Source: Microbacteriaceae bacterium (lineage in GTDB: Bacteria > Actinomycetota > Actinomycetes > Actinomycetales > Microbacteriaceae). Taken from it: a DNA stretch of 64,000 nucleotides. The stretch covers positions 7,461 through 71,460 of the forward strand of contig JBEVDR010000033.1 in NCBI GenBank assembly GCA_040513215.1, in the 5' to 3' direction. The notes beneath the pieces are model-generated. The model worked only from the letters and a program-made list of their open reading frames with translations, was not told the DNA's origin and did no database searches. The position numbers were made by a program, and so were the translations under genes. Numbering within the stretch: position 1 is the stretch's first letter; every line of letters begins with the position of its first letter. Below, one piece after another: positions 1 to 64,000 of the stretch.

Positions 1-578
1 CAGTCACTGACCGTGGACAGCCCGCGCGTCAGCAGCCGGATCAGCACGTCGAAGCTGTCATCGAGGTCGTCGGGCAGCCCGAAGCCGCCGCCGAGCTCGA
101 GCATGACGAACCCGTGCATCGCCGAGCGCAGCGCGCGGATCGCGTCCACCAGGCGGTCGGCTGGCAGGGCGTAGCCGCGCAGGGCACCCTCCACGACCCG
201 CAGCGTCTCGGCCGCGGCATCCTGAAACTCCTGATCGTCGGCGAGGCCGCCGCCGGTCTGCACCGCCCAATAGCGCGCCGGATGCTGTCGGGCGAAGCCG
301 CGCATTGCGTGCGCCAGTGCGGTGACGGCGTCATCGCCAGACCTGCCCATCACCGCCTCGGCGCTCACCCTGGTCAGCTCCCGCACTGCTGCGACCCGCA
401 TCGCCTGCTTCAGGTCGCCGAGCGAGGCGACGTGCTTGTACAGGCTCGGCACCGCGACCCCGGCGCGTCCGGCGACCGCGGAGAGGGTGATCGAGCCGAA
501 CCCGGCCGTGCCGTCGGCGTCGATCAGCTTGAGCGCAATGTCGACGACCGACTCGCGGGTGAGTCCCGCCCTAGCCAC
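1..578 (-). CDS. TetR/AcrR family regulator with WHG-like C-terminal domain (3' end at or just beyond the window edge)
   Basis: Not in the ORF track. Manual translation from GTG 578 gives MARAGLTRESVVDIALKLID...ITLSAVAGRAGVAVPSLYKHV (TetR HTH)...LRSAMHGFVMLELGGGFG. It overlaps the stop of the upstream hydrolase. Confidence 0.85.
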   Translation of the reverse strand, partial: MARAGLTRESVVDIALKLIDADGTAGFGSITLSAVAGRAGVAVPSLYKHVASLGDLKQAMRVAAVRELTRVSAEAVMGRSGDDAVTALAHAMRGFARQHPARYWAVQTGGGLADDQEFQDAAAETLRVVEGALRGYALPADRLVDAIRALRSAMHGFVMLELGGGFGLPDDLDDSFDVLIRLLTRGLSTVSD

Positions 579-1410
579 GAGGGCCCCGCACGGCGAAGCG
601 CTGCAGGAAAGGAAGCAGCTCGGCGAGCACCAGGTCGGGTCGCTGCGCCTGCGGGTAGTGTCCCGTCTCAGCAACGACATGCACGTCGGCGTCGATGGTG
701 TCGGCAATCCAGTCGGCTTCGGCGCGCGGGTCGCGGTAGTCGGGGTCCTGGTCGCCGATGAACACGAGCGCCGGCGCCAACACATCGCCCAGCCGGCGCT
801 CGACGACGGAGTGATCCAGTGCCACCGCCAGGTCACGCAGCGAGCGCAGCCGGCCGGGCTCGGACAGATTCGCGCGGATGTCGCGGCGATGCTTCGCGAG
901 CCATGATGCCTGCGTGCCTTTGTTCAGCGACCCGTAGAACGCAGACCAGAACGCCGCGCCCCACCACGGCGCAAGAGCGACGCGGAACAGCACACGGGTC
1001 AGGCTCGCAGCGAATGCGCTCTTCGGCGCCTCACGCAGGAATGGACCGAACAGCACGAGCCCGCTGATCGCCGCGGGCCGCTCGGCCGCCGCCCAGGCCG
1101 CAGCTGCCGCTCCCATCGAGTTGCCGAGGGCCACGGCCGGGCCGCCCAGCTCGTCGATCAGCGCGAGCAAGTCTTCGCCCGTCTCCACATCGCCGTGACT
1201 GCTGAAGCTCGTGTCACTGTCGCCGTGGCCGCGCAGATCCATGACGGCGAACCGGAAGCCGGCGCCGGTTACGGATGCCGCGAGATCGCGGTACACCGAG
1301 CGCAGGTCACCCATGCCGGGGATCGCGACCACGAGGGGTCCATCGCCCTCGACGGTGTAGGCGATTCGTCCCTGCGGGCGGCTGAGGAATTGAACAGGTG
1401 AAGTGGTCAT
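571..1410 (-). CDS. Alpha/beta fold hydrolase
   Basis: Motifs DLRGHGDS, nucleophile elbow GNSMG, GDQD and GHYP. Start moved to ATG 1410, which lies 7 nt after a TAGCTT -10 element. Confidence 0.9.
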   Translation of the reverse strand: MTTSPVQFLSRPQGRIAYTVEGDGPLVVAIPGMGDLRSVYRDLAASVTGAGFRFAVMDLRGHGDSDTSFSSHGDVETGEDLLALIDELGGPAVALGNSMGAAAAAWAAAERPAAISGLVLFGPFLREAPKSAFAASLTRVLFRVALAPWWGAAFWSAFYGSLNKGTQASWLAKHRRDIRANLSEPGRLRSLRDLAVALDHSVVERRLGDVLAPALVFIGDQDPDYRDPRAEADWIADTIDADVHVVAETGHYPQAQRPDLVLAELLPFLQRFAVRGPRG

Positions 1411-1417
1411 AGCCAAT

Positions 1418-1436
1418 AAGCTAATCGCATTAGCTT
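1418..1436. promoter_or_regulatory. Perfect inverted repeat AAGCTAAT-CGC-ATTAGCTT; likely TetR operator overlapping the hydrolase -10
   Basis: AT-rich palindrome with 8-bp arms directly upstream of the hydrolase-tetR operon. Confidence 0.7.
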
Positions 1437-1486
1437 TAGGGCGCAAGCGGTGAAACAGCATCCGTTCCGGTCAGTAGCATGAACTC

Positions 1487-2491
1487 ATGACGAGTTCTCT
1501 TCGGGTTGGCTACGCCGCCATGCTCGAACAGTTTCACCCGATGGAGGCGGTCGAGCTCAGCCGCTACGCCGAGAGCAAGGGCTTCTCGGGGGTGATGGCG
1601 ACCGACCACTACCAGCCGTGGGTTCCGCAGCAGGGGCAGAGCTCGTTCGTCTGGAACGTGCTCACCGCGATCGGCGAGCGCACCACCGGCGACATGGGGC
1701 CGGGCGTCAGCACGCCCACCTTCCGCTGGCATCCCGCCATGGTGGCACAGGCGAGCGCGACCCTCGGCGCTATGTATCCCGGCCGGCACTGGCTCGGCAT
1801 CGGCTCCGGCGAGGCCATCAACGAGCACATCACCGGGCAGTACTGGCCGGAACCGCACGAACGCATCGACCGGATGTTCGAGGCCGTCGACATCATCAAG
1901 AAGCTGTTCGCGTCCGGGCTCTCCGGCCGCGACGTCAAACACCACGGTCAGTACTACAAGCTGGAGTCCACCCGGCTGTGGACCATGCCGGCAGTGGCGC
2001 CGGAGATCCTCGTCGCCACCGCAGGCCCGATCACCGCCAAGCGGGCAGGCAGGACCGTGGACGGCCTGATCACCGTGGGCGCGCCGGTGGAGAAACTGCA
2101 GATGCTGCTCAAGAAGTTCGCCGACGGCGCCAGGGAAGCCGGACGGGATGCGTCGCGAATGCCGAAGGCGCTCCAACTCCATCTGTCCTGGGCTGACACT
2201 GAGGAGGAAGCGATGCGGAACGCCCTCGTCGAGTGGCCGAACGGCGGGATGCGGTTCCCGAAGGGCGACATCCGCAGCCCGTTCGAACTGGAACAGATGG
2301 CCCGTCTGGTGCGCCCCGAGGACTTCGAGGGCCGCATGGTCATCTCGGCCGACCCCGACGTGCACCGCGCGCACATCCAGCGCTTCGCCGACCTCGGCTT
2401 CGACCGCATCTACCTGCACAACGTTGGCCGCAACCAGCGCGAGTGGATCGACGTGTTCGCCCGTGACGTGCTACCGAAACTGAGCCGCTGA
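1487..2491 (+). CDS. F420-dependent LLM-class oxidoreductase (G6PDH-like, TIGR03557-like family)
   Basis: Motifs [23 protein letters not shown] and [12 protein letters not shown]. Translationally coupled to cofE. Confidence 0.85.
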
Positions 2492-3285
2492 TGCTGACCA
2501 TCTTCACCCTGGACGCGATCCCCGAGGTCGTCGCCGGCGACGACCTCGCCGGCATCATCGGGCACGCCGCCGACGGCATGCTGCAGGATGGCGACATCCT
2601 CGCCGTCACCTCGAAGATCGTGTCCAAGGCGGAGGGCCGTCAGGTGGCCGCCGCCGACCGGGAACAGGCGATCACCGAGCAGACCGTGCGGATCGTGGCC
2701 ACCAAGCAGCACGGCCACGGCGTCACCCGGATCGTGGAGAACCCGCTCGGCCTGGTGCTGGCCGCCGCCGGAGTCGATGCCAGCAACACCCCGGCCGGCA
2801 CCATCCTGCTGCTGCCGGAGGATCCGGATGCCTCGGCCCTGGCGCTCTGCGCCGCACTGCGGGACCGGTTCGGGGTGCGTCTCGGCGTGATCATCACCGA
2901 CACGCTCGGTCGTGCGTGGCGGCAGGGACAGACGGATGTCGCGATCGGCGCCGCCGGCGTGCGGGTAATCGACGACCTGCGCGGCACCAGCGACGCCGGT
3001 GGACGCGTACTCGAGGCCACCCTCGCCGCGGTGGCCGACGAGATCGCCGGCGCGGCAGAACTGGTCAAGGGCAAGGCCTCCGGCCGCCCGGTCGCGGTGG
3101 TGCGCGGACTCGGGCAGTACGTGGGGGAGCTCGGCCTGCCCGGCGCCCACGCGCTGATCCGACCGGCCGCCGACGACCTGTTCCGCCTGGGCAGCGACGA
3201 AGCGCGAGCCGAGGGCCACGCCGAGGGCTACGCGGAGGGCCTGCACGACGGCGCCGCCGCGGCACGCCGCCAGCCCGCAGACTGA
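2491..3285 (+). CDS. cofE: Coenzyme F420-0:L-glutamate ligase (single domain, no nitroreductase domain)
   Basis: Motifs [62 protein letters not shown] and [14 protein letters not shown]. Confidence 0.93.
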
Positions 3286-3390
3286 GGAATTTTCATAGCA
3301 CGTTAGGTACTGGTGTATTGGGGGGAGACTCGGCAGACTCAGTTTGTGAACAGCTTGCCCGCGACGTCGCGCCTCGGTAATTCCGACGCG

Positions 3391-4359
<969 letters not shown>

Positions 4360-4361
4360 CC

Positions 4362-5630
4362 GTGGGCACGAGCCAGTCCAGCCGGTCGCGGGTCAGGCGA
4401 CTGAGCAGACGCGGCTGGATGCTGCTGATGGTGGCCGCGGTGTGCCTGATCACCGGGTACGCCAGTGCCCGCACCGAGCTCATGTACATCGCCGCGTTCA
4501 CCGCGCTGATGCCGCTGTCCGCGATCATCTACGTGCGGATGCGGCAGCCGCGGCTTGAGACACGGCGCGATTTCCACCCCACGGTCATCAGCGCCGGTCA
4601 GGTGGCCACGGCCACCCTCCAGGTGCGTAACCGGGCCACCACGCCCACCCCGCAACTGCGTTGGAGCGAGCTGCTGCCCTGGGCACCGTACCAAACCCCG
4701 GTCGAGACGCTCGCGCCGATCCCACCGCGCCGCACCGTCGCCGCCCAGTACACGCTTCAGCCGCCGCGCCGCGGCATCATGAACGTCGGGCCGATGACGA
4801 TCGAATTCTCCGACCCGTTCTCGCTGGCCCACGTCTGGCGCACCATTGCGCAATCCGAGCGGATCGTGGTGACACCGGCGGTCGTCGCACTGCCCGACAT
4901 CGGCCTTGCCCTGGCCGAGGGCGACGGCGCCGCCCAGCTGATCCAGCGCCGCGCCGCTGGCAATGACGACGACCTGATGACCCGCGAGTACCGGGCAGGC
5001 GACGCGCTGCGCCGGGTTCACTGGCGGGCGTCGGCCCGGCAGGGCGAGTTGATGGTGCGGCAGGAGGAGCAGCGCACCTTTCCCGAGGCCCGCATCATCA
5101 TCGACACCCTACGCAGCGGCTACGACGACCCGCTGTTCAGCAGCGGCCCGCCGGGGGACAGCGACCGCTTCGAATGGGCGGTGTCCATGCTCGCCTCGCT
5201 CGGCGTGCACCTGCACGCAGCGGGGTATCGCGTGCACATCGTCGAAACCGGCGCGCGCCAGGTTGCCCCGCTCGGCGACGCCCACGAATGGGCCGCCAGC
5301 GACAGTGAGTTCCTGATCAGCCTCGCCGACATCCGTCTGCTCCGGGATCGTGAGGGCGTCGGCTACGTCAGCGATGAGCAGCCCGGCGCGCGCGGCCCGG
5401 TGTTCGCCCTCATCTCCGAGCCTTCCGACGAAACCCTCGACTGGTTGATCGGCCAGCGTCGACCGTTCGACCTCGCACTCGCGTTCGTGCTCGATGGATG
5501 GTCGGATTCCACCTCGCAGGCGCTGACCAGCGCCGGCTGGCACTGCATCGAGGTGTCACCCGAGGTGGCACTCGCGGATGCCTGGACGACCGCGCTGGTC
5601 GAGACCGGAGGCGTCCATGGCCTCGTCTGA
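4362..5630 (+). CDS. DUF58 domain membrane protein (MoxR-associated)
   Basis: Motif REYRAGDALRRVHWRASARQGELMVRQEE, two N-terminal TM helices, position after moxR. Confidence 0.88.
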   Translation: MGTSQSSRSRVRRLSRRGWMLLMVAAVCLITGYASARTELMYIAAFTALMPLSAIIYVRMRQPRLETRRDFHPTVISAGQVATATLQVRNRATTPTPQLRWSELLPWAPYQTPVETLAPIPPRRTVAAQYTLQPPRRGIMNVGPMTIEFSDPFSLAHVWRTIAQSERIVVTPAVVALPDIGLALAEGDGAAQLIQRRAAGNDDDLMTREYRAGDALRRVHWRASARQGELMVRQEEQRTFPEARIIIDTLRSGYDDPLFSSGPPGDSDRFEWAVSMLASLGVHLHAAGYRVHIVETGARQVAPLGDAHEWAASDSEFLISLADIRLLRDREGVGYVSDEQPGARGPVFALISEPSDETLDWLIGQRRPFDLALAFVLDGWSDSTSQALTSAGWHCIEVSPEVALADAWTTALVETGGVHGLV

Positions 5631-7827
5631 CCCGCGCGGACGGCGCAACAACTGGCCAATGACGGTAGCCCTGGCGCTAGCCCTCAGCATTGCCGTCACC
5701 GGACTCTCGAGCGCGCTGTCGAGCTGGGACTGGTGGCTGCTCTCCGTCTTCACCGGGTTCGTCGCCCTCGGCGTCGCAGGATGGGTGCGCGGGCTCACCC
5801 GGTTCCGCGTCATCCCGTCACTGGCGGCGCTCGCCGCCGTCCTGCTGGTGCTCACCGTGCGGTTCGCGGCCGACACCGCCATCTTCTGGCTGGTCCCCAC
5901 CTTCGACACCATCGACAGGTTCGGCGAGCTGATGCTGGTTGGCCAGCTCGGCATCGTGGAGTCGATCGTGCCGGCGGCGGCGACCGAGGGCATGCTGTTC
6001 ATCATCGCGCTCGGCATGGGCGTGGTGGCCGTGACGCTCGACGCGGTGGCGCTCGCCCTGAGAGCACCGGCGCTCAGCGGCATCCCGCTGCTCGTCGTGG
6101 TCGCGATCCCCAGCGTGGTGCAACGCGAACTGAGCTCGGTCTGGACCTTCGTGTTCACCGCCATCGCGTGGCTGCTCGTGCTCTGGGTGGACAAGCGGCG
6201 CCCGCAACCCGGCAGCGCCGTCGCAGTCGGCGCGTTCGTTGTGGTCGGAGCACTCATCGCCGCGCCGGTACTCGCCGGTTTGCAGCCCGACTCGTCGGGC
6301 AACCGGGCGGCGGCAGGCCTTCAGGTGGGGGTCAACCCGATGGTGAACCTCGGCAACGACCTGCGCCGCTCCGACCCGTTCGTGGCGCTCACCTACACGA
6401 CCACTCGGGAAACCGGGCACTACCTGCGGATGGTCACCCTCGACCAGTTCGACGGACTGCAGTGGGAGCCGACCGGTGTCGTGGTCGACCGGGACAACAC
6501 GGTGGATGCGATCGCCGCCCCGCCGGGCCTGTCGGATGCCGTGGTGCGGGAGACGGTGACCACCGATGTGGAGATCGGCTCCACCGTCGGCCGCTGGCTG
6601 CCGGTGCCCTACCCTCCGATCGAGGTCGGTGGGCTCGTCGGCGACTGGTTCTGGGAACCCGACGGGCTGTCCATCCGAGCGGACAACACCTATATCCGCT
6701 GGCAGGAGTACACGGTTCAGAGCGCCTGGCTCCGCCCGACCGCCGAGCAGCTGCTCGCCGTCGGCCAGCGGGTACCGCAACCGGTCGAGCAATACACCCA
6801 CCTGCCCGTCGATGTGGCCGAGAACATTCGCGCGGCAACTGAGGAGGTCACCGGAGGCCTGAGTACCGCCTACGAGAAGGCCATCGCCCTGCAGGACTAC
6901 TTCCGCAATGGCGACTTCGACTACTCAGAGGATGCCCCGGTCGAGGAAGGCTACGACGGCGACGGGCTGGCCGTGATCAGCAAATTCCTCGAGGTGAAGC
7001 AGGGCTACTGCGTGCACTTCGCGTCCTCCATGGCAGTGATGGCGCGGTTGGCGGGGATTCCGGCGAGGGTTGCCGTGGGGTTCCTGCCCGGTGAACTGGA
7101 GACTGATTCGCAGACCCGCGAGGAGTACTACCTGGTCACCTCGCATGACATGCACGCCTGGCCTGAGCTGTTCTTCGAGGGCGTGGGCTGGGTGCCGTTC
7201 GAGCCGACGCCCGGGCGGGGCGTTCTGCCCAACTACGAGGCGCCCGTCGTCGATGACCCGGCGACGCCGAACGTCGACGAATCTCGCCCGGTGCCGGCGC
7301 CAACCGGGGCCCCCACCACGAGCACCCGCGACGACCTGCCCTCCGACGACCTCAGCCAACCGGGTGCCGAGAAGGTCGACTGGACACCGGTGCTGTGGAC
7401 CATCGGCATCACGGCCGCCACCCTGCTGGTGGTGTTCGCACCCGCATCCTGGCGCCGCCTCATCCGCTCGCGCCGACTGCTCAGTCACAGCCCTGAACAG
7501 TTCTGGCAGGAACTGCGCGATACCGCCACCGACTTCGGAATTCCTGCCCCCGCTACCGAGACGGCGAGGGCCTTCGCCACCCGACTCGAGCAGATCGGCC
7601 AGGTACGCGGGGAACAACTCGATCGGCTCCGCGACGCCGTCGAGTTGCACAGCTATGCCGAGCACGCGGGCGCCCTGCTGGTGCGGGAGATCGCCGCCGG
7701 CCCGGCCGACGCCCGTGAGGTGATCGCCCGGATCGAGAGTGGGCACGGCGTCCTGCAACGCCTGCGCGCGCTGCTGCTGCCGATGTCGCTGATCCCGCGC
7801 CGAACAGCCGAGGCTAGATCGAGTTAG
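5617..7827 (+). CDS. Membrane transglutaminase-like protein (TgpA/DUF3488 type)
   Basis: N-terminal TM bundle; catalytic motifs GYCVHFAS, HAWPE and WVPFEPTP; SD GGAGG before ATG 5617. Confidence 0.88.
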   Translation: MASSDPRGRRNNWPMTVALALALSIAVTGLSSALSSWDWWLLSVFTGFVALGVAGWVRGLTRFRVIPSLAALAAVLLVLTVRFAADTAIFWLVPTFDTIDRFGELMLVGQLGIVESIVPAAATEGMLFIIALGMGVVAVTLDAVALALRAPALSGIPLLVVVAIPSVVQRELSSVWTFVFTAIAWLLVLWVDKRRPQPGSAVAVGAFVVVGALIAAPVLAGLQPDSSGNRAAAGLQVGVNPMVNLGNDLRRSDPFVALTYTTTRETGHYLRMVTLDQFDGLQWEPTGVVVDRDNTVDAIAAPPGLSDAVVRETVTTDVEIGSTVGRWLPVPYPPIEVGGLVGDWFWEPDGLSIRADNTYIRWQEYTVQSAWLRPTAEQLLAVGQRVPQPVEQYTHLPVDVAENIRAATEEVTGGLSTAYEKAIALQDYFRNGDFDYSEDAPVEEGYDGDGLAVISKFLEVKQGYCVHFASSMAVMARLAGIPARVAVGFLPGELETDSQTREEYYLVTSHDMHAWPELFFEGVGWVPFEPTPGRGVLPNYEAPVVDDPATPNVDESRPVPAPTGAPTTSTRDDLPSDDLSQPGAEKVDWTPVLWTIGITAATLLVVFAPASWRRLIRSRRLLSHSPEQFWQELRDTATDFGIPAPATETARAFATRLEQIGQVRGEQLDRLRDAVELHSYAEHAGALLVREIAAGPADAREVIARIESGHGVLQRLRALLLPMSLIPRRTAEARSS

Positions 7828-7842
7828 GTAAGGCATGCCATA
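7824..7842 (+). promoter_or_regulatory. IdeR/DtxR iron box TTAGGTAAGGCATGCCATA
   Basis: 16/19 match to TWAGGTWAGSCTWACCTWA. Overlaps the -10 (CATACT 7839-7844) of the siderophore operon. Confidence 0.8.
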
Positions 7843-7850
7843 CTAAGGCA

Positions 7851-8816
7851 ATGCTTACTCTGAGCCAGGTCGTGGCCAAGGACACCCGTCCCGCCTACCG
7901 CCCGTTCCGCGCCGCCGTCACCGGACTCACCCGGCTCAGCCCGCACTTCATGCGGGTCACCTTCAGTGGCCCCGACTTCGACCGGTTCGGTACCGACGGC
8001 CTGGATCAGCGGATCAAGATTGTGCTGCCGATCCCCGGAATCGGCCTCAGCGACTTCGGCGCCGACGATGCCGACACCGTCCTCGTTGGCGACTGGTACG
8101 CCCGCTGGCGGCAACTGTCCGACGAGATCCGGAACCCCTTCCGCACCTACACGGTGCGGGCGGTGCGGCCCGAGCTGCGCGAGCTCGACGTCGACATGGT
8201 GATGCATCCGGATGCCGTGGATGGCGCCCGCGGCCCGGCCGCCGAGTGGCTGTCCAGCGTCGGCATCGGTGGTCAGGTGGTCATCGTCGGGCCCGATTCC
8301 GGCAGCGTCGACTCCCACATCGGCATCGACTGGCACCCGGGTGATGCCAGCGAGGTGCTCCTCGCCGGTGATGAGACCGCGGCGCCGGCCATCTGCAGCG
8401 TGATCGAATCCCTGCCGGCTGGGGTGACCGCACATGCGTTCATCGAAGTTCCGGATGCCGCCGACCGGCTGCCACTGGACGTCGCCGACGGATGCACCGT
8501 CACCTGGCTCGCCCGCGACGGTGGCCAGGTGGGCTCCGTCCTGGAGCCCGCGGTGCGCGACTGGGTGAGTGCGCACCCGGCGGCGATCCGACCCGCGCTC
8601 ACGGCATCCGCCCAGTCCGTCGAAGACGTCGACGTCGACACGCAACTGCTGTGGGACTCACCGGCGCAGTCGCACGGCCAGTTCTACGCCTGGCTCGCCG
8701 GCGAGGCCGCGATGATCAAGACTCTGCGTCGGTTCCTGGTGACCGAGACCGGGATCGACCGGTCTCAAGTGGCGTTCATGGGCTACTGGCGGCACGGCAA
8801 GGCCGAAGCCCAGTAA
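7851..8816 (+). CDS. Siderophore-interacting protein (ViuB/SIP family)
   Basis: Motifs LSPHFMRVTF, DQRIKI, RTYTVR, LAGDETAAPA, WLAGEA and FMGYWR. Confidence 0.92.
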   Translation: MLTLSQVVAKDTRPAYRPFRAAVTGLTRLSPHFMRVTFSGPDFDRFGTDGLDQRIKIVLPIPGIGLSDFGADDADTVLVGDWYARWRQLSDEIRNPFRTYTVRAVRPELRELDVDMVMHPDAVDGARGPAAEWLSSVGIGGQVVIVGPDSGSVDSHIGIDWHPGDASEVLLAGDETAAPAICSVIESLPAGVTAHAFIEVPDAADRLPLDVADGCTVTWLARDGGQVGSVLEPAVRDWVSAHPAAIRPALTASAQSVEDVDVDTQLLWDSPAQSHGQFYAWLAGEAAMIKTLRRFLVTETGIDRSQVAFMGYWRHGKAEAQ

Positions 8817-9865
8817 TGGCGCTGCCGCTCGCGCGGCCGGCCGCCGCCCCGCTCGCGGGCCGTGATCGGTCGCGGCATCGGGTACTCGGACTGCTCGTGG
8901 CGCTCGGCGTGCTGCTGCTCGTCGTGATGCTGAGCCTGGCGCTCGGGGCACGCGATGTGGCGCTCGGCAGCGTGTTCGATGCCGTGTTCGCCCCGATCCC
9001 GGGTAACACCGACCACGTGGTGGTGCGCGATCTCCGGGTGCCGAGAACGGTGGTCGGAATCGTGGCGGGCGCCTGCCTCGGACTTGCCGGCGCCATCATG
9101 CAGGGAATCACCCGCAATCCGATCGCCGATCCGGGGCTGCTCGGAGTGAACTCCGGGGCATCGCTGTGTGTGGTGCTCGCCATCGCGCTCTTCGGTATCA
9201 CGGCGCCGTCGGGCTACATCTGGTTCGCCCTCGCCGGGGCGGCGATTGCCGCCAGCATCGTCTACGGGATCGGCGCGATCGGCCGAGAAGGCGCCACACC
9301 CGTGAAACTGGCGTTGGCCGGCACCGCGCTCACCGCCGGCCTTACCTCGATCATCACGCTGCTGCTGATCACCGACGTGGACACGCTCGGCACCTTCCGG
9401 TTCTGGTCGGTCGGATCGCTGGCGAACCGCGATCTCGGCATTGTCCAGGCGCTGCTGCCGTTCGTGATCGTCGGGGTCGTGCTCGCTGCCCTGGTGGGGC
9501 GCATGCTCAACCTGCTGGCACTCGGCGACGACCTGGCGCGCGGGCTCGGTCAGAACATCGCCGTGGCGCGCGTGTTCTCGGGGCTCGCGATCGTGCTGCT
9601 CTGCGGCTCGGCCACCGCGCTCGCCGGCCCGATCGTGTTCGTCGGCCTCGTGATACCGCACCTGGTGCGCCCGTTCACCGGACCGGACTATCGCTGGATC
9701 CTGGCGTACTCGGCGGTACTCGGACCCGCGCTGCTGCTCACCGCCGACGTCATCGGCCGCCTGGTGGTGCGCCCCGGTGAGCTCGAGGCGAGCCTCGTGG
9801 TGGCACTGATCGGTGCCCCGGTGATGATCGCCCTGGTGCGCCGCGTGAAGCTGGCCGGACTGTGA
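8816..9865 (+). CDS. Iron-siderophore ABC transporter permease (FecCD family)
   Basis: Motifs LRVPRT, QGITRNPIADPGLLGVNSGA and GPIVFVGLVIPH. TAATG overlap with the SIP gene. Confidence 0.92.
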   Translation: MALPLARPAAAPLAGRDRSRHRVLGLLVALGVLLLVVMLSLALGARDVALGSVFDAVFAPIPGNTDHVVVRDLRVPRTVVGIVAGACLGLAGAIMQGITRNPIADPGLLGVNSGASLCVVLAIALFGITAPSGYIWFALAGAAIAASIVYGIGAIGREGATPVKLALAGTALTAGLTSIITLLLITDVDTLGTFRFWSVGSLANRDLGIVQALLPFVIVGVVLAALVGRMLNLLALGDDLARGLGQNIAVARVFSGLAIVLLCGSATALAGPIVFVGLVIPHLVRPFTGPDYRWILAYSAVLGPALLLTADVIGRLVVRPGELEASLVVALIGAPVMIALVRRVKLAGL

Positions 9866-10911
9866 CCGTGACCACGGAGGTGCCGAGCACGCTGTGGCGG
9901 GATGACCGAACCCACCGGAGGCGACGCGCCACCCGGATCAGTCTCACCCTCACCGCGCTCGTGCTGCTGGTCGCCGCCGGGAGTCTTGCCATCGGCGCCT
10001 ACACGCTGCCGCTGCCCGACGTGATCACCACCCTGGCCGGGCAGGGCGAGGCCCGCGACAACTTCATCGTCTTCGGCCTGCGCCTGCCGCGGCTGCTGCT
10101 CGGCGCGCTCGTCGGCGCGGCCTTCGCGATATCCGGAGCCCTGTTCCAGACGCTGCTGAAGAACCCGCTCGCCAGCCCCGACATCATCGGCATCAGTGGG
10201 GGAGCGAGCGCCGCCGCGGCGTACAGCATCCTGTTCCTGGGCCTCAGCGGAGCGGCCGTGCCGCTCGCCGCCTTCCTCGGGGCGCTGGCTGCGGCAACCG
10301 CGATCTACCTGCTCGCCTGGCGGGGCGGCGTCACCGGCTACCGGTTCGTGCTGATCGGCGTCGGAGTGGCGTTCATGATGCAGGCCGTGCTCGGCTACCT
10401 GATCACCCGCGGCGACGTGCGCGACGTGCAGCAGGCGCTGGTGTGGATGGTGGGCGGCATCGGCGGCGCCAGCTGGGTCGACATCGTCGTGCTCGCCCTC
10501 ACGCTGGCCGTACTGCTGCCGGCGGTAGGCCTGTTCGTCCCGCGGATACGGATGCTGCAACTCGGCGACGACACGGCGGGCGGTCTCGGGGTGCGCGTCG
10601 AATCGACCAGGCTCACCCTGCTCGTGATCGCCGTCGCGCTCGCCGCGGTGACCACCGCGTTCGCCGGTCCGGTCGCGTTCGTCGCGTTCGTGTCGGCGCC
10701 GATCGCCAGACGGCTGATCGGCACCGGATCGCTCGCGCTGGTGCCGAGCGCGCTGGTCGGCATCCTGCTGGTCACCGCCGCCGACTTCGTGGCGCAGCAC
10801 CTGCTGCCCGGCACCCTGCAGGTCCCGGTCGGCATTATCACCGGCGTCGTCGGTGCCCCATACCTGCTGTGGCTGCTGGCCACCGCCAACAGGAGAGGAC
10901 GCGGCGCATGA
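9862..10911 (+). CDS. Iron-siderophore ABC transporter permease (FecCD family)
   Basis: Motifs LRLPR, QTLLKNPLASPDIIG, GPVAFVAF and PVGIITG. Confidence 0.92.
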   Translation: MTVTTEVPSTLWRDDRTHRRRRATRISLTLTALVLLVAAGSLAIGAYTLPLPDVITTLAGQGEARDNFIVFGLRLPRLLLGALVGAAFAISGALFQTLLKNPLASPDIIGISGGASAAAAYSILFLGLSGAAVPLAAFLGALAAATAIYLLAWRGGVTGYRFVLIGVGVAFMMQAVLGYLITRGDVRDVQQALVWMVGGIGGASWVDIVVLALTLAVLLPAVGLFVPRIRMLQLGDDTAGGLGVRVESTRLTLLVIAVALAAVTTAFAGPVAFVAFVSAPIARRLIGTGSLALVPSALVGILLVTAADFVAQHLLPGTLQVPVGIITGVVGAPYLLWLLATANRRGRGA

Positions 10912-11735
10912 CGGATGCGGCAGTCACCCGGAAGCCTCGCCACACGCTGCGGGCCGAGAAACTCGGGCTCGGCTACGACGGTCGGTCGATCATCAGCGAC
11001 CTCGACCTCACCGTTGCCGAGGGGCAGGTCACCGTGATCGTGGGCGCCAACGCGAGTGGCAAATCAACCCTGCTGCGGGGCATCTCGCGGCTGTTGAAAC
11101 CGGCGTCCGGACGGGTGACCCTGGACGGCCGCGACATCCACACGCAGGCCGCGAAAGACGTGGCGCGCACGGTCGGCATCCTGCCGCAGTCGCCGACGGC
11201 GCCGGAGGGCATCACCGTCGCCGACCTGGTCGGGCGTGGCCGATACCCGCATCAAGGCTGGTTCCGGCAGTGGACCAGCACGGATGACGCGCAGGTGACC
11301 GAGGCGCTGCGTGCGACCGACACCGCGCAGCTCGCCAGCCGGCGCATCGAGGAACTCTCTGGCGGTCAGCGCCAGCGGGTGTGGATCGCGATGGTGCTGG
11401 CGCAGGATCCCGACATCCTGCTGCTGGACGAGCCGACCACCTATCTCGACGTGACCCACCAGATCGAGGTGCTCGACCTGCTCACGGACCTCAACCGCAG
11501 CCGCGGCACCACCGTGGTGATGGTGCTGCACGACCTGAACATGGCCGCGCGCTATGCCGACCACATCGTGGTGATGGCGGCCGGCCAGATCATTGCCAGC
11601 GGCCCGCCGGTCGAGGTGATCTCAGCGGAGCTGGTGCAGAGCGCCTTCGCGCTGGAATCGCGCGTGATCGTCGACCCGGTGTGCGGGGCGCCGATGGTGG
11701 TGCCGGTGGGACGGTTCCACGGCGGGACCGTCTAG
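10908..11735 (+). CDS. Iron-siderophore ABC transporter ATP-binding protein
   Basis: Motifs GANASGKST, LSGGQRQRVWIA, LLDEPT and VLHDLN. ATGA overlap at 10908. Confidence 0.92.
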   Translation: MTDAAVTRKPRHTLRAEKLGLGYDGRSIISDLDLTVAEGQVTVIVGANASGKSTLLRGISRLLKPASGRVTLDGRDIHTQAAKDVARTVGILPQSPTAPEGITVADLVGRGRYPHQGWFRQWTSTDDAQVTEALRATDTAQLASRRIEELSGGQRQRVWIAMVLAQDPDILLLDEPTTYLDVTHQIEVLDLLTDLNRSRGTTVVMVLHDLNMAARYADHIVVMAAGQIIASGPPVEVISAELVQSAFALESRVIVDPVCGAPMVVPVGRFHGGTV

Positions 11736-11736
11736 C

Positions 11737-12330
11737 TCAGAACCACGCCGGTCGGTCGGCGACGAACTGCTCCGGCCGGATCAGCGGCTGCGCACGCGCC
11801 ACGGCGAGGTTGATCCTGGTGAGCAGCTCGGGGTTTGACACCCGGTAGTTGGTGAAGTCGGAGTCGCAGGCGTACACGCCGAGCGGCAGCGTCACCGCCT
11901 GGAAGAACCCGAACAGCGGCCGCAACTGGTGCTCGATGATGAGGGCGTGCCGGTCGCTGCCTCCGGTGGCGGCGAGCAGCACCGGCGTGTCGACGAGGTC
12001 GTACTGGCCGACGAAGTCGAACAGGTGCTTGAACAGGCCGCTGAACGAGGCACGATACACCGGGCTCGCGACCACGAGAAGGTCGGCCGTCTCGATGCGG
12101 CGCAGCTCCTCTTCGACCGATTCGGGCAGCTGCGTGCGGCTGATGGCCCCGGCGAGATCAGGGCCGATCCGTTCGAGCTCGACCAGGTGAGGGTCGATGG
12201 GGCGTTCCCTGGCGAGGCTGGCGATGATCTCGGTGACCAGCGCTGTCGTCTTCGAAGGGGACTGCAGGCTGCCCGAGACGCCCACCACAGAAAGCGGGCG
12301 GTCGAGGGTGCTGGTCGGTACGGATGCCAT
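11737..12330 (-). CDS. NAD(P)H-dependent FMN reductase (MsuE/SsuE-like)
   Basis: Motifs VSGSLQSPSKT, SPVYRASFSGLFKHLFD and ATGGSDRHALIIEHQLRPLF. Confidence 0.88.
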   Translation of the reverse strand: MASVPTSTLDRPLSVVGVSGSLQSPSKTTALVTEIIASLARERPIDPHLVELERIGPDLAGAISRTQLPESVEEELRRIETADLLVVASPVYRASFSGLFKHLFDFVGQYDLVDTPVLLAATGGSDRHALIIEHQLRPLFGFFQAVTLPLGVYACDSDFTNYRVSNPELLTRINLAVARAQPLIRPEQFVADRPAWF

Positions 12331-12410
12331 GGCCCGAGGCTAGGCGCCTCAGCGCCGAGAGTCGAAGCCGGGTGTCACATGATGTCACCATGTGACGTCA
12401 CGTGACGTGC

Positions 12411-12500
12411 CCGCAGGAGTACACCTCGGGAACCCTGCGGAACAAGCTGTTCGAGCAGGGCGCCCGGCTGCCCGAAACGCACCGCGGCGCGCAGTACAGG
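12411..12500 (+). pseudogene. C-terminal remnant of an NtaA/DmoA/DszA-type flavin monooxygenase
   Basis: Reads PQEYTSGTLRNKLFEQGARLPETHRGAQYR, resembling the family's C-terminal EY..GTLR.KLF..G.RLP..H motif. No upstream body is present. Confidence 0.6.
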
Positions 12501-12568
12501 TGCAGCCGGCGGCCGCGCGACACTCCTGAGTCGGCTGGAGCGGCGGGTGGTCGGGCCGGTCGCGCCGG

Positions 12569-13531
12569 TCAGAGCGCTCGCAGCTTCTCCAGCAGTGGAC
12601 CGGCGGCGGTGTCGAGGAACTCCTGCTGGGTTTCGTCGCCGATCTGCACCAAGGCGATGTCGGTGAAGCCTGCGGTCACGAACGGCCGGAAGCTGTCGGC
12701 GATCTCGTCGAGGTCGGGGCCGCATGCGATGCTCGCCGCGACATCCTCTGGCCGCACGAAGGCGCTCGCCCCGGTGAACCCCGCCGGGGTCGGCAGGTCG
12801 GCATTCACCCGCCAGCCGCCGCCGAACCAGCGGAACTGGTCGTGAGCGCGGGCGATTGCGGCATCTTTGTCCCGGTCCCAGCAGATGGGAAGCTGCCCCA
12901 TCGACCGGGCCTGCGGATTCTGCTCGCGCCAGCCGTCGACCAGCGTCTTATCCGGCTGGGTTGCGATCACGTGGTCGCCGAGCGGGGCGAACATCGACAC
13001 GGATTTGTCGCCGGAGACGGCCACGGCGATCGGCACGCCCTCATCCGGAACATCCCAGATGCGGGCAGAGTCAACACGGAAGTACTCGCCCTGCCAGGTG
13101 ACCAGCTCACCGCCGTGCAGCGCGCGGATCACCGAGATCGCCTCGGCCAGCATGTTCTGGCGAACATCAACCGACGGCCAGCCCTCGCCGATGACATGCT
13201 CATTGAGGTTCTCACCGGATCCGAGGCCGAGGATGAAGCGACCGTCGCCCAGTAGCTGCAGGGTGGCAGCCTTCTGCGCCACCACCGCTGGGTGGTAGCG
13301 CATGGTCGGGCAGGTGATGTACGTCGCGATCTCCACCCGTTCGGTGGCGTGCGCGACCGCACCGAGCACCGACCAGGCGTATGGCGAGTGCCCCTGCGCG
13401 ACGAGCCAGGGGGAGTAGTGGTCGCTGCACACTTCGAAGTCGAAACCCACGCGCTCTGCCGCGATGGCGTAGCGCACGAGCTCCTTCGGGCCGCTCTGCT
13501 CGCTCATCAGGGTGTAGCCGAATCGTGTCAT
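12569..13531 (-). CDS. F420-dependent LLM-class oxidoreductase (TIGR03557-like)
   Basis: Motifs GYTLMSEQSGP, SDHYSPW, YHPAVVAQKAATL and LGLGSGENLNEH. Confidence 0.87.
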   Translation of the reverse strand: MTRFGYTLMSEQSGPKELVRYAIAAERVGFDFEVCSDHYSPWLVAQGHSPYAWSVLGAVAHATERVEIATYITCPTMRYHPAVVAQKAATLQLLGDGRFILGLGSGENLNEHVIGEGWPSVDVRQNMLAEAISVIRALHGGELVTWQGEYFRVDSARIWDVPDEGVPIAVAVSGDKSVSMFAPLGDHVIATQPDKTLVDGWREQNPQARSMGQLPICWDRDKDAAIARAHDQFRWFGGGWRVNADLPTPAGFTGASAFVRPEDVAASIACGPDLDEIADSFRPFVTAGFTDIALVQIGDETQQEFLDTAAGPLLEKLRAL

Positions 13532-13639
13532 GGGGGTGCTCCCTTCGCCGGTCGATTCTCGACGCTATGCCGGGGCAGTCACCCGCGACACCCTGCTCAG
13601 GAACTTCCCAGTCGCGCACGCCACCTTTCATGCGCTACC

Positions 13640-13673
13640 TTAGGCAAGGCAAACCTAAGTAAGGCTTGCCTTC
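13640..13673 (+). promoter_or_regulatory. Two overlapping IdeR/DtxR boxes
   Basis: TTAGGCAAGGCAAACCTAA (13640-13658, 17/19) and CTAAGTAAGGCTTGCCTTC (13655-13673, 15/19) upstream of the siderophore-binding protein. Confidence 0.8.
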
Positions 13674-13694
13674 CCCTTTGCACAAGGAGTCCCC

Positions 13695-14708
13695 GTGACC
13701 GTACGTCCCCTCGCGATCGTCGCCGCTCTCACGGCGTCGATGCTGGCCATCACCGGATGCGCCACCGCCAACTCGTCCGACGCTGACAGTGGGTCGGGCG
13801 GTGACTTCAGCCCCGTTAGCATCGAGCACGCGTTCGGTGAGACCGAGATCAGCGCGGCGCCCGAACGGGTGGTGACGCTCGGTTGGGGCAGCACCGATGC
13901 CGCGCTCGCGCTCGACGTGGTCCCCGTGGCCATGGAAGCACAGAGCTACGCCGGCGACGAGAACGGCGTGCTGCCCTGGGTGGCCGAGAAGCTCGACGCG
14001 ATGGGGGAAGAGACCCCCACGGTGATCCCCGAATCCACCGAGGCGCCCGCCTACGAGCAGATCGCCGAGGCGGCACCCGACCTGATCCTGGCCGTCTACT
14101 CCGGCATCACCGAGGAACAGTACGCCCTGCTGAGCGAGATCGCGCCGACCGTGGCGTACCCCGACGAGGCGTGGGCGACGCCGTGGCGCGATGTGATCAG
14201 CACGGTCGGCGACGCGCTCGGCAAGTCGGCCGAGGCAGACGCCGTGCTCGCTGAGATCGACGCCGTCGTCGACGAGCAGGCGGCAGCCCATCCGGAGCTT
14301 GCGGGCAAGACTGTCGCGGCCGTCTGGGATGTCGGCGGAACCTTCTACGTGTACAAGCCGGCTGACCCGCGGGTGGCGTTCCTGCTCGACCTCGGCATGG
14401 TGAGCGCTCCCGCCGTGGACGAGCTCGCCAGCGGCGACTCGACGTTCTACTACACGCTGAGCTATGAGCAGCTCGACAAGCTTGAGGCCGACATCCTGGT
14501 GAACTACGCCGATGACGACGCGGCGGCCGAGGCGTTCCTCGCGGCCAGCTACGCGCAGGCGATCCCCGCAGTAGAGGCGGGCACGGTGGCCTCGGTCACC
14601 GGCACCCAGTTGGTCTCCTCGGTCTCCCCGCCCACGGCACTGTCGCTCACCTGGGGTATCGACGAGTACGTCGCGGCGCTGGCCAGCGCGGCCGCGGCCA
14701 CTAAGTAG
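13695..14708 (+). CDS. Iron-siderophore ABC transporter substrate-binding lipoprotein
   Basis: Lipobox ITGC; motifs IEHAFGET, PERVVTLGW and EQIAEAAPDLIL; SD AAGGAG. Confidence 0.9.
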   Translation: MTVRPLAIVAALTASMLAITGCATANSSDADSGSGGDFSPVSIEHAFGETEISAAPERVVTLGWGSTDAALALDVVPVAMEAQSYAGDENGVLPWVAEKLDAMGEETPTVIPESTEAPAYEQIAEAAPDLILAVYSGITEEQYALLSEIAPTVAYPDEAWATPWRDVISTVGDALGKSAEADAVLAEIDAVVDEQAAAHPELAGKTVAAVWDVGGTFYVYKPADPRVAFLLDLGMVSAPAVDELASGDSTFYYTLSYEQLDKLEADILVNYADDDAAAEAFLAASYAQAIPAVEAGTVASVTGTQLVSSVSPPTALSLTWGIDEYVAALASAAAATK

Positions 14709-14777
14709 CGAGGTAGCGCGCGAGCGACCAGCGGATGCTCGTCTCCTTGGCGCCCACAAGTTGGTAGTCTCAAGGGG

Positions 14778-15434
14778 ATGTCAGCCCGCTGGTCGCTCGT
14801 ACTCCCGGTGAAGGGAGCCAATGGCAAATCCCGGCTGACCCTGCCGGATCACCACCTGCGTTCTCCGCTCGCCGTCGCGTTCGCGCTGGACGCGCTCGAC
14901 GCGGTGCTCGGCGCCGCATCGGTCGGCCGCGTGATCGTGGTGACCTCGGATGCGGCGGTCAGTAGCGCGCTCCGCGAAACCAGGGCCGAGCTCGTGCCCG
15001 ACCCCGGCGAGGGGTTGAACGCCGCGATCCGCGCCGGCCTTGCGGTGCTCGCCCCCGCGGATCCCGCCGTGCGCGACGCTTCGTACTCCGCAGTGCTCGC
15101 GCCCTCGCAGCCCGCCGGCGTGCTGCTCGCCGATCTGCCCGCGCTCACCGCCGCAGACCTCGACGCCGCGCTCGCTACAGTGGCGACCCACCCGCTTGCG
15201 CTGGTGCCCGATGCCGACGGCACTGGGTCCACCCTGATCACCGCGCAGCGAGTCGGCGACCTGGTGCCCCGGTTCGGCGTGGGATCGAGGGCCGCCCACG
15301 AGAAGGCCGGTCACGTCCCGATCGAGCTGCCCGCGGCATCCGGTCTCCGCCGCGACGTCGACAGTGAGTCCGACCTGAACCAGGCGCTCGCCCTGGGCGT
15401 CGGCCGGCACACGAGAGCCGCGCTCGACCTCTAG
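14778..15434 (+). CDS. cofC: 2-phospho-L-lactate/PEP guanylyltransferase (CofC/FbiD)
   Basis: Motifs PVK...KSRL, GLNAA, ADLPAL, DGTGST, FGVGS..H and RRDVD. Confidence 0.9.
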   Translation: MSARWSLVLPVKGANGKSRLTLPDHHLRSPLAVAFALDALDAVLGAASVGRVIVVTSDAAVSSALRETRAELVPDPGEGLNAAIRAGLAVLAPADPAVRDASYSAVLAPSQPAGVLLADLPALTAADLDAALATVATHPLALVPDADGTGSTLITAQRVGDLVPRFGVGSRAAHEKAGHVPIELPAASGLRRDVDSESDLNQALALGVGRHTRAALDL

Positions 15435-15467
15435 CTGTTCGCAGAGCTCACCACAAGGATGGCGGGA

Positions 15468-16436
15468 TCAGTGGGCGCCGAGCCCCAGCTCCACGGCCGC
15501 CCTGACGATCGCGGCCGACTCCTCGAGTGTGGTCAGGTACAGCGGTCTCGCCGCCGCCCGCATCCCGGACGCCGCGAGATCGTCGACGACCGCGGCATCC
15601 GCGCTGTCCACCAGCCAGCCATCGAGCAGTCCGCCCGCAGACCGGGCTCCGTAGTGGCGCGCCACCGCATCCGCGCTCACCTGAACCCCGATCGCGGCCA
15701 GGCACTCGGCCGCCATCCCGCGTAGGGCGGCGCCGCCAATGATCGGTGACACGCCCACGACCGGCGCCGCGGTGCCGGCGAGCGCCGTCCGCATGCCCGG
15801 CACGCCGAGGATCGTCCCGATCGACACCACCGGGTTCGACGGGGCGAGCAGCACCACGTCCGCATCGGCGATCGCCGCGAGCACCTCCGGGGTGGGCTTT
15901 GCCGATTCCACCCCCACCTGCTCGAAGCCGAGCGCCGGGACGGCCGCCCGGGTCCGAACCCACCACTCCTCGAAGTGGATCAGCCCATCCGCGACCCGCA
16001 CGTGCGTCTCCACCGGCTGATCGCTCATCGGCAGCAGGGTCACGCCGAGCGGCCAGCGCGCGGCGAGCCGCTGGGTCGCCGCGGTGAGGCTCAGCCCGTC
16101 GCGCAGCAGGCTGGTGCGGGCCAGGTGTGTGCCGAGATCCAGGTCGCCGAGCGTGAACCAGGGCCAACCGAGCCCGTATGCCGCCAACTCCGCCGACACC
16201 CGTTCGCTCTCACCCGCGCGTCCCCAGCCGCGGTCGGTGTCGTTCACGCCGGCCAGCGCGTACATGATCGAGTCGAGGTCGGGGCAGACCCGCACCCCGG
16301 TCAGCCACAGGTCGTCGCCGGTGTTGACGACAACGCGGATGTCGGCATCCGGCATCGCGTGCCGCACGCCGCGCACGAACTTGGCGCCGCCGACGCCGCC
16401 GGCCAGCACAGTGATTCTGACGGGTCCAGCGATCAC
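15468..16436 (-). CDS. cofD: 2-phospho-L-lactate transferase (CofD/FbiA)
   Basis: Motifs LAGGVGGAKF, NTGDD, CPDLD, WFTLGDLDLGTH, LLPMSD, HFEEWWV and PSNPVVSIG. Confidence 0.95.
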   Translation of the reverse strand: MIAGPVRITVLAGGVGGAKFVRGVRHAMPDADIRVVVNTGDDLWLTGVRVCPDLDSIMYALAGVNDTDRGWGRAGESERVSAELAAYGLGWPWFTLGDLDLGTHLARTSLLRDGLSLTAATQRLAARWPLGVTLLPMSDQPVETHVRVADGLIHFEEWWVRTRAAVPALGFEQVGVESAKPTPEVLAAIADADVVLLAPSNPVVSIGTILGVPGMRTALAGTAAPVVGVSPIIGGAALRGMAAECLAAIGVQVSADAVARHYGARSAGGLLDGWLVDSADAAVVDDLAASGMRAAARPLYLTTLEESAAIVRAAVELGLGAH

Positions 16437-17230
16437 GAGTCCTCCTCGGGGGCGAATGCGATGACCGGTCGCCCGGTCCCGGGGTGCTGCAGCACGGTGG
16501 CCTGCACCCCGTACACGTCGTGGATGATCGGGGCGGTCAGCACCTCGCCGGGGGAGCCCGCGGCGACCACCCGTCCGTCGGCGAGTACGACGACGTGGTC
16601 GGCGTAGGTGGCGGCGAGGGTCAGGTCGTGCAGTGCAGCGACCACGGTCACCGAGTTCCGCGCCATCCGACGCAGCAGCGCCAGCGTCGACAATTGGGCG
16701 CGGATGTCGAGATGGTTCGTCGGCTCGTCGAGCAGCATCAGCTGAGGCTGCTGCGCGAGCGCCCGCGCCAGGTGCACCCTCTGCCGCTCACCGCCGGACA
16801 ACGAATCGAACAGCCGATCGGCGAAGCCATCCATCCCCACCGTGGCCAGCGCCTCCGTCACCACCGCGCCATCATCACCGGCGGATGCAGCGAGCATCGG
16901 CCGATGCGGAGTCCTGCCGAGCTCGACCGCGTCCCGCACACTCAGGCTGGACTCGGCGCTGAGCTCCTGCTCTACCACCGCAACCAGGCGCGCGCGGGCA
17001 CGCCGGCCGAGCTGCAGCAGGTCGTCGCGGTCGAACCGCACGCTGCCGGCCGACAGCGGCAGCAGCCCCGCCACCCCGCGCAACAGCGTGGTCTTGCCGG
17101 CACCGTTCGGACCGACGAGCGCGGTCACCGAACCTCCCGGTGCGGTCAGGTCGACGCCATCGATGATGCTGCGGCCGCCGAGGCTCATCCGCACCCCGCG
17201 CAGGGCAAGGCCGATCGAACCAGCGCTCAT
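16433..17230 (-). CDS. ABC transporter ATP-binding protein (putative Fo/F420-0 importer)
   Basis: Motifs GPNGAGKTT, LSGGERQR and LDEPTNHLD. Overlaps the cofD start. Confidence 0.85.
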   Translation of the reverse strand: MSAGSIGLALRGVRMSLGGRSIIDGVDLTAPGGSVTALVGPNGAGKTTLLRGVAGLLPLSAGSVRFDRDDLLQLGRRARARLVAVVEQELSAESSLSVRDAVELGRTPHRPMLAASAGDDGAVVTEALATVGMDGFADRLFDSLSGGERQRVHLARALAQQPQLMLLDEPTNHLDIRAQLSTLALLRRMARNSVTVVAALHDLTLAATYADHVVVLADGRVVAAGSPGEVLTAPIIHDVYGVQATVLQHPGTGRPVIAFAPEEDS

Positions 17231-18270
17231 CGAGTGCTCCGCCTCGCCAGCAGCGCCGCGAACACCGGAGCGCCCACGATTGCCGTGACGATGCCCACCG
17301 GCAACTCCCGCGGGTCGAACAGGGTGCGCGCCACGGTATCGGCCCAGATCAGCACGATCGCGCCGGTCAGCGCCACCAGCGGCAGCAGCAGCCGATGCCG
17401 TGCCCCGGTGAGCAACCGCACCGCGTGCGGCAGAACCAGTCCGATGAAGCCGATAGAGCCGCTCACCGACACCATCGCGCCGGTGAGCAGGGCGGTCACC
17501 GCCAGCAGCGTCCACCGGGTGGCCGCCACATTCACACCCAGGGCGGCCGCCGTGGTGTCGCCGAACGCGAACGCGTCGAGCAGCCGACCACTGAACAGCA
17601 CCGGCACGCCGATGACCAGCACCGCCGTGCCGGCGATCGCAACCGTGGTCCAGTCCGACCCGCTCAGCGAGCCGAGCAGCCAGTTCAGGATCTCACGGAA
17701 CGAATCGCCCTGCGCCGACCAGAAGATCACGAAGCTCGTCAGCGCTGCCGCGAGCGCCGACACGGCGACACCGGCGAGCACCGTGCGCGTCGGGGTGAGG
17801 ACGCCGGATGCGCCGGCCAGCAGCAGCGTAGCCAGCAGCGCGGCCAACGCCCCCACAAACGCGGCGATCGGCAGCAGCACGCCGAGCCCGAGCAGCAGCA
17901 CGCTGACCGCGCCAAGCGACGCCCCGGACGACAGGCCCAGCAGATACGGGTCGGCCAAAGGGTTGCGGGTGAGCGCTTGCATCACAGCCCCGCTCAGCGC
18001 CAGGCCCGCGCCCACCGCCGCCGCCGTGAGCACGCGCGGCAAGCGCAGCTCCCAGACGATCCCGTCGCGCAACACACTGAGCGGGCTGTCGCCCAGCCCG
18101 AGGTGGGCGGCCACACTCGCGAACACGTCGGCCGGGCGGATGTCGGCGGCGCCGAAGCAGATCGCGGCGACAATCGACGCCACGAGCAACGCGCTCAGCA
18201 GCACGCCCCAACCCCAGGGCGAGGCCCGGCGCCGGCCGGTGGCGGGCCTGTGCTGTGTCGTGTCCGTCAT
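17227..18270 (-). CDS. FecCD-type ABC permease (putative Fo/F420-0 importer)
   Basis: Motifs ELRLPRV, QALTRNPLADPYLLG, GSIGFIGL and ELPVG. In an operon with cofD. Confidence 0.85.
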   Translation of the reverse strand: MTDTTQHRPATGRRRASPWGWGVLLSALLVASIVAAICFGAADIRPADVFASVAAHLGLGDSPLSVLRDGIVWELRLPRVLTAAAVGAGLALSGAVMQALTRNPLADPYLLGLSSGASLGAVSVLLLGLGVLLPIAAFVGALAALLATLLLAGASGVLTPTRTVLAGVAVSALAAALTSFVIFWSAQGDSFREILNWLLGSLSGSDWTTVAIAGTAVLVIGVPVLFSGRLLDAFAFGDTTAAALGVNVAATRWTLLAVTALLTGAMVSVSGSIGFIGLVLPHAVRLLTGARHRLLLPLVALTGAIVLIWADTVARTLFDPRELPVGIVTAIVGAPVFAALLARRSTR

Positions 18271-18274
18271 CTGG

Positions 18275-19264
18275 TTAGCGGGCATCCAGCGCGGCCAGCT
18301 GGTCGAGGATCGAGGCCACCGCCTCCACATTCCGCACCCCGGCCTCACCGGCCGCGAACGGCACCGTGATGAACCGCCGCTCGGCCACCGCGTCCAGTTG
18401 CGCGGTCACCGGATTGGCGGTGAGCATCTCGATCTTCGACGCGGCCGTGTTCCAGCTCGCGTCCACCAGCACGATCACGTCGGGGTTGGCATCGATGATC
18501 GACTCCCAGCCGAGCGAGGCCCAGGTGTCGTTGACGTCGGCGGCCACGTTCGTGAGCCCTGCGGCATCCAGCATCATCTGGGGTGCGCCGATGCCCGCCC
18601 CGACATACGGGGTGTCCGTGCCCGAGGAGTACCAGAGCGCGGTCAGGCCGTCGGTCGAGGGCGACAGCGCTTCGAGCGCCCCCTGCTGCTCGGCCACCAG
18701 CTCCTCGGCCGCGTCTTCGGCGCCGAACACGGTGCCGGCCTCACGGATCTCGTCGAAGACCAGGTCGAAGGTGAGCTTCTCCGGCTTGTACCCGGGCTCC
18801 TTGCAGGCGGAGGGGGACACATAGCTGCCGATACCGAGCGATGCGAGAGCGTCCCGTTCGCCCGCGGTGTCGGACTTCAGGTTCGACTCCCAGCCGGCGT
18901 AGATGAAGTCGGGTTCGAGATCGAGCACCGCCTCCTGGGCGGGAGCGAAGTCACTGATCACCGGGATGTCGGCCGCCTCGACTGCCCACTGGTCGGGCAC
19001 TGGGCCGTCGGGGAAGGCCGTGCCGATGATCCGGTCGCCGAGCCCCAGGGCCAACAGCATCTCGGTCGTCGAGGACTTGATGGTGAGGATGCGCTCGGCG
19101 GGGCGCTCCACCGTCAGTTCGAAGCCGCAGTTGTCGATGGTCACCGGCACGGATGGGGTTGATGAGGTGGCCGGGCTCGAGGCTGGTGCCGTCGAGGCCG
19201 AACACCCGGTCAGGGCTACCGCGACGACCGCGAGAGAGAGCAGGGCATGGGGACGACGGGACAC
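18275..19264 (-). CDS. ABC substrate-binding lipoprotein, resembling the proposed F420-0 transporter family (TIGR03868-like)
   Basis: Lipobox LTGC; motifs DNCG, IKSSTTEMLLALG, AGWESN, SPSACK, PYVGAGIGAPQ and EAGVRN. First gene of the operon ending in cofD. Confidence 0.82.
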   Translation of the reverse strand: MSRRPHALLSLAVVAVALTGCSASTAPASSPATSSTPSVPVTIDNCGFELTVERPAERILTIKSSTTEMLLALGLGDRIIGTAFPDGPVPDQWAVEAADIPVISDFAPAQEAVLDLEPDFIYAGWESNLKSDTAGERDALASLGIGSYVSPSACKEPGYKPEKLTFDLVFDEIREAGTVFGAEDAAEELVAEQQGALEALSPSTDGLTALWYSSGTDTPYVGAGIGAPQMMLDAAGLTNVAADVNDTWASLGWESIIDANPDVIVLVDASWNTAASKIEMLTANPVTAQLDAVAERRFITVPFAAGEAGVRNVEAVASILDQLAALDAR

Positions 19265-19508
19265 AGGACTCCTTGTGGCTGGCTACGAATAGTCCGCGGG
19301 CTCAAGCTGCCGCGAACTCGAACCAGCTGCTTCAGCGCGAAGTCAGCGCACCGTGCCATACCGGCGCGGGGGTCGAGGTAAGGGATACGTTACTCGGTAT
19401 GTGCATGATCCGCGGTAGCGCAGGGCTTGTAGAGCCGCGTCGCCACGTCTAGGTTTACGCCAACGTCATATGCCGAACTGACTGAGAAATCTTTACGGCG
19501 CATGATGA

Positions 19509-19534
19509 CAGAACTAACAACGAGGTTTGTTCTG
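19509..19534. promoter_or_regulatory. Imperfect inverted repeat CAGAACTAAC-N6-GTTTGTTCTG; candidate operator for the pyrimidine operon
   Basis: 9 of 10 arm positions are complementary; lies in the AT-rich divergent intergenic region. Confidence 0.45.
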
Positions 19535-19591
19535 AAACAAGCATCTGGCACGGTGTGACTGTTTGCCGGGGGCCCTGAGCGCGGAGGCAAC

Positions 19592-20440
19592 ATGACGGTT
19601 GTACGAGCAGCGATCACCCAGACCACCTGGACCGGCGACAAGGAGTCGATGATCCAGAAGCACGAGCAGTTCGCGCGCGACGCGGCCGCCCAGGGTGCTC
19701 AAGTCATCTGCTTCCAGGAACTGTTCTACGGACCGTACTTCGGTATCACCGAAGACCCCAAGTACTACGAGTATGCCGAGCCGGCAGACGGGCCGATCGT
19801 GCAGCGATTCGCGAAACTCGCCAAGGAACTGGGCATGGTCATGGTGCTGCCGATCTACGAGGAGGACCAGCCAGGCGTCTACTACAACACCGCGGTGGTC
19901 GTCGACTCCGACGGCAGCATCCTCGGCAAGTACCGCAAGCACCACATCCCCAACCTCGACAAGTTCTGGGAGAAGTTCTACTTCCGGCCGGGCAACCTCG
20001 GCTACCCGGTGTTCAAGACAGCCGTCGGTCCAATCGGCGTGTACATCTGTTACGACCGGCATTTCCCAGAGGGATGGCGCGAACTCGGGCTGAATGGCGC
20101 CCAGATCGTCTTCAACCCGAATGCCACCAAGCCAGGGCTCTCGAACCGGCTCTGGCAGCTCGAGCAGCCGGCCGCGGCGGCCGCGAACGGCTATTTCGTG
20201 GCAGCCCCGAACCGCGTCGGAACCGAGGACAACGAGTACGGCGACCTCGCCGTGAATTTCTACGGTTCGAGCCAGTTCGTCGATCCGCAGGGCAACCTCG
20301 TGGGCGAGTACGGCAGCGACAGTGACGAGGAAGTGGTCATCCGCGACCTCGACCTCGACATGATCCGGAAGGTGCGCAACAACTGGCAGTTCTATCGCGA
20401 CCGCCGCCCCGAGTCCTACACGTCGATCCCGAAGCCGTAA
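19592..20440 (+). CDS. Nitrilase-family carbon-nitrogen hydrolase, likely beta-ureidopropionase
   Basis: Glu-Lys-Cys triad motifs FQELF, YRKHHIP and ICYDRHFPEG; also WEKFYFRPGN and FYRDRRP. Adjacent to dihydropyrimidinase. Confidence 0.85.
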   Translation: MTVVRAAITQTTWTGDKESMIQKHEQFARDAAAQGAQVICFQELFYGPYFGITEDPKYYEYAEPADGPIVQRFAKLAKELGMVMVLPIYEEDQPGVYYNTAVVVDSDGSILGKYRKHHIPNLDKFWEKFYFRPGNLGYPVFKTAVGPIGVYICYDRHFPEGWRELGLNGAQIVFNPNATKPGLSNRLWQLEQPAAAAANGYFVAAPNRVGTEDNEYGDLAVNFYGSSQFVDPQGNLVGEYGSDSDEEVVIRDLDLDMIRKVRNNWQFYRDRRPESYTSIPKP

Positions 20441-20457
20441 AGAAGCCGGATAGGGGA

Positions 20458-21897
20458 ATGACCGTGAAGACTCTTATCAAGAACGGCACCGTCGTCAACG
20501 CCACCGGAACTGCAGCCGCCGACATCCTGATCGACGGCGGCACCATCGCCGCCGTGCTGGCGCCCGGATCCACCCTGCTCGGCTTCGACGTGGAGAACAA
20601 CGTCGACACCGTGATCGACGCCAACGGCAAGTACGTGATTCCCGGCGGCATCGACGCGCACACCCACATGCAGCTGCCGTTCGGCGGCACCGAGGCATCC
20701 GACACCTTCGAGACCGGCACCAGGGCGGCCGCCCACGGCGGAACCACCTCGATCATCGACTTCGCCGTGCAGGTCTACGGCCAGCGCCTCGAAGACGGCC
20801 TCGCGGCGTGGCACGAGAAAGCCACCGGCAACTGCGCGATCGACTACGGGTTCCACCAGATCGTCGGGGATGTCACCCCCGACTCGCTCCAGGCGCTGAA
20901 GCGCCTGCCCGACGAGGGCATCAGCAGTTACAAGATGTTCATGGCCTACCCGGGAGTGTTCTACTCGGATGACGCGCAGGTCCTGAAGGCGATGCAGGTG
21001 GCGCGCGAGGCCGGCATGCTGACGATGATGCACGCCGAGAACGGCCCGGCGATCGACGTGCTCGCCCAGCAGCTGGTCGAACAGGGCAACACCGACCCGT
21101 ACTACCACGGCATCGCCCGCGCCTGGGAGCTCGAGGAAGAGGCGACGCACCGCGCGATCATGCTCGCGAAGCTCACCGGAGCGCCGCTGTACGTCGTGCA
21201 CGTGTCGGCGAAGCAGGCAGTTGAACAGATCGCCTGGGCGCGGAACAACGGGCAGAACGTCTTCGGTGAGACCTGTCCGCAGTACCTCTACCTGTCGCTG
21301 GAAGACCAGCTCGGGGCATCAAGTGACGAGTGGGGCAAGTTCGAGGGCGCCAAGTGGGTGTGCTCGACGCCCCTGCGGAGCCGCGCCGAGGGTCACCAGG
21401 ATTCGATGTGGCAGGCGCTTCGCACGAACGACCTGCAGACGGTGTCGACCGACCACTGCCCCTTCTGCATGAAGGACCAGAAGGAGCTCGGACTCGGCGA
21501 CTTCCGGAAGATCCCGAACGGCATCGGCGGGATCGAGCATCGGATGGACCTGATGTACCAGGGCGTCGTCACCGGGGAGATCACCCTGGAACGCTGGGTG
21601 GAGCTCACCAGCACAACACCTGCCCGCATGTTCGGCATGTACGGCAAGAAGGGCGTCATCCAGCCCGGCGCCGACGCCGACATCGTGATCTACGACCCGA
21701 ACGGGCACACCTCGATCGGGATCGGCAAGACCCACCACATGAACATGGACTACTCCGCCTGGGAGGGCTACGAGATCGACGGTCACGTCGACACCGTGCT
21801 GTCCCGCGGCCGCATCATCGTCGACGACAACCAGTACGTCGGACGCAAGGGCGACGGTGAATTCATCAAACGTGGCCTCAACCAGTACCTGATCTAG
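20458..21897 (+). CDS. hydA: Dihydropyrimidinase
   Basis: Motifs PGGIDAHTH, YKMFMAY, MMHAEN, YVVHVS, ETCPQY, STDHCPF and KIPNG. Confidence 0.92.
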   Translation: MTVKTLIKNGTVVNATGTAAADILIDGGTIAAVLAPGSTLLGFDVENNVDTVIDANGKYVIPGGIDAHTHMQLPFGGTEASDTFETGTRAAAHGGTTSIIDFAVQVYGQRLEDGLAAWHEKATGNCAIDYGFHQIVGDVTPDSLQALKRLPDEGISSYKMFMAYPGVFYSDDAQVLKAMQVAREAGMLTMMHAENGPAIDVLAQQLVEQGNTDPYYHGIARAWELEEEATHRAIMLAKLTGAPLYVVHVSAKQAVEQIAWARNNGQNVFGETCPQYLYLSLEDQLGASSDEWGKFEGAKWVCSTPLRSRAEGHQDSMWQALRTNDLQTVSTDHCPFCMKDQKELGLGDFRKIPNGIGGIEHRMDLMYQGVVTGEITLERWVELTSTTPARMFGMYGKKGVIQPGADADIVIYDPNGHTSIGIGKTHHMNMDYSAWEGYEIDGHVDTVLSRGRIIVDDNQYVGRKGDGEFIKRGLNQYLI

Positions 21898-21905
21898 GGA
21901 GAGCC

Positions 21906-22922
21906 ATGGATTTCGGAGTAGTACTGCAGACCAACCCGCCGGCCTCACGCACCGTGCACTTGGCGAAACTCGCCGAGCAGTACGGGTTCACTCACGCCTG
22001 GACCTTCGACTCTCACCTGCTCTGGCAGGAGCCGTACGTGATCTACAGCCAGATCCTGGCCGAGACCACGCGCATCACGGTCGGGCCCATGGTCACCAAC
22101 CCGGCCACCCGCGACTGGACGGTCACCGCGTCGCTGTACGCCACCCTCAACGACATGTACGGCAACCGCACGATCTGCGGCATCGGCCGCGGAGACTCCG
22201 CAGTGCGGGTCACCGGCGGCGAGCCCACGACGCTGAAGACACTGCGCGAATCGATCCACATCATCCGCGAGCTGGCGAACAGCAGACCGGTCGAGTACCA
22301 CGGGTCGACCCTCCAGTTCCCCTGGAGCCGCGGCTCACAGCTGGACATCTGGGTGGCGGCCTACGGACCACTGGCGCTGAAGCTGGCCGGCGAGGTGGGG
22401 GACGGCTTCATCCTGCAACTGGCCGACCTCGACATCGCGAGCTGGATGATCAAGACGGTTCGGGATGCCGCCCAGGCGGCGGGCCGCGACCCGATGTCCG
22501 TGAAATTCTGCGTGGCCGCCCCGATGTACGTCGGCGACGACCTGCCGCACATGCGCGATCAGACACGCTGGTTCGGCGGCATGGTGGGCAACCACGTCGC
22601 CGACATCGTGGCCAAGTACGGAGAGCACGGCGCCGTTCCCGAGGCGCTCACCGACTACATCCGAGGCCGGCAGGACTACGACTACAACGAACACGGCCAG
22701 GCCGGGAACGTGCACACCCAGTTCGTGCCAGACGAGATCGTCGACCGGTTCTGCGTGCTCGGCACCGCCGACCAGCACATCGAGAAGCTGAAGGCGCTGA
22801 AAGACTTGGGCGTCGACCACTTCGCCGGATACCTGCAGCATGACAATAAAGAGGAGACCCTGCGGGTCTACGGCGAGACCGTGATCCCGACGCTCAGAGA
22901 GCACATCGTGGCCAAGGCATGA
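21906..22922 (+). CDS. F420-dependent LLM-class oxidoreductase (TIGR03842-like)
   Basis: Motifs MDFGVVLQT, WTFDSHLLWQEP, VTNPATRD, GIGRGDSA and YDYNEHG. Confidence 0.82.
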   Translation: MDFGVVLQTNPPASRTVHLAKLAEQYGFTHAWTFDSHLLWQEPYVIYSQILAETTRITVGPMVTNPATRDWTVTASLYATLNDMYGNRTICGIGRGDSAVRVTGGEPTTLKTLRESIHIIRELANSRPVEYHGSTLQFPWSRGSQLDIWVAAYGPLALKLAGEVGDGFILQLADLDIASWMIKTVRDAAQAAGRDPMSVKFCVAAPMYVGDDLPHMRDQTRWFGGMVGNHVADIVAKYGEHGAVPEALTDYIRGRQDYDYNEHGQAGNVHTQFVPDEIVDRFCVLGTADQHIEKLKALKDLGVDHFAGYLQHDNKEETLRVYGETVIPTLREHIVAKA

Positions 22923-23851
22923 CAGACGTTCAACCGGCATTCGCGCCCATCCCGCCGGCGCTCAGACGGCGGAGATCACCCAAGCGGATACTCTCCGCGT
23001 GGGGGTTCGGAGCGCTCGGCGTCCTCTCGCTCGTCGCGGTCTGGGAACTGTACAAGCTGCTCGGCCCCGAGGACGGGGTGGTGATCGGCGACATCCGCGT
23101 GCTGCCACGCACCAGCGACCTCGCCATGCCGCACGTCTGGGACATGCTGACGCGACTGGCCGAACCAGTCACCCGGTCGGCGGATGCGCTCCCGCTCTGG
23201 GTCGTGGTGGCGCAGGCCGCCCTGGTCACCCTCGGCATCGCCGCGGTCGGCTGGCTGGTCGCGGTCGTGGTCGGCATCGGGCTGGCACTCGTGATGCAAC
23301 GCTGGCGGATCGCCGAGTGGGGACTGCTGCCCTGGATCGTGCTCAGCCAAACCATCCCGCTCATCGCGTTCGCGCCGGTGGTGCGCAGCTGGGGATCCCG
23401 AGTGGAGATCGGCGCGTTTGAATGGCAGGACTGGATGTCGGTGGCGCTGATCGCGTCCTACCTCGCGTTCTTCCCCGTGGCCGTCGGCGCTCTGAAGGGC
23501 CTGCAGTCACCGGACGCCATCCACGTCGACCTGATGCACAGCTACGCCACCGGTTGGTGGCGGAGCCTCATCTGGCTGCGCTTCCCGGCGGCGGTGCCCT
23601 ACCTGCTGCCCGCGCTCCGGCTTGCCGCCGCCAATGCCGTCATCGGCGCGGTGGTCGCCGAGGTCTCGACAGGCCTGCAGGGCGGCATCGGCCGCATCCT
23701 CATCCAATACGCCGGACAGGCCAGCGGCGACCCCGAGAAGGCGTGGGGTCCGATCTTCGGATCGATCGTGCTCGGCCTCGTCGCCGCCGGATCGATCGCC
23801 ATCCTCGGCGCAATACTCAAGAACTACCGACGGGTAGAGGTCAACACGTGA
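22919..23851 (+). CDS. ABC transporter permease (NitT/TauT family)
   Basis: TM helices, SQTIPLIAFAP, EAA-like loop and GAVVAE. Confidence 0.88.
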   Translation: MTDVQPAFAPIPPALRRRRSPKRILSAWGFGALGVLSLVAVWELYKLLGPEDGVVIGDIRVLPRTSDLAMPHVWDMLTRLAEPVTRSADALPLWVVVAQAALVTLGIAAVGWLVAVVVGIGLALVMQRWRIAEWGLLPWIVLSQTIPLIAFAPVVRSWGSRVEIGAFEWQDWMSVALIASYLAFFPVAVGALKGLQSPDAIHVDLMHSYATGWWRSLIWLRFPAAVPYLLPALRLAAANAVIGAVVAEVSTGLQGGIGRILIQYAGQASGDPEKAWGPIFGSIVLGLVAAGSIAILGAILKNYRRVEVNT

Positions 23852-24654
23852 CAAGCGAAGCGGTAACCATTACGGATGTCGACAAGACGTTCGAGACCCG
23901 GTCAGGCCAGGTATCGGCGCTGCAGGGCATCAACCTCACCGTGGCGGCCGGAGAGTTCGTCTCGTTGATCGGCCCGTCCGGCTGCGGCAAATCGACGCTG
24001 ATGCGGCTGATTGCCGATCTGGACACGCCCACCAGCGGCACGGTGCAGGTGTTCGGCAAGAGCGCCAGTCATGCCAGGCGCGACCAGGATTACGGCATCG
24101 CGTTCCAGCAGGCGGGTCTGCTGCCGTGGCGCACCGTGGCCGGCAACATCGAACTGCCGCTGGCGCTGCACGGGATCGGCTCCCGGCAGCGCAAAGAGCG
24201 CGTCGCCGAGCTGATCGACCTGGTCGGGCTCAGCGAGTTCGCCGACCGCTTCCCCGACCAGTTGTCGGGCGGAATGCAGCAGCGCGTGGCGATCGCCCGA
24301 GCTCTCGCCGAGAAGCCGGCGCTGCTGCTGATGGACGAGCCATTCGGTGCTCTGGACGAGATGACCAGGGAACGGATGCAGACCGAACTCGTGCGAATCT
24401 GCGCCGAGACGAAGGCGGCCGTAGTGTTCGTAACCCACTCCATCCCGGAAGCGGCCTTTCTCTCCGACCGGGTGGTCGTCATGTCGCCACGCCCGGGACG
24501 GGTCCAGGAGATCATCCCGATGCGCCTCGGGGCGGCCCGCACCGAGGGGCTGCGTGAAGAGCACGCCTTCTTCGACATGGTCACCGCGGTGCGCGAGGCG
24601 CTGCACCAGGGATCGCCGGTCCCAACCGGCCCGCGCGGGATGGAGACCCGCTGA
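23848..24654 (+). CDS. ABC transporter ATP-binding protein (NitT/TauT family)
   Basis: Motifs GPSGCGKST, LSGGMQQR, LMDEPFGALD and VTHSI. GTGA overlap at 23848. Confidence 0.92.
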   Translation: MTSEAVTITDVDKTFETRSGQVSALQGINLTVAAGEFVSLIGPSGCGKSTLMRLIADLDTPTSGTVQVFGKSASHARRDQDYGIAFQQAGLLPWRTVAGNIELPLALHGIGSRQRKERVAELIDLVGLSEFADRFPDQLSGGMQQRVAIARALAEKPALLLMDEPFGALDEMTRERMQTELVRICAETKAAVVFVTHSIPEAAFLSDRVVVMSPRPGRVQEIIPMRLGAARTEGLREEHAFFDMVTAVREALHQGSPVPTGPRGMETR

Positions 24655-25427
24655 TGCGCGCCCTCAGCCCGCGCGCCGAGAACACGACGAGGATCATCGC
24701 CCCGGTCGCGGCCGGTGCGCTGGTGCTCGGCGCGTGGCAGCTATTGGTGACCGTCGGCGGTGTCGACGACTACCTGCTGCCCAGCCCGGCGTCGATCATC
24801 GACCAGATCGTCGAGTTCTGGCCCTCGATGGTGAGCGCGGCCGTGACCACCGGGCTGAACGCCCTGCTCGGGCTGATCATCGGATCGATGCTCGGCATCC
24901 TGTTCGCCCTGCTCGCCTCGCTCACCCGGGTGATCGACTTCATGAGTGCACCGGTGGTCGCTGCGCTCGCCGTGATCCCGATCGTGGCGCTCGCGCCGGT
25001 GCTGAATACGATGTTCGGCGCCGACTCGCAGATTGGCCGACAGGCCATCGCCGGCCTCGCCTCGTTCGTGCCGGTGTTCATCAACACGCTGCGCGGACTT
25101 CGGCAGACGCTGCCGGTGCACCGCGACCTGATGCGCTCCTACGCCGCCAGCCAGACGCAGGTCATGCGCACGGTCACTCTGCCCACCGCGACGCCGTTCG
25201 TCTTCACCGGCATCCGTATCGCGTCATCGCTCGCGGTGATCTCCGCGCTGGTCGCCGAGTACTTCGGCGGTCCGCGCGGCGGGCTCGGCGGCCTGATCTC
25301 GACCTCGGCGGCGTCGAGCGCGTACCCGCGCGCCTGGGCGTACGTGGTCGCGGGCATCGTGCTCGGGCTCGCCTTCTACCTCGCCACCCTCGCCCTCGAA
25401 CGCCTCGTGATGAGGCGGCGAAGCTGA
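24654..25427 (+). CDS. ABC transporter permease (NitT/TauT family)
   Basis: Motifs LLPSP, IPIVALAP and ALVAEYFGG. Confidence 0.88.
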   Translation: MRALSPRAENTTRIIAPVAAGALVLGAWQLLVTVGGVDDYLLPSPASIIDQIVEFWPSMVSAAVTTGLNALLGLIIGSMLGILFALLASLTRVIDFMSAPVVAALAVIPIVALAPVLNTMFGADSQIGRQAIAGLASFVPVFINTLRGLRQTLPVHRDLMRSYAASQTQVMRTVTLPTATPFVFTGIRIASSLAVISALVAEYFGGPRGGLGGLISTSAASSAYPRAWAYVVAGIVLGLAFYLATLALERLVMRRRS

Positions 25428-25525
25428 CCCACCAACGTCCCCGCGTGCCGGGCGAGGCTACCGCACCAACTGCTCCACCTCGCCAGCACTGCTCCACCTA
25501 AACAGCACAGACAGGATGGACTGAC

Positions 25526-26674
25526 ATGAAACGCAGCACACGTCGCATAGCGACATTCGGCGCCGTGGGACTCACCGCGGCGCTCCTCCTCGCGGCCTGT
25601 TCGCCCACCGCCGACGAACCGACCACCGAGGGCACGAACGGTGAACTCACCGAGGTGAAGCTGCAACTGCAGTGGCTGCCGCAGGGCCAGTTCGCCGGCT
25701 ACTTCGCCGCCCAGGAGGAGGGGTTCTTCGAGGAGGAGGGGCTGGACGTGGAGATCATCCCGTCCGGCGGCGACATCGTGCCGCAGGACGCCCTCGCCAA
25801 CGGTGATGTCGACTACGCCATCGCCTGGGTGCCCAAGGTGCTCGGCTCGATCGAGGCTGGCGCGAACGTGACCAACATCGCGCAGATCTTCCAGAAGTCC
25901 GGCACCCTGCAGGTGTCCTGGGCCGACTCCGGGATCGAGTCGGTCGCCGACTTCGAGGGCAGGAAGATCGGCTCCTGGGGTTTCGGCAACGAGTGGGAGA
26001 TCTTTGCGGCGATGGCCGCGGAGGGCCTGGACGCCACCACCGTGGAGATCATCACGCAGGACTTCAACATGAATGCCTTCCTGCAGGGTGACATCGACGC
26101 GGCGCAGGCGATGACCTACAACGAGTACGCCCAACTGTTGGAGACGCCGAACCCCGACACGGGGGAGCTGTACCAGCCCGAGGACTTCAACGTGATCAGC
26201 TACCAGGACACCGTCGGCGCGATGCTGCAGGACGCGATCTGGGCTGACACCGAGCGGCTGGACAGCGACGAGGAGTACCAGGACACCACGGTGGCCCTGC
26301 TGAAGGCCGTCATCAAGGGCTGGGCGTATGCCGCCCAGAATCCTGAGGAAGCGGCCGACATCACCATCGCGGCCGGATCCGGCTGGGGTCCGAGCCACGA
26401 GCTGTGGATGGTCAACGAGACCAACAAGCTGATCTGGCCGTCGCCGGACGGCATCGGCGTGATCGATCAGGCGGCGTGGGATGCCACGGTGGCGGCTGCC
26501 CTCAGCGCGGTGAACGAGACGGGCGCGAGCCTGATCACCGAGGAACCGCCCGCCACGGCGTTCACGAACGATTACATCCAGCAGGCGCTTGACGCGCTTG
26601 AGGGTGAGGACATCGACCTGACCGGGGAGAACTTCGCCCCGATCGAGGTCACCCTCGAAGAGGGCGGCAACTAA
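25526..26674 (+). CDS. ABC substrate-binding lipoprotein (NMT1/THI5-like; probable pyrimidine ligand)
   Basis: Lipobox LAAC; motifs LQLQWLPQGQFAGY, AQIFQKSG and AMTYNE. Confidence 0.87.
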   Translation: MKRSTRRIATFGAVGLTAALLLAACSPTADEPTTEGTNGELTEVKLQLQWLPQGQFAGYFAAQEEGFFEEEGLDVEIIPSGGDIVPQDALANGDVDYAIAWVPKVLGSIEAGANVTNIAQIFQKSGTLQVSWADSGIESVADFEGRKIGSWGFGNEWEIFAAMAAEGLDATTVEIITQDFNMNAFLQGDIDAAQAMTYNEYAQLLETPNPDTGELYQPEDFNVISYQDTVGAMLQDAIWADTERLDSDEEYQDTTVALLKAVIKGWAYAAQNPEEAADITIAAGSGWGPSHELWMVNETNKLIWPSPDGIGVIDQAAWDATVAAALSAVNETGASLITEEPPATAFTNDYIQQALDALEGEDIDLTGENFAPIEVTLEEGGN

Positions 26675-26682
26675 CCAACACT

Positions 26683-26718
26683 TGCCCCCGGCGAGACCGT
26701 ATGGTGTTGCCGGGGGCA
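26683..26718 (+). terminator. Strong hairpin after the binding-protein gene (terminator or mRNA stabiliser)
   Basis: TGCCCCCGGCGAGACC-GTAT-GGTGTTGCCGGGGGCA, 15 of 16 positions paired. No U-tract. Confidence 0.6.
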
Positions 26719-26786
26719 CCGGCGCCCCCACCGCGCCGCCCGGAACCCCGCAGGGGAGACCGACTGACCGCACGACTGGAGTGTTC

Positions 26787-28130
26787 ATGACCGAATTCGA
26801 CTTCTCGTCCGTGAGCCGCGAGGATGGCGAACGCACCCTCGACCTCGACCGCTCGCACGTGTTCCATTCCTGGTCGGCGCAGGGCTCGTTGCGCCCGATG
26901 GCGATCGCCGGAGGCAAGGGCTCCGTGGTCTGGGACTTCGACGGCAAGGATTACCTTGACTTCTCGAGCCAGCTCGTCAACACGAACATCGGCCACCAGC
27001 ATCCGGCGGTCATCGACGCCATCAAGCGGCAGGCTGACGTGCTGGCGACCGTGGGGCCCGCTCACGCCAACCGCGCCCGCGGCGAGGCCGCCAGCCGCAT
27101 CCTCGACAAGCTCGGCGGCAACTTCAGCAAGATCTTCTTCACCAACGGTGGCGCCGATGCCAATGAGAACGCGATGCGGATGGCGCGTCTCACCACCGGC
27201 CGCGACAAGGTGCTCAGCATGTACCGCAGCTACCACGGCACCACCGGTGCCGCGATTGTCGCCACCGGCGACTGGCGTCGGGTGCCGAACGAGTATGCGC
27301 GCGGCCACGTGCACTTCTTCGGCCCGTTCCCGTACCGGTCCGAGTTCTGGTCCGTCTCGCCGGCGCAAGAGAGCGAGCGGGCGCTGCACCACCTGGAACG
27401 GGTGATCCAGGCGGAGGGCGCCGATTCGATCGCGGCGATCCTGATCGAGACGATCCCCGGCACCGCCGGCGTGATCGTGCCGCCGCCCGGATACCTGCCA
27501 GGGGTGCGGGAGCTCGCCAACAAATACGGCATCGTGCTCATCCTCGACGAGGTAATGGTCGGCTTCGGCCGAACCGGGGAGTGGTTCGCCTTCCACGCGT
27601 TCGATGTGGCACCCGACCTGGTCACCTTCGCCAAGGGCGTGAACTCGGGCTATGTGCCGGTCGGAGGTGTGGCGATCTCGCCGGCCATTGCCGACGTGTT
27701 CACCAACCGGGTGTTCCCCGGTGGGCTCACCTATTCCGGACATCCGCTTGCCATGGCCTCGATCATCGGCTCGATCGACGCGATGCAGGACGAGGGCATC
27801 ATCGAGAACGCCCGGATGATCGGTGAGGAGCACCTGGGGCCGGGGCTCGCCGCGCTGATGGACGCGCATCCGCTGATCGGGGAGGTGCGCGGCAGCGGCG
27901 TGTTCTGGGCGCTCGATCTGGTCGACGACCTCGACACGCGCGCACCGGTGTCTGGGGCAGTGATCGGCTGGCTGAAGAAGGAGCTGCTGTCGCTCGGGTT
28001 GCTGCCGTTCACGGCGGACAACCGGATCCATGTCGTTCCGCCGTGCGTGGTCACCCCGAACGAGGTGGCGAGAGCGCTCGACATCTACGACCAGGCGTTC
28101 ACGACCGTGGAGAACTCAATGATCCGTTAG
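26787..28130 (+). CDS. Class III PLP aminotransferase, likely beta-alanine/omega-amino acid transaminase
   Basis: Motifs YLDFSSQLVNTNIGH, FTNGGADANE, SYHG, LILDEVMVGFGRTG and FAKG. SD GGAG before ATG 26787. Confidence 0.87.
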   Translation: MTEFDFSSVSREDGERTLDLDRSHVFHSWSAQGSLRPMAIAGGKGSVVWDFDGKDYLDFSSQLVNTNIGHQHPAVIDAIKRQADVLATVGPAHANRARGEAASRILDKLGGNFSKIFFTNGGADANENAMRMARLTTGRDKVLSMYRSYHGTTGAAIVATGDWRRVPNEYARGHVHFFGPFPYRSEFWSVSPAQESERALHHLERVIQAEGADSIAAILIETIPGTAGVIVPPPGYLPGVRELANKYGIVLILDEVMVGFGRTGEWFAFHAFDVAPDLVTFAKGVNSGYVPVGGVAISPAIADVFTNRVFPGGLTYSGHPLAMASIIGSIDAMQDEGIIENARMIGEEHLGPGLAALMDAHPLIGEVRGSGVFWALDLVDDLDTRAPVSGAVIGWLKKELLSLGLLPFTADNRIHVVPPCVVTPNEVARALDIYDQAFTTVENSMIR

Positions 28131-28141
28131 AATTGATCGTT

Positions 28142-28708
28142 ATGCCTGCGTTCAAGAACACTCCTTATACCTTGGCGGTGCACGACATCATGCACCGTCC
28201 GGGGCTGATGCGTGAGCACCACCTGTCGATCCCGGCGCCCGAGCAGCTCGGTGACGGAATGGTGTCGGTTAAAGAGGGCGCGAAGGTCGAGCTCGAGGTG
28301 CGCCTGGAGGGCCTGCACGACGGCATCCTGGTCTCCACCGAGGTCGACACCGTGGCCACCGGACAGTGCGTGCGCTGCCTGATTGACATCGAACTGCCTG
28401 TCCAAGTCGAATTCCAAGAGCTTTTCGCGTATTCTTTCGACGAAGCTTTTGACTACACGGTTCACGATGACCACGTGGATCTTGAACCGGTAGTCAGGGA
28501 TGCGGTAGTGCTGTCACTGCCGTTCCAGCCGGTCTGCCGGCCGGACTGCCCAGGACTTGACCCGGAAACGGGGGAGCGCCTGGCAGATAATCCGGACAGG
28601 AAACCCCGCGATGTGCTTGACCCGAGGTGGTCTGCGCTCGAAGGCTTTCAGGCAGCCGCATCCGAAGACGAAGGCGCTGGAAACAGCGCCGATAGAGAGA
28701 AGAGATAA
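28142..28708 (+). CDS. YceD/DUF177 family protein
   Basis: Motifs CVRCL, DLEPVVRDAVVL and DPRW. Precedes rpmF. Confidence 0.9.
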   Translation: MPAFKNTPYTLAVHDIMHRPGLMREHHLSIPAPEQLGDGMVSVKEGAKVELEVRLEGLHDGILVSTEVDTVATGQCVRCLIDIELPVQVEFQELFAYSFDEAFDYTVHDDHVDLEPVVRDAVVLSLPFQPVCRPDCPGLDPETGERLADNPDRKPRDVLDPRWSALEGFQAAASEDEGAGNSADREKR

Positions 28709-28711
28709 GTA

Positions 28712-28915
28712 ATGGCCGTTCCGAAGCGGAAGCAGTCACGCTCCAACACGCACTCGCGCCGGTCGCAGTGGAAGGCCACGCCCGTGGCGCTGGTGAAGAC
28801 CATCGAAAACGGCAAGGTCACCTACAGCCTCCCGCACCGCGCCAAGGTCGTTGAAGACTCCGCAGGCACCGCCCTGTTCATGGAGTACAAGGGCCGCAAG
28901 GTCGCTGACGTCTAA
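28712..28915 (+). CDS. rpmF: 50S ribosomal protein L32 (cysteine-free form)
   Basis: Starts [22 protein letters not shown]. Confidence 0.95.
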
Positions 28916-28956
28916 TCCGACGCCACCTCACATCATCGTCGAATCGGCCCGCGCCT

Positions 28957-29667
28957 GTGTCCTCGTCTTCTAAGCCGGGGGCCAGCCGGGCCGATTTGTT
29001 GACTGCGCTGCAGCTGGACATCGACCCGCCGCTGCTCGAGACCGCGCTGACGCATCGTTCGTTCGCGTACGAGAACGGCGGCGTGACACACAACGAGCGC
29101 CTGGAGTTTCTCGGCGACTCGATTCTCGGCCAGGCGGTCACGGTGATGCTGTACCGCGAGAACCCGACGCTCGATGAGGGAGACCTTGCCAAGCGCCGGG
29201 CCAGCCTCGTCTCGAGCGTCGCCCTCGCCGAAGTCGCTCGGTCGATCAACCTCGGCGAGCACATCCGGCTGGGGCGCGGGGAAGAGCTCACCGGCGGCCG
29301 CGACAAGTCGTCGATCCTTGCCGACACCGTCGAGGCGATCATCGGTGCCGCCTATCTTGACCGCGGACCGGATGAGGCAACGGCACTCGTGCTACGGCTG
29401 ATCAGGCCGTTGCTGTCGAGCCCGGACCGATTCGGTGCCGCCATGGACCCGAAGACCAGCCTGCAGGAACTCGCTGCGCGGCTTGGTCGCGGGATTCCGA
29501 GTTACCGGGTCACGAACACCGGACCCGACCACTCGAAGATCTTCCACGCCGAGGTTCTGCTCGGCGATGACGCGATCGCCGGCGGTGATGGCACCAGCAA
29601 GAAGCAGGCCGAGATGGCTGCCGCGCTCGACGCGTGGACCCTGCTTCAGCAGACCGTCACGAGCTGA
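28957..29667 (+). CDS. rnc: Ribonuclease III
   Basis: Motifs ALTHRS and NERLEFLGD; dsRBD with DPKTSLQE and GPDH. Confidence 0.96.
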   Translation: MSSSSKPGASRADLLTALQLDIDPPLLETALTHRSFAYENGGVTHNERLEFLGDSILGQAVTVMLYRENPTLDEGDLAKRRASLVSSVALAEVARSINLGEHIRLGRGEELTGGRDKSSILADTVEAIIGAAYLDRGPDEATALVLRLIRPLLSSPDRFGAAMDPKTSLQELAARLGRGIPSYRVTNTGPDHSKIFHAEVLLGDDAIAGGDGTSKKQAEMAAALDAWTLLQQTVTS

Positions 29668-29670
29668 GCC

Positions 29671-30603
29671 GTGCCAGAACTTCCCGAGGTGGAGGTCGTA
29701 CGCGCCGGCCTCGATCCCGCTGTCGCGGATGCCGTGATCGAAGCCGTCACCGTGTACGACGAGCGTTCGCTGCGCCGGCACGCCGGCCCGAGTGAGGACT
29801 TCGTCGACCGGCTGCACGAGCGCAGCATCCGCGGCGCGGTGCGGCGGGGCAAGTTCCTGTGGCTGCCCCTCTCGCCGCTCCCGTTGGTTGAGGAGCGAGC
29901 GCCAGCGAGCGTCTCGAAACCCGAAGCCATCGTCATCCACCTCGGCATGAGCGGGCAGGTGCTGCTGCGCGACCGCAGCCAGCCCGACGACCGTCTGACC
30001 CGCATCCGTCTCGACATCGAGCATCCCGGGCACGGCCCGCTGCGCCTCAATTTCGTCGACCAGCGCATCTTCGGTTCGATGGCCATCGATACCCTGCTGC
30101 CCACCCCGGACGCAGCTCCCGGCGGATACGGCACCGACGCCCCCGTCGTGCCCAGCCAGGTTGCGCACATCGCCCGAGACCCGCTCGACCCCGCCTTCGA
30201 CGACGCCGGGTTCTTCGCCACCCTGAAGCGCCGCAACACCAGTATTAAGCGCGCCATGCTCGACCAGACACTGGTCAGTGGCATCGGCAACATCTACGCC
30301 GACGAGGCACTCTGGGCGGCCCGCATCCACTACGATCAGCCGGCCGCCGCCCTGAGCCGGGCGCGCGCCAAGCTGCTGCTGGCCGAGGTGCGGATGGTGC
30401 TGACCAAGGCCCTCGCCGAGGGCGGAACCAGCTTCGACGCGCAGTACGTGAACGTGAACGGGGCATCCGGATACTTCTCGCACTCGCTGAACGCCTATGG
30501 GCAGCAGGGTAAACCGTGTCCGCGCTGCGGGCGGCCGATCCGGCGGGAGCAGTTCATGAACCGCGGCTCCCACTTCTGCCCCTTCTGCCAGCGGCTGCGC
30601 TGA
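29671..30603 (+). CDS. mutM: Formamidopyrimidine-DNA glycosylase
   Basis: Motifs PELPEVE, RRGK, HLGMSG, GIGNIYADE and zinc finger CPRC...CPFCQ. Confidence 0.96.
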   Translation: MPELPEVEVVRAGLDPAVADAVIEAVTVYDERSLRRHAGPSEDFVDRLHERSIRGAVRRGKFLWLPLSPLPLVEERAPASVSKPEAIVIHLGMSGQVLLRDRSQPDDRLTRIRLDIEHPGHGPLRLNFVDQRIFGSMAIDTLLPTPDAAPGGYGTDAPVVPSQVAHIARDPLDPAFDDAGFFATLKRRNTSIKRAMLDQTLVSGIGNIYADEALWAARIHYDQPAAALSRARAKLLLAEVRMVLTKALAEGGTSFDAQYVNVNGASGYFSHSLNAYGQQGKPCPRCGRPIRREQFMNRGSHFCPFCQRLR

Positions 30604-30651
30604 GCGTCTGAGGGCCGCACCCGGCGGCGCTCTCCGTGCCAGAATCGACGG

Positions 30652-31611
30652 GTGAGAGGCGTCGTGTTCGTGCTGTTGGCTGCGGTCTGCTTCGGCACGA
30701 CGGGCACCGCGCAAGCGCTCGGCCCTGACGCCTCTGCGACATCCCTTGGCGCAGTTCGCATCGTCATAGGGGGAGGGGCACTCGCCCTCGTCGCCTGGCT
30801 GACCATGCTCGCCAGCCCGAAGCCTCATCACACGCGAACCCGACGTCGCGGACCGGCCTGGCCCATCGTCGTCGCGGGCGCCGCGGGCATCGTCGCGTAT
30901 CAGCCGGCATTCTTCTTCGGAACCGCCGAGAACGGTGTCGCGATCGGCACCGTGGTCGCGCTCGGCTCCGCGCCGGTAATCACGGGCGCCCTCGACTGGG
31001 CGCTGAACCGCCGCTATCCCGGCACGCCATGGCTGATCGCCACCGCGATCGCAGCGGTCGGTGTGGCGCTGCTCGGCGGGGTGCTCGAGGCCGGGGCATC
31101 CGGAATCAGCCCTGCAGGACTCGCCGGCTCGATCGGCGCCGGCGCCTCCTACGCCGTGTACACCCTCGCGGGGAAGGCGCTGCTCGAGCGAGGCTGGGGA
31201 GCGGATGCCTCGATGGGCGCCGTCTTCGGCGGGGCGGCGTTGGCCAGCCTGCCGATCCTGCTGTTCTCCGACCTCGCCTGGCTGGGCACGCCGGAGGGCC
31301 TGCTGATGGCTCTGTGGCTTGGCCTGATCACCACGACGCTCGGTTATGTGCTGTTCGGGCGTGGGCTCGCGACGTTGTCCGCGCCCACAGTGTCGACTCT
31401 CACTCTCGCCGAACCGCTCACCGCGAGCCTGCTCGCGCTGCTCGTGCTCAATGAGCAGCTCAGTGCGAGCGGGGTGGCCGGTTTTATCGTGCTGGCCGCG
31501 GCGCTTGTCGTGCTGAGCGCCGCGTCGGTTCGGCGTCCGGCCGGTCGGGTCGAGCCATCGTTGGCCGACCAGAGCGGTGCACCGAGCAAGCAGCCCGACG
31601 CGGTGGATTGA
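30652..31611 (+). CDS. EamA/DMT family transporter
   Basis: About 10 TM helices; motifs FGTTGT, GSAP and LAEPL. Confidence 0.88.
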   Translation: MRGVVFVLLAAVCFGTTGTAQALGPDASATSLGAVRIVIGGGALALVAWLTMLASPKPHHTRTRRRGPAWPIVVAGAAGIVAYQPAFFFGTAENGVAIGTVVALGSAPVITGALDWALNRRYPGTPWLIATAIAAVGVALLGGVLEAGASGISPAGLAGSIGAGASYAVYTLAGKALLERGWGADASMGAVFGGAALASLPILLFSDLAWLGTPEGLLMALWLGLITTTLGYVLFGRGLATLSAPTVSTLTLAEPLTASLLALLVLNEQLSASGVAGFIVLAAALVVLSAASVRRPAGRVEPSLADQSGAPSKQPDAVD

Positions 31612-31740
31612 GCCAGCCGCGCGACATCCGCGCGCTCTGAGCGATGTTGAGCGCGCTCAGCGGTATCCGGTGGTGTCGGCAGGCTTCCCGGTGTCCTGGA
31701 CTTCCAGGATGTCAGCCGAAGTCCGCAGGCTAGACCGAGC

Positions 31741-31768
31741 CCATCAGCCATCAGCCATCAGCCGTCAG
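31741..31768 (+). repeat. 7-bp tandem repeat (CCATCAG)3 followed by CCGTCAG
   Basis: Read directly in the convergent intergenic region. Confidence 0.8.
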
Positions 31769-31778
31769 GCGAACACGC

Positions 31779-32672
31779 TCAGAACGGCAGGGCCGCGTAA
31801 GCCTCGGTAAGCCACGGCATCGCCAGCGCAACCGTCGGGATCAGCAGCACGGCAGCGGCACCGGCATACATCGCCGCGGCAAGCCGGCGCCGCGGCTGGC
31901 TCATAGCCGGGACTGGCGCCCGAAGGCGCTCGATCCGGGAACTCGCGGTGGCGTCATCCCCAATCGTCATCGCCGAGATCGCGCCAACGACCACATTCCG
32001 GCCATGCTGCCGGGCGGCATTATCGTCGGCCGCCATCTCAAGCAGCTGGTGCACCGAGTCGAGGGCGATCTGGCTGCGCACCCAGCGCGGGAACGCCGCG
32101 TGCAGCGCGGTGAACGCCTCAATAACGAGATCGTGCCGGCTCCGCAGGTGCGCGCGCTCATGCGCGACGACGGCATCAACCTGCGCGGGTGTCAGCAGTT
32201 CGGTCGTGCCGGTCGAGATCACCACGCGAGCACGCCGGCCGGGAACGCAGTAGGCCACGGGGTGGGCGCTGTCCAGGATGCGCAGGTCCAGATTGTGGGT
32301 TGCGGAATCGTGCGAAAGCAGGTCCACCAGATCGCGGTGCCGCTGCCGCCGGCGGCGCGTGCTGATCGCGAGCTTGCCGAGCGAGAAGATCAGCCGCAGC
32401 ACGATGGTGCCGGCCATGATCGCGGCGATGGTCGCGGCTGCAATCAGGTCAGGGCCAAACTCCAGCTCGTCTTGCGCAGCTTGAAGCCGGATGAACTCTT
32501 CGGGCAGCGCAAGCACGCTGCCGATGCCGGCGAGCACTGCGGCGACGGCGATCGCCTGCCAGAGCACGACGGCCGCGTGCGGTGCGCGAGCGGTCCAGCG
32601 CGCCCGGCCGAGCAAGTCCGGAATCGGCCCTGCCAGCAGCAAGGCGAGTGCGGCGAGCCAGGCTCCGGTCAC
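31779..32672 (-). CDS. M56/M48-type membrane metallopeptidase (BlaR-like)
   Basis: Motifs LWQA, AYCVPG, HExxH (AHERAHL) and EMAADD. Coupled to the BlaI-type gene. Confidence 0.88.
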   Translation of the reverse strand: MTGAWLAALALLLAGPIPDLLGRARWTARAPHAAVVLWQAIAVAAVLAGIGSVLALPEEFIRLQAAQDELEFGPDLIAAATIAAIMAGTIVLRLIFSLGKLAISTRRRRQRHRDLVDLLSHDSATHNLDLRILDSAHPVAYCVPGRRARVVISTGTTELLTPAQVDAVVAHERAHLRSRHDLVIEAFTALHAAFPRWVRSQIALDSVHQLLEMAADDNAARQHGRNVVVGAISAMTIGDDATASSRIERLRAPVPAMSQPRRRLAAAMYAGAAAVLLIPTVALAMPWLTEAYAALPF

Positions 32673-33040
32673 AGCGCGCGGTCTGCGCCCTGGCGCAGGG
32701 CTTCCTGAATCGCCTCGGCCTCACGCTTGCCGACCCGGCCGACGAAGTGCTGCAGGGCGGCCAGACGGGCGCCGGGGTCGCCGACGTCTCCCAAGGCATC
32801 GAGCATCAGCTCGGCGGCCATCTCTTCTCGACTGCTCGCAGCGGTGTAGAGGTAGGCGCGACCACTGCGCTCCTGCCGAACGACACCCTTGCGAGCGAGG
32901 CGATCGAGCACCGTCATCACGGTGGTGTAGGCCAGTGCGCGGTTCGCGGCGAGGCGTTCATGAACCTCGCGCACCGTCAGCGGGGCGTCGGATGCCCACA
33001 GCTGGCGCATGACGTCATTTTCGAGTTCGCCCAATCCCAT
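32669..33040 (-). CDS. BlaI/MecI/CopY family transcriptional repressor
   Basis: Motifs LGELENDVMRQLW, LAYTTVMTVLDRL and GRAYLY. Alternative start GTG 33049. Confidence 0.92.
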   Translation of the reverse strand: MGLGELENDVMRQLWASDAPLTVREVHERLAANRALAYTTVMTVLDRLARKGVVRQERSGRAYLYTAASSREEMAAELMLDALGDVGDPGARLAALQHFVGRVGKREAEAIQEALRQGADRAL

Positions 33041-33065
33041 GCGCGCCACTCTACGCCATCCCACG

Positions 33066-33116
33066 TACTACAGACTTGCGTACTACGTATGGTAGTAATT
33101 ACTACGTAACGTCGTA
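33066..33116. promoter_or_regulatory. Tandem BlaI-type operators TACTAC-N5-GTAGTA
   Basis: 33081-33097 TACTAC-GTATG-GTAGTA (perfect palindrome); 33100-33116 TACTAC-GTAAC-GTCGTA; a partial site at 33066-33082. Confidence 0.8.
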
Positions 33117-33133
33117 GAGCGACTGGAGGCCAC

Positions 33134-34642
33134 GTGGAACTGGATGTCACTGACCTGTCTCGACTGCAATTCGCGGTCGTGACGATCTACCACTACTTCT
33201 TTGTGCCGCTGTCTATCAGCCTGGCGTCGATCACCGCGGTCATGCAGACCGTGTGGTTGCGCACCGGCCGCGAGGAGTACAAGGCGCTCACCCTGTTCCT
33301 CGGCAGGGTGCTTCTGGTCACCTTCGCCGTAGGTGTCGTCACCGGTCTCGTGCAGGAGTTCCAGTTCGGCCTCGCTTGGAGTGACTTCGCCCGTTTCTAC
33401 GGCGACGTTTTCGGCCCCACCCTCGCCATGGAGGGCATGCTCGCCTTCTTCCTCGAGGCCACCTTCCTCGGCCTCTGGTACTTCGGCTGGAACCGGCTGC
33501 CCGCGAAGATCCACCTCGCCACGATCTGGATCGTGGCGCTCGGCACCATCCTGTCGGCGTTCATCATCCTCGCCGCGAACTCGTTCATGCAGAGCCCCGT
33601 CGCCTACACGGTCAACGAGGAGACCGGCCGCGCAGAACTGAGCAACTTCTTCGACCTGATGACCAACGAGGTCAACCTGGCCGCGTTCCCGCACACCGCC
33701 GCGGGCGCAGCGATGGCCGGCGGCGCGCTCGTGCTCGCCTTCGGCATGTGGCGCGCGTGGGGTAAGAACCAGGTGACGGATGTCACGGAGCGAGCTGCCT
33801 GGCGCAAGCTCGCCCGCGTCGGAGCCTGGGTCACCCTGGCTGGCGCCGCTGCGGTCTCGCTCACCGGCGACATCCTCGGCAAGGTCATCACGAAGGTGCA
33901 GCCGATGAAGATGGCCGCCGCGGAGGGCCTGTACGAGACACAGACCGGGGCACCGTTCTCCATCTTCGCCCTGTCCTGGTCGCCCGACGAGGAACCGTTC
34001 TTCTCTCTCGACATCCCCTACATGCTCTCGATCCTCGCGATGGGCGACCCGAACGCACCCGTGCAGGGCCTCGATAACCTGCAGGCGCAGTACACCGAGC
34101 TGTACGGCCCAGGCGACTACATGCCGCTGATTCCGATGGCGTACTGGACCTTCCGGCTGATGGTCGGTGTGGGCATGCTCGCCGCGCTGCTCGCGCTCGT
34201 CTTCCTCTGGTTCACCCGCAAGGGCAGCCACCTGGACCGCTCCAACTGGATGCACCGCATGCTCATGCTGACCGTGCCGGTGCTGCCCGTGCTGCCGCTC
34301 GCCGCCAACAGCTTCGGCTGGATCTTCTCGGAGAGCGCCCGCCAGCCGTGGTTGGTGTTCGGGTTGTTCCACACCGAGGACGGTGTCTCGCCGGGGCTCA
34401 CAGCACCCGAAGTGCTGCTGTCGATCGCCGGCTTCACCGTGGTTTACGGCATCCTCGCGGTGATCTGGACTCGCCTGGTGCTGCACCTCGGCCGCCAGCC
34501 GCTCGCGCTGGAGATCGGCGGCGTGCGCGACGACGACTCCAGCAGCGGTGCCGACACCGACAGCGGTGCGGACACCGCGCCCGTCTCCGACACGGACGCA
34601 GGCGTCCCCGACTCCCGGCGCCAGAGCGCGCCCTCGTTCTGA
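33134..34642 (+). CDS. cydA: Cytochrome bd ubiquinol oxidase subunit I
   Basis: Motifs LSRLQF, HYFFVP, QEFQFG, FFLEATF, QPMKMAAAE, FRLMVG and ESARQPW. Confidence 0.95.
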   Translation: MELDVTDLSRLQFAVVTIYHYFFVPLSISLASITAVMQTVWLRTGREEYKALTLFLGRVLLVTFAVGVVTGLVQEFQFGLAWSDFARFYGDVFGPTLAMEGMLAFFLEATFLGLWYFGWNRLPAKIHLATIWIVALGTILSAFIILAANSFMQSPVAYTVNEETGRAELSNFFDLMTNEVNLAAFPHTAAGAAMAGGALVLAFGMWRAWGKNQVTDVTERAAWRKLARVGAWVTLAGAAAVSLTGDILGKVITKVQPMKMAAAEGLYETQTGAPFSIFALSWSPDEEPFFSLDIPYMLSILAMGDPNAPVQGLDNLQAQYTELYGPGDYMPLIPMAYWTFRLMVGVGMLAALLALVFLWFTRKGSHLDRSNWMHRMLMLTVPVLPVLPLAANSFGWIFSESARQPWLVFGLFHTEDGVSPGLTAPEVLLSIAGFTVVYGILAVIWTRLVLHLGRQPLALEIGGVRDDDSSSGADTDSGADTAPVSDTDAGVPDSRRQSAPSF

Positions 34643-34656
34643 CGGAAGGCACTGCC

Positions 34657-35670
34657 ATGGACCTCACAATCATCTGGATCGCGCTGACGATCGTCTGCTG
34701 GGTGCTGTTCTTCGTGCTCGAGGGCTTCGACTTCGGCGTCGGCATGCTGTCGCCGCTGCTCGGCCGTGACGAGCACCAGCGGTCGGCCGCCATCCGCACC
34801 ATCGGACCGCTCTGGGACGGCAACGAGGTGTGGCTGGTCGCCGCGGTCGGCGTGACCTTCGCCGCGTTCCCCGACTGGTATGCCGCGCTGATGTCGGGGC
34901 TCTACCTGCCAATGGTCCTGGTGCTGCTCGCCCTGGCGACGCGCGGCGTGGCCATCGAATTCCGCAGCAAGAACGAGAGCGCAAGCTGGCGTCGCCGGGC
35001 GGATGTCGCATTGGCGCTGTCATCCGCGGCCGCCGCACTCGGCTTCGGCGCCATCATCGGCGCGATGGTCGGCGGGCTCGCGATCAACGACGTCGGTGAG
35101 GTCATGGCCGAGGCCAACGGGCTCACCCGCAGCATCGCTCCACTGCTCACGCCCGGCGCGATCATCGGTGCACTGGCCAGCCTGGTCAGCTCCCTCGCAC
35201 TCGCTGCCACCTTCCTTGCGCTGCGCACCACCGGACCGGTGCGGGAGCGCGCCACCAAGCTCGCCCCCGCGCTGCTCGTGGTGCTCGCCGTCGCTGCCCT
35301 GGCCGCAGCGATCGCGCTCATGGTTGGCGGACTCGTGCCGCAGGCCGCGCTGCTCGCCGTTGTGGCGCTGCTGCTCGCCGCGGGCGTGGTCATCGTCCGA
35401 CGCGGCCGCGAAGCCCTCGGCTTCACCCTGGCCAGCGCAGCAACCGCGCTGACCGTGGTGACCGCGCTCAGCGCACAGCTGCCGGTCGTGCTCCCGTCGA
35501 CCCTGAACGACGCTTTCTCAATCACCGTGCAGAGCGCGGCCGCCAGCGACTACGCCCTCCAGGTGATCAGCATCGGCGCGCTCTGCATCCTGCCCGGCGT
35601 GCTGCTCTACCAGGCCTGGTCGTACTGGGTGTTCCGCAAGCGAGTGGCTAGCGAGCGCGTCGCGTCGTGA
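34657..35670 (+). CDS. cydB: Cytochrome bd ubiquinol oxidase subunit II
   Basis: Motifs LEGFDFGVG, IGPLWDGNEVWL, AAFPDWYA and YQAWSYWVFRKR. Confidence 0.94.
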   Translation: MDLTIIWIALTIVCWVLFFVLEGFDFGVGMLSPLLGRDEHQRSAAIRTIGPLWDGNEVWLVAAVGVTFAAFPDWYAALMSGLYLPMVLVLLALATRGVAIEFRSKNESASWRRRADVALALSSAAAALGFGAIIGAMVGGLAINDVGEVMAEANGLTRSIAPLLTPGAIIGALASLVSSLALAATFLALRTTGPVRERATKLAPALLVVLAVAALAAAIALMVGGLVPQAALLAVVALLLAAGVVIVRRGREALGFTLASAATALTVVTALSAQLPVVLPSTLNDAFSITVQSAAASDYALQVISIGALCILPGVLLYQAWSYWVFRKRVASERVAS

Positions 35671-38600
35671 GTGGGCAGCAGCGGGGTCCGGTCGACCGGC
35701 GCCTGCTCCGCCACGCGCGGGGCGCCCGGGTCGACATCGGGATGATCGGCGCCTTCGAGGTGCTCGGCGCTCTGGCGAGCATCGCGCTGCTCGTTGCCGT
35801 GTCGCTTTTCGTCGCCGCAGTGATCGAGCAGCCCGGCACTGTTCCGGTCGGGCCGCTCACGGTGGTCGCGGTCAGCCTCACGCTGCAGGCGCTGCTCAGC
35901 TGGCTGAAGAGCGTCGCCACCGAGCGGGCGGCCACCCGGGTTGTGGCCGGGGTGCGCAGTGAGCTGCTCGAGGCCGCCTCCCGGCGCGGACCCGCCTGGC
36001 TCGCCGGCTGGGTCGGCAGCGAAGGCGCCGGCGGCGCGAGCGGATTCGCCGCGCTGCTCGGCACCGGGCTAGCCGCACTGCGACCGTGGTTCACCGCGTA
36101 CCTGCCATCCCTCGTGGCCGCGGCCGTGCTGCCGGCGGCGGTGCTGCTCGTGCTCGCCGTCGTCGACATCAGCTCGGCGATCACCGTCGCGCTCACCCTG
36201 CCGCTGGTACCCATCTTCGCGATCCTCGTCGGCTGGGCCACCCAGAAGCGCGCCAACCAGCAATGGGAATCGGGTCAGGCGCTGGCCGGACACTTCCTCG
36301 ACGTGGTGAAGGGCCTGCCGACGCTGCGGCTGTTCGGCCGAGCCTCCCGCCAGGGGCGCTCGGTGGCCGCCGTCACCGAGCGGTATCGCGGTTCCACCAT
36401 GCGCGTGCTCGTGCTCGCATTCCTGTCCTCCACCGCACTCCAACTGGTCGCCACCATCTCGGTGGGACTCGTCGCGGTGAACGCCGGCCTGCGCCTGGCC
36501 GCCGGCGATATGGATCTGTTCCCTGCCCTCGCCGCCATCCTGCTCGCTCCCGAGGCTTACCGGCCGCTCCGCGAGGTCGGCGCGCGATTCCACGACAGCG
36601 CCGACGCCAGCGCCATCGCCGACCGCATCGACGAAATCAGCACTGTCGAGATTGGTGCTGCCGACATCCGTGCCGCCAAAGTCGGTACTGCCAGAACCAA
36701 CACGGCGGATGCCGGCGCGGACGTAGCCACGACGACGGTAACCGCCGCCGCGGTCCGCGAGCGAAGCGCCGGCGTCTCGGCGCGCGGAGTGGTCGTGCGC
36801 TACCCCGGTCGCGGTCGCCCGGCCCTCAGCCTCAGCGCGCTCACCGTGTTCCCCGGCGAGTTCGTCGCCATCACCGGGCCATCCGGCGCAGGCAAGACCA
36901 CCCTGTTGCGGGTGCTCGCCGGTGTGCAGGAACCCGCCGAAGGACGGGTCACCGCACCGCCCGCGTTCTACCTGCCGCAGCATCCCCGGTTCCCTCATGC
37001 GCGCACCGTCGCCGACGCCCTCGGCGACTCGGACCCGCAGCGGATGCTGCAGGCGCTCGACACCGTCGGACTGGCGTCGGAGCTGCCGGACGGCCTCGCC
37101 ACCCCGCTCGGCGAAGCCGCTCAGGGGCTCTCCGCCGGCCAACGGCAGCGGCTCGCGCTGGCCCGCAGCCTGCTCGATGCCGACCAGGCTCCCTCTCTGC
37201 TGCTGCTCGACGAGCCGACCGCTCACCTCGACAACACCTCCGAAATGCGCGTGATTGACCGGCTGAACGCCCTCGTCGCGCACGGGACCACGGTCATCGC
37301 CGTTGCGCACCGTCCGGCCCTGATCGACGCCGCCGATCGCACCGTGCCGGTCACGTCGGCGCCCGCCGAATCCGGCACGGCACCCGTGCGCCGCACCGCC
37401 GAGAAGCAGGCCGCCGCTGGACCGCTCGCGACCGTGCGCGCCCGATGGGACCGGCTCTCCGGCGGTGCCCGACTGGTCAGCGCCGCCGTGCTGGGCGGCG
37501 CCGCGTTCCTCACCGGAACCACTCTCACCGCGGCTGCCGCCTGGATGATCGTGCGCGCCGACGACCAGCCGCCGGTGCTCACCCTCTCGGTCGCGGTCGT
37601 GATAGTGCGGGGAAGCGCCATCCTGAAGCCGCTGCTGCGCTACTTCGAACGCCTTGCCTCGCACGACCTGGCGCTGGGACGGCTGGCGCGCTGGCGGGCC
37701 GAGCTCGTCGAGGCGCTCGCCATCCGACTGCCCGGCGCGCTCACCGCCCGCCGTGGCGACCTGCTCACCCGCCTGGTGACCGACGTCGACACGCGGCTCG
37801 ACGGCACCCTGCGCGGCGGGCTGCCGCTCGCGGGCAGCCTGCTCGCGGTGCTCGTCGCCGCTGGCGCCGGGATCACCGTGCTGCCCGCGCTGCTGCCGGT
37901 CGTGATCGGCCTCATCGTCGCCGTCGTGCTCGCGCCGCTGGTTGCGGTCATGGTCGATCGGGCAAGCCACCGGAGTCTCGACCCGCTGCGCGACACCCTC
38001 GCCGACGCGCTGGTCGAGTCGACCGACGGGCTCGAGGAGCTCGCCGCGCGCGGCGAAGTACGCAACATCCCGGAGCGGCGGTCGCGGCAGCTGGCCCGCG
38101 CCGAGCTCCGCTCCGCCTGGGGTGGCGGAGTCGGCGACGCGATCGCCCGTGCCGGAATCGCCATCACCGTGATCGGCACCATCGGCGTGGCCGGTGTCGC
38201 GTTCTCGCAGGGCCAGATCAGCCCCGAGCTGTTCGGCATTCTCGCGCTCGCCTCCCTCACCCTCGTCGAGCCGCTGCTCGCCGTGGTGCCCGCGGTGCTC
38301 GCCATCCGCCGGGGACGCGCCGCCACCGCACGCCTGGCCGCGGCCGTCGCGCTGCCGCCCGCCGCGACCGAGCCGGAGCCTGCGCCCGCCACCGAGCCTG
38401 AGTCCGCCACCGCTCCCGAGCTGGCACCGAGCGCCGCACCTTCGCCCGAGCGCCGCGGCGAAAACCACGGCGCTCACGCGAAACCGCGGCGCTCGCCCGA
38501 GTTGCGCTTCGAGCAGGTCACCGCCGGCTGGGGCGACGCGCGAGCTCTCCACGACCTCGACCTCATCCTGGAAGCGGGGGAGCAGGTCGCGATCCTCGGC

Positions 38601-39182
38601 GCCTCGGGCAGCGGCAAGTCAACACTGGCCGCGGTAGCCCTCCGACTGCTCGACCCGGCGGCCGGAACGGTCACCCTCGACGGCACGCCGGCGTCCACGC
38701 TGCCCGGCGACGAGGTGCGCACCAGCATCACCGCCCTCGGCGAGTACGACCACGTGTTCGCCAGCACCCTGCGCGAGAACCTGCTGTTCGCCGCTCCGGG
38801 CTGCGACGACCGCGACCTCACGACGGCACTCGGCCGCGCCGGCCTTGGCGACTGGCTCACCGAGCTGCCCGCCGGGCTGGACACCTGGCTGGACTCGGGC
38901 GGGCTCACCCTGTCCGGCGGGGAACGGCGCCGGCTGGCTCTCGCCCGCGCACTGCTGCGGGACGCCGACATCCTGATCCTCGACGAACCGACCGAAAGCC
39001 TGGACGCGCCCACCGCCGAGGCGCTGATGGCCGACGTGCTCGATGAGGCCAGGGAGTCCGCCCGCTCCGTGCTGCTGGTCACTCACCGCACCGAGGGACT
39101 CGACCGGGTCGACCGGGTGCTGCGGCTCGACGGCGGCCGGCTGGTCGATGCGACCGTGGATCCCGCGCTCATCGTGCGCTAA
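35667..39182 (+). CDS. cydD: Fused CydD-CydC ABC exporter
   Basis: Two TMD-NBD halves in one ORF. First half: [33 protein letters not shown] and GPSGAGKT. Second half: [19 protein letters not shown] and LSGGERRR. Confidence 0.88.
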
Positions 39183-40178
39183 TCAGGAGTTCCGCGCGAG
39201 CTCCAGTGCTCCCTCGTCCCACCACTGACCGGCCTCCGGGCCGCCGTTGCAGGTGCCGTCGCTGAGCCCCGGGTGCTTGACCCAGAGCAGCGCGTCGAGC
39301 TTGGTGCTGCCATCGGTGGCGTGCGGCGCCTCACCGAGGCCGGCGCCGGACGGGTTGCACCAGGTGCCCTGCCATCCTGTGCCGTTGCGGGAGATGTCGG
39401 TGACGAAGTGCTTGCCGCCGAGCAGCGCGCTGAGTGCCTCGCCGTATTCCTGCTCCGCATCGGCGGGGTAGAAGTTCGACACGTTGGTGAAGAATCCGCG
39501 GGCCATGCCCACCCCGGCCGCGGTCAGCCGGTCAGCCATCACCGCTTCGGCGATCCAGTAGTTGTTGCCGCCGTCGAGATACACGGTGAGGCCGGCGTCG
39601 GTGAGGATCTGAACGGCGTCGCGCAGCAGCGCGGGCCGGGTGTCGACCTCGGTGGTGCACTTGTCGGCGCTCAGCATCGCCAGGGAGTCAGGCTCGAGCA
39701 GCACCACCGCCTGGCTGCCGCGCATGGTGTCGGCGATCGTGCGCGTCCAGTCGAGGTAGTCCTCGGATTCGAAACCGCCCCTCGAATACCCGCCGCAGTC
39801 CCGGTTCGGGATGGCGTAGTTCACGAACACCGGCGTCGTGCCCTGCTCGGCCGCGGCATCCAAGTTGCGGGTGATCACGCGCTCCAAGAGGTCCGACTCG
39901 TACCAGTCGCCCAACCAGATCGCTGTCGGCTGGCTGCTGATTTCTCGCAGCAGATTGGCCTGGCTGTGCTTGCCCTGCGCCTCGAACCGGGCGACGGCCT
40001 GTTCGGCCGCAGTGTCCGGCTCCAGGTACAGCCCGCCCGCGTACAGCTCCGGCGCGGTCGCCGTCAGCGGGTCGGGGGTCTCCGCCGCGGCATTGGCGCC
40101 CGGCAGCGACACGAACGCTGCCGCGGCGAGCAGCAGAATCGAGGTGGTGGACAACGCAACGCGCAGAAAAGAAGTCAT
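39183..40178 (-). CDS. Secreted glycoside hydrolase family 6 protein (endoglucanase-like, no CBM)
   Basis: Signal peptide; motifs PTAIW, YAIPNRDCG, LEPDSL, NVSN, DISRNG and WVKHPGLSDG. Confidence 0.88.
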   Translation of the reverse strand: MTSFLRVALSTTSILLLAAAAFVSLPGANAAAETPDPLTATAPELYAGGLYLEPDTAAEQAVARFEAQGKHSQANLLREISSQPTAIWLGDWYESDLLERVITRNLDAAAEQGTTPVFVNYAIPNRDCGGYSRGGFESEDYLDWTRTIADTMRGSQAVVLLEPDSLAMLSADKCTTEVDTRPALLRDAVQILTDAGLTVYLDGGNNYWIAEAVMADRLTAAGVGMARGFFTNVSNFYPADAEQEYGEALSALLGGKHFVTDISRNGTGWQGTWCNPSGAGLGEAPHATDGSTKLDALLWVKHPGLSDGTCNGGPEAGQWWDEGALELARNS

Positions 40179-40325
40179 GGTGCAGGTCCTGGGAACACGG
40201 CAAGCGGGGGCGCTGCCGCTGATGCGGCGCCTCTCACAACCGGCCGTTATCCACGATTCCAGCGCCCGTCACTTCTCGGCAGCCTCCGAACGGGGGGAAT
40301 GTCTACCCCAAAACGGGGAGCGACG

Positions 40326-41405
40326 TCAGCGGTATGTGAGCGTTTTCTGCCAGGCCGCCTCGACCGCGACCGGCACGAACCCGAGCGCCTCGTTCACATT
40401 CAGCATCGGCCGGTTCTCCTCGGCATTGCCGGTGAGGACCGACGGATGCCCCGGATGCGTCTCCTCGAGGAACAGCAGGTTCGCGGCCTTCATCCACATG
40501 CCGAGGCGATGCCCGCGATGCTCCCGCAGCACCAGCGTGTCGCCCTGATCCACCGGCCGGTCAAGCTCCGCGGGGACGGTCAGCTCGGTGAAGCCGGCGA
40601 GGGTGCCGGATGCCATGTGCTCGGCCACCACGGTCAGGGTCACCCGCGGGCTCTGCTCGGCGGCCGCATCGAAGGCGCGCAGCCGCTCGACGGTCCACTC
40701 ATCCTCCTCGGCATCCATCTCACCGCTCGGAGCATCCGTGCTCATCCGTTGCCGCAGCATCGCCATGTCGGCCTGCCACTCCGGCGGTGTCGCGCCGACC
40801 CAGCGCAGCAGGCGGTACGCGGAACCCGCCGCGGTACCCGCCTCGGCGAGCCGCGCATCCCGGTCCGGTGCGGTGACCGGTAAGGGCAGCCGGCTGATCC
40901 GCAGCACCTGCCCGAGCCGGAACCCCCGCCCGAGAAGGAACCGCGTGGCATCCGAATCCGCCGGCACCGTACCGAAGCCGGTGGGGGAGTGCAGGGCAGG
41001 CCCGGTCGGCACCGGATGCAGCGCCCACGTCTGCAATACGGTTCGGCCGTCATTCTCCGCGGCGGACACCAGGGCGTCGAGCAGCGCCGAACCGATGCCG
41101 CGACGGCGGTACTCGGCAAGCACGTCGATCTCCATCTCGGCGGTGTGGGTGCCCTCGGTGGGCAGCGGCCGGTAGATGGCCAGCGCCGCGACCCTCCCCT
41201 CGACACGGGCCACCCACAGGCGTTTCGGCTCGAGCGGGTTCTGCCAGTCCGGAAGCTCCTCCGCCGCCGTCCAGACGAACTCGCGATTGCCGATGATGCC
41301 CGTCAGGACGTCGCCGACCACCTCGATCGCGGCTCGGAAATCGGCCGCGTCGGCGGCGTCGAGCGTTGTCGGGATCGCCGCCTCGTCGATCTGGAACTGG
41401 GTCAT
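40326..41405 (-). CDS. Tandem GNAT N-acetyltransferase
   Basis: Two acetyl-CoA motifs (YRRRGIG, HRGHRLG) and NAEENRPMLNVNEALGF. This is the C-terminal part of the 684-aa ORF. Confidence 0.85.
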   Translation of the reverse strand: MTQFQIDEAAIPTTLDAADAADFRAAIEVVGDVLTGIIGNREFVWTAAEELPDWQNPLEPKRLWVARVEGRVAALAIYRPLPTEGTHTAEMEIDVLAEYRRRGIGSALLDALVSAAENDGRTVLQTWALHPVPTGPALHSPTGFGTVPADSDATRFLLGRGFRLGQVLRISRLPLPVTAPDRDARLAEAGTAAGSAYRLLRWVGATPPEWQADMAMLRQRMSTDAPSGEMDAEEDEWTVERLRAFDAAAEQSPRVTLTVVAEHMASGTLAGFTELTVPAELDRPVDQGDTLVLREHRGHRLGMWMKAANLLFLEETHPGHPSVLTGNAEENRPMLNVNEALGFVPVAVEAAWQKTLTYR

Positions 41406-41583
41406 GGTCGTGGCTCCCACCATCGATGCCTGGCCGTCGCGACCACATGCTACCCGGCGGCACCGGCAGCGCACGAGATCGGCACGACGACGGCGCGGCC
41501 GCTCGTCCAGCGCGCCAACCGGGGTGACATGCCGCGGTCCGGTACCGTAGTCCCAGTATTTGCAGGCGAACGAAGGCGGCCAC

Positions 41584-44500
41584 GTGTACTTGAAGAGCCT
41601 GACCCTGAAGGGGTTCAAGTCCTTCGCACAGCCGACCACCTTCGCCTTCGAACAGGGCGTCACCTGCGTGGTCGGCCCCAACGGCTCCGGCAAGAGCAAC
41701 GTGGTCGACGCCCTCGCCTGGGTGATGGGCGAGCAGGGCGCCAAGACACTGCGCGGCGGCAAGATGGAAGACGTCATCTTCGCCGGCACCTCCACCCGCG
41801 GGCCGCTCGGCCGGGCCGAGGTGACGCTGACCATTGACAACACGGATGGCGCGCTGCCGATCGAGTACACCGAGGTGACGATCAGCCGCACGCTGTTCCG
41901 CAACGGCGGCTCCGAATACGCCATCAACGGCGAGAACTGCCGACTGCTCGACGTGCAGGAGCTGCTGAGCGACTCCGGGCTCGGGCGCGAGATGCACGTG
42001 ATCGTCGGCCAGGGCCGGCTCGACAACGTGCTGCACGCCAGCCCCGAGGAACGCCGCGGCTTCATTGAGGAAGCTGCCGGCATCCTGAAGCACCGCCGCC
42101 GCAAGGAGAAGACGCTTCGCAAGCTCGAGGCGATGCAGGCCAACCTGACCCGGCTGAACGATCTCGCCGGTGAGATCCGGCGGCAGCTGAAGCCGCTCGG
42201 GCACCAGGCCGAGATCGCCCGAGAGGCGCAGTCCATTGCGGCGATCGTGCGCGACGCCCGCGCCCGGCTGTTGGCCGACGAGGTGGTCGAGCTGCGCACC
42301 GCGATCACCGACTTCAGCCGCGACGAGAACGATCGCAAGAGCGAACGGATCGTGCTGCAGGAGCAGGTCGACCAGGCCAAGCTGCGGCAGGTTCACATTG
42401 AGCAGGCCATGGTGGGCGACGCGGTCGATGCTGCCCGCCGGGTCAGCTTCGGGCTGGAACAGGCGCAGGAACGCCTGCGCAGCCTGTACTCGCTGGCCAA
42501 CCAGAAGCTCGCGCTGCTGGGGCAGCAGTCGGAACTGCCGGGCATGCAGACCACGATCTCACCCGACATGGTGCGGGCGGCGCACGCTGAGGCCGAACGC
42601 CTGCGCGCCGGGGTTGCCGAGTCCGAGGCGGCGGTCGGTCGGGCCGCCGCGACCACTGCCACCGCGAAGGCGTCGCTGGACTCCCTCGACGAGGAGATCA
42701 GCGCGCAGAGCACCCTGATCTCGCAGCACGACCTCGAACTGGCGAGGCTTGCCAGCCAGACCGAGCTCGCCAAGTCCAAGCTCGCCGGCGTGCGCGGCGA
42801 GTCGCTCCGCCAGCAGAACACGCTCGAGCACGCCGTCGCCCGGCGCGAGAAGGCGCGCGCCGACTTCGCCGCCCTCGAGCAGCGCGATGACACCGTGGAG
42901 GAGCGCGACGGTGCGCTCGACGAACGACACCAGAGCGCGGATGCCGCGGTGCTCACTCTGCAGGCCGAGATCGAAACCCTCCGCGACGAACTGCATGCCG
43001 CCGAGCGGGAACGCGACGCACTCGCCGCGCGCACCAGTGCCCTGTCCCGGGCGCTCGAGATCAAGGATGGCGCCCACGACCTGGTCGCCGCCGCGCTGCC
43101 GGGCGTTGCCGGTCTCGTCGCCGAGCACGTGCAGGTGCAGCCCGGCTTCGAATCAGCCATCGCCGCCGCGCTCGGCTCCCTCGCCGACGCCGTTCTCGCC
43201 GACTCGACCGACGCCGCCTATGACGCCGTAGCCCACGCCAAGGCCGGGGATCTCGGCCGGGTCGAGGTCGTCATCGGCGATGCCGTCACAACGGCACCGG
43301 AGTGGCCCGCCCTCGACGGCATCGTCCCCGCACACACGGTGGTCGACGCCCCAGCCGGGGTCCGCGGCATCCTGAGCTTCATTGGCATCGCCGAGAGCCT
43401 CGACGCGGCACGCGCCGCCGTGCCACGGCTCGCCGAGGCTGCGCTCGGCGGCCCGATCACCCTTGTCACGACCGACGGCGACGTGCTCACCGAGCATGTG
43501 CTGCGCGGTGGATCCGGCGGCAAGCAGGGTCGCATCGAGCTGCTCGCCGAGCGCGACGCTGCCGCCGTGCGACTGACCGAGGTCACCACCCTCGCCGAAC
43601 GCGCCCGCGGGACGCTCGCCGACACGAGGGCTGCGCTCGATACGGCGAAGAAGGAGGCCGCGACAGCTCTCGCCGCCCTGCGCGAGCGCGACGCACGCCT
43701 CGCCGCCCACGGTGAACAGGTCGCCCGGGTGCGCGTGCAACTCGAATCGTCCGAAGCGGAGTGCGAGCGGGTGTCGACGGCGCTCGAGTCCACGGCTGAG
43801 GCAGTGCGCACCGCGCAGGCCGTCGTCGACCGCGCCGTGGAGGCGCACGCCGAGTACGCGGCCCGGCCGCGGCCGATGCTCGACGTGTCGGCCCGCGATG
43901 ACCTGCTCATCGAACTGGAGCAGGCCAGGGCCGCCGAGCTCGACGCCCGCATTCAGCTCGAGACGGTGCGCGAACGCGTGCGCGCCGAGGACGGCCGCGC
44001 CCGAAACCTGGCCACCCAGCTGGAGGCCGAGAGGGCCGCGGCCGAGGAACAGGCTCGCGTGGCAGTGATCCGTCAGCGACAGATCACCGCCGCGACATCC
44101 GTCGTCGATGCTCTGCCCGCCGTGTTGAACGCCGTCGACCGCTCGGTCGCCGAGGCCCGTGTGACGCTCGTCTCCGCCGAGGCGGAACGCACCGCGCAGA
44201 ACCAGGAACTGGCGACGCTGCGCGCCTCGGAGTCGGCACTGCGCGAGCGTCTGCACGCGGTCAGTGAGCGCGTGCACGGACTCGAGATGCAGGTGTACGA
44301 GAAGAAGCTGCACCTGTCGACGCTGCTCGAGCGAGCCGGAGACGAGCTCGGCCTGGTCGAAGACGTGCTGGTCGCCGAGTACGGACCGCAGGTGCCGGTG
44401 CCCGATGACGCTGGCGCTGCCCCCGCCCCGTTGGGTGAGGAGCGAGGAACGAGCGTCTCGAAACCGTTCAACCGCGCCGAACAACAGCAACGCCTCGCCA

Positions 44501-45138
44501 AGGCCGAACGCAAGTACCAGCAGCTCGGCCGCGTGAACCCGCTCGCGCTCGAAGAATTCGCGGCCCTCGAGCAGCGGCACAAGTTCCTCACCGAGCAGCT
44601 GACCGACCTCACCAACACCCGCAAAGACCTGCTCACGATCATTCAGGAGATCGACGAGAAGATGCAGGACATCTTCTCCTCCGCGTTCGCCGACACCAAG
44701 GCGGCGTTCGACACGGTGTTCCCGATCTTGTTCCCCGGCGGAACCGGCAGCCTGCACCTCACCAACCCCGACGACATGCTCACCACCGGCATCGAGGTGT
44801 CGGTGAAGCCAGCGGGCAAGAAGATCGAGCGGCTGTCGTTGCTCTCCGGTGGCGAGCGGTCCCTGGCCGCGGTGGCGCTGCTGATCGCGATCTTCAAGGC
44901 CCGGCCCAGCCCGTTCTACATCATGGACGAGGTCGAGGCGGCGCTGGATGACGCAAACCTCGGCCGACTGCTCACCATCTTCGAGGACCTGCGGCAGTCA
45001 TCGCAGCTGATCGTGATCACCCACCAGAAGCGCACCATGGAGATCGCCGATGCCCTGTACGGCGTCTCGATGCGCCAGGATGGCGTCAGCGCGGTCGTCG
45101 GCCAGCGAGTAGTGCAGCCCGAGGAGCGGGCGAGCTAG
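41584..45138 (+). CDS. smc: Chromosome segregation protein SMC
   Basis: Motifs LKGFKSF, GPNGSGKSN, coiled coils with hinge, LSGGERS and DEVEAALD. Confidence 0.97.
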   Translation: MYLKSLTLKGFKSFAQPTTFAFEQGVTCVVGPNGSGKSNVVDALAWVMGEQGAKTLRGGKMEDVIFAGTSTRGPLGRAEVTLTIDNTDGALPIEYTEVTISRTLFRNGGSEYAINGENCRLLDVQELLSDSGLGREMHVIVGQGRLDNVLHASPEERRGFIEEAAGILKHRRRKEKTLRKLEAMQANLTRLNDLAGEIRRQLKPLGHQAEIAREAQSIAAIVRDARARLLADEVVELRTAITDFSRDENDRKSERIVLQEQVDQAKLRQVHIEQAMVGDAVDAARRVSFGLEQAQERLRSLYSLANQKLALLGQQSELPGMQTTISPDMVRAAHAEAERLRAGVAESEAAVGRAAATTATAKASLDSLDEEISAQSTLISQHDLELARLASQTELAKSKLAGVRGESLRQQNTLEHAVARREKARADFAALEQRDDTVEERDGALDERHQSADAAVLTLQAEIETLRDELHAAERERDALAARTSALSRALEIKDGAHDLVAAALPGVAGLVAEHVQVQPGFESAIAAALGSLADAVLADSTDAAYDAVAHAKAGDLGRVEVVIGDAVTTAPEWPALDGIVPAHTVVDAPAGVRGILSFIGIAESLDAARAAVPRLAEAALGGPITLVTTDGDVLTEHVLRGGSGGKQGRIELLAERDAAAVRLTEVTTLAERARGTLADTRAALDTAKKEAATALAALRERDARLAAHGEQVARVRVQLESSEAECERVSTALESTAEAVRTAQAVVDRAVEAHAEYAARPRPMLDVSARDDLLIELEQARAAELDARIQLETVRERVRAEDGRARNLATQLEAERAAAEEQARVAVIRQRQITAATSVVDALPAVLNAVDRSVAEARVTLVSAEAERTAQNQELATLRASESALRERLHAVSERVHGLEMQVYEKKLHLSTLLERAGDELGLVEDVLVAEYGPQVPVPDDAGAAPAPLGEERGTSVSKPFNRAEQQQRLAKAERKYQQLGRVNPLALEEFAALEQRHKFLTEQLTDLTNTRKDLLTIIQEIDEKMQDIFSSAFADTKAAFDTVFPILFPGGTGSLHLTNPDDMLTTGIEVSVKPAGKKIERLSLLSGGERSLAAVALLIAIFKARPSPFYIMDEVEAALDDANLGRLLTIFEDLRQSSQLIVITHQKRTMEIADALYGVSMRQDGVSAVVGQRVVQPEERAS

Positions 45139-45210
45139 CTGCGCCGGTCCCTTGCGCTCGCGCTCGAGCCGCCGTTCTCCGCCCGTCAGAACAACCGCCA
45201 GTTCTGCCCG

Positions 45211-45774
45211 TCAGGCAAGGGCATTCAGGATGGTGCCGTTCACGCTGAGCACCCGCCACTGTCCGTCGACGAGGTCCACGGTGGACACCGACCCGTTCTG
45301 GATACGATCCAGCGGCTCCCCATGCAGTGCGGCCAGCGTGTACCGGATCAGCGTGCCGTGGCAGACGATCACCACGTTACGGTCGGCGTACTCGTCGGCG
45401 ATCTGCTGCAACGCGGCCGTGCCGCGGGCGACGACCGACTCGAGCGATTCCAGGCCGGGGTACTGGCGATCCGGCCACTGGGTAAGGATCTCCTCCATGG
45501 TGAGTCCCTCGCCGACACCGTAGTTGCGCTCGACGAGCAGGCTGTAGCTGCGGCCGAGTTCGATGTCCAGACCGGCGGCGATGATCCCGGCGGTCTCTCG
45601 GGCTCGGGACAGCGGCGACGACACGATCACGTCCCACTCGGCATCCGTCAGCACGCCGACAGCCTCCCGTGCCTGCTCACGACCGGTGTCATTCAGTGGG
45701 ATGTCGGTGGTGCCCTGCATGCGCCCCGTGGCGTTCCAGTCGGTTTGTCCATGTCGGATGAAGGCGATGGTCAT
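45211..45774 (-). CDS. Histidine phosphatase (phosphoglycerate mutase superfamily)
   Basis: Motifs RHGQTDWN, SSPLSRA, ERNYG and VCHG. Confidence 0.9.
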   Translation of the reverse strand: MTIAFIRHGQTDWNATGRMQGTTDIPLNDTGREQAREAVGVLTDAEWDVIVSSPLSRARETAGIIAAGLDIELGRSYSLLVERNYGVGEGLTMEEILTQWPDRQYPGLESLESVVARGTAALQQIADEYADRNVVIVCHGTLIRYTLAALHGEPLDRIQNGSVSTVDLVDGQWRVLSVNGTILNALA

Positions 45775-45889
45775 GTCACGCGGCTTTCGGTTGGGGATGT
45801 CGCATCCTATTCTCGCGTGAGCGTGAACTCAGTGCCTGAGGTCGAGCGGGAGGGAAAGGGGCCCGGTCCCGGTGCTCTAGCCTGTTCTC

Positions 45890-46765
45890 ATGGCTGAACG
45901 CACCCCATGGTCACTATCCGGCGCCCTGCGGGGGATGTTCGCGAAGAAGACCATCGACGAGGGAACGTGGGAAGACCTCGAAGACGCCCTGATCTCGGCG
46001 GACTTCGGACCGGACATCACCGACGCGATCGTCGAGGAGTTGCGCGCGAACGTGGCGCGCTTCCGCACCACCGACCCGGCAGACCTGAAACGGATGCTGC
46101 GCGAGACCCTCGAGGAACGGCTCGCCAAGTACGACCCGACGCTGACCCTGAGCAACCGTCCCGCGGTGGTGCTGGTCGTCGGCGTGAACGGTGTCGGCAA
46201 GACCACCACCATCGGCAAGTTCGCCAAGTTTCTGGTGAACCACGGACGCAGCGTCGTCGTGGGCGCGGCAGACACCTTCCGTGCCGCCGCGGTCGAGCAG
46301 CTCGCCACCTGGGCCGAGCGCGCCGGGGCATCCGTGGTGCGGCCACAGCAGCAGGGCCAGGACCCGGCATCCGTCGCCTTCCAGACCGTGGAGCGGGCTC
46401 GCCTTGAGGGAACCGAGATCGTGCTCGTCGACACCGCGGGACGGCTGCAGTCCAAGGCCGGCCTGATGGACGAGCTGTCCAAGGTGCGCCGCGTGATCGA
46501 GAAGCTGGAGCCGATCGCCGAGGTGCTGCTGGTGCTCGACGCCACCACCGGGCAGAACGGTGTCGCGCAGGCCGAGGCGTTCATCCAGCACGCCGGCGTC
46601 ACCGGACTCGTGATCACCAAGCTCGACGGTTCCGCGAAGGGCGGATTCGTGCTTGCCGTGCAGGAAAAGACCGGCATCCCGATCAAGCTGATCGGACAGG
46701 GCGAGGGCATCAACGACCTCACCGGCTTCACCCCGCACGTGTACGCGGCGGGCCTTGTCGGCTAG
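45890..46765 (+). CDS. ftsY: Signal recognition particle receptor FtsY (NG domain only)
   Basis: Motifs GVNGVGKTTT, DTFRAAA, DTAGR and TKLDG. Confidence 0.96.
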   Translation: MAERTPWSLSGALRGMFAKKTIDEGTWEDLEDALISADFGPDITDAIVEELRANVARFRTTDPADLKRMLRETLEERLAKYDPTLTLSNRPAVVLVVGVNGVGKTTTIGKFAKFLVNHGRSVVVGAADTFRAAAVEQLATWAERAGASVVRPQQQGQDPASVAFQTVERARLEGTEIVLVDTAGRLQSKAGLMDELSKVRRVIEKLEPIAEVLLVLDATTGQNGVAQAEAFIQHAGVTGLVITKLDGSAKGGFVLAVQEKTGIPIKLIGQGEGINDLTGFTPHVYAAGLVG

Positions 46766-46779
46766 GTCTCGCGCGGCGG

Positions 46780-48171
46780 TTATTCCTCGAGCGCCTGCCC
46801 GCGCCGTTCGGCCAGCAGCAGCGCGCTCACCGCGGCGATCACGAAGAACACCCCGAACGCCCCGAACAGCATCATGTTGCCGCCGAGCGCCGACAGCACC
46901 GGCACCGACAGCGGTGCGAGGATCGCACCGATCCGGCCGACCGCGGCGGCCCAACCGGCCCCGGTCGCCCGCAGCCTCGTCGGGTACAGCTCGGGGGTGA
47001 TCGCGTAGAGCGCACCCCAGGCGCCGAGGTTGAAGAACGACAGCAGGCAGCCGAACAGCAGCACCGTCGCGTCGGTGGTGGCTGTGCCGAACATCACGGC
47101 GGATGCCGCGGACCCGGCGAGGAATACGGCCAGGGTCACCCGGCGGCCCCAGATCTCGATCAGCCAGGCCGCCACGGCGTACCCGGGCAACTGCGCGAGG
47201 GTGATGATCAGGGTGAACTCCACCGACTTCACCAGCGGGTAGCCCGAGTTGAACAGAATCGTCGGCAGCCAGATGAACGCGCCGTAGTACGAGAAGTTCA
47301 CGCAGAACCAGACGATCCAGAGCGGCACGGTGCGGCCGCGCAGCTCGCGGGAGAACAGTCCGGCCAGCCGCTGCCGGGCACCGAGCTGGGTCGGAGTGGT
47401 CTCGGGCGGGCCGGATGCCGGGGTCACAGTCTCTGAGGCGGCAGAGCCCGCGTGGGCGGCGGCAGGGGCATCCGTCACGCCGGCGGATGCCTCAAACTTG
47501 CGCACCACGGTTTCCGCCTCAGCGTGCCGGCCCTGTGCCTCGAGGAACCGTACCGACTCGGGCAGGCCGAAGCGCACCACAATGGCGTACAGGGCGGGGA
47601 CCAGGCCGATCGCCAGGGCCCAGCGCCAGCCGTTGTCACTGAGCGGCACGATGAACGCGCCGATCAGCGCGGCGGCCAACCAGCCGACCGCCCAGAAGGC
47701 CTCGAGGATCACGACAATGCGGCCGCGGATGCGGGCAGGTGCCATCTCGCTGACCAGCGTCGACGCGACGGGCAGTTCCGAGCCGAGGCCCAGGCCGATG
47801 AAGAATCGGAACACGATCAGCACACTCACCGACCAGGCGAGCGCGCTCAGCCCGGTCGCGATGCCGAAGATCAGCAGTGTCACGGCGAACACCTGGCGGC
47901 GGCCGAACTTGTCGGCGAGCAGTCCGCCGACGCTCGCACCGATCGCCATCCCGATCGCGGAGATCGTGGCGAGCCACGACTGCTCGGCCGGGGTGACCTC
48001 CCAGGTGCTCGCGAGCGCCACCAGCACGTACGACAGCAAGCCGACATCCATCGCGTCGAGAGCCCAGCCGAGGCCGGATCCGACCAGCAGTTTGCGGTGG
48101 GCTTTGGTGAACGGCAGGCGATCGAGACGCTCGGTACGGGTGGGCGCCGAGGTGCGGGTAGGCATGGTCAT
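46780..48171 (-). CDS. MFS transporter (NiaP/YceI-like)
   Basis: Motifs GLGWALDAMDVG, GGLLADKFGRR, LVSEMAP and PELYPT. Confidence 0.85.
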   Translation of the reverse strand: MTMPTRTSAPTRTERLDRLPFTKAHRKLLVGSGLGWALDAMDVGLLSYVLVALASTWEVTPAEQSWLATISAIGMAIGASVGGLLADKFGRRQVFAVTLLIFGIATGLSALAWSVSVLIVFRFFIGLGLGSELPVASTLVSEMAPARIRGRIVVILEAFWAVGWLAAALIGAFIVPLSDNGWRWALAIGLVPALYAIVVRFGLPESVRFLEAQGRHAEAETVVRKFEASAGVTDAPAAAHAGSAASETVTPASGPPETTPTQLGARQRLAGLFSRELRGRTVPLWIVWFCVNFSYYGAFIWLPTILFNSGYPLVKSVEFTLIITLAQLPGYAVAAWLIEIWGRRVTLAVFLAGSAASAVMFGTATTDATVLLFGCLLSFFNLGAWGALYAITPELYPTRLRATGAGWAAAVGRIGAILAPLSVPVLSALGGNMMLFGAFGVFFVIAAVSALLLAERRGQALEE

Positions 48172-48244
48172 GGTGGGTCCTTGGTGCGTGGGGGAGTCGC
48201 TGTCAACGCTAGTGCGTCGGCGAGCGGGTTAAACTATCCAGACC

Positions 48245-49825
48245 ATGGCCACATTTGGGAATCTCTCCGACCGTCTGACCGAGACCTTCAAGAACCTCCG
48301 CACCAAGGGCAAGCTCAGTGCTGCGGATGTCGATGGCACCGTCCGGGAAATCCGGCGCGCCCTGCTCGACGCCGACGTCGCGCTGCCGGTGGTCAAGGAC
48401 TTCACCGGAACCGTGCGCGAACGCGCCCTCGGCGACGAGGTGAACAAGGCGCTGAACCCGGCGCAGCAGGTCGTGCAGATCGTCAACGAAGAGCTGGTGC
48501 GCATCCTCGGTGGGCAGCAGCGTCGCCTCGAGTTCGCGAAGAACCCGCCGACGGTGATCATGCTGGCCGGTCTGCAGGGTGCCGGTAAGACCACGCTCGC
48601 CGGCAAGCTGGCGAAGTGGCTTGAAGAGCAGAACCACACCCCGATCCTCGTCGCGGCTGACCTGCAGCGTCCGAACGCGGTCACCCAGCTGCAGGTGGTC
48701 GGCGAGCAGGCCGGTGTGCCGGTGTTCGCCCCGGAACCCGGAAACGGCGTCGGCAACCCGGTGAAGGTCGCCAAGGACGCGGTGAAGTACGCCAAAGACA
48801 AGCAGCACGACGTCGTCATCATTGACACGGCCGGTCGCCTCGGTGTCGACAAGGACATGATGAAGCAGGCCGCCGACATCCGGAAGGCCACCGACCCCGA
48901 CGAGGTGCTCTTCGTCATCGACGCGATGATCGGTCAGGATGCCGTCGCCACGGCGAAGGCGTTCCAGGAGGGTGTGGACTTCACCGGTGTGGTGCTCACC
49001 AAGCTCGACGGTGACGCCCGTGGTGGTGCCGCGCTGTCGGTGGCGAGCGTCACCGGCCGGCCGATCATGTTCGCGTCCACCGGTGAGAACCTCGGCGACT
49101 TCGAGCCGTTCTACCCCGACCGCATGGCCCGCCGCATCCTCGACCTCGGTGACATCCTTACCCTGATCGAACAGGCGCAGAAGGCCTTCGACGAGGATGA
49201 AGCCGCCAAGGTTGCCGAGAAGTTCGCGACAGACAGCTTCACGCTCGAGGACTTCCTCGGCCAGATGCAGCAGATCAAGAAGATGGGCTCGCTGAAGGGC
49301 ATGCTCGGCATGCTGCCCGGCGCCAAGGGCATGCGCGAGCAGCTCGACAACTTCGACGAGCGTGAGCTGACCCGCACCGAGGCGATCATCCAGTCGATGA
49401 CCCCGTCGGAACGGCAGAACACGAAGCTCCTCAACGGCTCGCGCCGGCTGCGGATCGCCCGCGGCTCCGGCATGACCGTCACCGACGTCAACCAGCTGGT
49501 GAACCGCTTCGAGCAGGCCGCAAAGATGATGAAGACCGTGGCTCGCGGCGGCATGCCGCAGATGCCGGGAATGGGCCCGATGCCCGGCGGCTTCGGCGGC
49601 GGCGGCCGTAAGGCGGTCGCGAAGAAGAAGAGCGGCTCGAAGTCGGGCAACCCGGCCAAGCGTGCCCAGGAGAACGCGGCCAAGGCATCCGGGGTGAAGC
49701 CCGCGGGCATCAGCGCCGGCGGCTCCGGCTTCGGCCTGGGCGGTCTCGGTGGTGGAGCGAAGGATGCCGCGGGCGGGCCGAGCCCGGAAGAGCTCGAGTC
49801 GCTGCAGAAGTTCCTCGGCCGCTGA
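48245..49825 (+). CDS. ffh: Signal recognition particle protein Ffh
   Basis: Motifs ALLDADV, GLQGAGKTT, DTAGR and TKLDGDARGG; M domain with IIQSMT and RIARGSG. Confidence 0.97.
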   Translation: MATFGNLSDRLTETFKNLRTKGKLSAADVDGTVREIRRALLDADVALPVVKDFTGTVRERALGDEVNKALNPAQQVVQIVNEELVRILGGQQRRLEFAKNPPTVIMLAGLQGAGKTTLAGKLAKWLEEQNHTPILVAADLQRPNAVTQLQVVGEQAGVPVFAPEPGNGVGNPVKVAKDAVKYAKDKQHDVVIIDTAGRLGVDKDMMKQAADIRKATDPDEVLFVIDAMIGQDAVATAKAFQEGVDFTGVVLTKLDGDARGGAALSVASVTGRPIMFASTGENLGDFEPFYPDRMARRILDLGDILTLIEQAQKAFDEDEAAKVAEKFATDSFTLEDFLGQMQQIKKMGSLKGMLGMLPGAKGMREQLDNFDERELTRTEAIIQSMTPSERQNTKLLNGSRRLRIARGSGMTVTDVNQLVNRFEQAAKMMKTVARGGMPQMPGMGPMPGGFGGGGRKAVAKKKSGSKSGNPAKRAQENAAKASGVKPAGISAGGSGFGLGGLGGGAKDAAGGPSPEELESLQKFLGR

Positions 49826-49871
49826 CCGACGCCGAGCCCCGGAGGGGGACCGAGCCGATTAGGGTGATCGG

Positions 49872-50666
49872 GTGACCAGCCCGACTCATCAGCGCCCGAT
49901 CCGTCTGGGCGTTCAGATCGCCCCGCAGCACGCCTCGTACCCGCAGATCCGCGACGCCGTTCGCCGGCTCGAAGACCTCGGCGTCGACATCCTGTTCAAC
50001 TGGGATCACTTCTTCCCGCTCTCCGGCGACCGCGAGGGCAGGCACTTCGAGGCCTGGACCATGCTCGGGGGCTGGGCCGAGCAGACCGAGCGGGCGCAGA
50101 TCGGCACGCTCGTGAACTGCAATAGCTACCGCAACGCCAACCTGCAGGCCGACATGGCACGCACCCTCGATCACATGTCGAACGGCCGGTTCATCTTCGG
50201 CACCGGCGCCGGCTGGTTCCAGCGGGACTACGACGAGTACGGCTACGAGTTCGGCACCCCCGGCACCCGACTCGCCGCCCTCGCTGAGGCGATGCCGGTG
50301 ATCCAGAACCGCTGGGCGGTGATCAACCCGCCACCGGTGCACAGGATCCCGGTGCTGATCGGCGGCGCGGGCGAGCGCAAGACGCTCCGCATCGTGGCGC
50401 AGCACGCCGACATCTGGCACAGCTTCGGCGACGCCGATGTGCTGCGCCACAAACTCGGCGTGCTGCGCGAGCACAGCAAGGCGGTCGGCCGTGACGTCAG
50501 CGAGATCGAGATCTCCACCGAGATCCGACGGCGCACCGAATCGGATGCCGACGCCCTGGTCGATCTCGGAGCATCACTGTTCACGCTCGGCATCACCGCG
50601 CCGGAGTTCAACTTCGACGCGGTGAAACGCTGGCTCACCTGGCGGGACGCCCGCAACCGCGGCTAG
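49872..50666 (+). CDS. F420-dependent LLM-class oxidoreductase (TIGR03856-like)
   Basis: Motifs GVQIAPQH, FNWDHFFPL, NSYRN, GAGWFQRDYDEYG and IGGAGERKTL. Confidence 0.82.
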   Translation: MTSPTHQRPIRLGVQIAPQHASYPQIRDAVRRLEDLGVDILFNWDHFFPLSGDREGRHFEAWTMLGGWAEQTERAQIGTLVNCNSYRNANLQADMARTLDHMSNGRFIFGTGAGWFQRDYDEYGYEFGTPGTRLAALAEAMPVIQNRWAVINPPPVHRIPVLIGGAGERKTLRIVAQHADIWHSFGDADVLRHKLGVLREHSKAVGRDVSEIEISTEIRRRTESDADALVDLGASLFTLGITAPEFNFDAVKRWLTWRDARNRG

Positions 50667-52144
50667 GCCTCGGCGGGCACCGCGACAGGCTGCGGGCTGT
50701 CGGCCGGCTTCCGCACCAGGAACGTGCCGGCCAGCGCGACCACCGATATCACCGCACCGAACAGGAACGCCGTGTGAATGCCGTCGGCGAGAGCCGCGAC
50801 CTCATCGGCGCCGCCAGCGATCTGGGAGGCGGACACCGCCGTCATGACGGTGACGAACAGCGCGGTACCCGCGGCTCCGGCGACCTGCTGCGCTGTACCG
50901 ACGATGGCGCTGCCGTGCGAGTACAGCGAGGGGGTCAGCGAACCGAGCGCGGACGTGAACAACGGGGTGAACATCAGCGCGAGGCCGACGCTCAGACCGA
51001 CATGTGCTGCCAGCACCCACCCGAACGGCGTCGACGGCGAGAACAGCGTCATTGCCCAGAACACCAGGCTGACGATCGCGCCGCCCGGGACGACGAGCAC
51101 GGTCGGGCCGCGGCGGTCGTAGATCCGGCCGACGACCGGTCCGAGCAGGCCCATCACCAGTCCGCCGGGCAGCAGCATCAGGCCGATCGTGACGGGCTCG
51201 AGACCGAGCACGGTCTGCAGGTAGATCGGCAACAGGATGAGCGTGCCGAACATTGCCAGCATCGCGATCATCATCAGCACGATGGCCACCGAGAACGTCG
51301 GGGATTTGAAGGTGCGCAGGTCGAGCAGCGCGGCATCCTTCTTCTGCAGCCGCAGCTGCCGTGTCACGAACAGCGCCAACGCCAGCACCCCAACGGCGAG
51401 CGGGATCCAGGCCGGAACCATCGCGGTGCCCTCGGCCGACTGGCCGACGCTCGACAGCCCGTAGATCAGGCCGCCGAACGCGAACGCAGACAGCACGATC
51501 GAGACGATGTCGACCGGTACCCGGGTCGGCGTGGTCACGTTCTGCATGCGCACGGCGCCCACCACGAGCGAGGCGAGGGAGATGGGCAGCACGAGCCAGA
51601 ACATCCAGCGCCAGTCCAGCACGCTCAGGATGATGCCCGACACGGTCGGGCCGAGTGCCGGCGCCACCGAGATGACGATCGAGATCGTGCCCATCACGCT
51701 GCCGCGGCGGGCGGGAGCAACGAGCGTCATCACCGTCGTCATCAGCAGCGGCATCATGATGGCCGTGCCGCTGGCCTGCACCACGCGGCCGACCACGAGC
51801 ATTTCGAAGCCAGGTGAGACCGCGGCGATCAACGTGCCGGCGCTGAACAGCGCCATCGCGGCGATGAAGATCGGCCGGGTGTTGAATCGCTTGATCAGGT
51901 AACCGGTGATCGGGATGACGACGGCCATGGTGAGCATGAAAGCGGTGGTCAGCCACTGGCCGGCGCTGGCGGAGATCTGCAGGTCTTCCATCAGCTGGGG
52001 CAGGGCGACGCCCATGATCGTCTCGTTGAGGATCACGACGAACGCCGAGATCAGCAGCAGGGTGATGACCAGGCGATCCCGCGGCGACAGGCGCCCGGAG
52101 TCGGCGCCGGCGGCAGGGTCGGGAAGTATGGAAGTGTCTGGCAC
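50663..52144 (-). CDS. DHA2 family MFS drug efflux transporter (LmrB-like)
   Basis: Motifs ILNET, QWLTTAFML, GRVVQASG and APALGPT; about 14 TM helices. Confidence 0.88.
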   Translation of the reverse strand: MPDTSILPDPAAGADSGRLSPRDRLVITLLLISAFVVILNETIMGVALPQLMEDLQISASAGQWLTTAFMLTMAVVIPITGYLIKRFNTRPIFIAAMALFSAGTLIAAVSPGFEMLVVGRVVQASGTAIMMPLLMTTVMTLVAPARRGSVMGTISIVISVAPALGPTVSGIILSVLDWRWMFWLVLPISLASLVVGAVRMQNVTTPTRVPVDIVSIVLSAFAFGGLIYGLSSVGQSAEGTAMVPAWIPLAVGVLALALFVTRQLRLQKKDAALLDLRTFKSPTFSVAIVLMMIAMLAMFGTLILLPIYLQTVLGLEPVTIGLMLLPGGLVMGLLGPVVGRIYDRRGPTVLVVPGGAIVSLVFWAMTLFSPSTPFGWVLAAHVGLSVGLALMFTPLFTSALGSLTPSLYSHGSAIVGTAQQVAGAAGTALFVTVMTAVSASQIAGGADEVAALADGIHTAFLFGAVISVVALAGTFLVRKPADSPQPVAVPAEA

Positions 52145-52257
52145 GCGGGGTGTCCTCTCGAAGTGGGCGGACGCTGCGCACACGGGAGAAAGAGCTCACC
52201 GGGCGCCAGGCGACAGGAACAGTAACACCGCCCGGTTGCCGGGCATTCCCGCAGGTC

Positions 52258-53400
52258 TTAGCGGGTTTTTGTGAGCCCGTCCCTGGTCTCGTCGACGAGG
52301 CTTGCGACCACAGCGCGCAGGCTGCCGCCCTGCTCGGCGGCGTACGCGAGTTGCCGCTCGTAGCCGGCTCCCCGGTCGAGGATCACGTCGACGAAACGCA
52401 GCTCATCGAGGCATCCGAGTCGCGCGGCCACCGGCTCCAAACGGTGCGCCAGCGCTCGCAGTTCGTCGCGCACGGGCGCCTGGGCTCCGGCGCGACTGGT
52501 GATGATCTCGGCTTCCAGGCCGTAACGGGCCGCTCGCCACTTGTTCTCGCGCAGGAACCAGTACTGCAGCGACGGCAGCTCGAGCCCCTCATCGAACTGG
52601 GTGGAGAGCTCCTCCACCAGGCATTGGGTCAGCGCGGCGAGGCAACCGACCTCTTCCAGCGTTGCCACGCTGTCGAACACGCGCACCTCGATGGTGCCCC
52701 ACTTGATCGACGGGCGGATATCCCAGCGCAGCTCGCTCGGCTCGTCGATGACCCCGGTGCGCACCAAGTCGCCGACCATCGACTCGTATTCCTCCCAGTC
52801 GGCGAACGCCGGCGGCAACCCGGCGGTCGGCAACTGCTGGTAGATCAGCGCCCGATTGGAGGCATAGCCGGTGTTGTCGCCGACCCAGTACGGGCTGGAG
52901 GCAGACAGCGCCTGGAAGTGCGGAAAGTAGGTCAGCAGCGCGTTGAGGATGGGGATGACCTTCTGCTTGTCGTCCACGCCCACGTGCACATGCACGCCCC
53001 AGATCAACATCTGGCGTGCCCACCACTGCGCCCGCTCCATGACCTTCTCGTACCGCGGCTTTCCGGGAGTCAAGTGCTGCCGGAACCACTCGCTGAACGG
53101 ATGCGTGCCAGCCCCGACCAGGTCCACGCCGAGCGGTTCTGCCGCCTCCTGTACCCGCTCGAGCACGAGCGCGAGGTCGGCAACGGCATCCCCGACCCTG
53201 ATGTGCGGGGCGCTCGCGAGCTCGACCGTGTTGGTCTGGAACTCCGCAGTCGCGTGCGGGTACTGGCTCGTGTCGTTGGACAGCCGCGCGAGGATATCGG
53301 GAGCAGCCGGCCGGAGTTCACCACTGCGGCGATCGACGCATTGCAACTCCCACTCAATGCCGAGAGTCGAACGCGGGGACTGCGGAAAGGCAAGGCGCAC
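52258..53400 (-). CDS. Glutamate--cysteine ligase family 2 (YbdK-like)
   Basis: Motifs STLGIEWE, GTHPF, GVHVHVG, SASSPYW, WDIRP and ENKWRAARYG. Confidence 0.9.
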   Translation of the reverse strand: MRLAFPQSPRSTLGIEWELQCVDRRSGELRPAAPDILARLSNDTSQYPHATAEFQTNTVELASAPHIRVGDAVADLALVLERVQEAAEPLGVDLVGAGTHPFSEWFRQHLTPGKPRYEKVMERAQWWARQMLIWGVHVHVGVDDKQKVIPILNALLTYFPHFQALSASSPYWVGDNTGYASNRALIYQQLPTAGLPPAFADWEEYESMVGDLVRTGVIDEPSELRWDIRPSIKWGTIEVRVFDSVATLEEVGCLAALTQCLVEELSTQFDEGLELPSLQYWFLRENKWRAARYGLEAEIITSRAGAQAPVRDELRALAHRLEPVAARLGCLDELRFVDVILDRGAGYERQLAYAAEQGGSLRAVVASLVDETRDGLTKTR

Positions 53401-53495
53401 GTCCTGATTCTGGCAACTCCGGCGCAGAACCGCTATCAAAACAGCATCGTTGTGTACGCCACTGCCTGAAAAACCTGTCAGAATAGTTAGTCGAG

Positions 53496-53576
53496 TCTGT
53501 GACCCGCCCGACCCTCTAATCAGGCGCTCACGGAATCCCTTAGAGCTTTTGCCGAGTGTGCCCCCACGCTCACGGC
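53496..53576 (+). ncRNA. Candidate structured 5' leader of rpsP (pseudoknot plus hairpin)
   Basis: Stems TCTGTGA/TCACGGA and CGCC/GGCG. Loop CTCTAA is complementary to downstream TTAGAG. Followed by hairpin GAGTGTG-CCCC-CACGCTC. Confidence 0.55.
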
Positions 53577-53614
53577 TGTCAGTTCAACCACACAAAGATA
53601 AATTCAGGAGAATT

Positions 53615-54067
53615 GTGGCTGTCAAGATTCGTTTGAAGCGCATGGGCAAGATCCGCGCGCCCTACTACCGCATCGTCGTTGCCGACTCGCGCACGAAGCG
53701 CGATGGTCGTGTCATCGAGGAGATCGGCAAGTACCACCCCACCGAGGAGCCCTCGGTGATTCTGGTTGACTCCGAGCGTGCGCAGTACTGGCTGAGTGTC
53801 GGCGCACAGCCGACCGAGCAGGTCGCCGCGCTGCTGAAGCTCACCGGTGACTGGGGCAAGTTCAAGGGCGACAAGGACGCCGTGAGCACCGTCAAGGTCA
53901 AGGAAGAGAAGGTTGCCTTCGTCGCTGACGAGAAGAAGAAGCCTGTTCTGAAGCCGAAGACCGAGAAGGCTCCCGTCGAGGAAGCCAAGGCGGAGGAAGC
54001 TCCCGCCGAGGATGCTGCCGAAGCTCCGGAGGCCGCTGAGGCCCCCGCTGAAGAGGACAAGGCGTAA
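53615..54067 (+). CDS. rpsP: 30S ribosomal protein S16
   Basis: Starts [11 protein letters not shown]; motifs [12 protein letters not shown] and GAQPTE; SD AGGAG. Confidence 0.97.
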
Positions 54068-54070
54068 CCA

Positions 54071-54307
54071 GTGCTCGCACCCGCTCTCGAGCACCTCGTC
54101 AAGGGGATCGTTGACCACCCGGACGATGTGCAGGTAGTGGCGAAGAGCTCTGCGCGTGGCGAGGTCCTCGAGGTGCGTGTGCACCCCGAGGACCTCGGAC
54201 GCGTGATCGGCCGTTCCGGGCGGACGGCCAAGGCTCTCCGCACGTTGGTCACCGCGCTGGCGGACGGCAAGCGCGTTCGTGTCGACGTCGTCGACACCGA
54301 CAACTAG
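54071..54307 (+). CDS. khpA: KH-domain RNA-binding protein (KhpA/YlqC family)
   Basis: Motif DLGRVIGRSGRTA; located between rpsP and rimM. Confidence 0.9.
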   Translation: MLAPALEHLVKGIVDHPDDVQVVAKSSARGEVLEVRVHPEDLGRVIGRSGRTAKALRTLVTALADGKRVRVDVVDTDN

Positions 54308-54332
54308 AAACACCGAGCTAGAAGCACTGAGC

Positions 54333-54920
54333 GTGAGTTCCACCAGTTCCCCCCAGCCCAACCGCACCCAGCTCCGTGTCGGCCGTCTCACCAAGGCCCA
54401 CGGGCTGAAGGGCGCCATCAAGCTCGAGCTGTTCACCGACGAGCCCGAACGCCGGTTCGTTCCCGGTGCGGTGTTCACCCTTCAGGTGCCCACCGAGTCT
54501 CCGTGGCACGGCAAGACCCTGGAGTTGGTCGAGTTGCGCTGGTACAACGGGCATCCGGTCGGCTTCTTCAAGGGCGTTCCCGACCGCAGCGCGGCCGAGA
54601 CCCTGCTCAAGGCGATCCTCTGGGTCGATCAGGATGTCACGGAGCTGCCCGCTGAGGAAGACGCCTGGTATGACCACCAGCTGGTCGGCCTCACCGTCGT
54701 GCGCGACGGCGTCCCGGTCGGCAAGATCACCCGCGTCGACCACATGCCCGCGCAGGACCTGCTCGTGGTGAAGACTGACGCAGACGAGGTCTTGGTGCCG
54801 TTCGTCAAGGCGATCGTGTCGGCCGTCGACATCACGGCGGGAACCGTCACCGTCACCCCGCCCACCGGACTGTTCGAAGAGATTCCGGATGACGCGGAGC
54901 CCCAGCAGCCCGGTGAATGA
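54333..54920 (+). CDS. rimM: Ribosome maturation factor RimM
   Basis: Motifs [21 protein letters not shown] and LVPFV. Confidence 0.95.
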
Positions 54921-54948
54921 CCCCGCGCACGGCGACTATCGTCGGAGG

Positions 54949-55659
54949 GTGCGCATCGACATCGTCACGATCTTTCCCGAGTTCTTTGAGGTTCTCGACA
55001 TCTCCCTGCTCGGCAAGGCCAGGCAGACCGGGCTGATCGAGCTCGGGGTGCACAACCTGCGCGACCACACGCACGACCGTCACCGCACCGTCGATGACAC
55101 CCCGTACGGCGGTGGCGCTGGCATGGTGATGAAACCGGAGCCATGGGGCGCAGCCCTCGACGAGGTGCTCGGCTCCGCGACATCCGGTACCGACCCCGTG
55201 GTGATCTTCCCCTCACCAGCCGGTGAGGTGTTCACCCAGGCGATGGCCCGCGAACTGTCCACCGAACAGCACATCGTGTTCGGCTGCGGCCGGTACGAGG
55301 GCATCGACCAGCGCGTCTTCGACGACACCGCGTCGCGCGCCCGGGTGCGCCTGGTGAGCCTCGGCGACTACGTCCTGAACGGGGGAGAGGTCGCCGTGAT
55401 GGCGATGACCGAGGCGATCGGCCGGCTCATTCCCGGGGTGATCGGTAACCCCGAGAGCCTGACCGAGGAGAGCCACGAAGACGGACTGCTTGAGTACCCC
55501 AGCTACACGAAGCCGTCCAGCTGGCGCGGGCACGACGTGCCGCCGGTGCTGCTGAGCGGCAACCACGCAGCCATCGCCGCCTGGCGGCGGGAGCAGCAGG
55601 TTGAGCGCACGAAGCGGGTGCGCCCCGACCTGCTCGACCTCGACCTCGATCTCGGCTGA
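54949..55659 (+). CDS. trmD: tRNA (guanine37-N1)-methyltransferase
   Basis: Motifs [37 protein letters not shown] and LLEYP.YT. Confidence 0.97.
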
Positions 55660-55723
55660 TCCGCGTGCTCGCCCGTAGCTGAATCACGGGTTTTCGCCAA
55701 CCGCCGAGCGGTACTCTTGCCCC

Positions 55724-56230
55724 ATGTGGTATCGCCGAGCCGTCTTCTACGTCCAGTTCTGGGCCGCCGCCGTGCTGCCCGCGTGGTTGCTGGTCTCTCG
55801 CGGTATCGTCGGCGCCGACAGTGGTTGGGATTTCGTGGCCTACCTCTTCATCGCGCCGGTGCTCGCGGTCGCGCTGCTGGCGGTGGCCGGGCTTATCCGG
55901 GCGCGACGCAGTGTGCGCGACGCCCGCGCGGTGTCACCGCTTGACGCTGGCATCCTGACTGCGTGGTGGGCGCTGATCGTGGCGCACAGCCTCGCGCGCG
56001 ACCCCCAGGCGGCCGGGACGCTCGCTCTGATCGGCGTCTGCGTCGGACTGGCCGCGTTCTGGATCGCGATCTACCAGCTGATCAACGAGACGCGGAACCG
56101 GATGTCGGTGGTGCTCGCCAGCTTCGAACAGACGACGCCCGCGGCATCCGACCCGCAACCGCGCGGCGGCTACGACCCGCGCCTCGGCAGCGGCCCCGTC
56201 ATCCGCATCGACCCGCCGAACGAGTCGTGA
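55724..56230 (+). CDS. Hypothetical four-TM membrane protein
   Basis: Four hydrophobic segments; -10 TACTCT 6 nt upstream of the ATG; fills the gap after trmD. Confidence 0.7.
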   Translation: MWYRRAVFYVQFWAAAVLPAWLLVSRGIVGADSGWDFVAYLFIAPVLAVALLAVAGLIRARRSVRDARAVSPLDAGILTAWWALIVAHSLARDPQAAGTLALIGVCVGLAAFWIAIYQLINETRNRMSVVLASFEQTTPAASDPQPRGGYDPRLGSGPVIRIDPPNES

Positions 56231-56241
56231 GCGGCGCATAA

Positions 56242-57009
56242 TCAGCGCGCGGTGAGGACCACCGGCCCGGACTCGGTGATGGCGATCGTGTGCTCCACGT
56301 GCGCCGCGCGGGAGCCGTCGACGCTGCGCAGGGTCCAGCCGTCGTTCTGGTCGGTGTAGATCTTGTCGGTGCCGAGCATCAGCCACGGTTCGATCGCGAA
56401 GACCAGCCCGGGCTTCAGCGGCATGCCCCGCGCCGGGCGGCCGTTGTTCGGAACGTGCGGGTCGCCGTGCATGGTGCGACCGACGCCGTGCCCGCCGAAG
56501 TCGGTGTTCACCCCGAATCCCTCCGCCAGGCAGATGGCGCCGATGGCCGCGGACACGTCGCCCATCCGGCCACCGGGCTGTGCGGCCGCGATGCCCGCCT
56601 CAAGGGCGCGTTCCACGACGCTGATCATCCGCGCATCCTCGTCGCGGGGCGTGCCGACGATCACGGTGATCGCCGAGTCGCAGACCCAGCCGTCCACGGA
56701 GGCGGCGAAGTCCAGGCTCAGCACGTCGCCGTCCTTCAGCTTGTAGCTGTGCGGCACGCCGTGCAGGGCGGCGTCGTTCACCGACGTGCAGATCACCTTG
56801 CCGAACGGCGAGCCGCCGAACGACGGGTGGTAGTCGAGGTAGCAGCTCTCGGCGCCGGCCTTGCGGATCATGTCGTGCGCAAGCCGGTCGAGATCAAGCA
56901 GGTTGACCCCCACCGCGGATGCCGCGGAAGTCGCCGTCAGCACGCTCGCCACGAACTGGCCGGCCGCCTTCATCGCCTCGATCTCGGCCGGCGTGCGCAG
57001 CTCGATCAC
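56242..57009 (-). CDS. map: Type I methionyl aminopeptidase
   Basis: Motifs CTSVNDAALHG, LDFA, DSA, GHGVG, AIEP and HVEHT. Confidence 0.93.
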   Translation of the reverse strand: MIELRTPAEIEAMKAAGQFVASVLTATSAASAVGVNLLDLDRLAHDMIRKAGAESCYLDYHPSFGGSPFGKVICTSVNDAALHGVPHSYKLKDGDVLSLDFAASVDGWVCDSAITVIVGTPRDEDARMISVVERALEAGIAAAQPGGRMGDVSAAIGAICLAEGFGVNTDFGGHGVGRTMHGDPHVPNNGRPARGMPLKPGLVFAIEPWLMLGTDKIYTDQNDGWTLRSVDGSRAAHVEHTIAITESGPVVLTAR

Positions 57010-57632
57010 GCGGACACCAGCGCCAGCTCTGCCCGTACAAGGTCGCGGCTGCGTTCGATGAATCGCTCGTCGCCGACCGGATCATGCTGGAATGCGCGCT
57101 TCAGCAGCGCGTCGGACACCTCGACGGCGACCTCCAACCGGAACATCAGGTCGTCAGAGCGGGTGATGCCGTAGTGGTCGGTCAGCAGGCTCATGAACAG
57201 CTGCGACAGCATGCCGCCGCGGTTGACATCGGGCTCCAGCAGTCGGTCATCGATGATGTCGCCGAAGCGGATGGCCCGGAAGCCCGGCTCGCTGCGCATC
57301 ATGTCGACGTAGCAGTCGATCGCCGTATCCAGGCCGCCGACCCAGCGGGCGGCATCCGGTGGGATCGCGACTTCGAGGCGCTCCATGAACCGCTCCATGT
57401 TGCGTGCGGCGAGTGCCTGCAACAGCGAGCGGATGTTAGGGAAGTAGCGGTACACCACGCCGACCGAGGATTTCGACTTCGTAGCGACGTCGCTCGTGGT
57501 CAAGCCTTCGATGCCGTGCTCGGAAATGATTTCCGCTGCGGCATCCAGCAGCAGCGTGATCCTGGCAGAACTGCGTTGTTGAATCGGTTCGGTGCGAATG
57601 ATCTTCTTGAGAAGGTCGGTTGTTTCACTCAT
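57006..57632 (-). CDS. TetR/AcrR family regulator
   Basis: Motif P.QQRS and HTH (LTTSDVA...SVGVVYRYFPN). GTGA overlap with map. Confidence 0.88.
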   Translation of the reverse strand: MSETTDLLKKIIRTEPIQQRSSARITLLLDAAAEIISEHGIEGLTTSDVATKSKSSVGVVYRYFPNIRSLLQALAARNMERFMERLEVAIPPDAARWVGGLDTAIDCYVDMMRSEPGFRAIRFGDIIDDRLLEPDVNRGGMLSQLFMSLLTDHYGITRSDDLMFRLEVAVEVSDALLKRAFQHDPVGDERFIERSRDLVRAELALVSA

Positions 57633-57778
57633 GGATAGAGGAGTCTCCAATTTTTTGTTGCAGAAGGAATACTCTCACCACCAGCGCAAACTCCGCTGCG
57701 AACACACCGTCCGCGAGTCCGACCGGCGATCACCCTCGAGTGGCTAGTGGGCCCCGCGCTGTGACATAATTGTTGTTT

Positions 57779-57877
57779 GTGCCTCCGCGCGGTTCTGCCA
57801 CAGGGGAACCAGCATTCATGAGGCACGCCCTACACGACATCACAACACCTAGACCGCGGTCGACCTGTGGCGGTTGC
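57779..57877 (+). ncRNA. Candidate structured 5' leader of rplS (loop-loop or pseudoknot pairing)
   Basis: Stems GTGCCTC/GAGGCAC and GGTTC/GAACC enclose loop TGCCACAGG, which is complementary to CCTGTGGCG at 57864-57872. -10 CATAAT at 57765. Confidence 0.6.
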
Positions 57878-57892
57878 AGAGAGCGAACTATC

Positions 57893-58240
57893 ATGCACAT
57901 CCTCGACTCCGTCGACGCAGCGTCCCTCCGGTCGGACATCCCCGACTTCCGCGCCGGCGACACCGTGAAGGTGCACGTCAACATCATTGAAGGTGCGCGC
58001 TCGCGTATCCAGGTCTTCCAGGGCATCGTCATCGGCCGTTCCGGCGAGAGCGTGCGCGAGACCTTCACCGTTCGTAAGGTCAGCTTCCAGGTCGGCGTTG
58101 AGCGCACCTTCCCGGTGCACTCCCCGGTCATCGACCACATCGAGGTCGTCACTCGCGGCGACGTGCGCCGCGCCAAGCTGTACTACCTGCGCGACCTGCG
58201 CGGCAAGAAGGCGAAGATCAAGGAGAAGCGCGCCAACTAA
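57893..58240 (+). CDS. rplS: 50S ribosomal protein L19
   Basis: Motifs [29 protein letters not shown] and [10 protein letters not shown]. Confidence 0.97.
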
Positions 58241-58257
58241 GGCCCGTTCCCGTAATA

Positions 58258-58308
58258 CTCTGAGCTCCCCTCCGCCTACACTGGCAGGGGAGCTCAGGGG
58301 TTTAATTT
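58258..58308 (+). terminator. Intrinsic terminator after rplS
   Basis: 14-bp stem CTCTGAGCTCCCCT/AGGGGAGCTCAGGG followed by GTTTAATTT. Confidence 0.8.
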
Positions 58309-59050
58309 GGAAGACACACAACCGACGCGCGTCGAATCCGTCGCATCGGAACGGCGCCGTCGCGGCAAGAGCGTCACGATCTTCATTCGTGACGTTCTCA
58401 TTATTTTTCTCGCCGCCATCCTGATCTCTTTCCTGATCAAGACCCTCCTGATCCGGTCGTTCTACATCCCGTCAGAGTCGATGATGGACACGCTGCACAA
58501 GAACGATCGCATCATCGTCAACCAGCTCACCCCCGACCTGATGCCGATCGAGCGCGGAGACGTGGTCGTCTTCAAAGATCCCGGCCAGTGGCTCACCCCG
58601 CGGGCACCGGAACCGCAGAACCCGGTCGTGGCCGCGTTCGACTGGTTCTTCTCGATCGTCGGACTGTCGGCGCCGGACAGCAATGACCACCTGATCAAAC
58701 GCGGAATCGGACTCCCCGGGGATGTCGTCGCCTGCTGCAACGAGTTCGGTCAGCTGACCATCAACGGGACCCCGATCGACGAACCGTACGTGCTGTTGCC
58801 GCCAGGGGTCACGCGTGTATCGGCCGATGACTTCGAGGTCACCGTTCCCGAAGACTCGCTGTGGGTGCTCGGCGACAACCGCTATGCCTCGGCAGACTCG
58901 CGGTACAACACCAACAAGCCAGGCAACGGCTTCGTGCCTTACGACAACGTCGTGGGGCGTGCCATCCTGATTACCTGGCCGATCGACCGCTGGACCTGGC
59001 TGGACAACTACGAGTTCTCCTTCCGCGGCGTCGAGCAGACCACCGAATAA
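58307..59050 (+). CDS. lepB: Signal peptidase I
   Basis: Catalytic Ser (IPSESM) and Lys (LIKR.IGLPGD); also GDNR..S.DSR. Confidence 0.95.
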   Translation: MEDTQPTRVESVASERRRRGKSVTIFIRDVLIIFLAAILISFLIKTLLIRSFYIPSESMMDTLHKNDRIIVNQLTPDLMPIERGDVVVFKDPGQWLTPRAPEPQNPVVAAFDWFFSIVGLSAPDSNDHLIKRGIGLPGDVVACCNEFGQLTINGTPIDEPYVLLPPGVTRVSADDFEVTVPEDSLWVLGDNRYASADSRYNTNKPGNGFVPYDNVVGRAILITWPIDRWTWLDNYEFSFRGVEQTTE

Positions 59051-59059
59051 GCGAGCACC

Positions 59060-59725
59060 ATGGCTGTACTTGATCCGACCCTCGACCGGGAACGGGGGTT
59101 CTTCAAAACGGGCGCCGAGTATGTGGTCGGCTGCGACGAAGTTGGCCGCGGAGCTCTCGCCGGCCCCGTCGCGGTCGGCCTGTCGGTGATCGACGCCACG
59201 GTTCGCGGCATCCCCGAGGGCCTCCGTGACTCCAAGCTCGTCAGCGAGAAGAAGCGCGACACGCTCGAGCCGGCTGCGCGCAGCTGGTCGCTGTTCTCCG
59301 GTGTGGGCCTCGCAACCCCGCAGGAGATCGACGAGATCGGCATCACCCGGGCACTGGGCCTCGCCGGTCGCCGGGCGCTGGAGGCGCTCGTCGTCGCGGG
59401 CGTCGACCTCGAGGTCAGCGTCGTGCTGCTGGATGGCAGCCACGACTGGCTGAACCCCGCCTTGACCAGGCGCGTGCGGGTGCAGACACAAGTGAAGGCC
59501 GACCGTGACTGCGGATCGGTTGCCGCGGCATCCGTCATCGCGAAGGTGCACCGCGACCGGCTGATGATCGCCGCCCACGAGGAGCGCCCCGTGTACGAGT
59601 GGGCAGGCAACAAGGGCTACGGCAGCGCCGGGCACCTGGCGGCCATTGCCGAGTTCGGTTCCACCGACTATCACCGGCAGACCTGGCTGAAGACGCCCGA
59701 CGTGGCGCTGTTCGAGCTGGACTAG
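59060..59725 (+). CDS. rnhB: Ribonuclease HII
   Basis: Motifs DEVGRGALAGP, DSK, LDG, AAASVIAK and NKGY. Confidence 0.95.
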   Translation: MAVLDPTLDRERGFFKTGAEYVVGCDEVGRGALAGPVAVGLSVIDATVRGIPEGLRDSKLVSEKKRDTLEPAARSWSLFSGVGLATPQEIDEIGITRALGLAGRRALEALVVAGVDLEVSVVLLDGSHDWLNPALTRRVRVQTQVKADRDCGSVAAASVIAKVHRDRLMIAAHEERPVYEWAGNKGYGSAGHLAAIAEFGSTDYHRQTWLKTPDVALFELD

Positions 59726-59766
59726 CGGCACGCGGCACTGTCGGCAGCGCTTAGGATTAAGGCACC

Positions 59767-60090
59767 ATGGACGACGACGATTTCGAAGATTACGACCGCG
59801 AGGTCGAACTGGCTCTCTACCGCGAGTACCGCGACGTGGTGGGGCAGTTCAAGTACGTCGTCGAGACGGAGCGACGGTTCTACCTCGCCAACGACGTGAC
59901 ACTCGTGCGCCAGGACACCGCCAACGATTTCTACTTCGAGCTGACGATGCACGATGTCTGGGTCTGGGACGTGTACCGCTCCGACCGTTTCGTGAAGTCG
60001 GTGCGCGTGCTGACCTTCAAGGACGTCAACGTTGAAGAGCTCTCCGCCAAGGAGTTAGAGCTGCCGAAGGAACTCGCGCTCGACGAGTAA
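59767..60090 (+). CDS. DUF2469 family conserved actinobacterial protein
   Basis: Motifs ELALYREYRDVV, VETERRFYLAN, WVWDVYR and TFKDVNVEEL. Confidence 0.9.
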   Translation: MDDDDFEDYDREVELALYREYRDVVGQFKYVVETERRFYLANDVTLVRQDTANDFYFELTMHDVWVWDVYRSDRFVKSVRVLTFKDVNVEELSAKELELPKELALDE

Positions 60091-60273
60091 CAGCACTCGC
60101 TGGTTGAGTAGGCGCATCGCGCCGTATCGAAACCCGCACGCCCACTCGGCCGACGGCATGCCCACGGGCGCTGCGGCGCCCACCTCTCCGCAGAGCCGTC
60201 GGCTGTGCACAGGGGCGACAGCGGGCATGGGCGGATGCCGAGACAGCGGGCAAGCTCGTCGCGGAGGTACCCC

Positions 60274-60627
60274 GTGGCGCAGAAAGACCTGCTCGGCAAG
60301 GCCGGCGAAGAGCTGGTGGCCCGCTTCCTCGAGCGTGCCGGATACACGGTGCTCGAGCGCAACTGGCACTGCCGGCACGGCGAGATCGACCTGATCGTGC
60401 GCGACGGCGCCGAGGTCGCGTTCGTCGAGGTGAAGACCCGCCGCAGCGTCGCCTACGGTCATCCGTTCGAGGCGATCTCGCCGGCGAAGATGGCCAGGCT
60501 GCGCCGGCTCGCGGCGGCCTGGTGCGAAGGACATCCGGGGGCGCACGGCATCCGGATCGACGCGGTCGCCGTGCTCTGGCCGCGGGGTGCCACCCCCCGC
60601 ATCGAGCACCTCAAGGGCGTGTTCTGA
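60274..60627 (+). CDS. yraN: YraN family (UPF0102) putative endonuclease
   Basis: Motifs LG..GE, RNW.C..GEIDLI, FVEVKTR and RIDAV. Confidence 0.9.
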   Translation: MAQKDLLGKAGEELVARFLERAGYTVLERNWHCRHGEIDLIVRDGAEVAFVEVKTRRSVAYGHPFEAISPAKMARLRRLAAAWCEGHPGAHGIRIDAVAVLWPRGATPRIEHLKGVF

Positions 60628-62162
60628 TGCCGGTCGGGCGCACCCACTCGGTATCGCTGCTCGGTTTGCGCGGCGCCATCGTCGAAATCGAAGCCGACAT
60701 CTCGGCACAACTGCCCGCCTTCGTGATCATCGGATTGCCCGACGCCGCCCTCAGCCAGGCGCAACATCGAGTGCGTTCCGCGGCCGTGAACTCGGGATGC
60801 GGCTTCACCAGCCACCGGCTCACCGTCAACCTGTCGCCCGCGTCACTGCCGAAGCACGGGTCCGGGTTCGACCTCGGCATCGCATTGGCCGCCCTCGCCG
60901 CCGACGGCGCGATCAGCGACACCTCGATCGACCGGGTGGTGCATCTCGGCGAACTCGGGCTGGACGGGCGGCTGCGCCCGATCGCCGGTGTACTGCCGGC
61001 GGTGCTCGCCGCCGCGCGAGCCGGGTTCGAGACGGTGATGGTGCCGAGCGGCAATGCCGGCGAGGCGGCGCTGGTGCCCGGCATCCGGGTGATCGGTGTT
61101 GCGTCTCTGCGGGATGCCGCCATTTGGCACGGGGGCGAGTACCAGCCGGAACTCGTCGAACCGTGGCCGCTCCCGCCGGCAGACGAGCCGGATGACGAGC
61201 TGCTGGATCTCACCGACGTCATCGGAAACAGCGACGCGGTGGAAGCCATGCAGGTCGCCGCGGCCGGGGGACACCACGTGCTGTTGCTCGGGCCACCGGG
61301 CGCGGGCAAGACCATGCTGGCCTCTCGGCTGCCGGGGCTGCTGCCCGACCTGGGTCCGGAGGCCGCCCTCGAGGTGAGCTCGGTGCGCTCACTCGCTGGG
61401 CTGCCGGTCGGCAGCAGTCTCGCAAGGCGCCCGCCGTGGGAAGCACCGCATCACACCGCCACACCGGCCGCGTTGATCGGCGGCGGCAGCGGGCAGATCC
61501 GCCCCGGAGCCGCAGCCCGCGCCAGCCACGGAGTGCTGTTTCTGGACGAGGCTCCCGAGTTCGCCGTGACAGCCCTCGATGCCCTGCGCCAGCCCCTCGA
61601 GTCGGGCGTGATCAGCATCCACCGGGCGAACGCCGTGGCCCACTTTCCCGGCAAGTTCCACCTGATTCTGGCCGCTAACCCGTGCCCATGCGGCCAATAC
61701 GGCTCCCGCGACTCGGAGTGCACCTGCCCGCCACACAGTCGCCGCCGCTATCTGGCACGGCTGTCCGGACCGTTGCTCGACCGCATTGACATCCAACTGC
61801 GGGTACACCGCATCACCTCAGCGCAGCTGCGGTTTGCCGACGAATCGCCGCGGATCAGCAGCGCAACGGCACGGACGAGGGTCGCTGCGGCGCGGGATAC
61901 TGCTGCCGCGCGCCTGCAGGGCACGCCATGGTCGCTGAACTCCGAAGTGCCTGGGGCGTTCCTGCGGGCGCCGGCCCAGCGGCTCAGCCAGGCAGTGACC
62001 GCTCCGCTCGATCGGGCGCTCGAGCGCGGCGGTGTCACCATGCGCGGCTACGACCGCGTGTTGCGCCTGTCGTGGAGCATCGCCGACCTCGCCGGGGCCG
62101 AGCGTCCCACCGCTGAGCACCTCGGCCAGGCGCTCTGCTTTCGAAAGGCCACATCCTCATGA
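60627..62162 (+). CDS. comM: YifB/ComM Mg-chelatase-like AAA ATPase
   Basis: Motifs GLPD, VNLSPA, GPPGAGKT, PHHT, LFLDE, ANPCPCG and LSGPLLDRID. Confidence 0.92.
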   Translation: MPVGRTHSVSLLGLRGAIVEIEADISAQLPAFVIIGLPDAALSQAQHRVRSAAVNSGCGFTSHRLTVNLSPASLPKHGSGFDLGIALAALAADGAISDTSIDRVVHLGELGLDGRLRPIAGVLPAVLAAARAGFETVMVPSGNAGEAALVPGIRVIGVASLRDAAIWHGGEYQPELVEPWPLPPADEPDDELLDLTDVIGNSDAVEAMQVAAAGGHHVLLLGPPGAGKTMLASRLPGLLPDLGPEAALEVSSVRSLAGLPVGSSLARRPPWEAPHHTATPAALIGGGSGQIRPGAAARASHGVLFLDEAPEFAVTALDALRQPLESGVISIHRANAVAHFPGKFHLILAANPCPCGQYGSRDSECTCPPHSRRRYLARLSGPLLDRIDIQLRVHRITSAQLRFADESPRISSATARTRVAAARDTAAARLQGTPWSLNSEVPGAFLRAPAQRLSQAVTAPLDRALERGGVTMRGYDRVLRLSWSIADLAGAERPTAEHLGQALCFRKATSS

Positions 62163-63370
62163 GCATCCTCGGTCTGACAGAAGCCGCCGTGGCGCCGCTG
62201 GTGCGCAGCCTCACCCGCGACGACCTGGATCGCGCGGAACTCGTGGAGCGGGTGGCCCTCGCCGCCTGGACGGGCATCGCCGAACCCGGAGACCGTGACG
62301 CGGGGGAGCTGATCGCCGCACAGGGCGCTGCGGTCGCGCTTGAGGCCCTGATCGACCAGTGGCCAGCCGACCGGATCCTCGCCATGCTGACAGAGTCCGG
62401 AGTCGTGGACGCCACGGGCAGCGCGGTCACCGCGGCGCTCGACCGCTGGCGACCGCGGCTGTCCTCTGTGGGCCTGCTGCGGTCGTTGCAGCAGGCGTCG
62501 CGGCACGGGATGCGGTTGCTTGTGCCCCAGGACGACGGCTGGCCCGGCGGATTCGACGATCTCGGGCCGCACGCACCCGTGGCCCTCTGGACCAAGGGCA
62601 GGCCGCATGCCCTGCCCGCGCTTGAGCGGTCGATCGCGCTCGTCGGCGCCCGCGCAGCGACCGGCTACGGCGAAGGCGTCACCCTGGAAGCATCCAGCGG
62701 ACTCGTCGACCGCGGCTTTGCCATCGTGTCCGGCGCCGCATACGGCATTGACGGGATGGCACACAGGGCCGCGCTCGCCAGTCGCGGCGTCACGGTGGCG
62801 TTCCTCGCCGGTGGGCTCGACCGGTTTTACCCGACCGGCCACGAGGCGTTGCTGTCCCGGATGACCGAGGTCGGCATGGTGATCTCCGAGGTGCCGTGCG
62901 GGACGGCTCCGACTAAGTGGCGCTTTTTGCAACGAAATAGGTTGATAGCCGCGGCCAGCCAGGTCACCGTGGTGCTCGAGGCCGGCTGGCGGTCCGGATC
63001 GCTGAACACGGCGGGGCACGCGGCCGCCATAGGGCGCCCACTCGGAGCGGTGCCGGGACCTGTGACCAGTGCCTCATCGGCCGGATGCCACCGACTGATC
63101 CGTGAATACGACGCCATCTGTGTCACCACTCCGGACGAGATGGCGCAACTGCATCCCGGGTTCGACGAGCCGCCGGTCTCGGCTGCGGCGCTCAGCAATC
63201 CCGAGCAGCTGCGGGTACTCGACGCGCTCAGCAGCCGGTCGGCCCGCCGGGCGGATGACATCGCTGCCCGCTCGGGGTTGTCCGTCGTGCAGGTGCGGGG
63301 GCTGCTCGCCACGCTCGAGCTGGAGGGGAGGGTGACCGAACGCGACAGCGGGTGGCTGCGGCATCGCTGA
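62159..63370 (+). CDS. dprA: DNA processing protein DprA
   Basis: Motifs ALVGAR..T.YG, VSGAAYGIDG.AH, RFLQRNRLIAA and SGSLNTA; C-terminal winged helix. Confidence 0.94.
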   Translation: MSILGLTEAAVAPLVRSLTRDDLDRAELVERVALAAWTGIAEPGDRDAGELIAAQGAAVALEALIDQWPADRILAMLTESGVVDATGSAVTAALDRWRPRLSSVGLLRSLQQASRHGMRLLVPQDDGWPGGFDDLGPHAPVALWTKGRPHALPALERSIALVGARAATGYGEGVTLEASSGLVDRGFAIVSGAAYGIDGMAHRAALASRGVTVAFLAGGLDRFYPTGHEALLSRMTEVGMVISEVPCGTAPTKWRFLQRNRLIAAASQVTVVLEAGWRSGSLNTAGHAAAIGRPLGAVPGPVTSASSAGCHRLIREYDAICVTTPDEMAQLHPGFDEPPVSAAALSNPEQLRVLDALSSRSARRADDIAARSGLSVVQVRGLLATLELEGRVTERDSGWLRHR

Positions 63371-63399
63371 CTGTCGCCCGCATTGAATAGGGTGGGCGA

Positions 63400-64000
63400 G
63401 TGACCCAACTCGGCCAGTATCCGGCACCTGCCCACGTCATCGCCCACCTCAGCGATACTCACTTCCTCGGTGGAGGACGCCCTCTGCACGGCGCCGTCGA
63501 CGTCGAATCCAACCTGGCCAGGGCACTCGCCCAGCTGGAGGCGTCGGGGGTTCGCCCGGAGGCGCTGGTTTTCACCGGTGACCTGGCCGATCTGGCCGAA
63601 CCCGACGCCTACGCCCGCCTTCGCGCCTTGGTCGAGCCTGCCGCCGAGCGGCTCGCCGCCCAGGTGATCTGGGTGATGGGCAACCACGACGAGCGTGCCG
63701 CGTTCGCAAGCCTGCTACACGGCGAAGACGAAACCGACGCACCCCAGGACCGCGTCCACTGGCTGGGCGGACTGCGGGTGATCAGCTTCGACACCACCGT
63801 GCCCGGCTACCACCACGGCGAGATCACCGACGGACAGCTGGAGTGGCTGGCCGCCGAGCTGGCCACGGCCGCCCCGGAAGGCACCCTGCTCGCGGTGCAT
63901 CACCCACCCATCCCGGTGACGGTCGACATCATGGCAACCCTGGAACTGGAACGGCAGGATCGGCTGGCCGCAGTGCTCGCCGGAACCGACGTGCGCGGCA
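63400..64000 (+). CDS. CpdA/Icc-like metallophosphoesterase (runs off the window end)
   Basis: Not in the ORF track. Manual translation shows HLSDTH, FTGDL, MGNHD and VHHPP. -10 TAGGGT lies 6 nt before GTG 63400. Confidence 0.85.
   Translation, partial: MTQLGQYPAPAHVIAHLSDTHFLGGGRPLHGAVDVESNLARALAQLEASGVRPEALVFTGDLADLAEPDAYARLRALVEPAAERLAAQVIWVMGNHDERAAFASLLHGEDETDAPQDRVHWLGGLRVISFDTTVPGYHHGEITDGQLEWLAAELATAAPEGTLLAVHHPPIPVTVDIMATLELERQDRLAAVLAGTDVRG

Follow-up and report, generated by a model that had tools for sequence, protein, structure and literature searches.

GGATGCC, a dispersed codon-overriding word of Microbacteriaceae, is kept by a weak selection-like fixation bias and may act as a self-tag

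Short, dispersed genomic words have been described in several bacterial groups. The DUS of Neisseriaceae has a GCCGTCTGAA core with dialects and is read by the minor pilin ComP, the USS of Pasteurellaceae has a AAGTGCGGT core, Chi is GCTGGTGG for RecBCD in E. coli and AGCGG for AddAB in Bacillus, and HIP1 of cyanobacteria is GCGATCGC. HIP1 owes its persistence to selection and not to biased repair (PMC5861425), and it enhances natural transformation (bioRxiv 10.1101/2024.09.10.611283; PMC13756078). Among Actinobacteria, natural transformation is established in Micrococcus luteus (PMC4322843), where no uptake sequence has been reported; the literature holds no report of it for Microbacteriaceae.

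Here we describe the heptamer GGATGCC (complement GGCATCC) in a window of 64,000 nucleotides from a Microbacteriaceae genome (G000). Exact copies lie 27 times on the plus and 41 times on the minus strand, the first at 216 and the last at 63083-63089. A first-pass annotation, counting by eye, had arrived at about 65-70 copies, roughly one per kb on both strands, with about 15 expected by chance; the exact total of 68 falls within that range, all ten of its example coordinates appear in the exact list, and dinucleotide-preserving shuffles of the window yield 16.45 +/- 3.83 copies (maximum 27). The annotation had also allowed that codon-preserving shuffles might leave no excess; in 300 synonymous shuffles, carried out within each gene so that protein sequence and codon usage are both preserved, 17.3 +/- 3.4 genic copies are expected (maximum 28) against 60 observed. 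The sister word GGATGTC/GACATCC reaches 47 copies against 11.9 expected. The features discussed below are as follows:

216..63089, both strands: dispersed set of GGATGCC, 68 exact copies, 60 in called genes and 8 intergenic
876..61794, both strands: dispersed set of GGATGTC/GACATCC, 47 copies; position 6 is C or T in the genus
2826..2832, plus strand: example copy, CCG-GAT-GCC (Pro-Asp-Ala), with the rare Asp codon GAT
20694..20700, minus strand: copy in an amidohydrolase (hydA-like) gene, sense GAG-GCA-TCC (Glu-Ala-Ser), with the rare Ala codon GCA
30462..30468, minus strand: copy in mutM/fpg, GGG-GCA-TCC (Gly-Ala-Ser)
33134..39179, both strands: cyd operon region, 2 GGATGCC and 7 GGATGTC, making 9 GGATGYC in 6 kb
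40444..40953, two copies per strand: intergenic cluster upstream of smc, 4 copies within 510 bp
46327..46372, minus strand: ftsY pair 39 bp apart (copies at 46327 and 46366), GGG-GCA-TCC and CCG-GCA-TCC
47467..47491, both strands: opposite-orientation pair 18 bp apart in the gene at 46783-48171, sense ACG-GAT-GCC and GAG-GCA-TCC
48937..49768, both strands: three copies in ffh, QDA at 48937, KAS at 49684 and KDA at 49762
59527: copy in rnhB, an example from the first-pass annotation, verified

The gene names assigned in the annotation are borne out by Pfam, which supports Fpg/MutM, FtsY, Ffh, RNase HII, a ComM-type ATPase, DprA, SMC, CydA and the amidohydrolase, and its codon examples (hydA-like EAS, mutM GAS, ftsY, ffh and rnhB) each check out in place. 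Its description of the copies as nearly all genic stands as a count (60 of 68), but the share is simply proportional to the 85% coding fraction, and intergenic DNA is equally enriched. Likewise, the counts behind its claim of uneven density are correct (12 copies at 45.6-50.6 kb and 2 in the cyd operon), yet counts per 5-kb bin follow a Poisson distribution across the genome (mean 5.79, variance 6.07), and the unevenness is sampling noise; once its seven GGATGTC copies are added, the cyd operon has an average GGATGYC density.

Many copies had been thought to use disfavoured codons, and this is so for 49 of the window's 60 genic copies (xxG-GAT-GCC 27, xxG-GCA-TCC 17, xGG-CAT-CCx 3 and GGA-TGC-C 2), the favoured GGC-ATC-C accounting for 11. 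Genome-wide, Asp is encoded by GAT in 20% of cases and Ala by GCA in 9%; after a G, however, G|GAT|GCC outnumbers G|GAC|GCC by 972 to 366, exceeding the earlier impression that GAT-GCC is at least as frequent there. Relative to synonymous shuffles, xxG-GCA-TCC is raised 12x and xxG-GAT-GCC 4.5x.

The same signal pervades the genome, which carries 2877 copies in 2.57 Mb (1.1 per kb for GGATGCC and 1.7 per kb for GGATGYC). Coding sequences hold 2516 copies where synonymous shuffles predict 890, making GGATGCC the top-ranked 7-mer in genes (z about 48-55). The excess is symmetric between the sense (1125 against 296, +832) and antisense strands (1391 against 594, +794) and is present in every reading frame and either orientation. 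Short intergenic DNA contains 122 copies against about 25-40 expected, GGATGCC being top-ranked there too, and the four intergenic copies upstream of smc show that the word does not depend on translation. GGATGTC, at 4.25x over the codon shuffle, behaves like GGATGCC, and the full word extends beyond these seven letters and is degenerate, reading c-GGATG-[C/T]-C-G. GGATGCC is thus a property of the DNA, not of the encoded proteins.

This pattern extends across the family. The core CGGATGC is at least 3x over its reversed control in about 74 of 121 Microbacteriaceae genomes (~60%), its intensity agrees between congeners, so that the trait is heritable across the family, and its 3' flanks are genus-specific 'dialects', that of the present genus being c-GGATG-[C/T]-C-G. 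In this genus the family-wide core (C)GGATGC, whose 3' flank varies by lineage, takes the form GGATGCC; 12 further families of the same order lack the word. The annotation's comparison with HIP1 and uptake sequences as a genome-wide, DNA-level signature accordingly holds for the whole genome, for non-coding DNA and for most of the Microbacteriaceae.

How the word is retained was examined in 431 genes shared with a close relative (G003, 88% identity), using an outgroup for polarity and, as the baseline for loss and gain, the same synonymous or codon base elsewhere, outside the motif. At positions 1-7 the loss ratios are.20,.44,.39,.16,.25,.76 and.27, and the gain ratios 2.0, 1.3, 5.2, 3.2, 1.6, 2.4 and 1.8; pooled, they are 0.22 (95% CI 0.19-0.26) and 2.24 (1.90-2.57), and two further genome pairs replicate them (0.25/2.26 and 0.20/1.98). 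Outgroup-polarised losses number 29 against 101 expected, GGATGTC shows the same signature, and twelve control words have loss ratios of 0.58-1.24. Among Asp codons, P(C|T) is.086 in motif context and.477 in background, and P(T|C).34 and.078, while discordance is.137 and.133, leaving total turnover unchanged; a one-parameter fixation-bias model with S about 3 predicts x0.13 and x3.3, which these data match. The intact word survives in 59% of cases, where synonymous sister words survive in 18-42%, and in non-coding DNA retention is 63% against 43% (p = 4e-4). This loss/gain asymmetry at every one of the seven positions is new in this analysis, and shows that the word is kept by a weak, selection-like fixation bias on all of them, with S, its population-scaled strength, at about 1-3 for each position. 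Such a bias fits drive, biased conversion and direct selection on a chromosomal function alike. Usage of the dipeptides Gly-Ile, Asp-Ala and Ala-Ser, also considered as a cause, is ruled out by the codon-preserving shuffles, the spacers and the fixation-bias comparison.

Two further features concern the distribution. Accessory islands carry 0.6-0.7 copies per kb and core DNA 1.2-1.5 at equal GC, a depletion that the annotation had proposed looking for. Pairs closer than 300 bp occur at 0.77x on the same strand and 1.09x on opposite strands, and same-strand pairs make up a fraction of 0.41 in this genome and 0.44 in G003, where controls give 0.53-0.61; in other genera the interference is weak (pooled 0.485, measured with a diluted 6-mer core). 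The avoidance between same-strand copies at distances below about 300 bp suggests that reading may be orientation-sensitive, with saturation. An orientation-blind dsDNA uptake receptor does not predict such same-strand-only interference.

We consider an uptake- or Chi-like self-tag the best explanation of GGATGCC, with a probability of roughly 0.55; within it, an uptake-type tag is a tentative choice at less than even odds, and a non-polar Chi-type tag is rather unlikely. A putative, vertically inherited, sequence-specific DNA-reading machine would favour word-bearing DNA, most likely during DNA exchange or recombinational repair, either through molecular drive of the uptake-signal type or through Chi-type shielding of 'self' DNA from a helicase-nuclease, and the fixation bias would arise because that machine gives word-bearing DNA an advantage. 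Of the first-pass annotation, then, the observation is confirmed and the interpretation partly supported: an uptake or recombination signal remains the best-fitting candidate, while its classical polar form is disfavoured. The presence of comM and dprA in the window, taken there as a hint of uptake, is no evidence, since both genes are near-universal and ComEC is present even in genomes that lack the word (all 31 genomes searched). ComEC, DprA, ComM, NucS and Tad-type ATPases are universal or nearly so among the genomes searched, which makes ComEC, DprA, ComM and the Tad-type ATPases uninformative; the PilB-type pilus ATPase has no clean link with word intensity.

It is improbable that the word or its A-containing part is, as in HIP1, the putative target of a core orphan beta-class adenine methyltransferase, with methylation-dependent repair, recombination or uptake favouring it. 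A PF01555 methyltransferase of about 290 aa, whose nearest solved relatives are M.RsrI and CcrM, occurs in 119 of 121 Microbacteriaceae genomes, including one of 0.9 Mb; in the present genome it adjoins a housekeeping sortase (G000:C39:2409-3128), with no restriction gene upstream, the side examined. Six of the nine genomes without a match at about 1e-40 or better are word-poor (a count that ignores shared ancestry), and HIP1 is itself recognised by orphan methylases, its transformation effect being methylation-dependent (PMC4390886; bioRxiv 10.1101/2024.09.10.611283). However, orthologues 66-77% identical occur in word-poor family members (G007, G011, G013) and in three other families that lack the word (G021, G024, G026), so the enzyme is neither specific nor sufficient, and G081, G127 and G131 are word-rich without a match. 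Dam/FokI-class methylases are sporadic (16 of 121 genomes), and C5 methylases reside in mobile islands of 50-60% GC, none being found in G000 or G009.

A similarly low probability attaches to a binding site for a hypothetical abundant chromosomal protein, nucleoid-associated or chromosome-organising, with direct weak selection per site and no role in DNA exchange. An S of about 1-3 per position is as expected for weak selection on thousands of redundant sites, the copies are evenly spread and strand-balanced, a heritable trait with slowly drifting flanks would suit a vertically inherited DNA-binding protein, and HIP1 was formerly read as an abundant-protein site (PMC5861425); island depletion fits equally well and so does not discriminate. 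Against this, helical phasing and positional preference relative to genes were sought and not found, density being flat around genes and across starts and stops, which leaves the annotation's phased or regulatory nucleoid-protein site without support. Sites also turn over, as the ffh QDA site shows (GGATGC in 22 and GGACGC in 40 of 78 named Microbacteriaceae genomes), their positions are not conserved across genera, and same-strand-only interference is not expected of a non-tracking duplex binder.

A purely mutational origin, in which a site-specific process writes the word and no selection-like force is involved, is very unlikely and already largely refuted, whether as a methyl-cytosine deamination hot-spot (GGACGYC to GGATGYC) or as Vsr-like one-mismatch very-short-patch repair. 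GGACGCC and GGACGTC stand at 0.2-0.5x in genes, GGACGCC is poorly kept in non-coding DNA (3 of 23), and the bias is strongest at position 4. Yet no 4-mer is more depleted than GGAC, whatever the context (0.53x), so the GGACGCC depletion is not word-specific; losses of the T at position 4 are 5.5 times rarer than in the background, where a hot-spot predicts no change; and turnover at Asp codons stays the same overall, where a hot-spot predicts about 3.6x. A single hot step cannot lift its product beyond about 3-fold, and even that would use up nearly all of the precursor, whereas in spacers the product stands at 4-5x with the precursor near expectation. Methylation/deamination and single-step repair bias, forms of the methyltransferase- or repair-driven bias raised in the annotation, are disfavoured because all seven positions lose less and gain more, with positions 1, 2, 3, 5 and 7, including G/C transversion sites, sharing a signature beyond any single-mismatch enzyme. 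The Dcm/Vsr VSP system of E. coli (CCWGG raised, CTWGG lowered) resembles GGATGYC as a DNA-level, strand-symmetric oligomer shift that overrides codon preference, with one transition neighbour (here GGACGYC) depleted, but it involves one T:G mismatch at one position, and the signal here spans seven positions, with no resident C5 methylase found.

A replichore-polarised signal, either a Chi read by RecBCD/AddAB where forks collapse or a guide for FtsK of the KOPS type, is highly improbable despite the Chi-like density of a short over-represented oligomer (about one per 1.15 kb per strand) and the tracking enzyme hinted at by same-strand interference. Strand over-dispersion was sought across 142 contigs and not found (chi-square 118 on 142 df, where a 55:45 skew would give about 185), and in ten relatives each 20-kb block shows strand balance, also within 0.1-2 Mb stretches of complete chromosomes; the replichore skew that the annotation had suggested checking was not seen in these tests. 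A search for RecC found it in 7 of 12 other families and in none of 19 Microbacteriaceae genomes, and it is for these two reasons that the polar form is disfavoured. Finally, the chance that the word merely reflects composition, whether of amino acids, codons, codon pairs or bases, is practically negligible, this reading being already refuted by the shuffles and the spacers: general context biases exist (GGAC depleted, SD-like words avoided, CTG-CTC-G words enriched) and 11 window copies are the favoured GGC-ATC-C, but the word ranks first at 2.8-3.8x over protein- and codon-preserving shuffles, with spacers, both strands, rare codons and its absence from other families of similar GC all opposing such an origin.

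Set beside known systems, the proposed GGATGCC self-tag resembles DUS and USS in several ways: it is a short word found about once per kb on both strands, inside genes as well as in spacers; it is written even where codon preference disfavours it; its copies are spread evenly and become scarcer in foreign DNA; it is common to an entire family, each lineage having its own 'dialect'; and what upholds it is a weak drive-like force, not mutation. It differs in having only 7-9 informative bases, in an enrichment of about 4-6x over the codon shuffle (for the 9-mer, about 20x its reversed control) where theirs is 100x or more, in copies not paired into terminator hairpins, in a putative reader and an actinobacterial host family without reported natural competence, and in a same-strand-only short-range interference that is no known USS or DUS property. 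With Chi, read in one orientation by a tracking enzyme and marking 'self' DNA, it shares being a 5-8 base, over-represented, non-palindromic, taxon-specific word of comparable per-strand density, and its hint of strand-specific saturation fits. To our knowledge, however, every characterised Chi is replichore-skewed, a polarity that GGATGCC lacks in a family where RecC was not found, and we know of no Chi for AdnAB, the type of its sole candidate helicase-nuclease. HIP1 differs in being a palindrome whose methylases' targets are known to lie inside it and in its 15-300x enrichment; like GGATGCC, it is a hyper-abundant word upheld by selection, not by biased repair (PMC5861425), clade-wide with exceptions and co-existing with conserved orphan methyltransferases (PMC4390886), and its tie to natural transformation (bioRxiv 10.1101/2024.09.10.611283; PMC13756078) places it in the functional class proposed for GGATGCC. 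The weak force on every letter of the word points to a putative word-reading protein, as with the self-tags of uptake, Chi and HIP1.

Exact counting found 68 copies of GGATGCC or its complement GGCATCC in the window (27 on the plus strand and 41 on the minus), in line with the 65–70 on both strands that the first-pass annotation had counted by hand; all ten of the example coordinates it quoted are in the exact-copy list, and Pfam agreed with the gene names it gave. Dinucleotide-preserving shuffles of the window yielded only 16.45 ± 3.83 copies, with a maximum of 27. Across the source genome, Microbacteriaceae bacterium GCA_040513215.1 (G000; 2.565 Mb in 215 contigs, 67.5% GC, 83% completeness), the word occurs 2877 times, or 1.12 times per kb. 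Genes were called in this assembly with a codon-usage ORF scorer (2196 genes, 86% coding, GC3 87%), and synonymous codons were then shuffled within each gene, keeping both protein sequence and codon usage. The genes of the window hold 60 copies against 17.3 ± 3.4 under this shuffle (maximum 28 in 300 shuffles), and the coding sequences of the whole genome hold 2516 against 890 expected, with GGATGCC the top-ranked 7-mer. The excess survives a shuffle that preserves proteins and codons, and dipeptide usage is therefore not the explanation. That the word overrides codon preference was also borne out: xxG-GAT-GCC occurs 972 times against 366 for xxG-GAC-GCC, though GAT makes up 20% of Asp codons; xxG-GCA-TCC occurs 537 times, 12 times expectation, though GCA makes up 9% of Ala codons; and 49 of the 60 genic copies in the window use a rare codon. 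The uneven density described at first—dense at 45.6–50.6 kb, sparse in the cyd operon—did not hold up, since 5-kb bins across the genome have a mean of 5.79 and a variance of 6.07 copies, consistent with Poisson noise, and the cyd operon carries seven copies of the sister word GGATGTC. Upstream of smc, window positions 40179–41559 form 1.4 kb with no called gene and four copies within 510 bp (40444, 40608, 40710, and 40947); an uncalled gene or RNA may lie there.

The logo around GGATG reads c(53%)-GGATG-[C 65% / T 35%]-C-G(72%) and carries no information farther out, so this is a word of 7–9 bases rather than a repeat element. The enrichment of GGATGTC parallels that of GGATGCC (4.25-fold in genes; 47 copies versus 11.9 in the window), the 8-mers of the word stand 3.9–4.6-fold over the codon shuffle, and the 9-mer CGGATGCCG has 1077 copies against 50 of a control with the letters reversed, about 20-fold. 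Wherever a synonymous choice exists, the word is enriched, in all three frames and in either orientation, with the same excess over expectation in sense (+832) and antisense (+794). In intergenic DNA, GGATGCC is again the top-ranked 7-mer (348 versus ~80–110), with 122 copies in spacers of 20–400 bp against ~25–40 expected; density stays level through gene starts and stops, with the 3-bp coding period as the sole periodicity. Occurrence in all frames, strand-equal excess, and intergenic enrichment therefore place the signal in DNA, not in translation or transcription.

The signal recurs across the family. Ffh places G000 in Microbacteriaceae, ~83% identical to Leifsonia, Terrimesophilobacter, and Cryobacterium. 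All four genomes of the genus, and some sister genera, have CGGATGCCG at 20–30-fold over the reversed control; other genera show intermediate levels, and 12 other families of the order are at baseline. The core CGGATGC reaches at least 3-fold over control in ~74 of 121 family genomes (range 0.3–13-fold), and congeners agree on its level (6.1/6.3/6.3; 1.1/1.0; 9.3/13; 0.66/0.69). Genera poor in the word include those of G007/G118, G055, G068, and G073. Over 80 named loci, the core attains 5–20 times control in Leifsonia, Rhodoglobus, Lacisediminihabitans, Salinibacterium, Subtercola, Agromyces, Microbacterium, and Cryobacterium, and is weak in the small samples of Rathayibacter and Frondihabitans. 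Unbiased k-mer scans placed GGATGCC or CGGATGC in the top four of the relatives G003, G004, G005, G006, G009, G010, and G012, and outside the top four in G019, a genome of another family, and in the small (40-kb) sample of the relative G015. Flanking bases differ by lineage, as dialects:

Genus of G000: GGATG[C/T]CG
G004: GGATGCCG
G010 and G005: (A)GCGGATGC[C/G/T]
G009: CCGGATGC[C/T]C
G012: CGGATGC[G/T/C]C

Depletion in islands, a point raised by the first-pass annotation, is apparent: accessory islands of the close relative G003 hold 0.6–0.7 copies per kb versus 1.2–1.5 in core DNA of equal GC, and low-GC R-M islands hold 0.94 versus 2.35 per kb of the core. In its abundance in genes and spacers on both strands, and in its reach through the family, GGATGCC behaves as the genome-wide signature comparable to HIP1 or uptake sequences that had been supposed; as an iterated word it is real, strong, family-wide, and a feature of the DNA.

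The force that keeps the word was examined through substitutions between G000 and G003, which are 88% identical and syntenic, over 515 kb of alignment and 431 genes. Sites were synonymous third-codon positions falling on one letter of the word, with the six other letters intact in both genomes, and the frequencies at which the motif base was lost or gained were compared with those of the same codon base elsewhere. At position 4 (the Asp codon GAY in G-GAY-G[CT]C), the probability of C given T was 0.086 versus 0.477 and that of T given C was 0.340 versus 0.078, while discordance was 0.137 versus 0.133—that is, turnover was unchanged. Three models were set against the equilibrium shift: a C-to-T hot-spot leaves loss unchanged and raises turnover ~3.6-fold; pure protection leaves gain unchanged; and a one-parameter fixation bias, with a population-scaled strength S of ~3.2, multiplies loss by 0.13, gain by 3.3, and turnover by 0.8. 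The observations fit the fixation-bias model. Over positions 1–7, loss ratios between G000 and G003 were.20,.44,.39,.16,.25,.76, and.27 and gain ratios were 2.0, 1.3, 5.2, 3.2, 1.6, 2.4, and 1.8; the weakness at position 6 is in keeping with the C/T degeneracy of that letter.

Pooling GGATGCC and GGATGTC gave a loss ratio of 0.22 (95% CI 0.19–0.26) and a gain ratio of 2.24 (1.90–2.57), with similar values in replicate pairs involving the outgroup G002 (0.25/2.26 for G000–G002 and 0.20/1.98 for G003–G002); twelve control words ranged from 0.58 to 1.24 for loss and from 0.36 to 1.5 for gain. Polarization by the outgroup yielded 29 losses versus 101 expected and 7 gains versus 4.3. Whole words were retained in 58–59% of cases versus 10–43% for synonymous sister words, and in non-coding aligned DNA in 63% versus 43% (p = 4e-4). 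Equilibrium shifts correspond to S of ~2.1, 0.8, 2.5, 3.0, 1.9, 1.1, and 1.8 for positions 1–7. In ffh from 78 genomes the core falls at 36 different columns, with shared sites polymorphic, which indicates turnover under a weak force with no site individually essential. A measured whole-word fixation bias thus maintains the word. This is the new part of the analysis. What began as an odd k-mer now has a measured evolutionary force behind it, with per-position weights, and the weight profile is in effect the recognition matrix of the putative reader, usable against a pull-down or binding screen.

The most likely reading, to which we give somewhat better than even odds (roughly 55%), is that the word is read by a candidate machine acting on exchanged or broken DNA, uptake-type and Chi-type machines being taken together. 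A narrower version is more tentative, and we would give it slightly less than an even chance: that an undescribed, vertically inherited machine reads (C)GGATGC in an orientation-sensitive manner on incoming or broken DNA, making the word either the first uptake or recombination signal of Actinobacteria or the first AdnAB-type Chi-like word, one without replichore polarity. If so, homologous DNA exchange would be frequent enough across the family to imprint thousands of sites. Two main rivals compete with a machine of this kind. In the first, direct selection for a chromosomal binding site would keep the word. In the second, a methylation-linked system like HIP1 would keep it; the survey of relatives for co-occurring genes unexpectedly turned up a near-universal adenine methylase. 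This beta-class adenine methyltransferase (~290 aa, PF01555) is found in 119 of 121 family genomes, including one of 0.9 Mb, and in G000 is encoded as follows:

L226:1405–2265 (G000:C39:2313–3173, outside the window), plus strand: beta-class adenine DNA methyltransferase, 286 aa, PF01555

Of its solved relatives, M.RsrI and CcrM are the nearest. The gene adjoins a class E sortase, with no restriction gene on that upstream side, and is on this side only an orphan-looking core methyltransferase. Orthologues 66–77% identical are present in family members poor in the word and in three families that do not have it (68–75% there), so that the enzyme is neither specific to the word nor sufficient for it. 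Of the nine genomes without an adenine methyltransferase match at about 1e-40 or better, six are word-poor, a raw count that ignores shared ancestry, and the link between its absence and word-poverty is only a lead.

Other candidate readers were rejected. ComEC (31 of 31 genomes searched) and NucS (29 of 31) are universal and near-universal and hence fail as presence/absence candidates. Within the T2SSE family, a Tad-type ATPase occurs in every family genome and a PilB-type ATPase in ~57 of 121, the latter with word-poor carriers as well as word-rich non-carriers. As an observation in its own right, a full-length PilB-type ATPase (~460 bits) in about half of the family genomes, often with a PilT-like gene ~1–2 kb away, indicates a type IV pilus locus variably present within Microbacteriaceae. 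Dam/FokI-class methylases are sporadic (16 of 121 genomes). RecC (PF04257) was found in none of 19 family genomes (G000–G018) versus 7 of 12 other families of the order, and Microbacteriaceae appears to be without RecBCD. A C5 methylase as cause was rejected because these enzymes sit in mobile islands of 50–60% GC, next to large ORFs of nuclease or helicase size; G000 (83% complete) and G009 yielded none, at odds with a long-resident C5 methyltransferase. The C5-cytosine methyltransferases themselves (385–501 aa; loci L085–L091 and L093 of G001, G003–G006, G010, and G015) lie in islands of 50–60% GC in seven of nine relatives. Those of G004, G006, and G010 start with the same FRF[I/V]DLFAGLGG motif, and large ORFs (515–993 aa) adjoin those three and that of G001; the islands look like one recurrent mobile defence cassette.

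A mutation hot-spot or VSP-type repair is rejected or nearly so. Methylation or VSP repair would bias one transition at one position; here, all seven positions were shifted, and turnover at position 4 was unchanged. Positions 1, 5, and 7 involve G/C transversions, so a single-mismatch enzyme or a deamination route cannot explain the pattern. Flux argues likewise against a hot-spot, since one hot step lifts its product at most ~3-fold, and only by emptying its precursor, whereas spacers show 4–5-fold enrichment with GGACGCC near expectation; in genes, the depletion of GGACGCC is largely the general depletion of GGAC, the most depleted 4-mer. Relative to synonymous shuffles of the coding DNA of G000, GGAC/GTCC stands at 0.53x (z = −78). 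Also avoided in coding DNA are CCCCCC/GGGGGG (0.14x), the SD-like GGAGG (0.47x) and AGGAGG (0.39x), and CCWGG (0.67x), and Leu-Leu words such as CTGCTCG are enriched 2.5-fold.

A polar Chi or KOPS is likewise rejected or nearly so. Genes in G000 favour C at the third codon positions of their sense strand (GC3 skew −0.14); the raw GC skew of a contig consequently follows the direction of its genes (rho −0.73). A GC3-based proxy was silent even for a KOPS-like control. Neither raw nor GC3 skew detected a replication-linked skew in G000, and GGGNAGGG had no polarity. Because GC-skew proxies failed in this fragmented assembly, we used a proxy-free over-dispersion test of per-contig strand counts, which gave a chi-square of 118.5 on 142 df and thus no over-dispersion across contigs, where a 55:45 skew would give ~185. 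Every 20-kb block examined from ten relatives—taken from an 800-kb stretch, from points sampled over 2 Mb of one chromosome, and from the initial 100 kb of two complete chromosomes—was strand-balanced, and an apparent 100% plus-strand run in the relatives G081, G104, and G110 was an artefact of match order that disappeared on direct counting. The replichore skew that the first-pass annotation had proposed to look for is accordingly absent from these contigs and blocks, as are a Chi-type orientation bias with replication and KOPS-type leading-strand polarity.

Pairs of copies on the same strand within 300 bp of each other are under-represented (726 versus 944 expected; opposite-strand pairs, 1046 versus 960), and the fraction of pairs on the same strand is 0.41 in G000 and 0.44 in G003 versus 0.53–0.61 for nine control words; the deficit is weak in other genera, where the pooled value of 0.485 was measured with a diluted 6-mer core. 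Pair spacing in G000 favoured no particular distance, and apart from ~10 GGATGCCGGCATCC palindromes no inverted pairs of a terminator-like kind were seen. In these ten head-to-head pairs, GGATGYC and then GRCATCC at a spacing of 7 form a 14-base perfect palindrome; pairs closer than 30 bp in G000 are convergent in 66 cases versus divergent in 35.

Compositional explanations, the weakest, are rejected or nearly so by the codon-shuffled counts.

Genome-wide self-tags are known from Neisseriaceae, Pasteurellaceae, and cyanobacteria and, as Chi, from a handful of model species, and each has led to a DNA-reading machine. A large actinobacterial family, with many soil, plant-associated, and industrial genera, carries one as well, and the word can serve as a marker of native versus acquired DNA, of use for binning. 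The searchable literature yielded no description of the word, nor of relevant uptake or Chi signals of Actinobacteria or methylomes of the family; a match in the Clavibacter literature was a primer sequence only.

Among known systems, GGATGCC resembles Chi in size, in per-strand density, and in a hint of strand-specific saturation, but lacks the replichore polarity that every characterised Chi has, in a family where 19 genomes searched showed no RecC. Its likeness to USS and DUS is broader: like them it is a hyper-abundant short word, spread evenly on both strands through genes and non-coding DNA, shared by related genera in lineage dialects, absent from neighbouring families, and depleted in foreign DNA. 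It differs in being shorter and without a known receptor, in a host family without reported competence, and in being much less enriched, its 8-mers and 9-mer falling short of the two orders of magnitude seen for a USS or DUS of 9–12 bases. HIP1 of cyanobacteria is kept by selection (PMC5861425), co-exists with conserved orphan methylases (PMC4390886), and raises transformation in a way that depends on methylation, and a role as an uptake signal has been suggested for it (bioRxiv 10.1101/2024.09.10.611283; PMC13756078). Unlike GGATGCC, it is a palindromic octamer that holds the targets of those methylases. Both are kept by selection, seen here as excess conservation between genomes, and both occur alongside a conserved methylase that is, or looks like, an orphan; if the word is HIP1-like, it points to a simple test, in laboratory strains of a family that is hard to engineer, of whether DNA carrying the word recombines better.

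Follow-up and report, generated by a model that had tools for sequence, protein, structure and literature searches.

Context of the transporter genes and cofD

Vitamin-type type II ABC importers can stand under riboswitches, as in the case of BtuFCD with the cobalamin riboswitch and the riboflavin importers with the FMN riboswitch. The described system closest to the one analysed here is a putative F420-0 ABC transporter, represented in NCBIfam/TIGRFAMs by the families TIGR03868, TIGR03869 and TIGR03873, all of them hypothetical equivalogs proposed from gene context alone. Its founding genomes keep only cofE of F420 biosynthesis, the context behind the F420-0 proposal. When we searched the literature for the cassette, its accessions, the structure 4MLZ, and Fo/F420 uptake, salvage or riboswitches, no description was found, nor was a publication for 4MLZ. 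F420 is usually regarded as a cofactor made by its own users, and the words uptake, salvage and scavenging are absent from a 2021 review of the field.

We analysed a 64,000-nucleotide stretch of DNA from a Microbacteriaceae genome (the window), which holds the same three transporter genes in the same order, together with cofD and cofC:

14778..15434, plus strand: cofC/fbiD guanylyltransferase (TIGR03552, 119.6 bits against a cut-off of 105)
15468..16436, minus strand: cofD/fbiA, the Fo phospho-transferase (TIGR01819, 343.6 bits against a cut-off of 257.45)
16433..17230, minus strand: ABC ATPase (best match TIGR03873, 354.7 bits against a cut-off of 372.4)
17227..18270, minus strand: FecCD-type permease (TIGR03869, 492.8 bits against a cut-off of 437.35; PF01032)
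18275..19264, minus strand: substrate-binding lipoprotein (TIGR03868, 471.8 bits against a cut-off of 392.4; PF01497)

Gene calls and junctions agree with an earlier reading of the sequence by itself (the sequence-only reading), in which the binding protein, permease, ATPase and cofD form one minus-strand operon. The permease ATG lies 4 nt past the binding-protein stop codon, the permease stop and the ATPase ATG overlap as ATGA, and the ATPase stop and the cofD GTG overlap as GTGA, the 4-bp overlap that had been described. The GTG start of the binding-protein gene is preceded by AAGGAG and that of cofD has GAGGAGGA upstream. As also described, cofC converges on the operon, the two stop codons facing each other with 33 nt between them. 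Scans for promoter and terminator consensus sequences across 14500-19700 gave no match.

The binding protein, with a lipobox (LTGC) in its sequence, and the permease exceed the curated cut-offs of their families, while the ATPase falls 18 bits below its own; TIGR03873 is the top match among 189 families for this protein, which sits in the cassette position. When the binding protein was modelled with AF2 (pLDDT 89), the top fold match was 4MLZ (TM 0.84-0.92), the Jonesia denitrificans orthologue, to which it also matches in sequence with 308 bits. CofD is closest to FbiA of the mycobacterial FbiC-FbiD-FbiA-FbiB pathway (PMC8498797, PMC7253369), matching the M. smegmatis protein (6UVX) with 314 bits. 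Its GDD and CPDLD motifs align with Asp45 and Asp57, the metal-binding residues named for FbiA (PMC8498797), and both aspartates are kept. The CofC and CofE N-terminal domains of the mycobacterial pathway are likewise homologous to those encoded here. Values of dN/dS correspond to purifying selection on both cofD (0.16-0.33) and cofC (0.26-0.50). Thus, unlike the cofE-only founders, this locus retains cofC and cofD, with cofD in the operon, as do about half of the sampled members of the family.

F420 genes and the missing Fo synthase

Elsewhere in the window lie cofE and the four F420-type LLM genes that the sequence-only reading had counted, with cofE starting at the position it gave:

1487..2491, plus strand: FGD-family F420-dependent LLM oxidoreductase (TIGR03557, 268 bits), overlapping the start of cofE
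2491..3285, plus strand: cofE, gamma-glutamyl ligase (TIGR01916, 231 bits)
12569..13531, minus strand: F420-class LLM oxidoreductase, an F420 consumer or reducer (TIGR03557, 488.9 bits)
21906..22922, plus strand: F420-class LLM oxidoreductase adjoining a dihydropyrimidinase gene (TIGR03842, 588 bits)
49872..50666, plus strand: F420-class LLM oxidoreductase (TIGR03856, 363.9 bits)

The FGD-family enzyme that overlaps cofE is probably the F420 reducer, and demand for F420 in the host is represented by the four LLM genes and two FDOR-A genes elsewhere in the genome. A true siderophore system also lies in the window, 4-10 kb from the cassette.

The cofE product is a single-domain protein without the FbiB C-terminal reductase domain, its match to NF009810 being limited to profile positions 13-257 of 449, and this domain (TIGR03553) was not found in the host genome. 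In none of six genomes checked did it match above the family cut-off: the host, two congeners and one FbiC-positive relative gave no match, and two further FbiC-positive genomes gave matches only far below the cut-off. Since the gap extends to genomes with FbiC, it is general to the group and unlinked to salvage. It leaves the reduction of dehydro-F420-0 unaccounted for, which counts against the pathway proposed below.

Unlike the mycobacterial pathway, this one has neither FbiC nor the FbiB reductase domain, and its Fo would come from outside. The absence of fbiC, cofG and cofH that had been reported for the window extends to the entire host assembly (2.57 Mb, 82.7% complete), in which the genome-wide search proposed by the sequence-only reading gave zero candidates. 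The same search gave zero Fo synthase matches in three genomes of the same genus (98-99% complete, two of them single-contig) that have the operon in common, and detected FbiC in seven relatives. In lacking Fo synthase while having cofE and an FGD-type gene, the host resembles those of the putative F420-0 transporter. A deazaflavin photolyase, which would be a second Fo consumer, was not found in the incomplete host genome. Because no Fo synthase was found while intact copies of cofD and cofC persist under purifying selection, the host organism would require exogenous Fo, in line with the dependence on other microbes first suggested for it. With external Fo needed and an importer present, the importer would be the obvious route.

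Distribution of the importer and its probable ligands

Turning to the order as a whole, the importer is present in 79 of the 401 genomes sampled; 77 of these lack CofH/FbiC, 78 have cofE, and cofD is present in 42 and absent from 37. A CofH match was found in 2/79 importer genomes versus 103/322 importer-less genomes, and importer and Fo synthase are almost mutually exclusive across the order, so that about 19% of the sampled species (77/401) of this large actinobacterial order have the importer instead of Fo synthase. In one genus, a single genome has the importer and cofD without FbiC, while six have FbiC and cofD without a true importer. These counts bear on whether Fo might instead be made in the cell, either by a non-homologous enzyme or by an Fo synthase encoded in the 17% that the assembly lacks, with the importer merely recapturing leaked cofactor. 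The assembly is incomplete, and FbiC-like genes are present in two importer genomes (G312 and G423), but with no match in the three near-complete congeners and no Fo synthase in 77 of the 79 importer genomes we consider in-cell synthesis very improbable. We know of no alternative Fo synthase.

Among 87 orthologous loci, a cof gene is present in 71, cofE in 65 and cofD directly behind the ATPase in 18, and the LLM-cofE pair seen in the window adjoins the importer in 59-65 of the 87, whereas cof genes occur at 0/9 paralogous cassettes. A second set, of 80 named loci, has cofD in the operon at 37, in genera including Cellulomonas, Demequina, Pengzhenrongella, Leifsonia, Agromyces and Marisediminicola. 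It is therefore hardly credible that the substrate is an unrelated one (siderophore, heme, B12 or riboflavin) and the proximity of the cassette to F420 genes incidental: siderophores, heme and B12 are indeed bound by fold relatives, and a siderophore system lies nearby, but the contrast between orthologous and paralogous loci, the near-exclusion of Fo synthase and the presence of cofE in 78/79 importer genomes all speak against it.

Which deazaflavin is carried is a finer question. The sequence-only reading had argued from the coupling to cofD that the ligand is Fo. The need for Fo is upheld by the lack of Fo synthase, the intact cofD and cofC and the near-exclusion; two facts weaken the restriction to Fo. 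The same binding-protein clade occurs in the 37 importer genomes that have cofE without cofD and could use only F420-0 or F420-n, and of the 187 cofD-positive genomes 45 lack FbiC and the importer alike, so that Fo can evidently enter by other routes. In six such genomes, a conserved GT2 glycosyltransferase gene stands beside cofD-cofE in three; in the flanks of cofD at the 5/6 loci scanned there was no transporter and no radical-SAM enzyme, and 4/7 flanking ORFs had no Pfam match.

The opposite restriction, in which the importer carries only F420-0/F420-n, Fo diffuses in or uses a different carrier and the linkage to cofD is a matter of common regulation alone, draws on the same genomes, both the 37 importer genomes without cofD and the 45 with cofD but without FbiC and importer, and on the 63 columns of the binding protein that are at least 95% conserved across cofD-positive and cofD-less genomes. 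We think it unlikely, because cofC and cofD, which would have nothing to do if the finished cofactor were imported, are nonetheless both under purifying selection in a genus without FbiC, and because translational coupling of cofD to the ATPase recurs at dozens of loci spread over several families. Nor does the host have the cofE-only gene set from which F420-0 was proposed: cofC and cofD are present, and cofD occurs in 42/79 importer genomes. With cofD inside the operon, Fo would be required rather than F420-0, and Fo is, judging from gene content, predicted to be a physiological substrate in the host genome. Culture supernatants contain Fo, for which a role as a secreted vitamin has been considered (PMC11104420).

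Taken together, these data make it probable that this operon serves deazaflavin salvage in a member of the Microbacteriaceae that cannot make Fo, and that the importer family takes up Fo as well as F420-0/F420-n. Since cofD-less genomes cannot use Fo, the family must have other ligands as well, and it is better read as a putative importer of deazaflavins (Fo and F420-n), possibly tuned, than as one for Fo only. Because close orthologues serve cofE-only genomes, the family would most likely recognise the deazaflavin head group, accepting F420-0 or F420-n too. In this proposed pathway, drawn from gene content and context, the surface lipoprotein would capture an extracellular 8-hydroxy-5-deazaflavin compound, which the FecCD-type permease and ATPase would import. 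CofD, co-translated by way of the GTGA overlap, would couple the incoming Fo with the activated phospho-acid that CofC supplies; CofE would then add glutamates, and the FGD-family enzyme would reduce F420 for the LLM and FDOR enzymes. In folate salvage, polyglutamylation retains the cofactor in the cell. The cofactor and enzymes there are different and unrelated, but import with a short tail or none, followed by addition of glutamates inside, would be alike, and if the glutamate tail retains the cofactor, the presence of cofE in 78/79 importer genomes would be accounted for.

Rather than one broad binder, the clade might contain two specificities, the proteins of cofD-linked operons binding Fo and those of cofE-only genomes F420-n, a possibility that we hold tentatively. 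In the binding-protein tree, all 88 members, including the Jonesia 4MLZ founder and PHSC20C1, form one clade with the protein studied here (SH-aLRT 99), apart from the paralogues, and cofD-positive and cofD-less states are interspersed within it. Residue 269 is Ala in 39/48 cofD-positive genomes and Ser in 37/40 cofD-less genomes, is Ala in 34/37 cofD-operon loci of the second set, and aligns with Ser in 4MLZ, from the cofE-only Jonesia. This residue ends strand 263-269 and adjoins the invariant D268 and W271. Strong as the raw association is, there are exceptions both ways and an independent-pair test was not significant (2-3 pairs in the same direction, 0 opposite), and we keep the Ala/Ser difference as a lead for a specificity switch. 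Phe/Leu at residue 180, also considered, shows no signal.

Of the genomes with the importer in place of Fo synthase, about half keep Fo-requiring enzymes. This would make Fo/F420 exchanged public goods in soil and water communities. Vitamin-like scavenging of F420, and its control, can now be tested with the solved structure of the orthologue (4MLZ), with named strains in culture for either genome type, the candidate specificity residue and the well-supported RNA motif described below as a possible sensor. For F420-dependent biocatalysis in hosts unable to make Fo, an importer of Fo would be of practical use as well.

A leader RNA upstream of the operon

Ahead of the binding-protein gene we identified a further element:

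19316..19382, minus strand: three-stem (three-way junction) leader RNA, a candidate riboswitch/cis-regulator (models R1-R3)

The RNA, about 65 nt long, stops some 50 nt short of the binding-protein start codon, and at least five families have it immediately ahead of the importer. When whole genomes were searched with the RNA model, there was one match per genome, directly upstream of an importer gene in 22/26 cases; searches of loci placed 56/57 matches directly upstream of the binding-protein gene. Support for the fold rests on covariation, because the leader folded as a single sequence gave no significant result (z = -1.19): across 53 distinct sequences, compensatory changes occur at 20/21 pairs, and 89.9% of cells are paired versus at most 48% in slid controls. 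As expected of a riboswitch, its conserved structure covaries and lies in the leader region ahead of the gene to be regulated; we regard it as a candidate riboswitch that would probably switch the operon by cofactor supply. More speculatively, Fo or F420 may be the signal for what would be a new class of riboswitch, controlling the first importer dedicated to deazaflavins, with Fo/F420 as shared vitamins for which about one-fifth of the species of the order depend on their neighbours.

The leader is new here, with no match to any Rfam family: a search that included the FMN and cobalamin riboswitches gave nothing at gathering score over the window and nothing at E up to 1 over 19200-19650. In this it differs from the leaders of BtuFCD and the riboflavin importers. 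In other respects the system resembles these vitamin importers, sharing the class III binding-protein fold, the FecCD permease, a predicted role in importing a cofactor or its precursor and a structured 5' leader directly upstream, while here a biosynthetic enzyme is itself part of the transporter operon.

The importer operon and its cofD

Reading from sequence alone had pointed to a minus-strand operon of binding protein, permease, ATPase and cofD, with cofC converging on it, cofE at 2491 and four F420-type LLM genes in the window, and all of these were found. The F420-class LLM genes comprise the FGD-family one at cofE and three more.

Cassette and cof genes in the window (bit scores from profile searches)
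2491-3285, plus strand: cofE, single-domain, overlapped by the FGD-family LLM gene
14778-15434, plus strand: cofC, convergent with cofD (TIGR03552, 119.6 bits)
15468-16436, minus strand: cofD (TIGR01819, 343.6 bits)
16433-17230, minus strand: ABC ATPase (TIGR03873, 354.7 bits, slightly below the cut-off)
17227-18270, minus strand: FecCD permease (TIGR03869, 492.8 bits)
18275-19264, minus strand: binding protein (TIGR03868, 471.8 bits)

The junctions, read from the sequence, are tight. AAGGAG precedes the GTG start of the binding-protein gene, whose product carries an LTGC lipobox and whose stop codon lies 4 nt from the permease ATG; the permease and ATPase genes overlap by ATGA, and the ATPase and cofD genes by GTGA.

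TIGRFAMs/NCBIfam lists this cassette as a putative F420-0 ABC transporter, a function proposed from gene context in genomes with cofE alone; here, by contrast, cofD is fused into the operon, implying uptake of Fo. A literature search on the cassette returned no publication or experiment, neither uptake nor salvage is mentioned in a 2021 review of F420, and we could not find the cofD-fused form described in the literature searched. It is a variant of the predicted transporter, accompanied by a well-supported RNA motif without an Rfam match. Neighbourhoods of about 20 kb were compared for 87 orthologous cassettes and 9 paralogous ones; a cof gene was present at 71 of the former and at none of the latter. 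The orthologous loci held cofE in 65 cases, an FGD-like LLM gene in 59 and cofD in 26, and in 18 of these 26 cofD immediately follows the ATPase gene in the same orientation. Of 80 named loci in a second set, 37 had cofD inside the operon; sources of this arrangement include Cellulomonas, Demequina, Pengzhenrongella, Leifsonia, Agromyces, Marisediminicola, Arenivirga, Naasia and Cellulosimicrobium.

A separate siderophore-type system in the window might be mistaken for the F420-linked one. At 7851-11735 (plus strand) it comprises genes for a siderophore-interacting FAD protein, a pair of FecCD permeases and an ATPase; it also includes a second Peripla_BP_2 binding protein (13695-14708, plus strand) that ends 70 nt ahead of cofC. 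An MsuE-type FMN reductase gene (11737-12330, minus strand; TIGR03566, 251 bits) adjoins a TIGR03557 LLM gene at 12569-13531.

Fo synthesis and F420 demand

Models of CofG and CofH gave zero matches across the source genome, a 2.57 Mb assembly in 215 contigs (82.7% complete) in which the window is on contig 33. Because this assembly is incomplete, the CofH search was extended to 40 relatives. The relatives of the window belong to the Microbacteriaceae. FbiC was readily detected in seven other relatives, and CofH had no match in three same-genus genomes that share the operon and are 98-99% complete, two of them single contigs. The lack of an Fo synthase, first noted in the window, held for FbiC, CofG and CofH in the source genome and these three congeners.

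CofD is nearest to M. smegmatis FbiA (6UVX, 314 bits) and retains the equivalents of Asp45 and Asp57, named as metal-binding residues of FbiA (PMC8498797). Within the FbiC-less genus plus one neighbouring genus, cofD had a dN/dS of 0.16-0.33 and cofC of 0.26-0.50, with similar values for the transporter genes, and demand for F420 is indicated by the four LLM genes in the window and, outside it, by two FDOR-A genes. The genome therefore keeps enzymes for which Fo is the sole known substrate, and has no means to make Fo. Fo is known from the supernatants of cultures, and the idea that it is a secreted vitamin has been raised (PMC11104420). The C-terminal dehydro-F420-0 reductase domain of FbiB had no match above the cut-off in six genomes (G000, G002, G003, G009, G012 and G035), three of which are FbiC-positive, despite an FbiA-like CofD.

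Three plus-strand genes follow one another at 19592-22922: one for a beta-ureidopropionase-like carbon-nitrogen hydrolase, one for a dihydropyrimidinase (TIGR02033, 558 bits) and one for an F420-class LLM protein of TIGR03842. In the reductive breakdown of pyrimidines, this LLM protein might take the place of dihydropyrimidine dehydrogenase.

Distribution and ligand of the importer

Among 401 genomes drawn evenly from the order, 79 carried the importer, scored as a binding protein above the cut-off. No CofH or FbiC match was found in 77 of the 79, and 78 had cofE; cofD was present in 42 and absent from 37. Within one genus, a single genome had the importer and cofD without FbiC, and six had FbiC and cofD without a true importer.

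No single narrow ligand suits both kinds of genome, since each candidate fails one of them: with F420-0 or F420-n, 40 FbiC-less genomes would have no use for their cofC and cofD, and Fo would be useless to the 37 cofD-less ones. The earlier proposal that the ligand is Fo therefore stands in part: Fo uptake is required in this genome, with its maintained cofC and cofD and no Fo synthase, but the family is not Fo-only. The simplest reading of these gene contents is that the protein would bind the deazaflavin head group and take both Fo and F420 species, each genome retaining the enzymes for what it takes up.

In a tree, the binding proteins formed one well-supported clade apart from paralogues, with cofD-positive basal branches and cofD-positive and cofD-less genomes intermingled (at least 6-10 state changes). 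Sixty-three columns, five tryptophans among them, are at least 95% conserved in both kinds of genome. The predicted structure (pLDDT 89) superposes with a TM score of 0.84-0.92 on 4MLZ, the Jonesia denitrificans orthologue, an unpublished structural-genomics entry. Specificity could possibly be tuned within the clade. Residue 269 (codon at about 18458-18460, minus strand) closes strand 263-269 and has the invariant D268 and W271 beside it. Most cofD-positive genomes carry Ala there (39 of 48), as do 34 of 37 cofD-operon loci of the second set, and most cofD-less genomes carry Ser (37 of 40); the association with cofD was not significant on independent pairs, and the residue is a candidate specificity determinant.

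Many relatives appear to acquire Fo without this importer, as 45 of 187 cofD-positive genomes in the order-level sample lacked both it and FbiC. At six loci of cofD-positive genomes lacking synthase and importer (e.g. L189-L194), a GT2 glycosyltransferase gene beside cofD-cofE, in three cases, was all that was identified among the flanking genes scanned. In families f10 and f24 of the same sample, 43 genomes had a cofE-like gene without cofD, FbiC or importer; its score was close to the cut-off or lower (about 177 bits in the single case seen), and it may represent a paralogue of CofE that serves a different function.

A structured leader RNA upstream of the importer

A conserved leader RNA emerged when the sequences preceding the binding-protein gene were compared.

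19316-19382, minus strand: leader RNA, about 65 nt, in which closing stem P0 joins hairpins P1 and P2 at a junction

A covariance model searched against 141 whole Microbacteriaceae genomes gave a single match in each of 26, directly upstream of the importer gene in 22; the other four were the weakest. An iterated model placed 26 of 28 and 56 of 57 matches upstream of the importer, and found the leader similarly placed in at least three additional families (f14, f15 and f19, which include Cellulomonadaceae and Demequina, as judged from named loci) and in Georgenia, Mycetocola, Okibacterium and PHSC20C1, in cofD-positive and cofD-less genomes alike. It lies, for example, at L015:9259-9327, L018:9281-9349, L111:5868-5937 and L166:5877-5943, and at about 50 more loci.

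In an alignment of 53 distinct sequences, whose fitting to the model somewhat favours structure, compensatory changes affected 20 of the 21 pairs and 89.9% of cells were paired; slid controls reached at most 48% paired, and none of 500 shuffles equalled the observed values. The same helices were recovered when 13 sequences were aligned with MAFFT. The RNA had no match in Rfam 15. Its layout is that expected for a riboswitch on a cofactor importer, making it a candidate for such a role. When one sequence is folded alone, downstream sequence can pair with the 3' strand of P0 in place of its partner, which hints at a putative expression platform.

Follow-up and report, generated by a model that had tools for sequence, protein, structure and literature searches.

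In the genome of a Microbacteriaceae bacterium (GCA_040513215.1), an LLM-class oxidoreductase of the TIGR03842 family is likely to be an F420H2-dependent uracil/thymine reductase that replaces PydA/PreTA as the first enzyme of reductive pyrimidine catabolism. The probability of this reading is put at roughly 0.78. With the enzyme activity itself untested, the case is strongly inferred but falls short of proof. The same function was proposed in an original prediction made from the sequence alone and is supported here by comparative genomics, all the checks open to sequence data having turned out as that prediction would have it, with the activity remaining inferred. The window analysed is a stretch of 64,000 nt from contig JBEVDR010000033.1 (positions 7,461-71,460, forward strand).

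Eight genes, all on the plus strand, occupy positions 19592-28130 of the window, exactly where the original prediction had placed them. Their family scores confirmed the predicted content of a nitrilase, a dihydropyrimidinase, an LLM, a four-part importer and an aminotransferase (Table 1). The genes are separated by gaps of −4 to 17 bp, the only exception being the 98 bp ahead of the binding-protein gene, and this tight spacing indicates a single operon. The ABC ATP-binding subunit starts at a GTG inside a GTGA that overlaps the permease stop; a long ORF from 23422 was considered as the ATPase gene and rejected, the true start being the GTG at 23848. The importer is a four-part ABC system of the NMT1 type. 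A scan of positions 19000-29000 revealed no promoters or terminators above chance. The LLM is the sole oxidoreductase of the operon, and the claim that the first step is otherwise uncovered also held for the operon.

Table 1. Genes of the pyrimidine operon and nearby genes of F420 supply, numbered by position in the window.
Feature	Position	Strand	Evidence
cofC	14778-15434	+	TIGR03552, passes cut-off
cofD	15468-16436	-	TIGR01819, passes cut-off
Putative deazaflavin ABC importer ATPase	16433-17515	-	355 bits, just below 372-bit cut-off
Putative deazaflavin ABC importer permease	17227-18348	-	Passes family cut-off
Putative deazaflavin ABC importer binding protein	18275-19264	-	Passes family cut-off
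CN-hydrolase, beta-ureidopropionase-like	19592-20440	+	PF00795, 227 bits
Dihydropyrimidinase	20458-21897	+	TIGR02033 equivalog, 558 bits vs cut-off 393
LLM-class F420-type oxidoreductase	21906-22922	+	TIGR03842, 588 bits vs cut-off 295
ABC permease 1	22919-23851	+	PF00528; 4 bp overlap with LLM stop
ABC ATP-binding subunit	23848-24654	+	PF00005, 121 bits
ABC permease 2	24654-25427	+	PF00528, 62 bits
NMT1/THI5-like substrate-binding protein of importer	25526-26674	+	PF09084, 136 bits
Class III aminotransferase	26682-28130	+	NF004718, 712 bits; true start possibly later

The operon would serve the uptake and reductive breakdown of uracil and thymine. The LLM would reduce the C5=C6 bond with F420H2 as hydride donor to give dihydrouracil or dihydrothymine, the hydride passing, by inference, from C5 of F420H2 to C6 of uracil with protonation at C5. 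Ring opening by the dihydropyrimidinase would follow, and the CN-hydrolase would then convert N-carbamoyl-beta-alanine into beta-alanine (or beta-aminoisobutyrate), CO2 and ammonia. Finally, the aminotransferase would take off the second nitrogen.

The family assignments of these genes are shown, and the TIGR02033 match meets the PydB criterion of the reductive Pyd cluster. The identification of the CN-hydrolase as a PydC beta-ureidopropionase is inferred, its specificity resting on gene context. It fell below the AguB cut-off in the family-model scan, and its nearest solved structures were N-carbamoylputrescine amidase (190 bits) and the beta-ureidopropionases of Drosophila (187) and human (177). 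The class III aminotransferase is probably a beta-alanine/beta-aminoisobutyrate aminotransferase, although the substrate is inferred; its nearest solved structure was the taurine:2-oxoglutarate aminotransferase 6jix (370 bits). Uracil/thymine as ligand of the importer is likewise an inference, and the NMT1-like binding protein displayed weak matches to taurine and sulfonate binding-protein models.

The usual dihydropyrimidine dehydrogenases are PydA, the NAD(P)H-dependent PreT/PreA and the ferredoxin-dependent PydAc (PMC7332683). The original prediction would have been refuted by a preTA elsewhere in the genome that suffices for growth, and PreA was not found in the assembly, where the best score was 29 bits and a single DHO_dh-family gene was present overall. 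This absence is weak evidence by itself because the assembly is only 82.7% complete. RutA of the Rut pathway was also not detected above cut-off in this genome. A search of 301 Actinomycetes genomes yielded no PreA/PydA above cut-off (best score 141 bits vs 335). The LLM was present in 75 of these genomes and an above-cut-off dihydropyrimidinase in 74, with both in 70, where the two genes were almost always within 3.5 kb of each other.

The LLM is proposed to catalyse the reaction of PydA/PreA at the corresponding step of the pathway, its gene likewise sits beside dihydropyrimidinase, and the two are complementary in distribution. The LLM differs from them in an unrelated fold (a PF00296 TIM barrel vs a PF01180 FMN domain with iron-sulfur domains) and in its presumed hydride donor, F420H2 instead of NAD(P)H or ferredoxin. 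The relationship is one of functional analogy without family membership, and the reduction of uracil/thymine is inferred from the gene linkage and the complementary distribution.

The linkage is shown by the neighbourhoods. The trio of hydrolase, dihydropyrimidinase and LLM was found in 39 of 40 Actinomycetes neighbourhoods, which agrees with the predicted occurrence of similar clusters in other actinobacteria; the gene context itself is not new. An aminotransferase orthologue (at least 48% identical by tblastn) was present in 13 of the 40 loci, and an aminotransferase of whatever type within 10 kb in only about half. The ABC importer occurred in about 11 loci, an aldehyde dehydrogenase between dihydropyrimidinase and LLM in 11, and an NCS1 cytosine/uracil-type permease in 6. 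The LLM travels with the dihydropyrimidinase and the carbamoyl-amidase and not with the aminotransferase. A wider search, seeded by an alignment of four sequences and not reaching the proteobacterial branch of the family, gave 80 loci outside Actinomycetes, from Chloroflexota (including Dormibacteria), Acidobacteriota, Binatota, Thermoleophilia, Acidimicrobiia and Rubrobacter. Among these, the LLM accompanied dihydropyrimidinase in 55, CN-hydrolase in 47 and NCS1 in 35. The trio recurred in Chloroflexota, Acidobacteriota and Thermoleophilia with a gene order that varied by lineage, and a few above-cut-off members of TIGR03842 were located in other contexts (L030, P0153).

These neighbourhoods bear on a first alternative, in which another enzyme carries out step 1 and the LLM acts last, reducing malonic (or methylmalonic) semialdehyde with F420H2 much as an NAD(P)H-dependent enzyme does in the extended Pyd pathway. 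The F420-dependent LLMs that have been characterised most often interconvert carbonyls and alcohols, as Adf, Fgd and hydroxymycolate dehydrogenase do. Enzymes of this sort appear in the list of structural matches, and the aminotransferase of the operon would supply the semialdehyde. Against this, the LLM keeps company with the two hydrolases far more regularly than with an aminotransferase, many clusters already contain an aldehyde dehydrogenase for the semialdehyde, and the mutual exclusion of LLM and PreA-like genes described below would be left unexplained. The alternative is considered very unlikely.

The anti-correlation with preT/preA that the original prediction had proposed as a check was examined in two phyla outside Actinomycetota, and the complementary distribution is shown. 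In a sample of 201 Acidobacteriota genomes, 59 contained a dihydropyrimidinase above cut-off; 9 of these had the LLM only, 27 a PreA-like gene only, none had both and 23 had neither (Fisher p = 0.0026, with the reservation that related genomes are not independent). The PreA-like gene was mostly a few kb from the dihydropyrimidinase. The Chloroflexota sample contained a dihydropyrimidinase in all 24 LLM genomes and was less clean, as 2 of the 24 (G584, G593) carried a PreA-like gene on another contig. A TIGR02033 match with neither LLM nor PreA-like gene was present in 23 Acidobacteriota and 31 Chloroflexota genomes. Since the TIGR02033 model also spans HyuA-type hydantoinases and D-hydantoinases, and an E. 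coli control passes it, these genomes may be explicable in that way, which has not been shown.

The breadth of TIGR02033 also speaks for a second alternative, in which the LLM reduces another heterocycle and uracil/thymine are not the main targets of the operon. The ring could be that of a 5-substituted pyrimidine, of a hydantoin precursor or of a compound derived from purines. In its favour, the CN-hydrolase is about equally near to N-carbamoylputrescine amidase and beta-ureidopropionase, the nearest solved relative of the aminotransferase is a taurine enzyme, and an F420 LLM from Chloroflexota has been proposed as a yanthine reductase (PMC12507026). Against it, the Acidobacteriota dihydropyrimidinases beside LLM and beside PreA-like genes were equally high-scoring (all at least 598 bits), and the NCS1 permease, class III aminotransferase and aldehyde dehydrogenase suit pyrimidine degradation by way of beta-alanine. 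The uric-acid set SsnA, YgeW, YgeY and YgeX was moreover absent from the annotated neighbourhoods, although these families were not queried directly. This alternative is regarded as unlikely, and uracil/thymine remain the inferred substrates.

The LLM is a single protein of 338 residues, and the TIGR03842 match spans its full length. PF00296 was the only Pfam domain detected; the scan found no DHO_dh (PF01180), iron-sulfur or FAD domains. The AlphaFold model (pLDDT 92.5, pTM 0.91) displayed a Mer-like (beta/alpha)8 TIM barrel, and the top 18 Foldseek matches were all F420 enzymes (Mer, Adf, Fgd1, FGD2), as were the closest relatives by sequence. Binding and use of F420 by the LLM are inferred from this homology, and there are no binding data.

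The closest solved relative is Mer, the F420-dependent methylene-tetrahydromethanopterin reductase (PDB 8qpl, 1z69), with 27% identity, E 5e-24 and a TM of 0.80 to 8qpl. The cis-peptide backstop Val after beta3 and Asp96 of Mer are kept as Val63 and Asp97 of the LLM. Val63 is invariant in the TIGR03842 family, although sequence alone does not reveal whether its peptide bond is cis. In other respects the LLM differs from Mer. It scored 129 bits against the Mer equivalog TIGR03555, which has a cut-off of 349, and its genomic context is pyrimidine catabolism whereas that of Mer is C1 metabolism. In jMer, the catalytic Glu6 lies at the end of beta1, and the E6Q substitution leaves 0.4% of kcat (PMC11094777). 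The equivalent position is Val6 in the LLM and V, T, S, C or A in all 42 aligned family members; because it is never Glu, the substrate is not expected to be a methylene-pterin. The segment 221-263, which aligns poorly with Mer, contains the residues R221, W222, F223, N229, H230, D233, R255, Y258, Y260 and H263, all invariant across the family. Their location on the catalytic face of the barrel is inferred solely from their position after predicted strands. Two residues were set aside: Cys283 was dropped as a DPD-like proton donor, as it comes before strand 8, on the barrel's far side, and Gln178 of the Mer paper was left unused, position 178 being Asn by count of the deposited sequence.

Genome distribution and gene context tie the LLM to F420 biosynthesis. 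In the Acidobacteriota sample, cofD was present in 9 of 9 LLM genomes vs none of the 16 PreA-like genomes tested, so that the LLM tracks F420 biosynthesis. In the window, cofD and a putative deazaflavin importer (models TIGR03873, TIGR03869 and TIGR03868) are arranged head-to-head with the pyrimidine operon, cofC lies nearby, and cofE is also inside the window. No Fo synthase (cofH/fbiC) was found in the assembly, and it is possible on this ground that the pathway runs on scavenged cofactor. The assembly yielded no Fno and no complete Fgd to regenerate F420H2; Fgd-like sequence was limited to fragments at two contig ends.

A third alternative holds that the LLM reduces uracil via FMN, or directly with NAD(P)H, instead of F420. 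It is favoured by a cofactor assignment that comes from homology alone, by the missing Fo synthase and by the reversion of F420-type LLMs to FMN that is acknowledged by NCBI (TIGR03885). It is opposed by the nearest relatives, all F420 enzymes in both sequence and fold, by the cofD distribution and by the presence of cofC, cofD, cofE and the deazaflavin importer near the operon. We hold it to be very improbable and retain F420H2 as the presumed donor.

A precedent for the proposed chemistry exists in the mureidomycins, where the C5-C6 bond of the uracil ring is no longer reduced once a putative F420/FMN oxidoreductase has been knocked out (PMC10714638). This enzyme, SSGG-03002 / NpsU of uridyl-peptide antibiotic clusters, differs from the LLM in being an antibiotic tailoring enzyme that acts on a nucleoside-peptide; its in vitro assay failed and its fold family was not stated (PMC10714638). 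The operon resembles the extended reductive Pyd pathway (PydA-E; Yin et al. 2019, cited in PMC12507026) in the clustering of dihydropyrimidinase, carbamoyl-amidase and class III aminotransferase, and an aldehyde-handling enzyme is also clustered in many relatives. It differs in the replaced first enzyme and in the NMT1-type ABC importer, and in the relatives the semialdehyde is probably oxidised by the aldehyde dehydrogenase and not reduced. TIGR03842 has already been named by NCBI, without a function. In the open-access literature searched, which did not include the family-defining Selengut and Haft 2010, no paper assigning a uracil-reductase function to the family was found. Nor was any assay, cofactor-binding measurement or knockout found for any member, consistent with the statement in the original prediction that no activity was known. 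The inferred enzyme swap across several phyla is apparently undescribed in print.

In a bolder reading, which as a joint claim is still judged likely, TIGR03842 constitutes a new class of dihydropyrimidine dehydrogenase that is single-subunit, iron-sulfur-free and F420H2-dependent. Pyrimidine catabolism would ordinarily begin with this enzyme in Actinomycetota and, in several other phyla, in those members that make F420; the present Salinibacterium-like lineage would further depend on deazaflavin scavenged from other organisms. If the uracil/thymine reductase assignment is correct, a gap in a textbook pathway would be filled for a whole bacterial class, the Actinomycetes, in which roughly one in four sampled species has the trio and PydA is missing from the whole sample. 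Automatic annotation, in which thousands of such genes are unnamed and their genomes seem unable to begin pyrimidine breakdown, would be corrected. An iron-sulfur-free uracil/thymine reductase may possibly be useful in biocatalysis. Luciferase-like F420 enzymes would acquire a new reaction type, in which a C=C bond of an aromatic pyrimidine is reduced, and coenzyme F420 would gain a role in central nitrogen and nucleotide catabolism among aerobic bacteria of soil and water.

The luciferase-like F420-type oxidoreductase (LLM) is likely (about 0.78) an F420H2-dependent uracil/thymine reductase. This function, proposed by the original prediction as a replacement for PreTA, is strongly supported by comparative genomics, while the enzyme activity itself is inferred. 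The LLM gene lies in a run of eight closely packed genes (19592-28130, +) in a metagenome-assembled genome of a high-G+C actinobacterium (2.57 Mb, 82.7% complete), and the operon's predicted gene content and coordinates held in every part. The following gene is yceD-like and unrelated to the operon. The LLM of Salinibacterium sp. ZJ450 (Microbacteriaceae) is 97% identical. The CN-hydrolase is about equally close to plant N-carbamoylputrescine amidase (190 bits) and to the beta-ureidopropionases of insect (187 bits) and human (177 bits). The nearest solved relative of the aminotransferase is taurine:2-oxoglutarate aminotransferase (370 bits). Taurine closely resembles beta-alanine, which makes a role in beta-alanine transamination plausible, with gene context as its basis.

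Features of the operon, its surroundings and the compared genomes (window positions unless a genome and contig are named)
Feature	Position	Strand	Remark
CN-hydrolase	19592-20440	+	
Dihydropyrimidinase	20458-21897	+	TIGR02033, 558 bits (cut-off 393)
LLM	21906-22922	+	TIGR03842, 588 bits (cut-off 295)
First permease	22919-23851	+	
ABC ATPase	from 23848	+	real start GTG, overlapping permease stop
Second permease	24654-25427	+	
NMT1/THI5-like binding protein	25526-26674	+	
Class III aminotransferase	26682-28130	+	
cofC, cofD, putative F420-0 ABC importer genes	14778-19264		
cofE	2491-3285		
TIGR03557 LLM	1487-2491	+	
TIGR03557 LLM	12569-13531	-	
MsuE-type FMN reductase	11737-12330	-	
Fgd fragment, own genome	G000 C207:2-181		contig end, outside window
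Fgd fragment, own genome	G000 C105:3-131		contig end, outside window
PreA-like gene, Chloroflexota	G584 C8:33596-34792		
PreA-like gene, Chloroflexota	G593 C65:7598-8641		

The predicted lack of PreTA for the first step held both in the assembly and in the genomes sampled from the class. The assembly contained one DHO_dh-family gene, nothing similar to PreA (best score 29 bits) and, by profile search of this 82.7%-complete genome, no RutA. Absence from an incomplete genome proves little, and 301 genomes of the class Actinomycetes were therefore sampled. None had a PreA over the cut-off (best 141 bits against 335). LLM was present in 75 and dihydropyrimidinase over the cut-off in 74, of which 70 also carried LLM, almost always within 3.5 kb.

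Forty neighbourhoods were retrieved across the families of the class. CN-hydrolase, dihydropyrimidinase and LLM occurred together in 39 of them, whereas only 13 included the orthologous aminotransferase and only about 11 the ABC importer. By gene linkage, the partners of LLM are thus the two ring-processing hydrolases and not the beta-alanine end of the pathway. The leading alternative, that LLM is a malonic semialdehyde reductase dependent on F420, is disfavoured by this linkage and by the availability of a separate enzyme where the semialdehyde is handled; we consider it very unlikely. The variable neighbours, an aldehyde dehydrogenase between dihydropyrimidinase and LLM (11/40), MocR-type regulators (9/40) and an NCS1 cytosine/uracil-type permease (6/40), are consistent with pyrimidine breakdown.

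Beyond Actinomycetes, 80 loci were recovered by scanning species genomes; they represent Thermoleophilia, Acidimicrobiia, Rubrobacter, Chloroflexota (including Dormibacteria), Acidobacteriota and Binatota. Of these loci, 55 placed LLM near dihydropyrimidinase, 47 near CN-hydrolase and 35 near NCS1; among the others, many contigs were truncated. Gene order varied from phylum to phylum, and the persistence of the linkage despite rearrangement argues for a shared function, as inferred from gene context. A divergent TIGR03842 member (43% identical) on a metagenome contig (L058:1646-5609) had as neighbours a 446-residue LLM, an isochorismatase-family protein and an amidase, with no adjacent dihydropyrimidinase; this is possibly a different, Rut-like pyrimidine context.

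In Acidobacteriota both solutions occur. Dihydropyrimidinase exceeded the cut-off in 59 of 201 sampled genomes: 9 had LLM only, 27 a PreA-like gene only, usually a few kb from dihydropyrimidinase, 23 neither and none both (Fisher p = 0.0026, related genomes not being independent). Omitting one of the 27, the unpublished genome G329, gives counts of 58 and 26 without altering the conclusion. A post hoc split at 598 bits, a line picked after the scores were known, left 35 genomes with 9 LLM, 25 PreA-like and 1 neither. The nine LLM genomes comprised at least two sequence types (~525 and ~405-433 bits). All nine carried cofD, against 0 of 16 PreA-like genomes tested. Two Acidobacteriota without dihydropyrimidinase (G383, G431) had PreA-like genes (~470 bits) with one in-frame TGA each, possibly selenocysteine or a broken gene.

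The anti-correlation between LLM and preTA, which the original prediction had proposed to profile, thus held in Acidobacteriota and was less clean in Chloroflexota. Among 141 Chloroflexota genomes, dihydropyrimidinase accompanied LLM in 24 of 24, mostly adjacent. The only exceptions to mutual exclusion were two of these 24, G584 and G593, where LLM adjoins dihydropyrimidinase and the PreA-like gene, on a separate contig, may belong to a purine pathway. Another 31 genomes had a TIGR02033 match and neither enzyme. TIGR02033 also matches HyuA-type hydantoinases (the E. coli control passes), and HyuA and PydA-like enzymes also act in the reductive uric-acid pathway (PMC12507026). Such matches or this pathway could account for the "neither" and double-carrier groups, which has not been shown.

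The AlphaFold model of LLM was confident (pLDDT 92.5) and matched Mer best (TM 0.80); the next matches, Adf, Fgd1 and FGD2, likewise use F420, and FMN luciferases ranked lower. Sequence identity to Mer is about 27-30%, with a score far under the Mer cut-off. The backstop Val after strand 3 (Val63) and Mer Asp96 (Asp97) are common to both and invariant, whereas Mer's catalytic Glu6, whose E6Q variant retains 0.4% of kcat (PMC11094777), is replaced by Val6 and was Glu in 0 of 42 members from all phyla sampled. Further invariant residues follow predicted strands (D35, S36; T64, N65, P66, R69; G94-S98, R101; Y153, Q171, D174) and are inferred to lie on the catalytic face. Others form a family-specific segment (R221, W222, F223, N229, H230, D233, R255, Y258, Y260, H263). 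With active-site placement inferred, they fit a conserved, specific substrate pocket unlike that of Mer. In the proposed mechanism, F420H2 bound as in Mer would donate its C5 hydride to C6 of uracil/thymine, and C5 would be protonated by a conserved His, Tyr or Asn-held water.

The three genes of a putative F420-0 ABC importer (TIGR03868/03869/03873) and cofD are arranged head-to-head with the operon, followed by cofC; a TIGR03557 LLM, cofE and another LLM lie farther away. Both additional F420-class LLMs belong to the TIGR03557 (Fgd-like) subfamily and score under the Fgd equivalog cut-off, and an MsuE-type FMN reductase is also present. Searches of the assembly gave neither a complete Fgd nor a complete Fno; two strong Fgd fragments at contig ends make it likely that Fgd is present and split by assembly. 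Fo synthase (cofH/fbiC) was found neither in the assembly (82.7% complete) nor in three complete same-family genomes carrying LLM and dihydropyrimidinase (G149, G170, G240). The retention of cofC and cofD makes Fo the likelier imported ligand, ahead of F420-0.

The known PydA variants, NAD(P)H- or ferredoxin-dependent, are all homologous DHO_dh proteins (PMC7332683), so LLM would be a non-homologous replacement. Mureidomycin biosynthesis offers a genetic precedent for uracil ring reduction by a putative F420/FMN oxidoreductase, for which the in vitro assay failed (PMC10714638). Databases name TIGR03842 without a function, and the full-text literature searched yielded no paper assigning it uracil/thymine reduction; the nearest published idea concerns an F420 LLM of Chloroflexota, suggested for a purine ring. 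If the assignment holds, its activity still being inferred, this is likely a known pathway with a new variant of its first step, and if Fo is imported, pyrimidine catabolism in the Salinibacterium-like lineage would rely on a scavenged cofactor.
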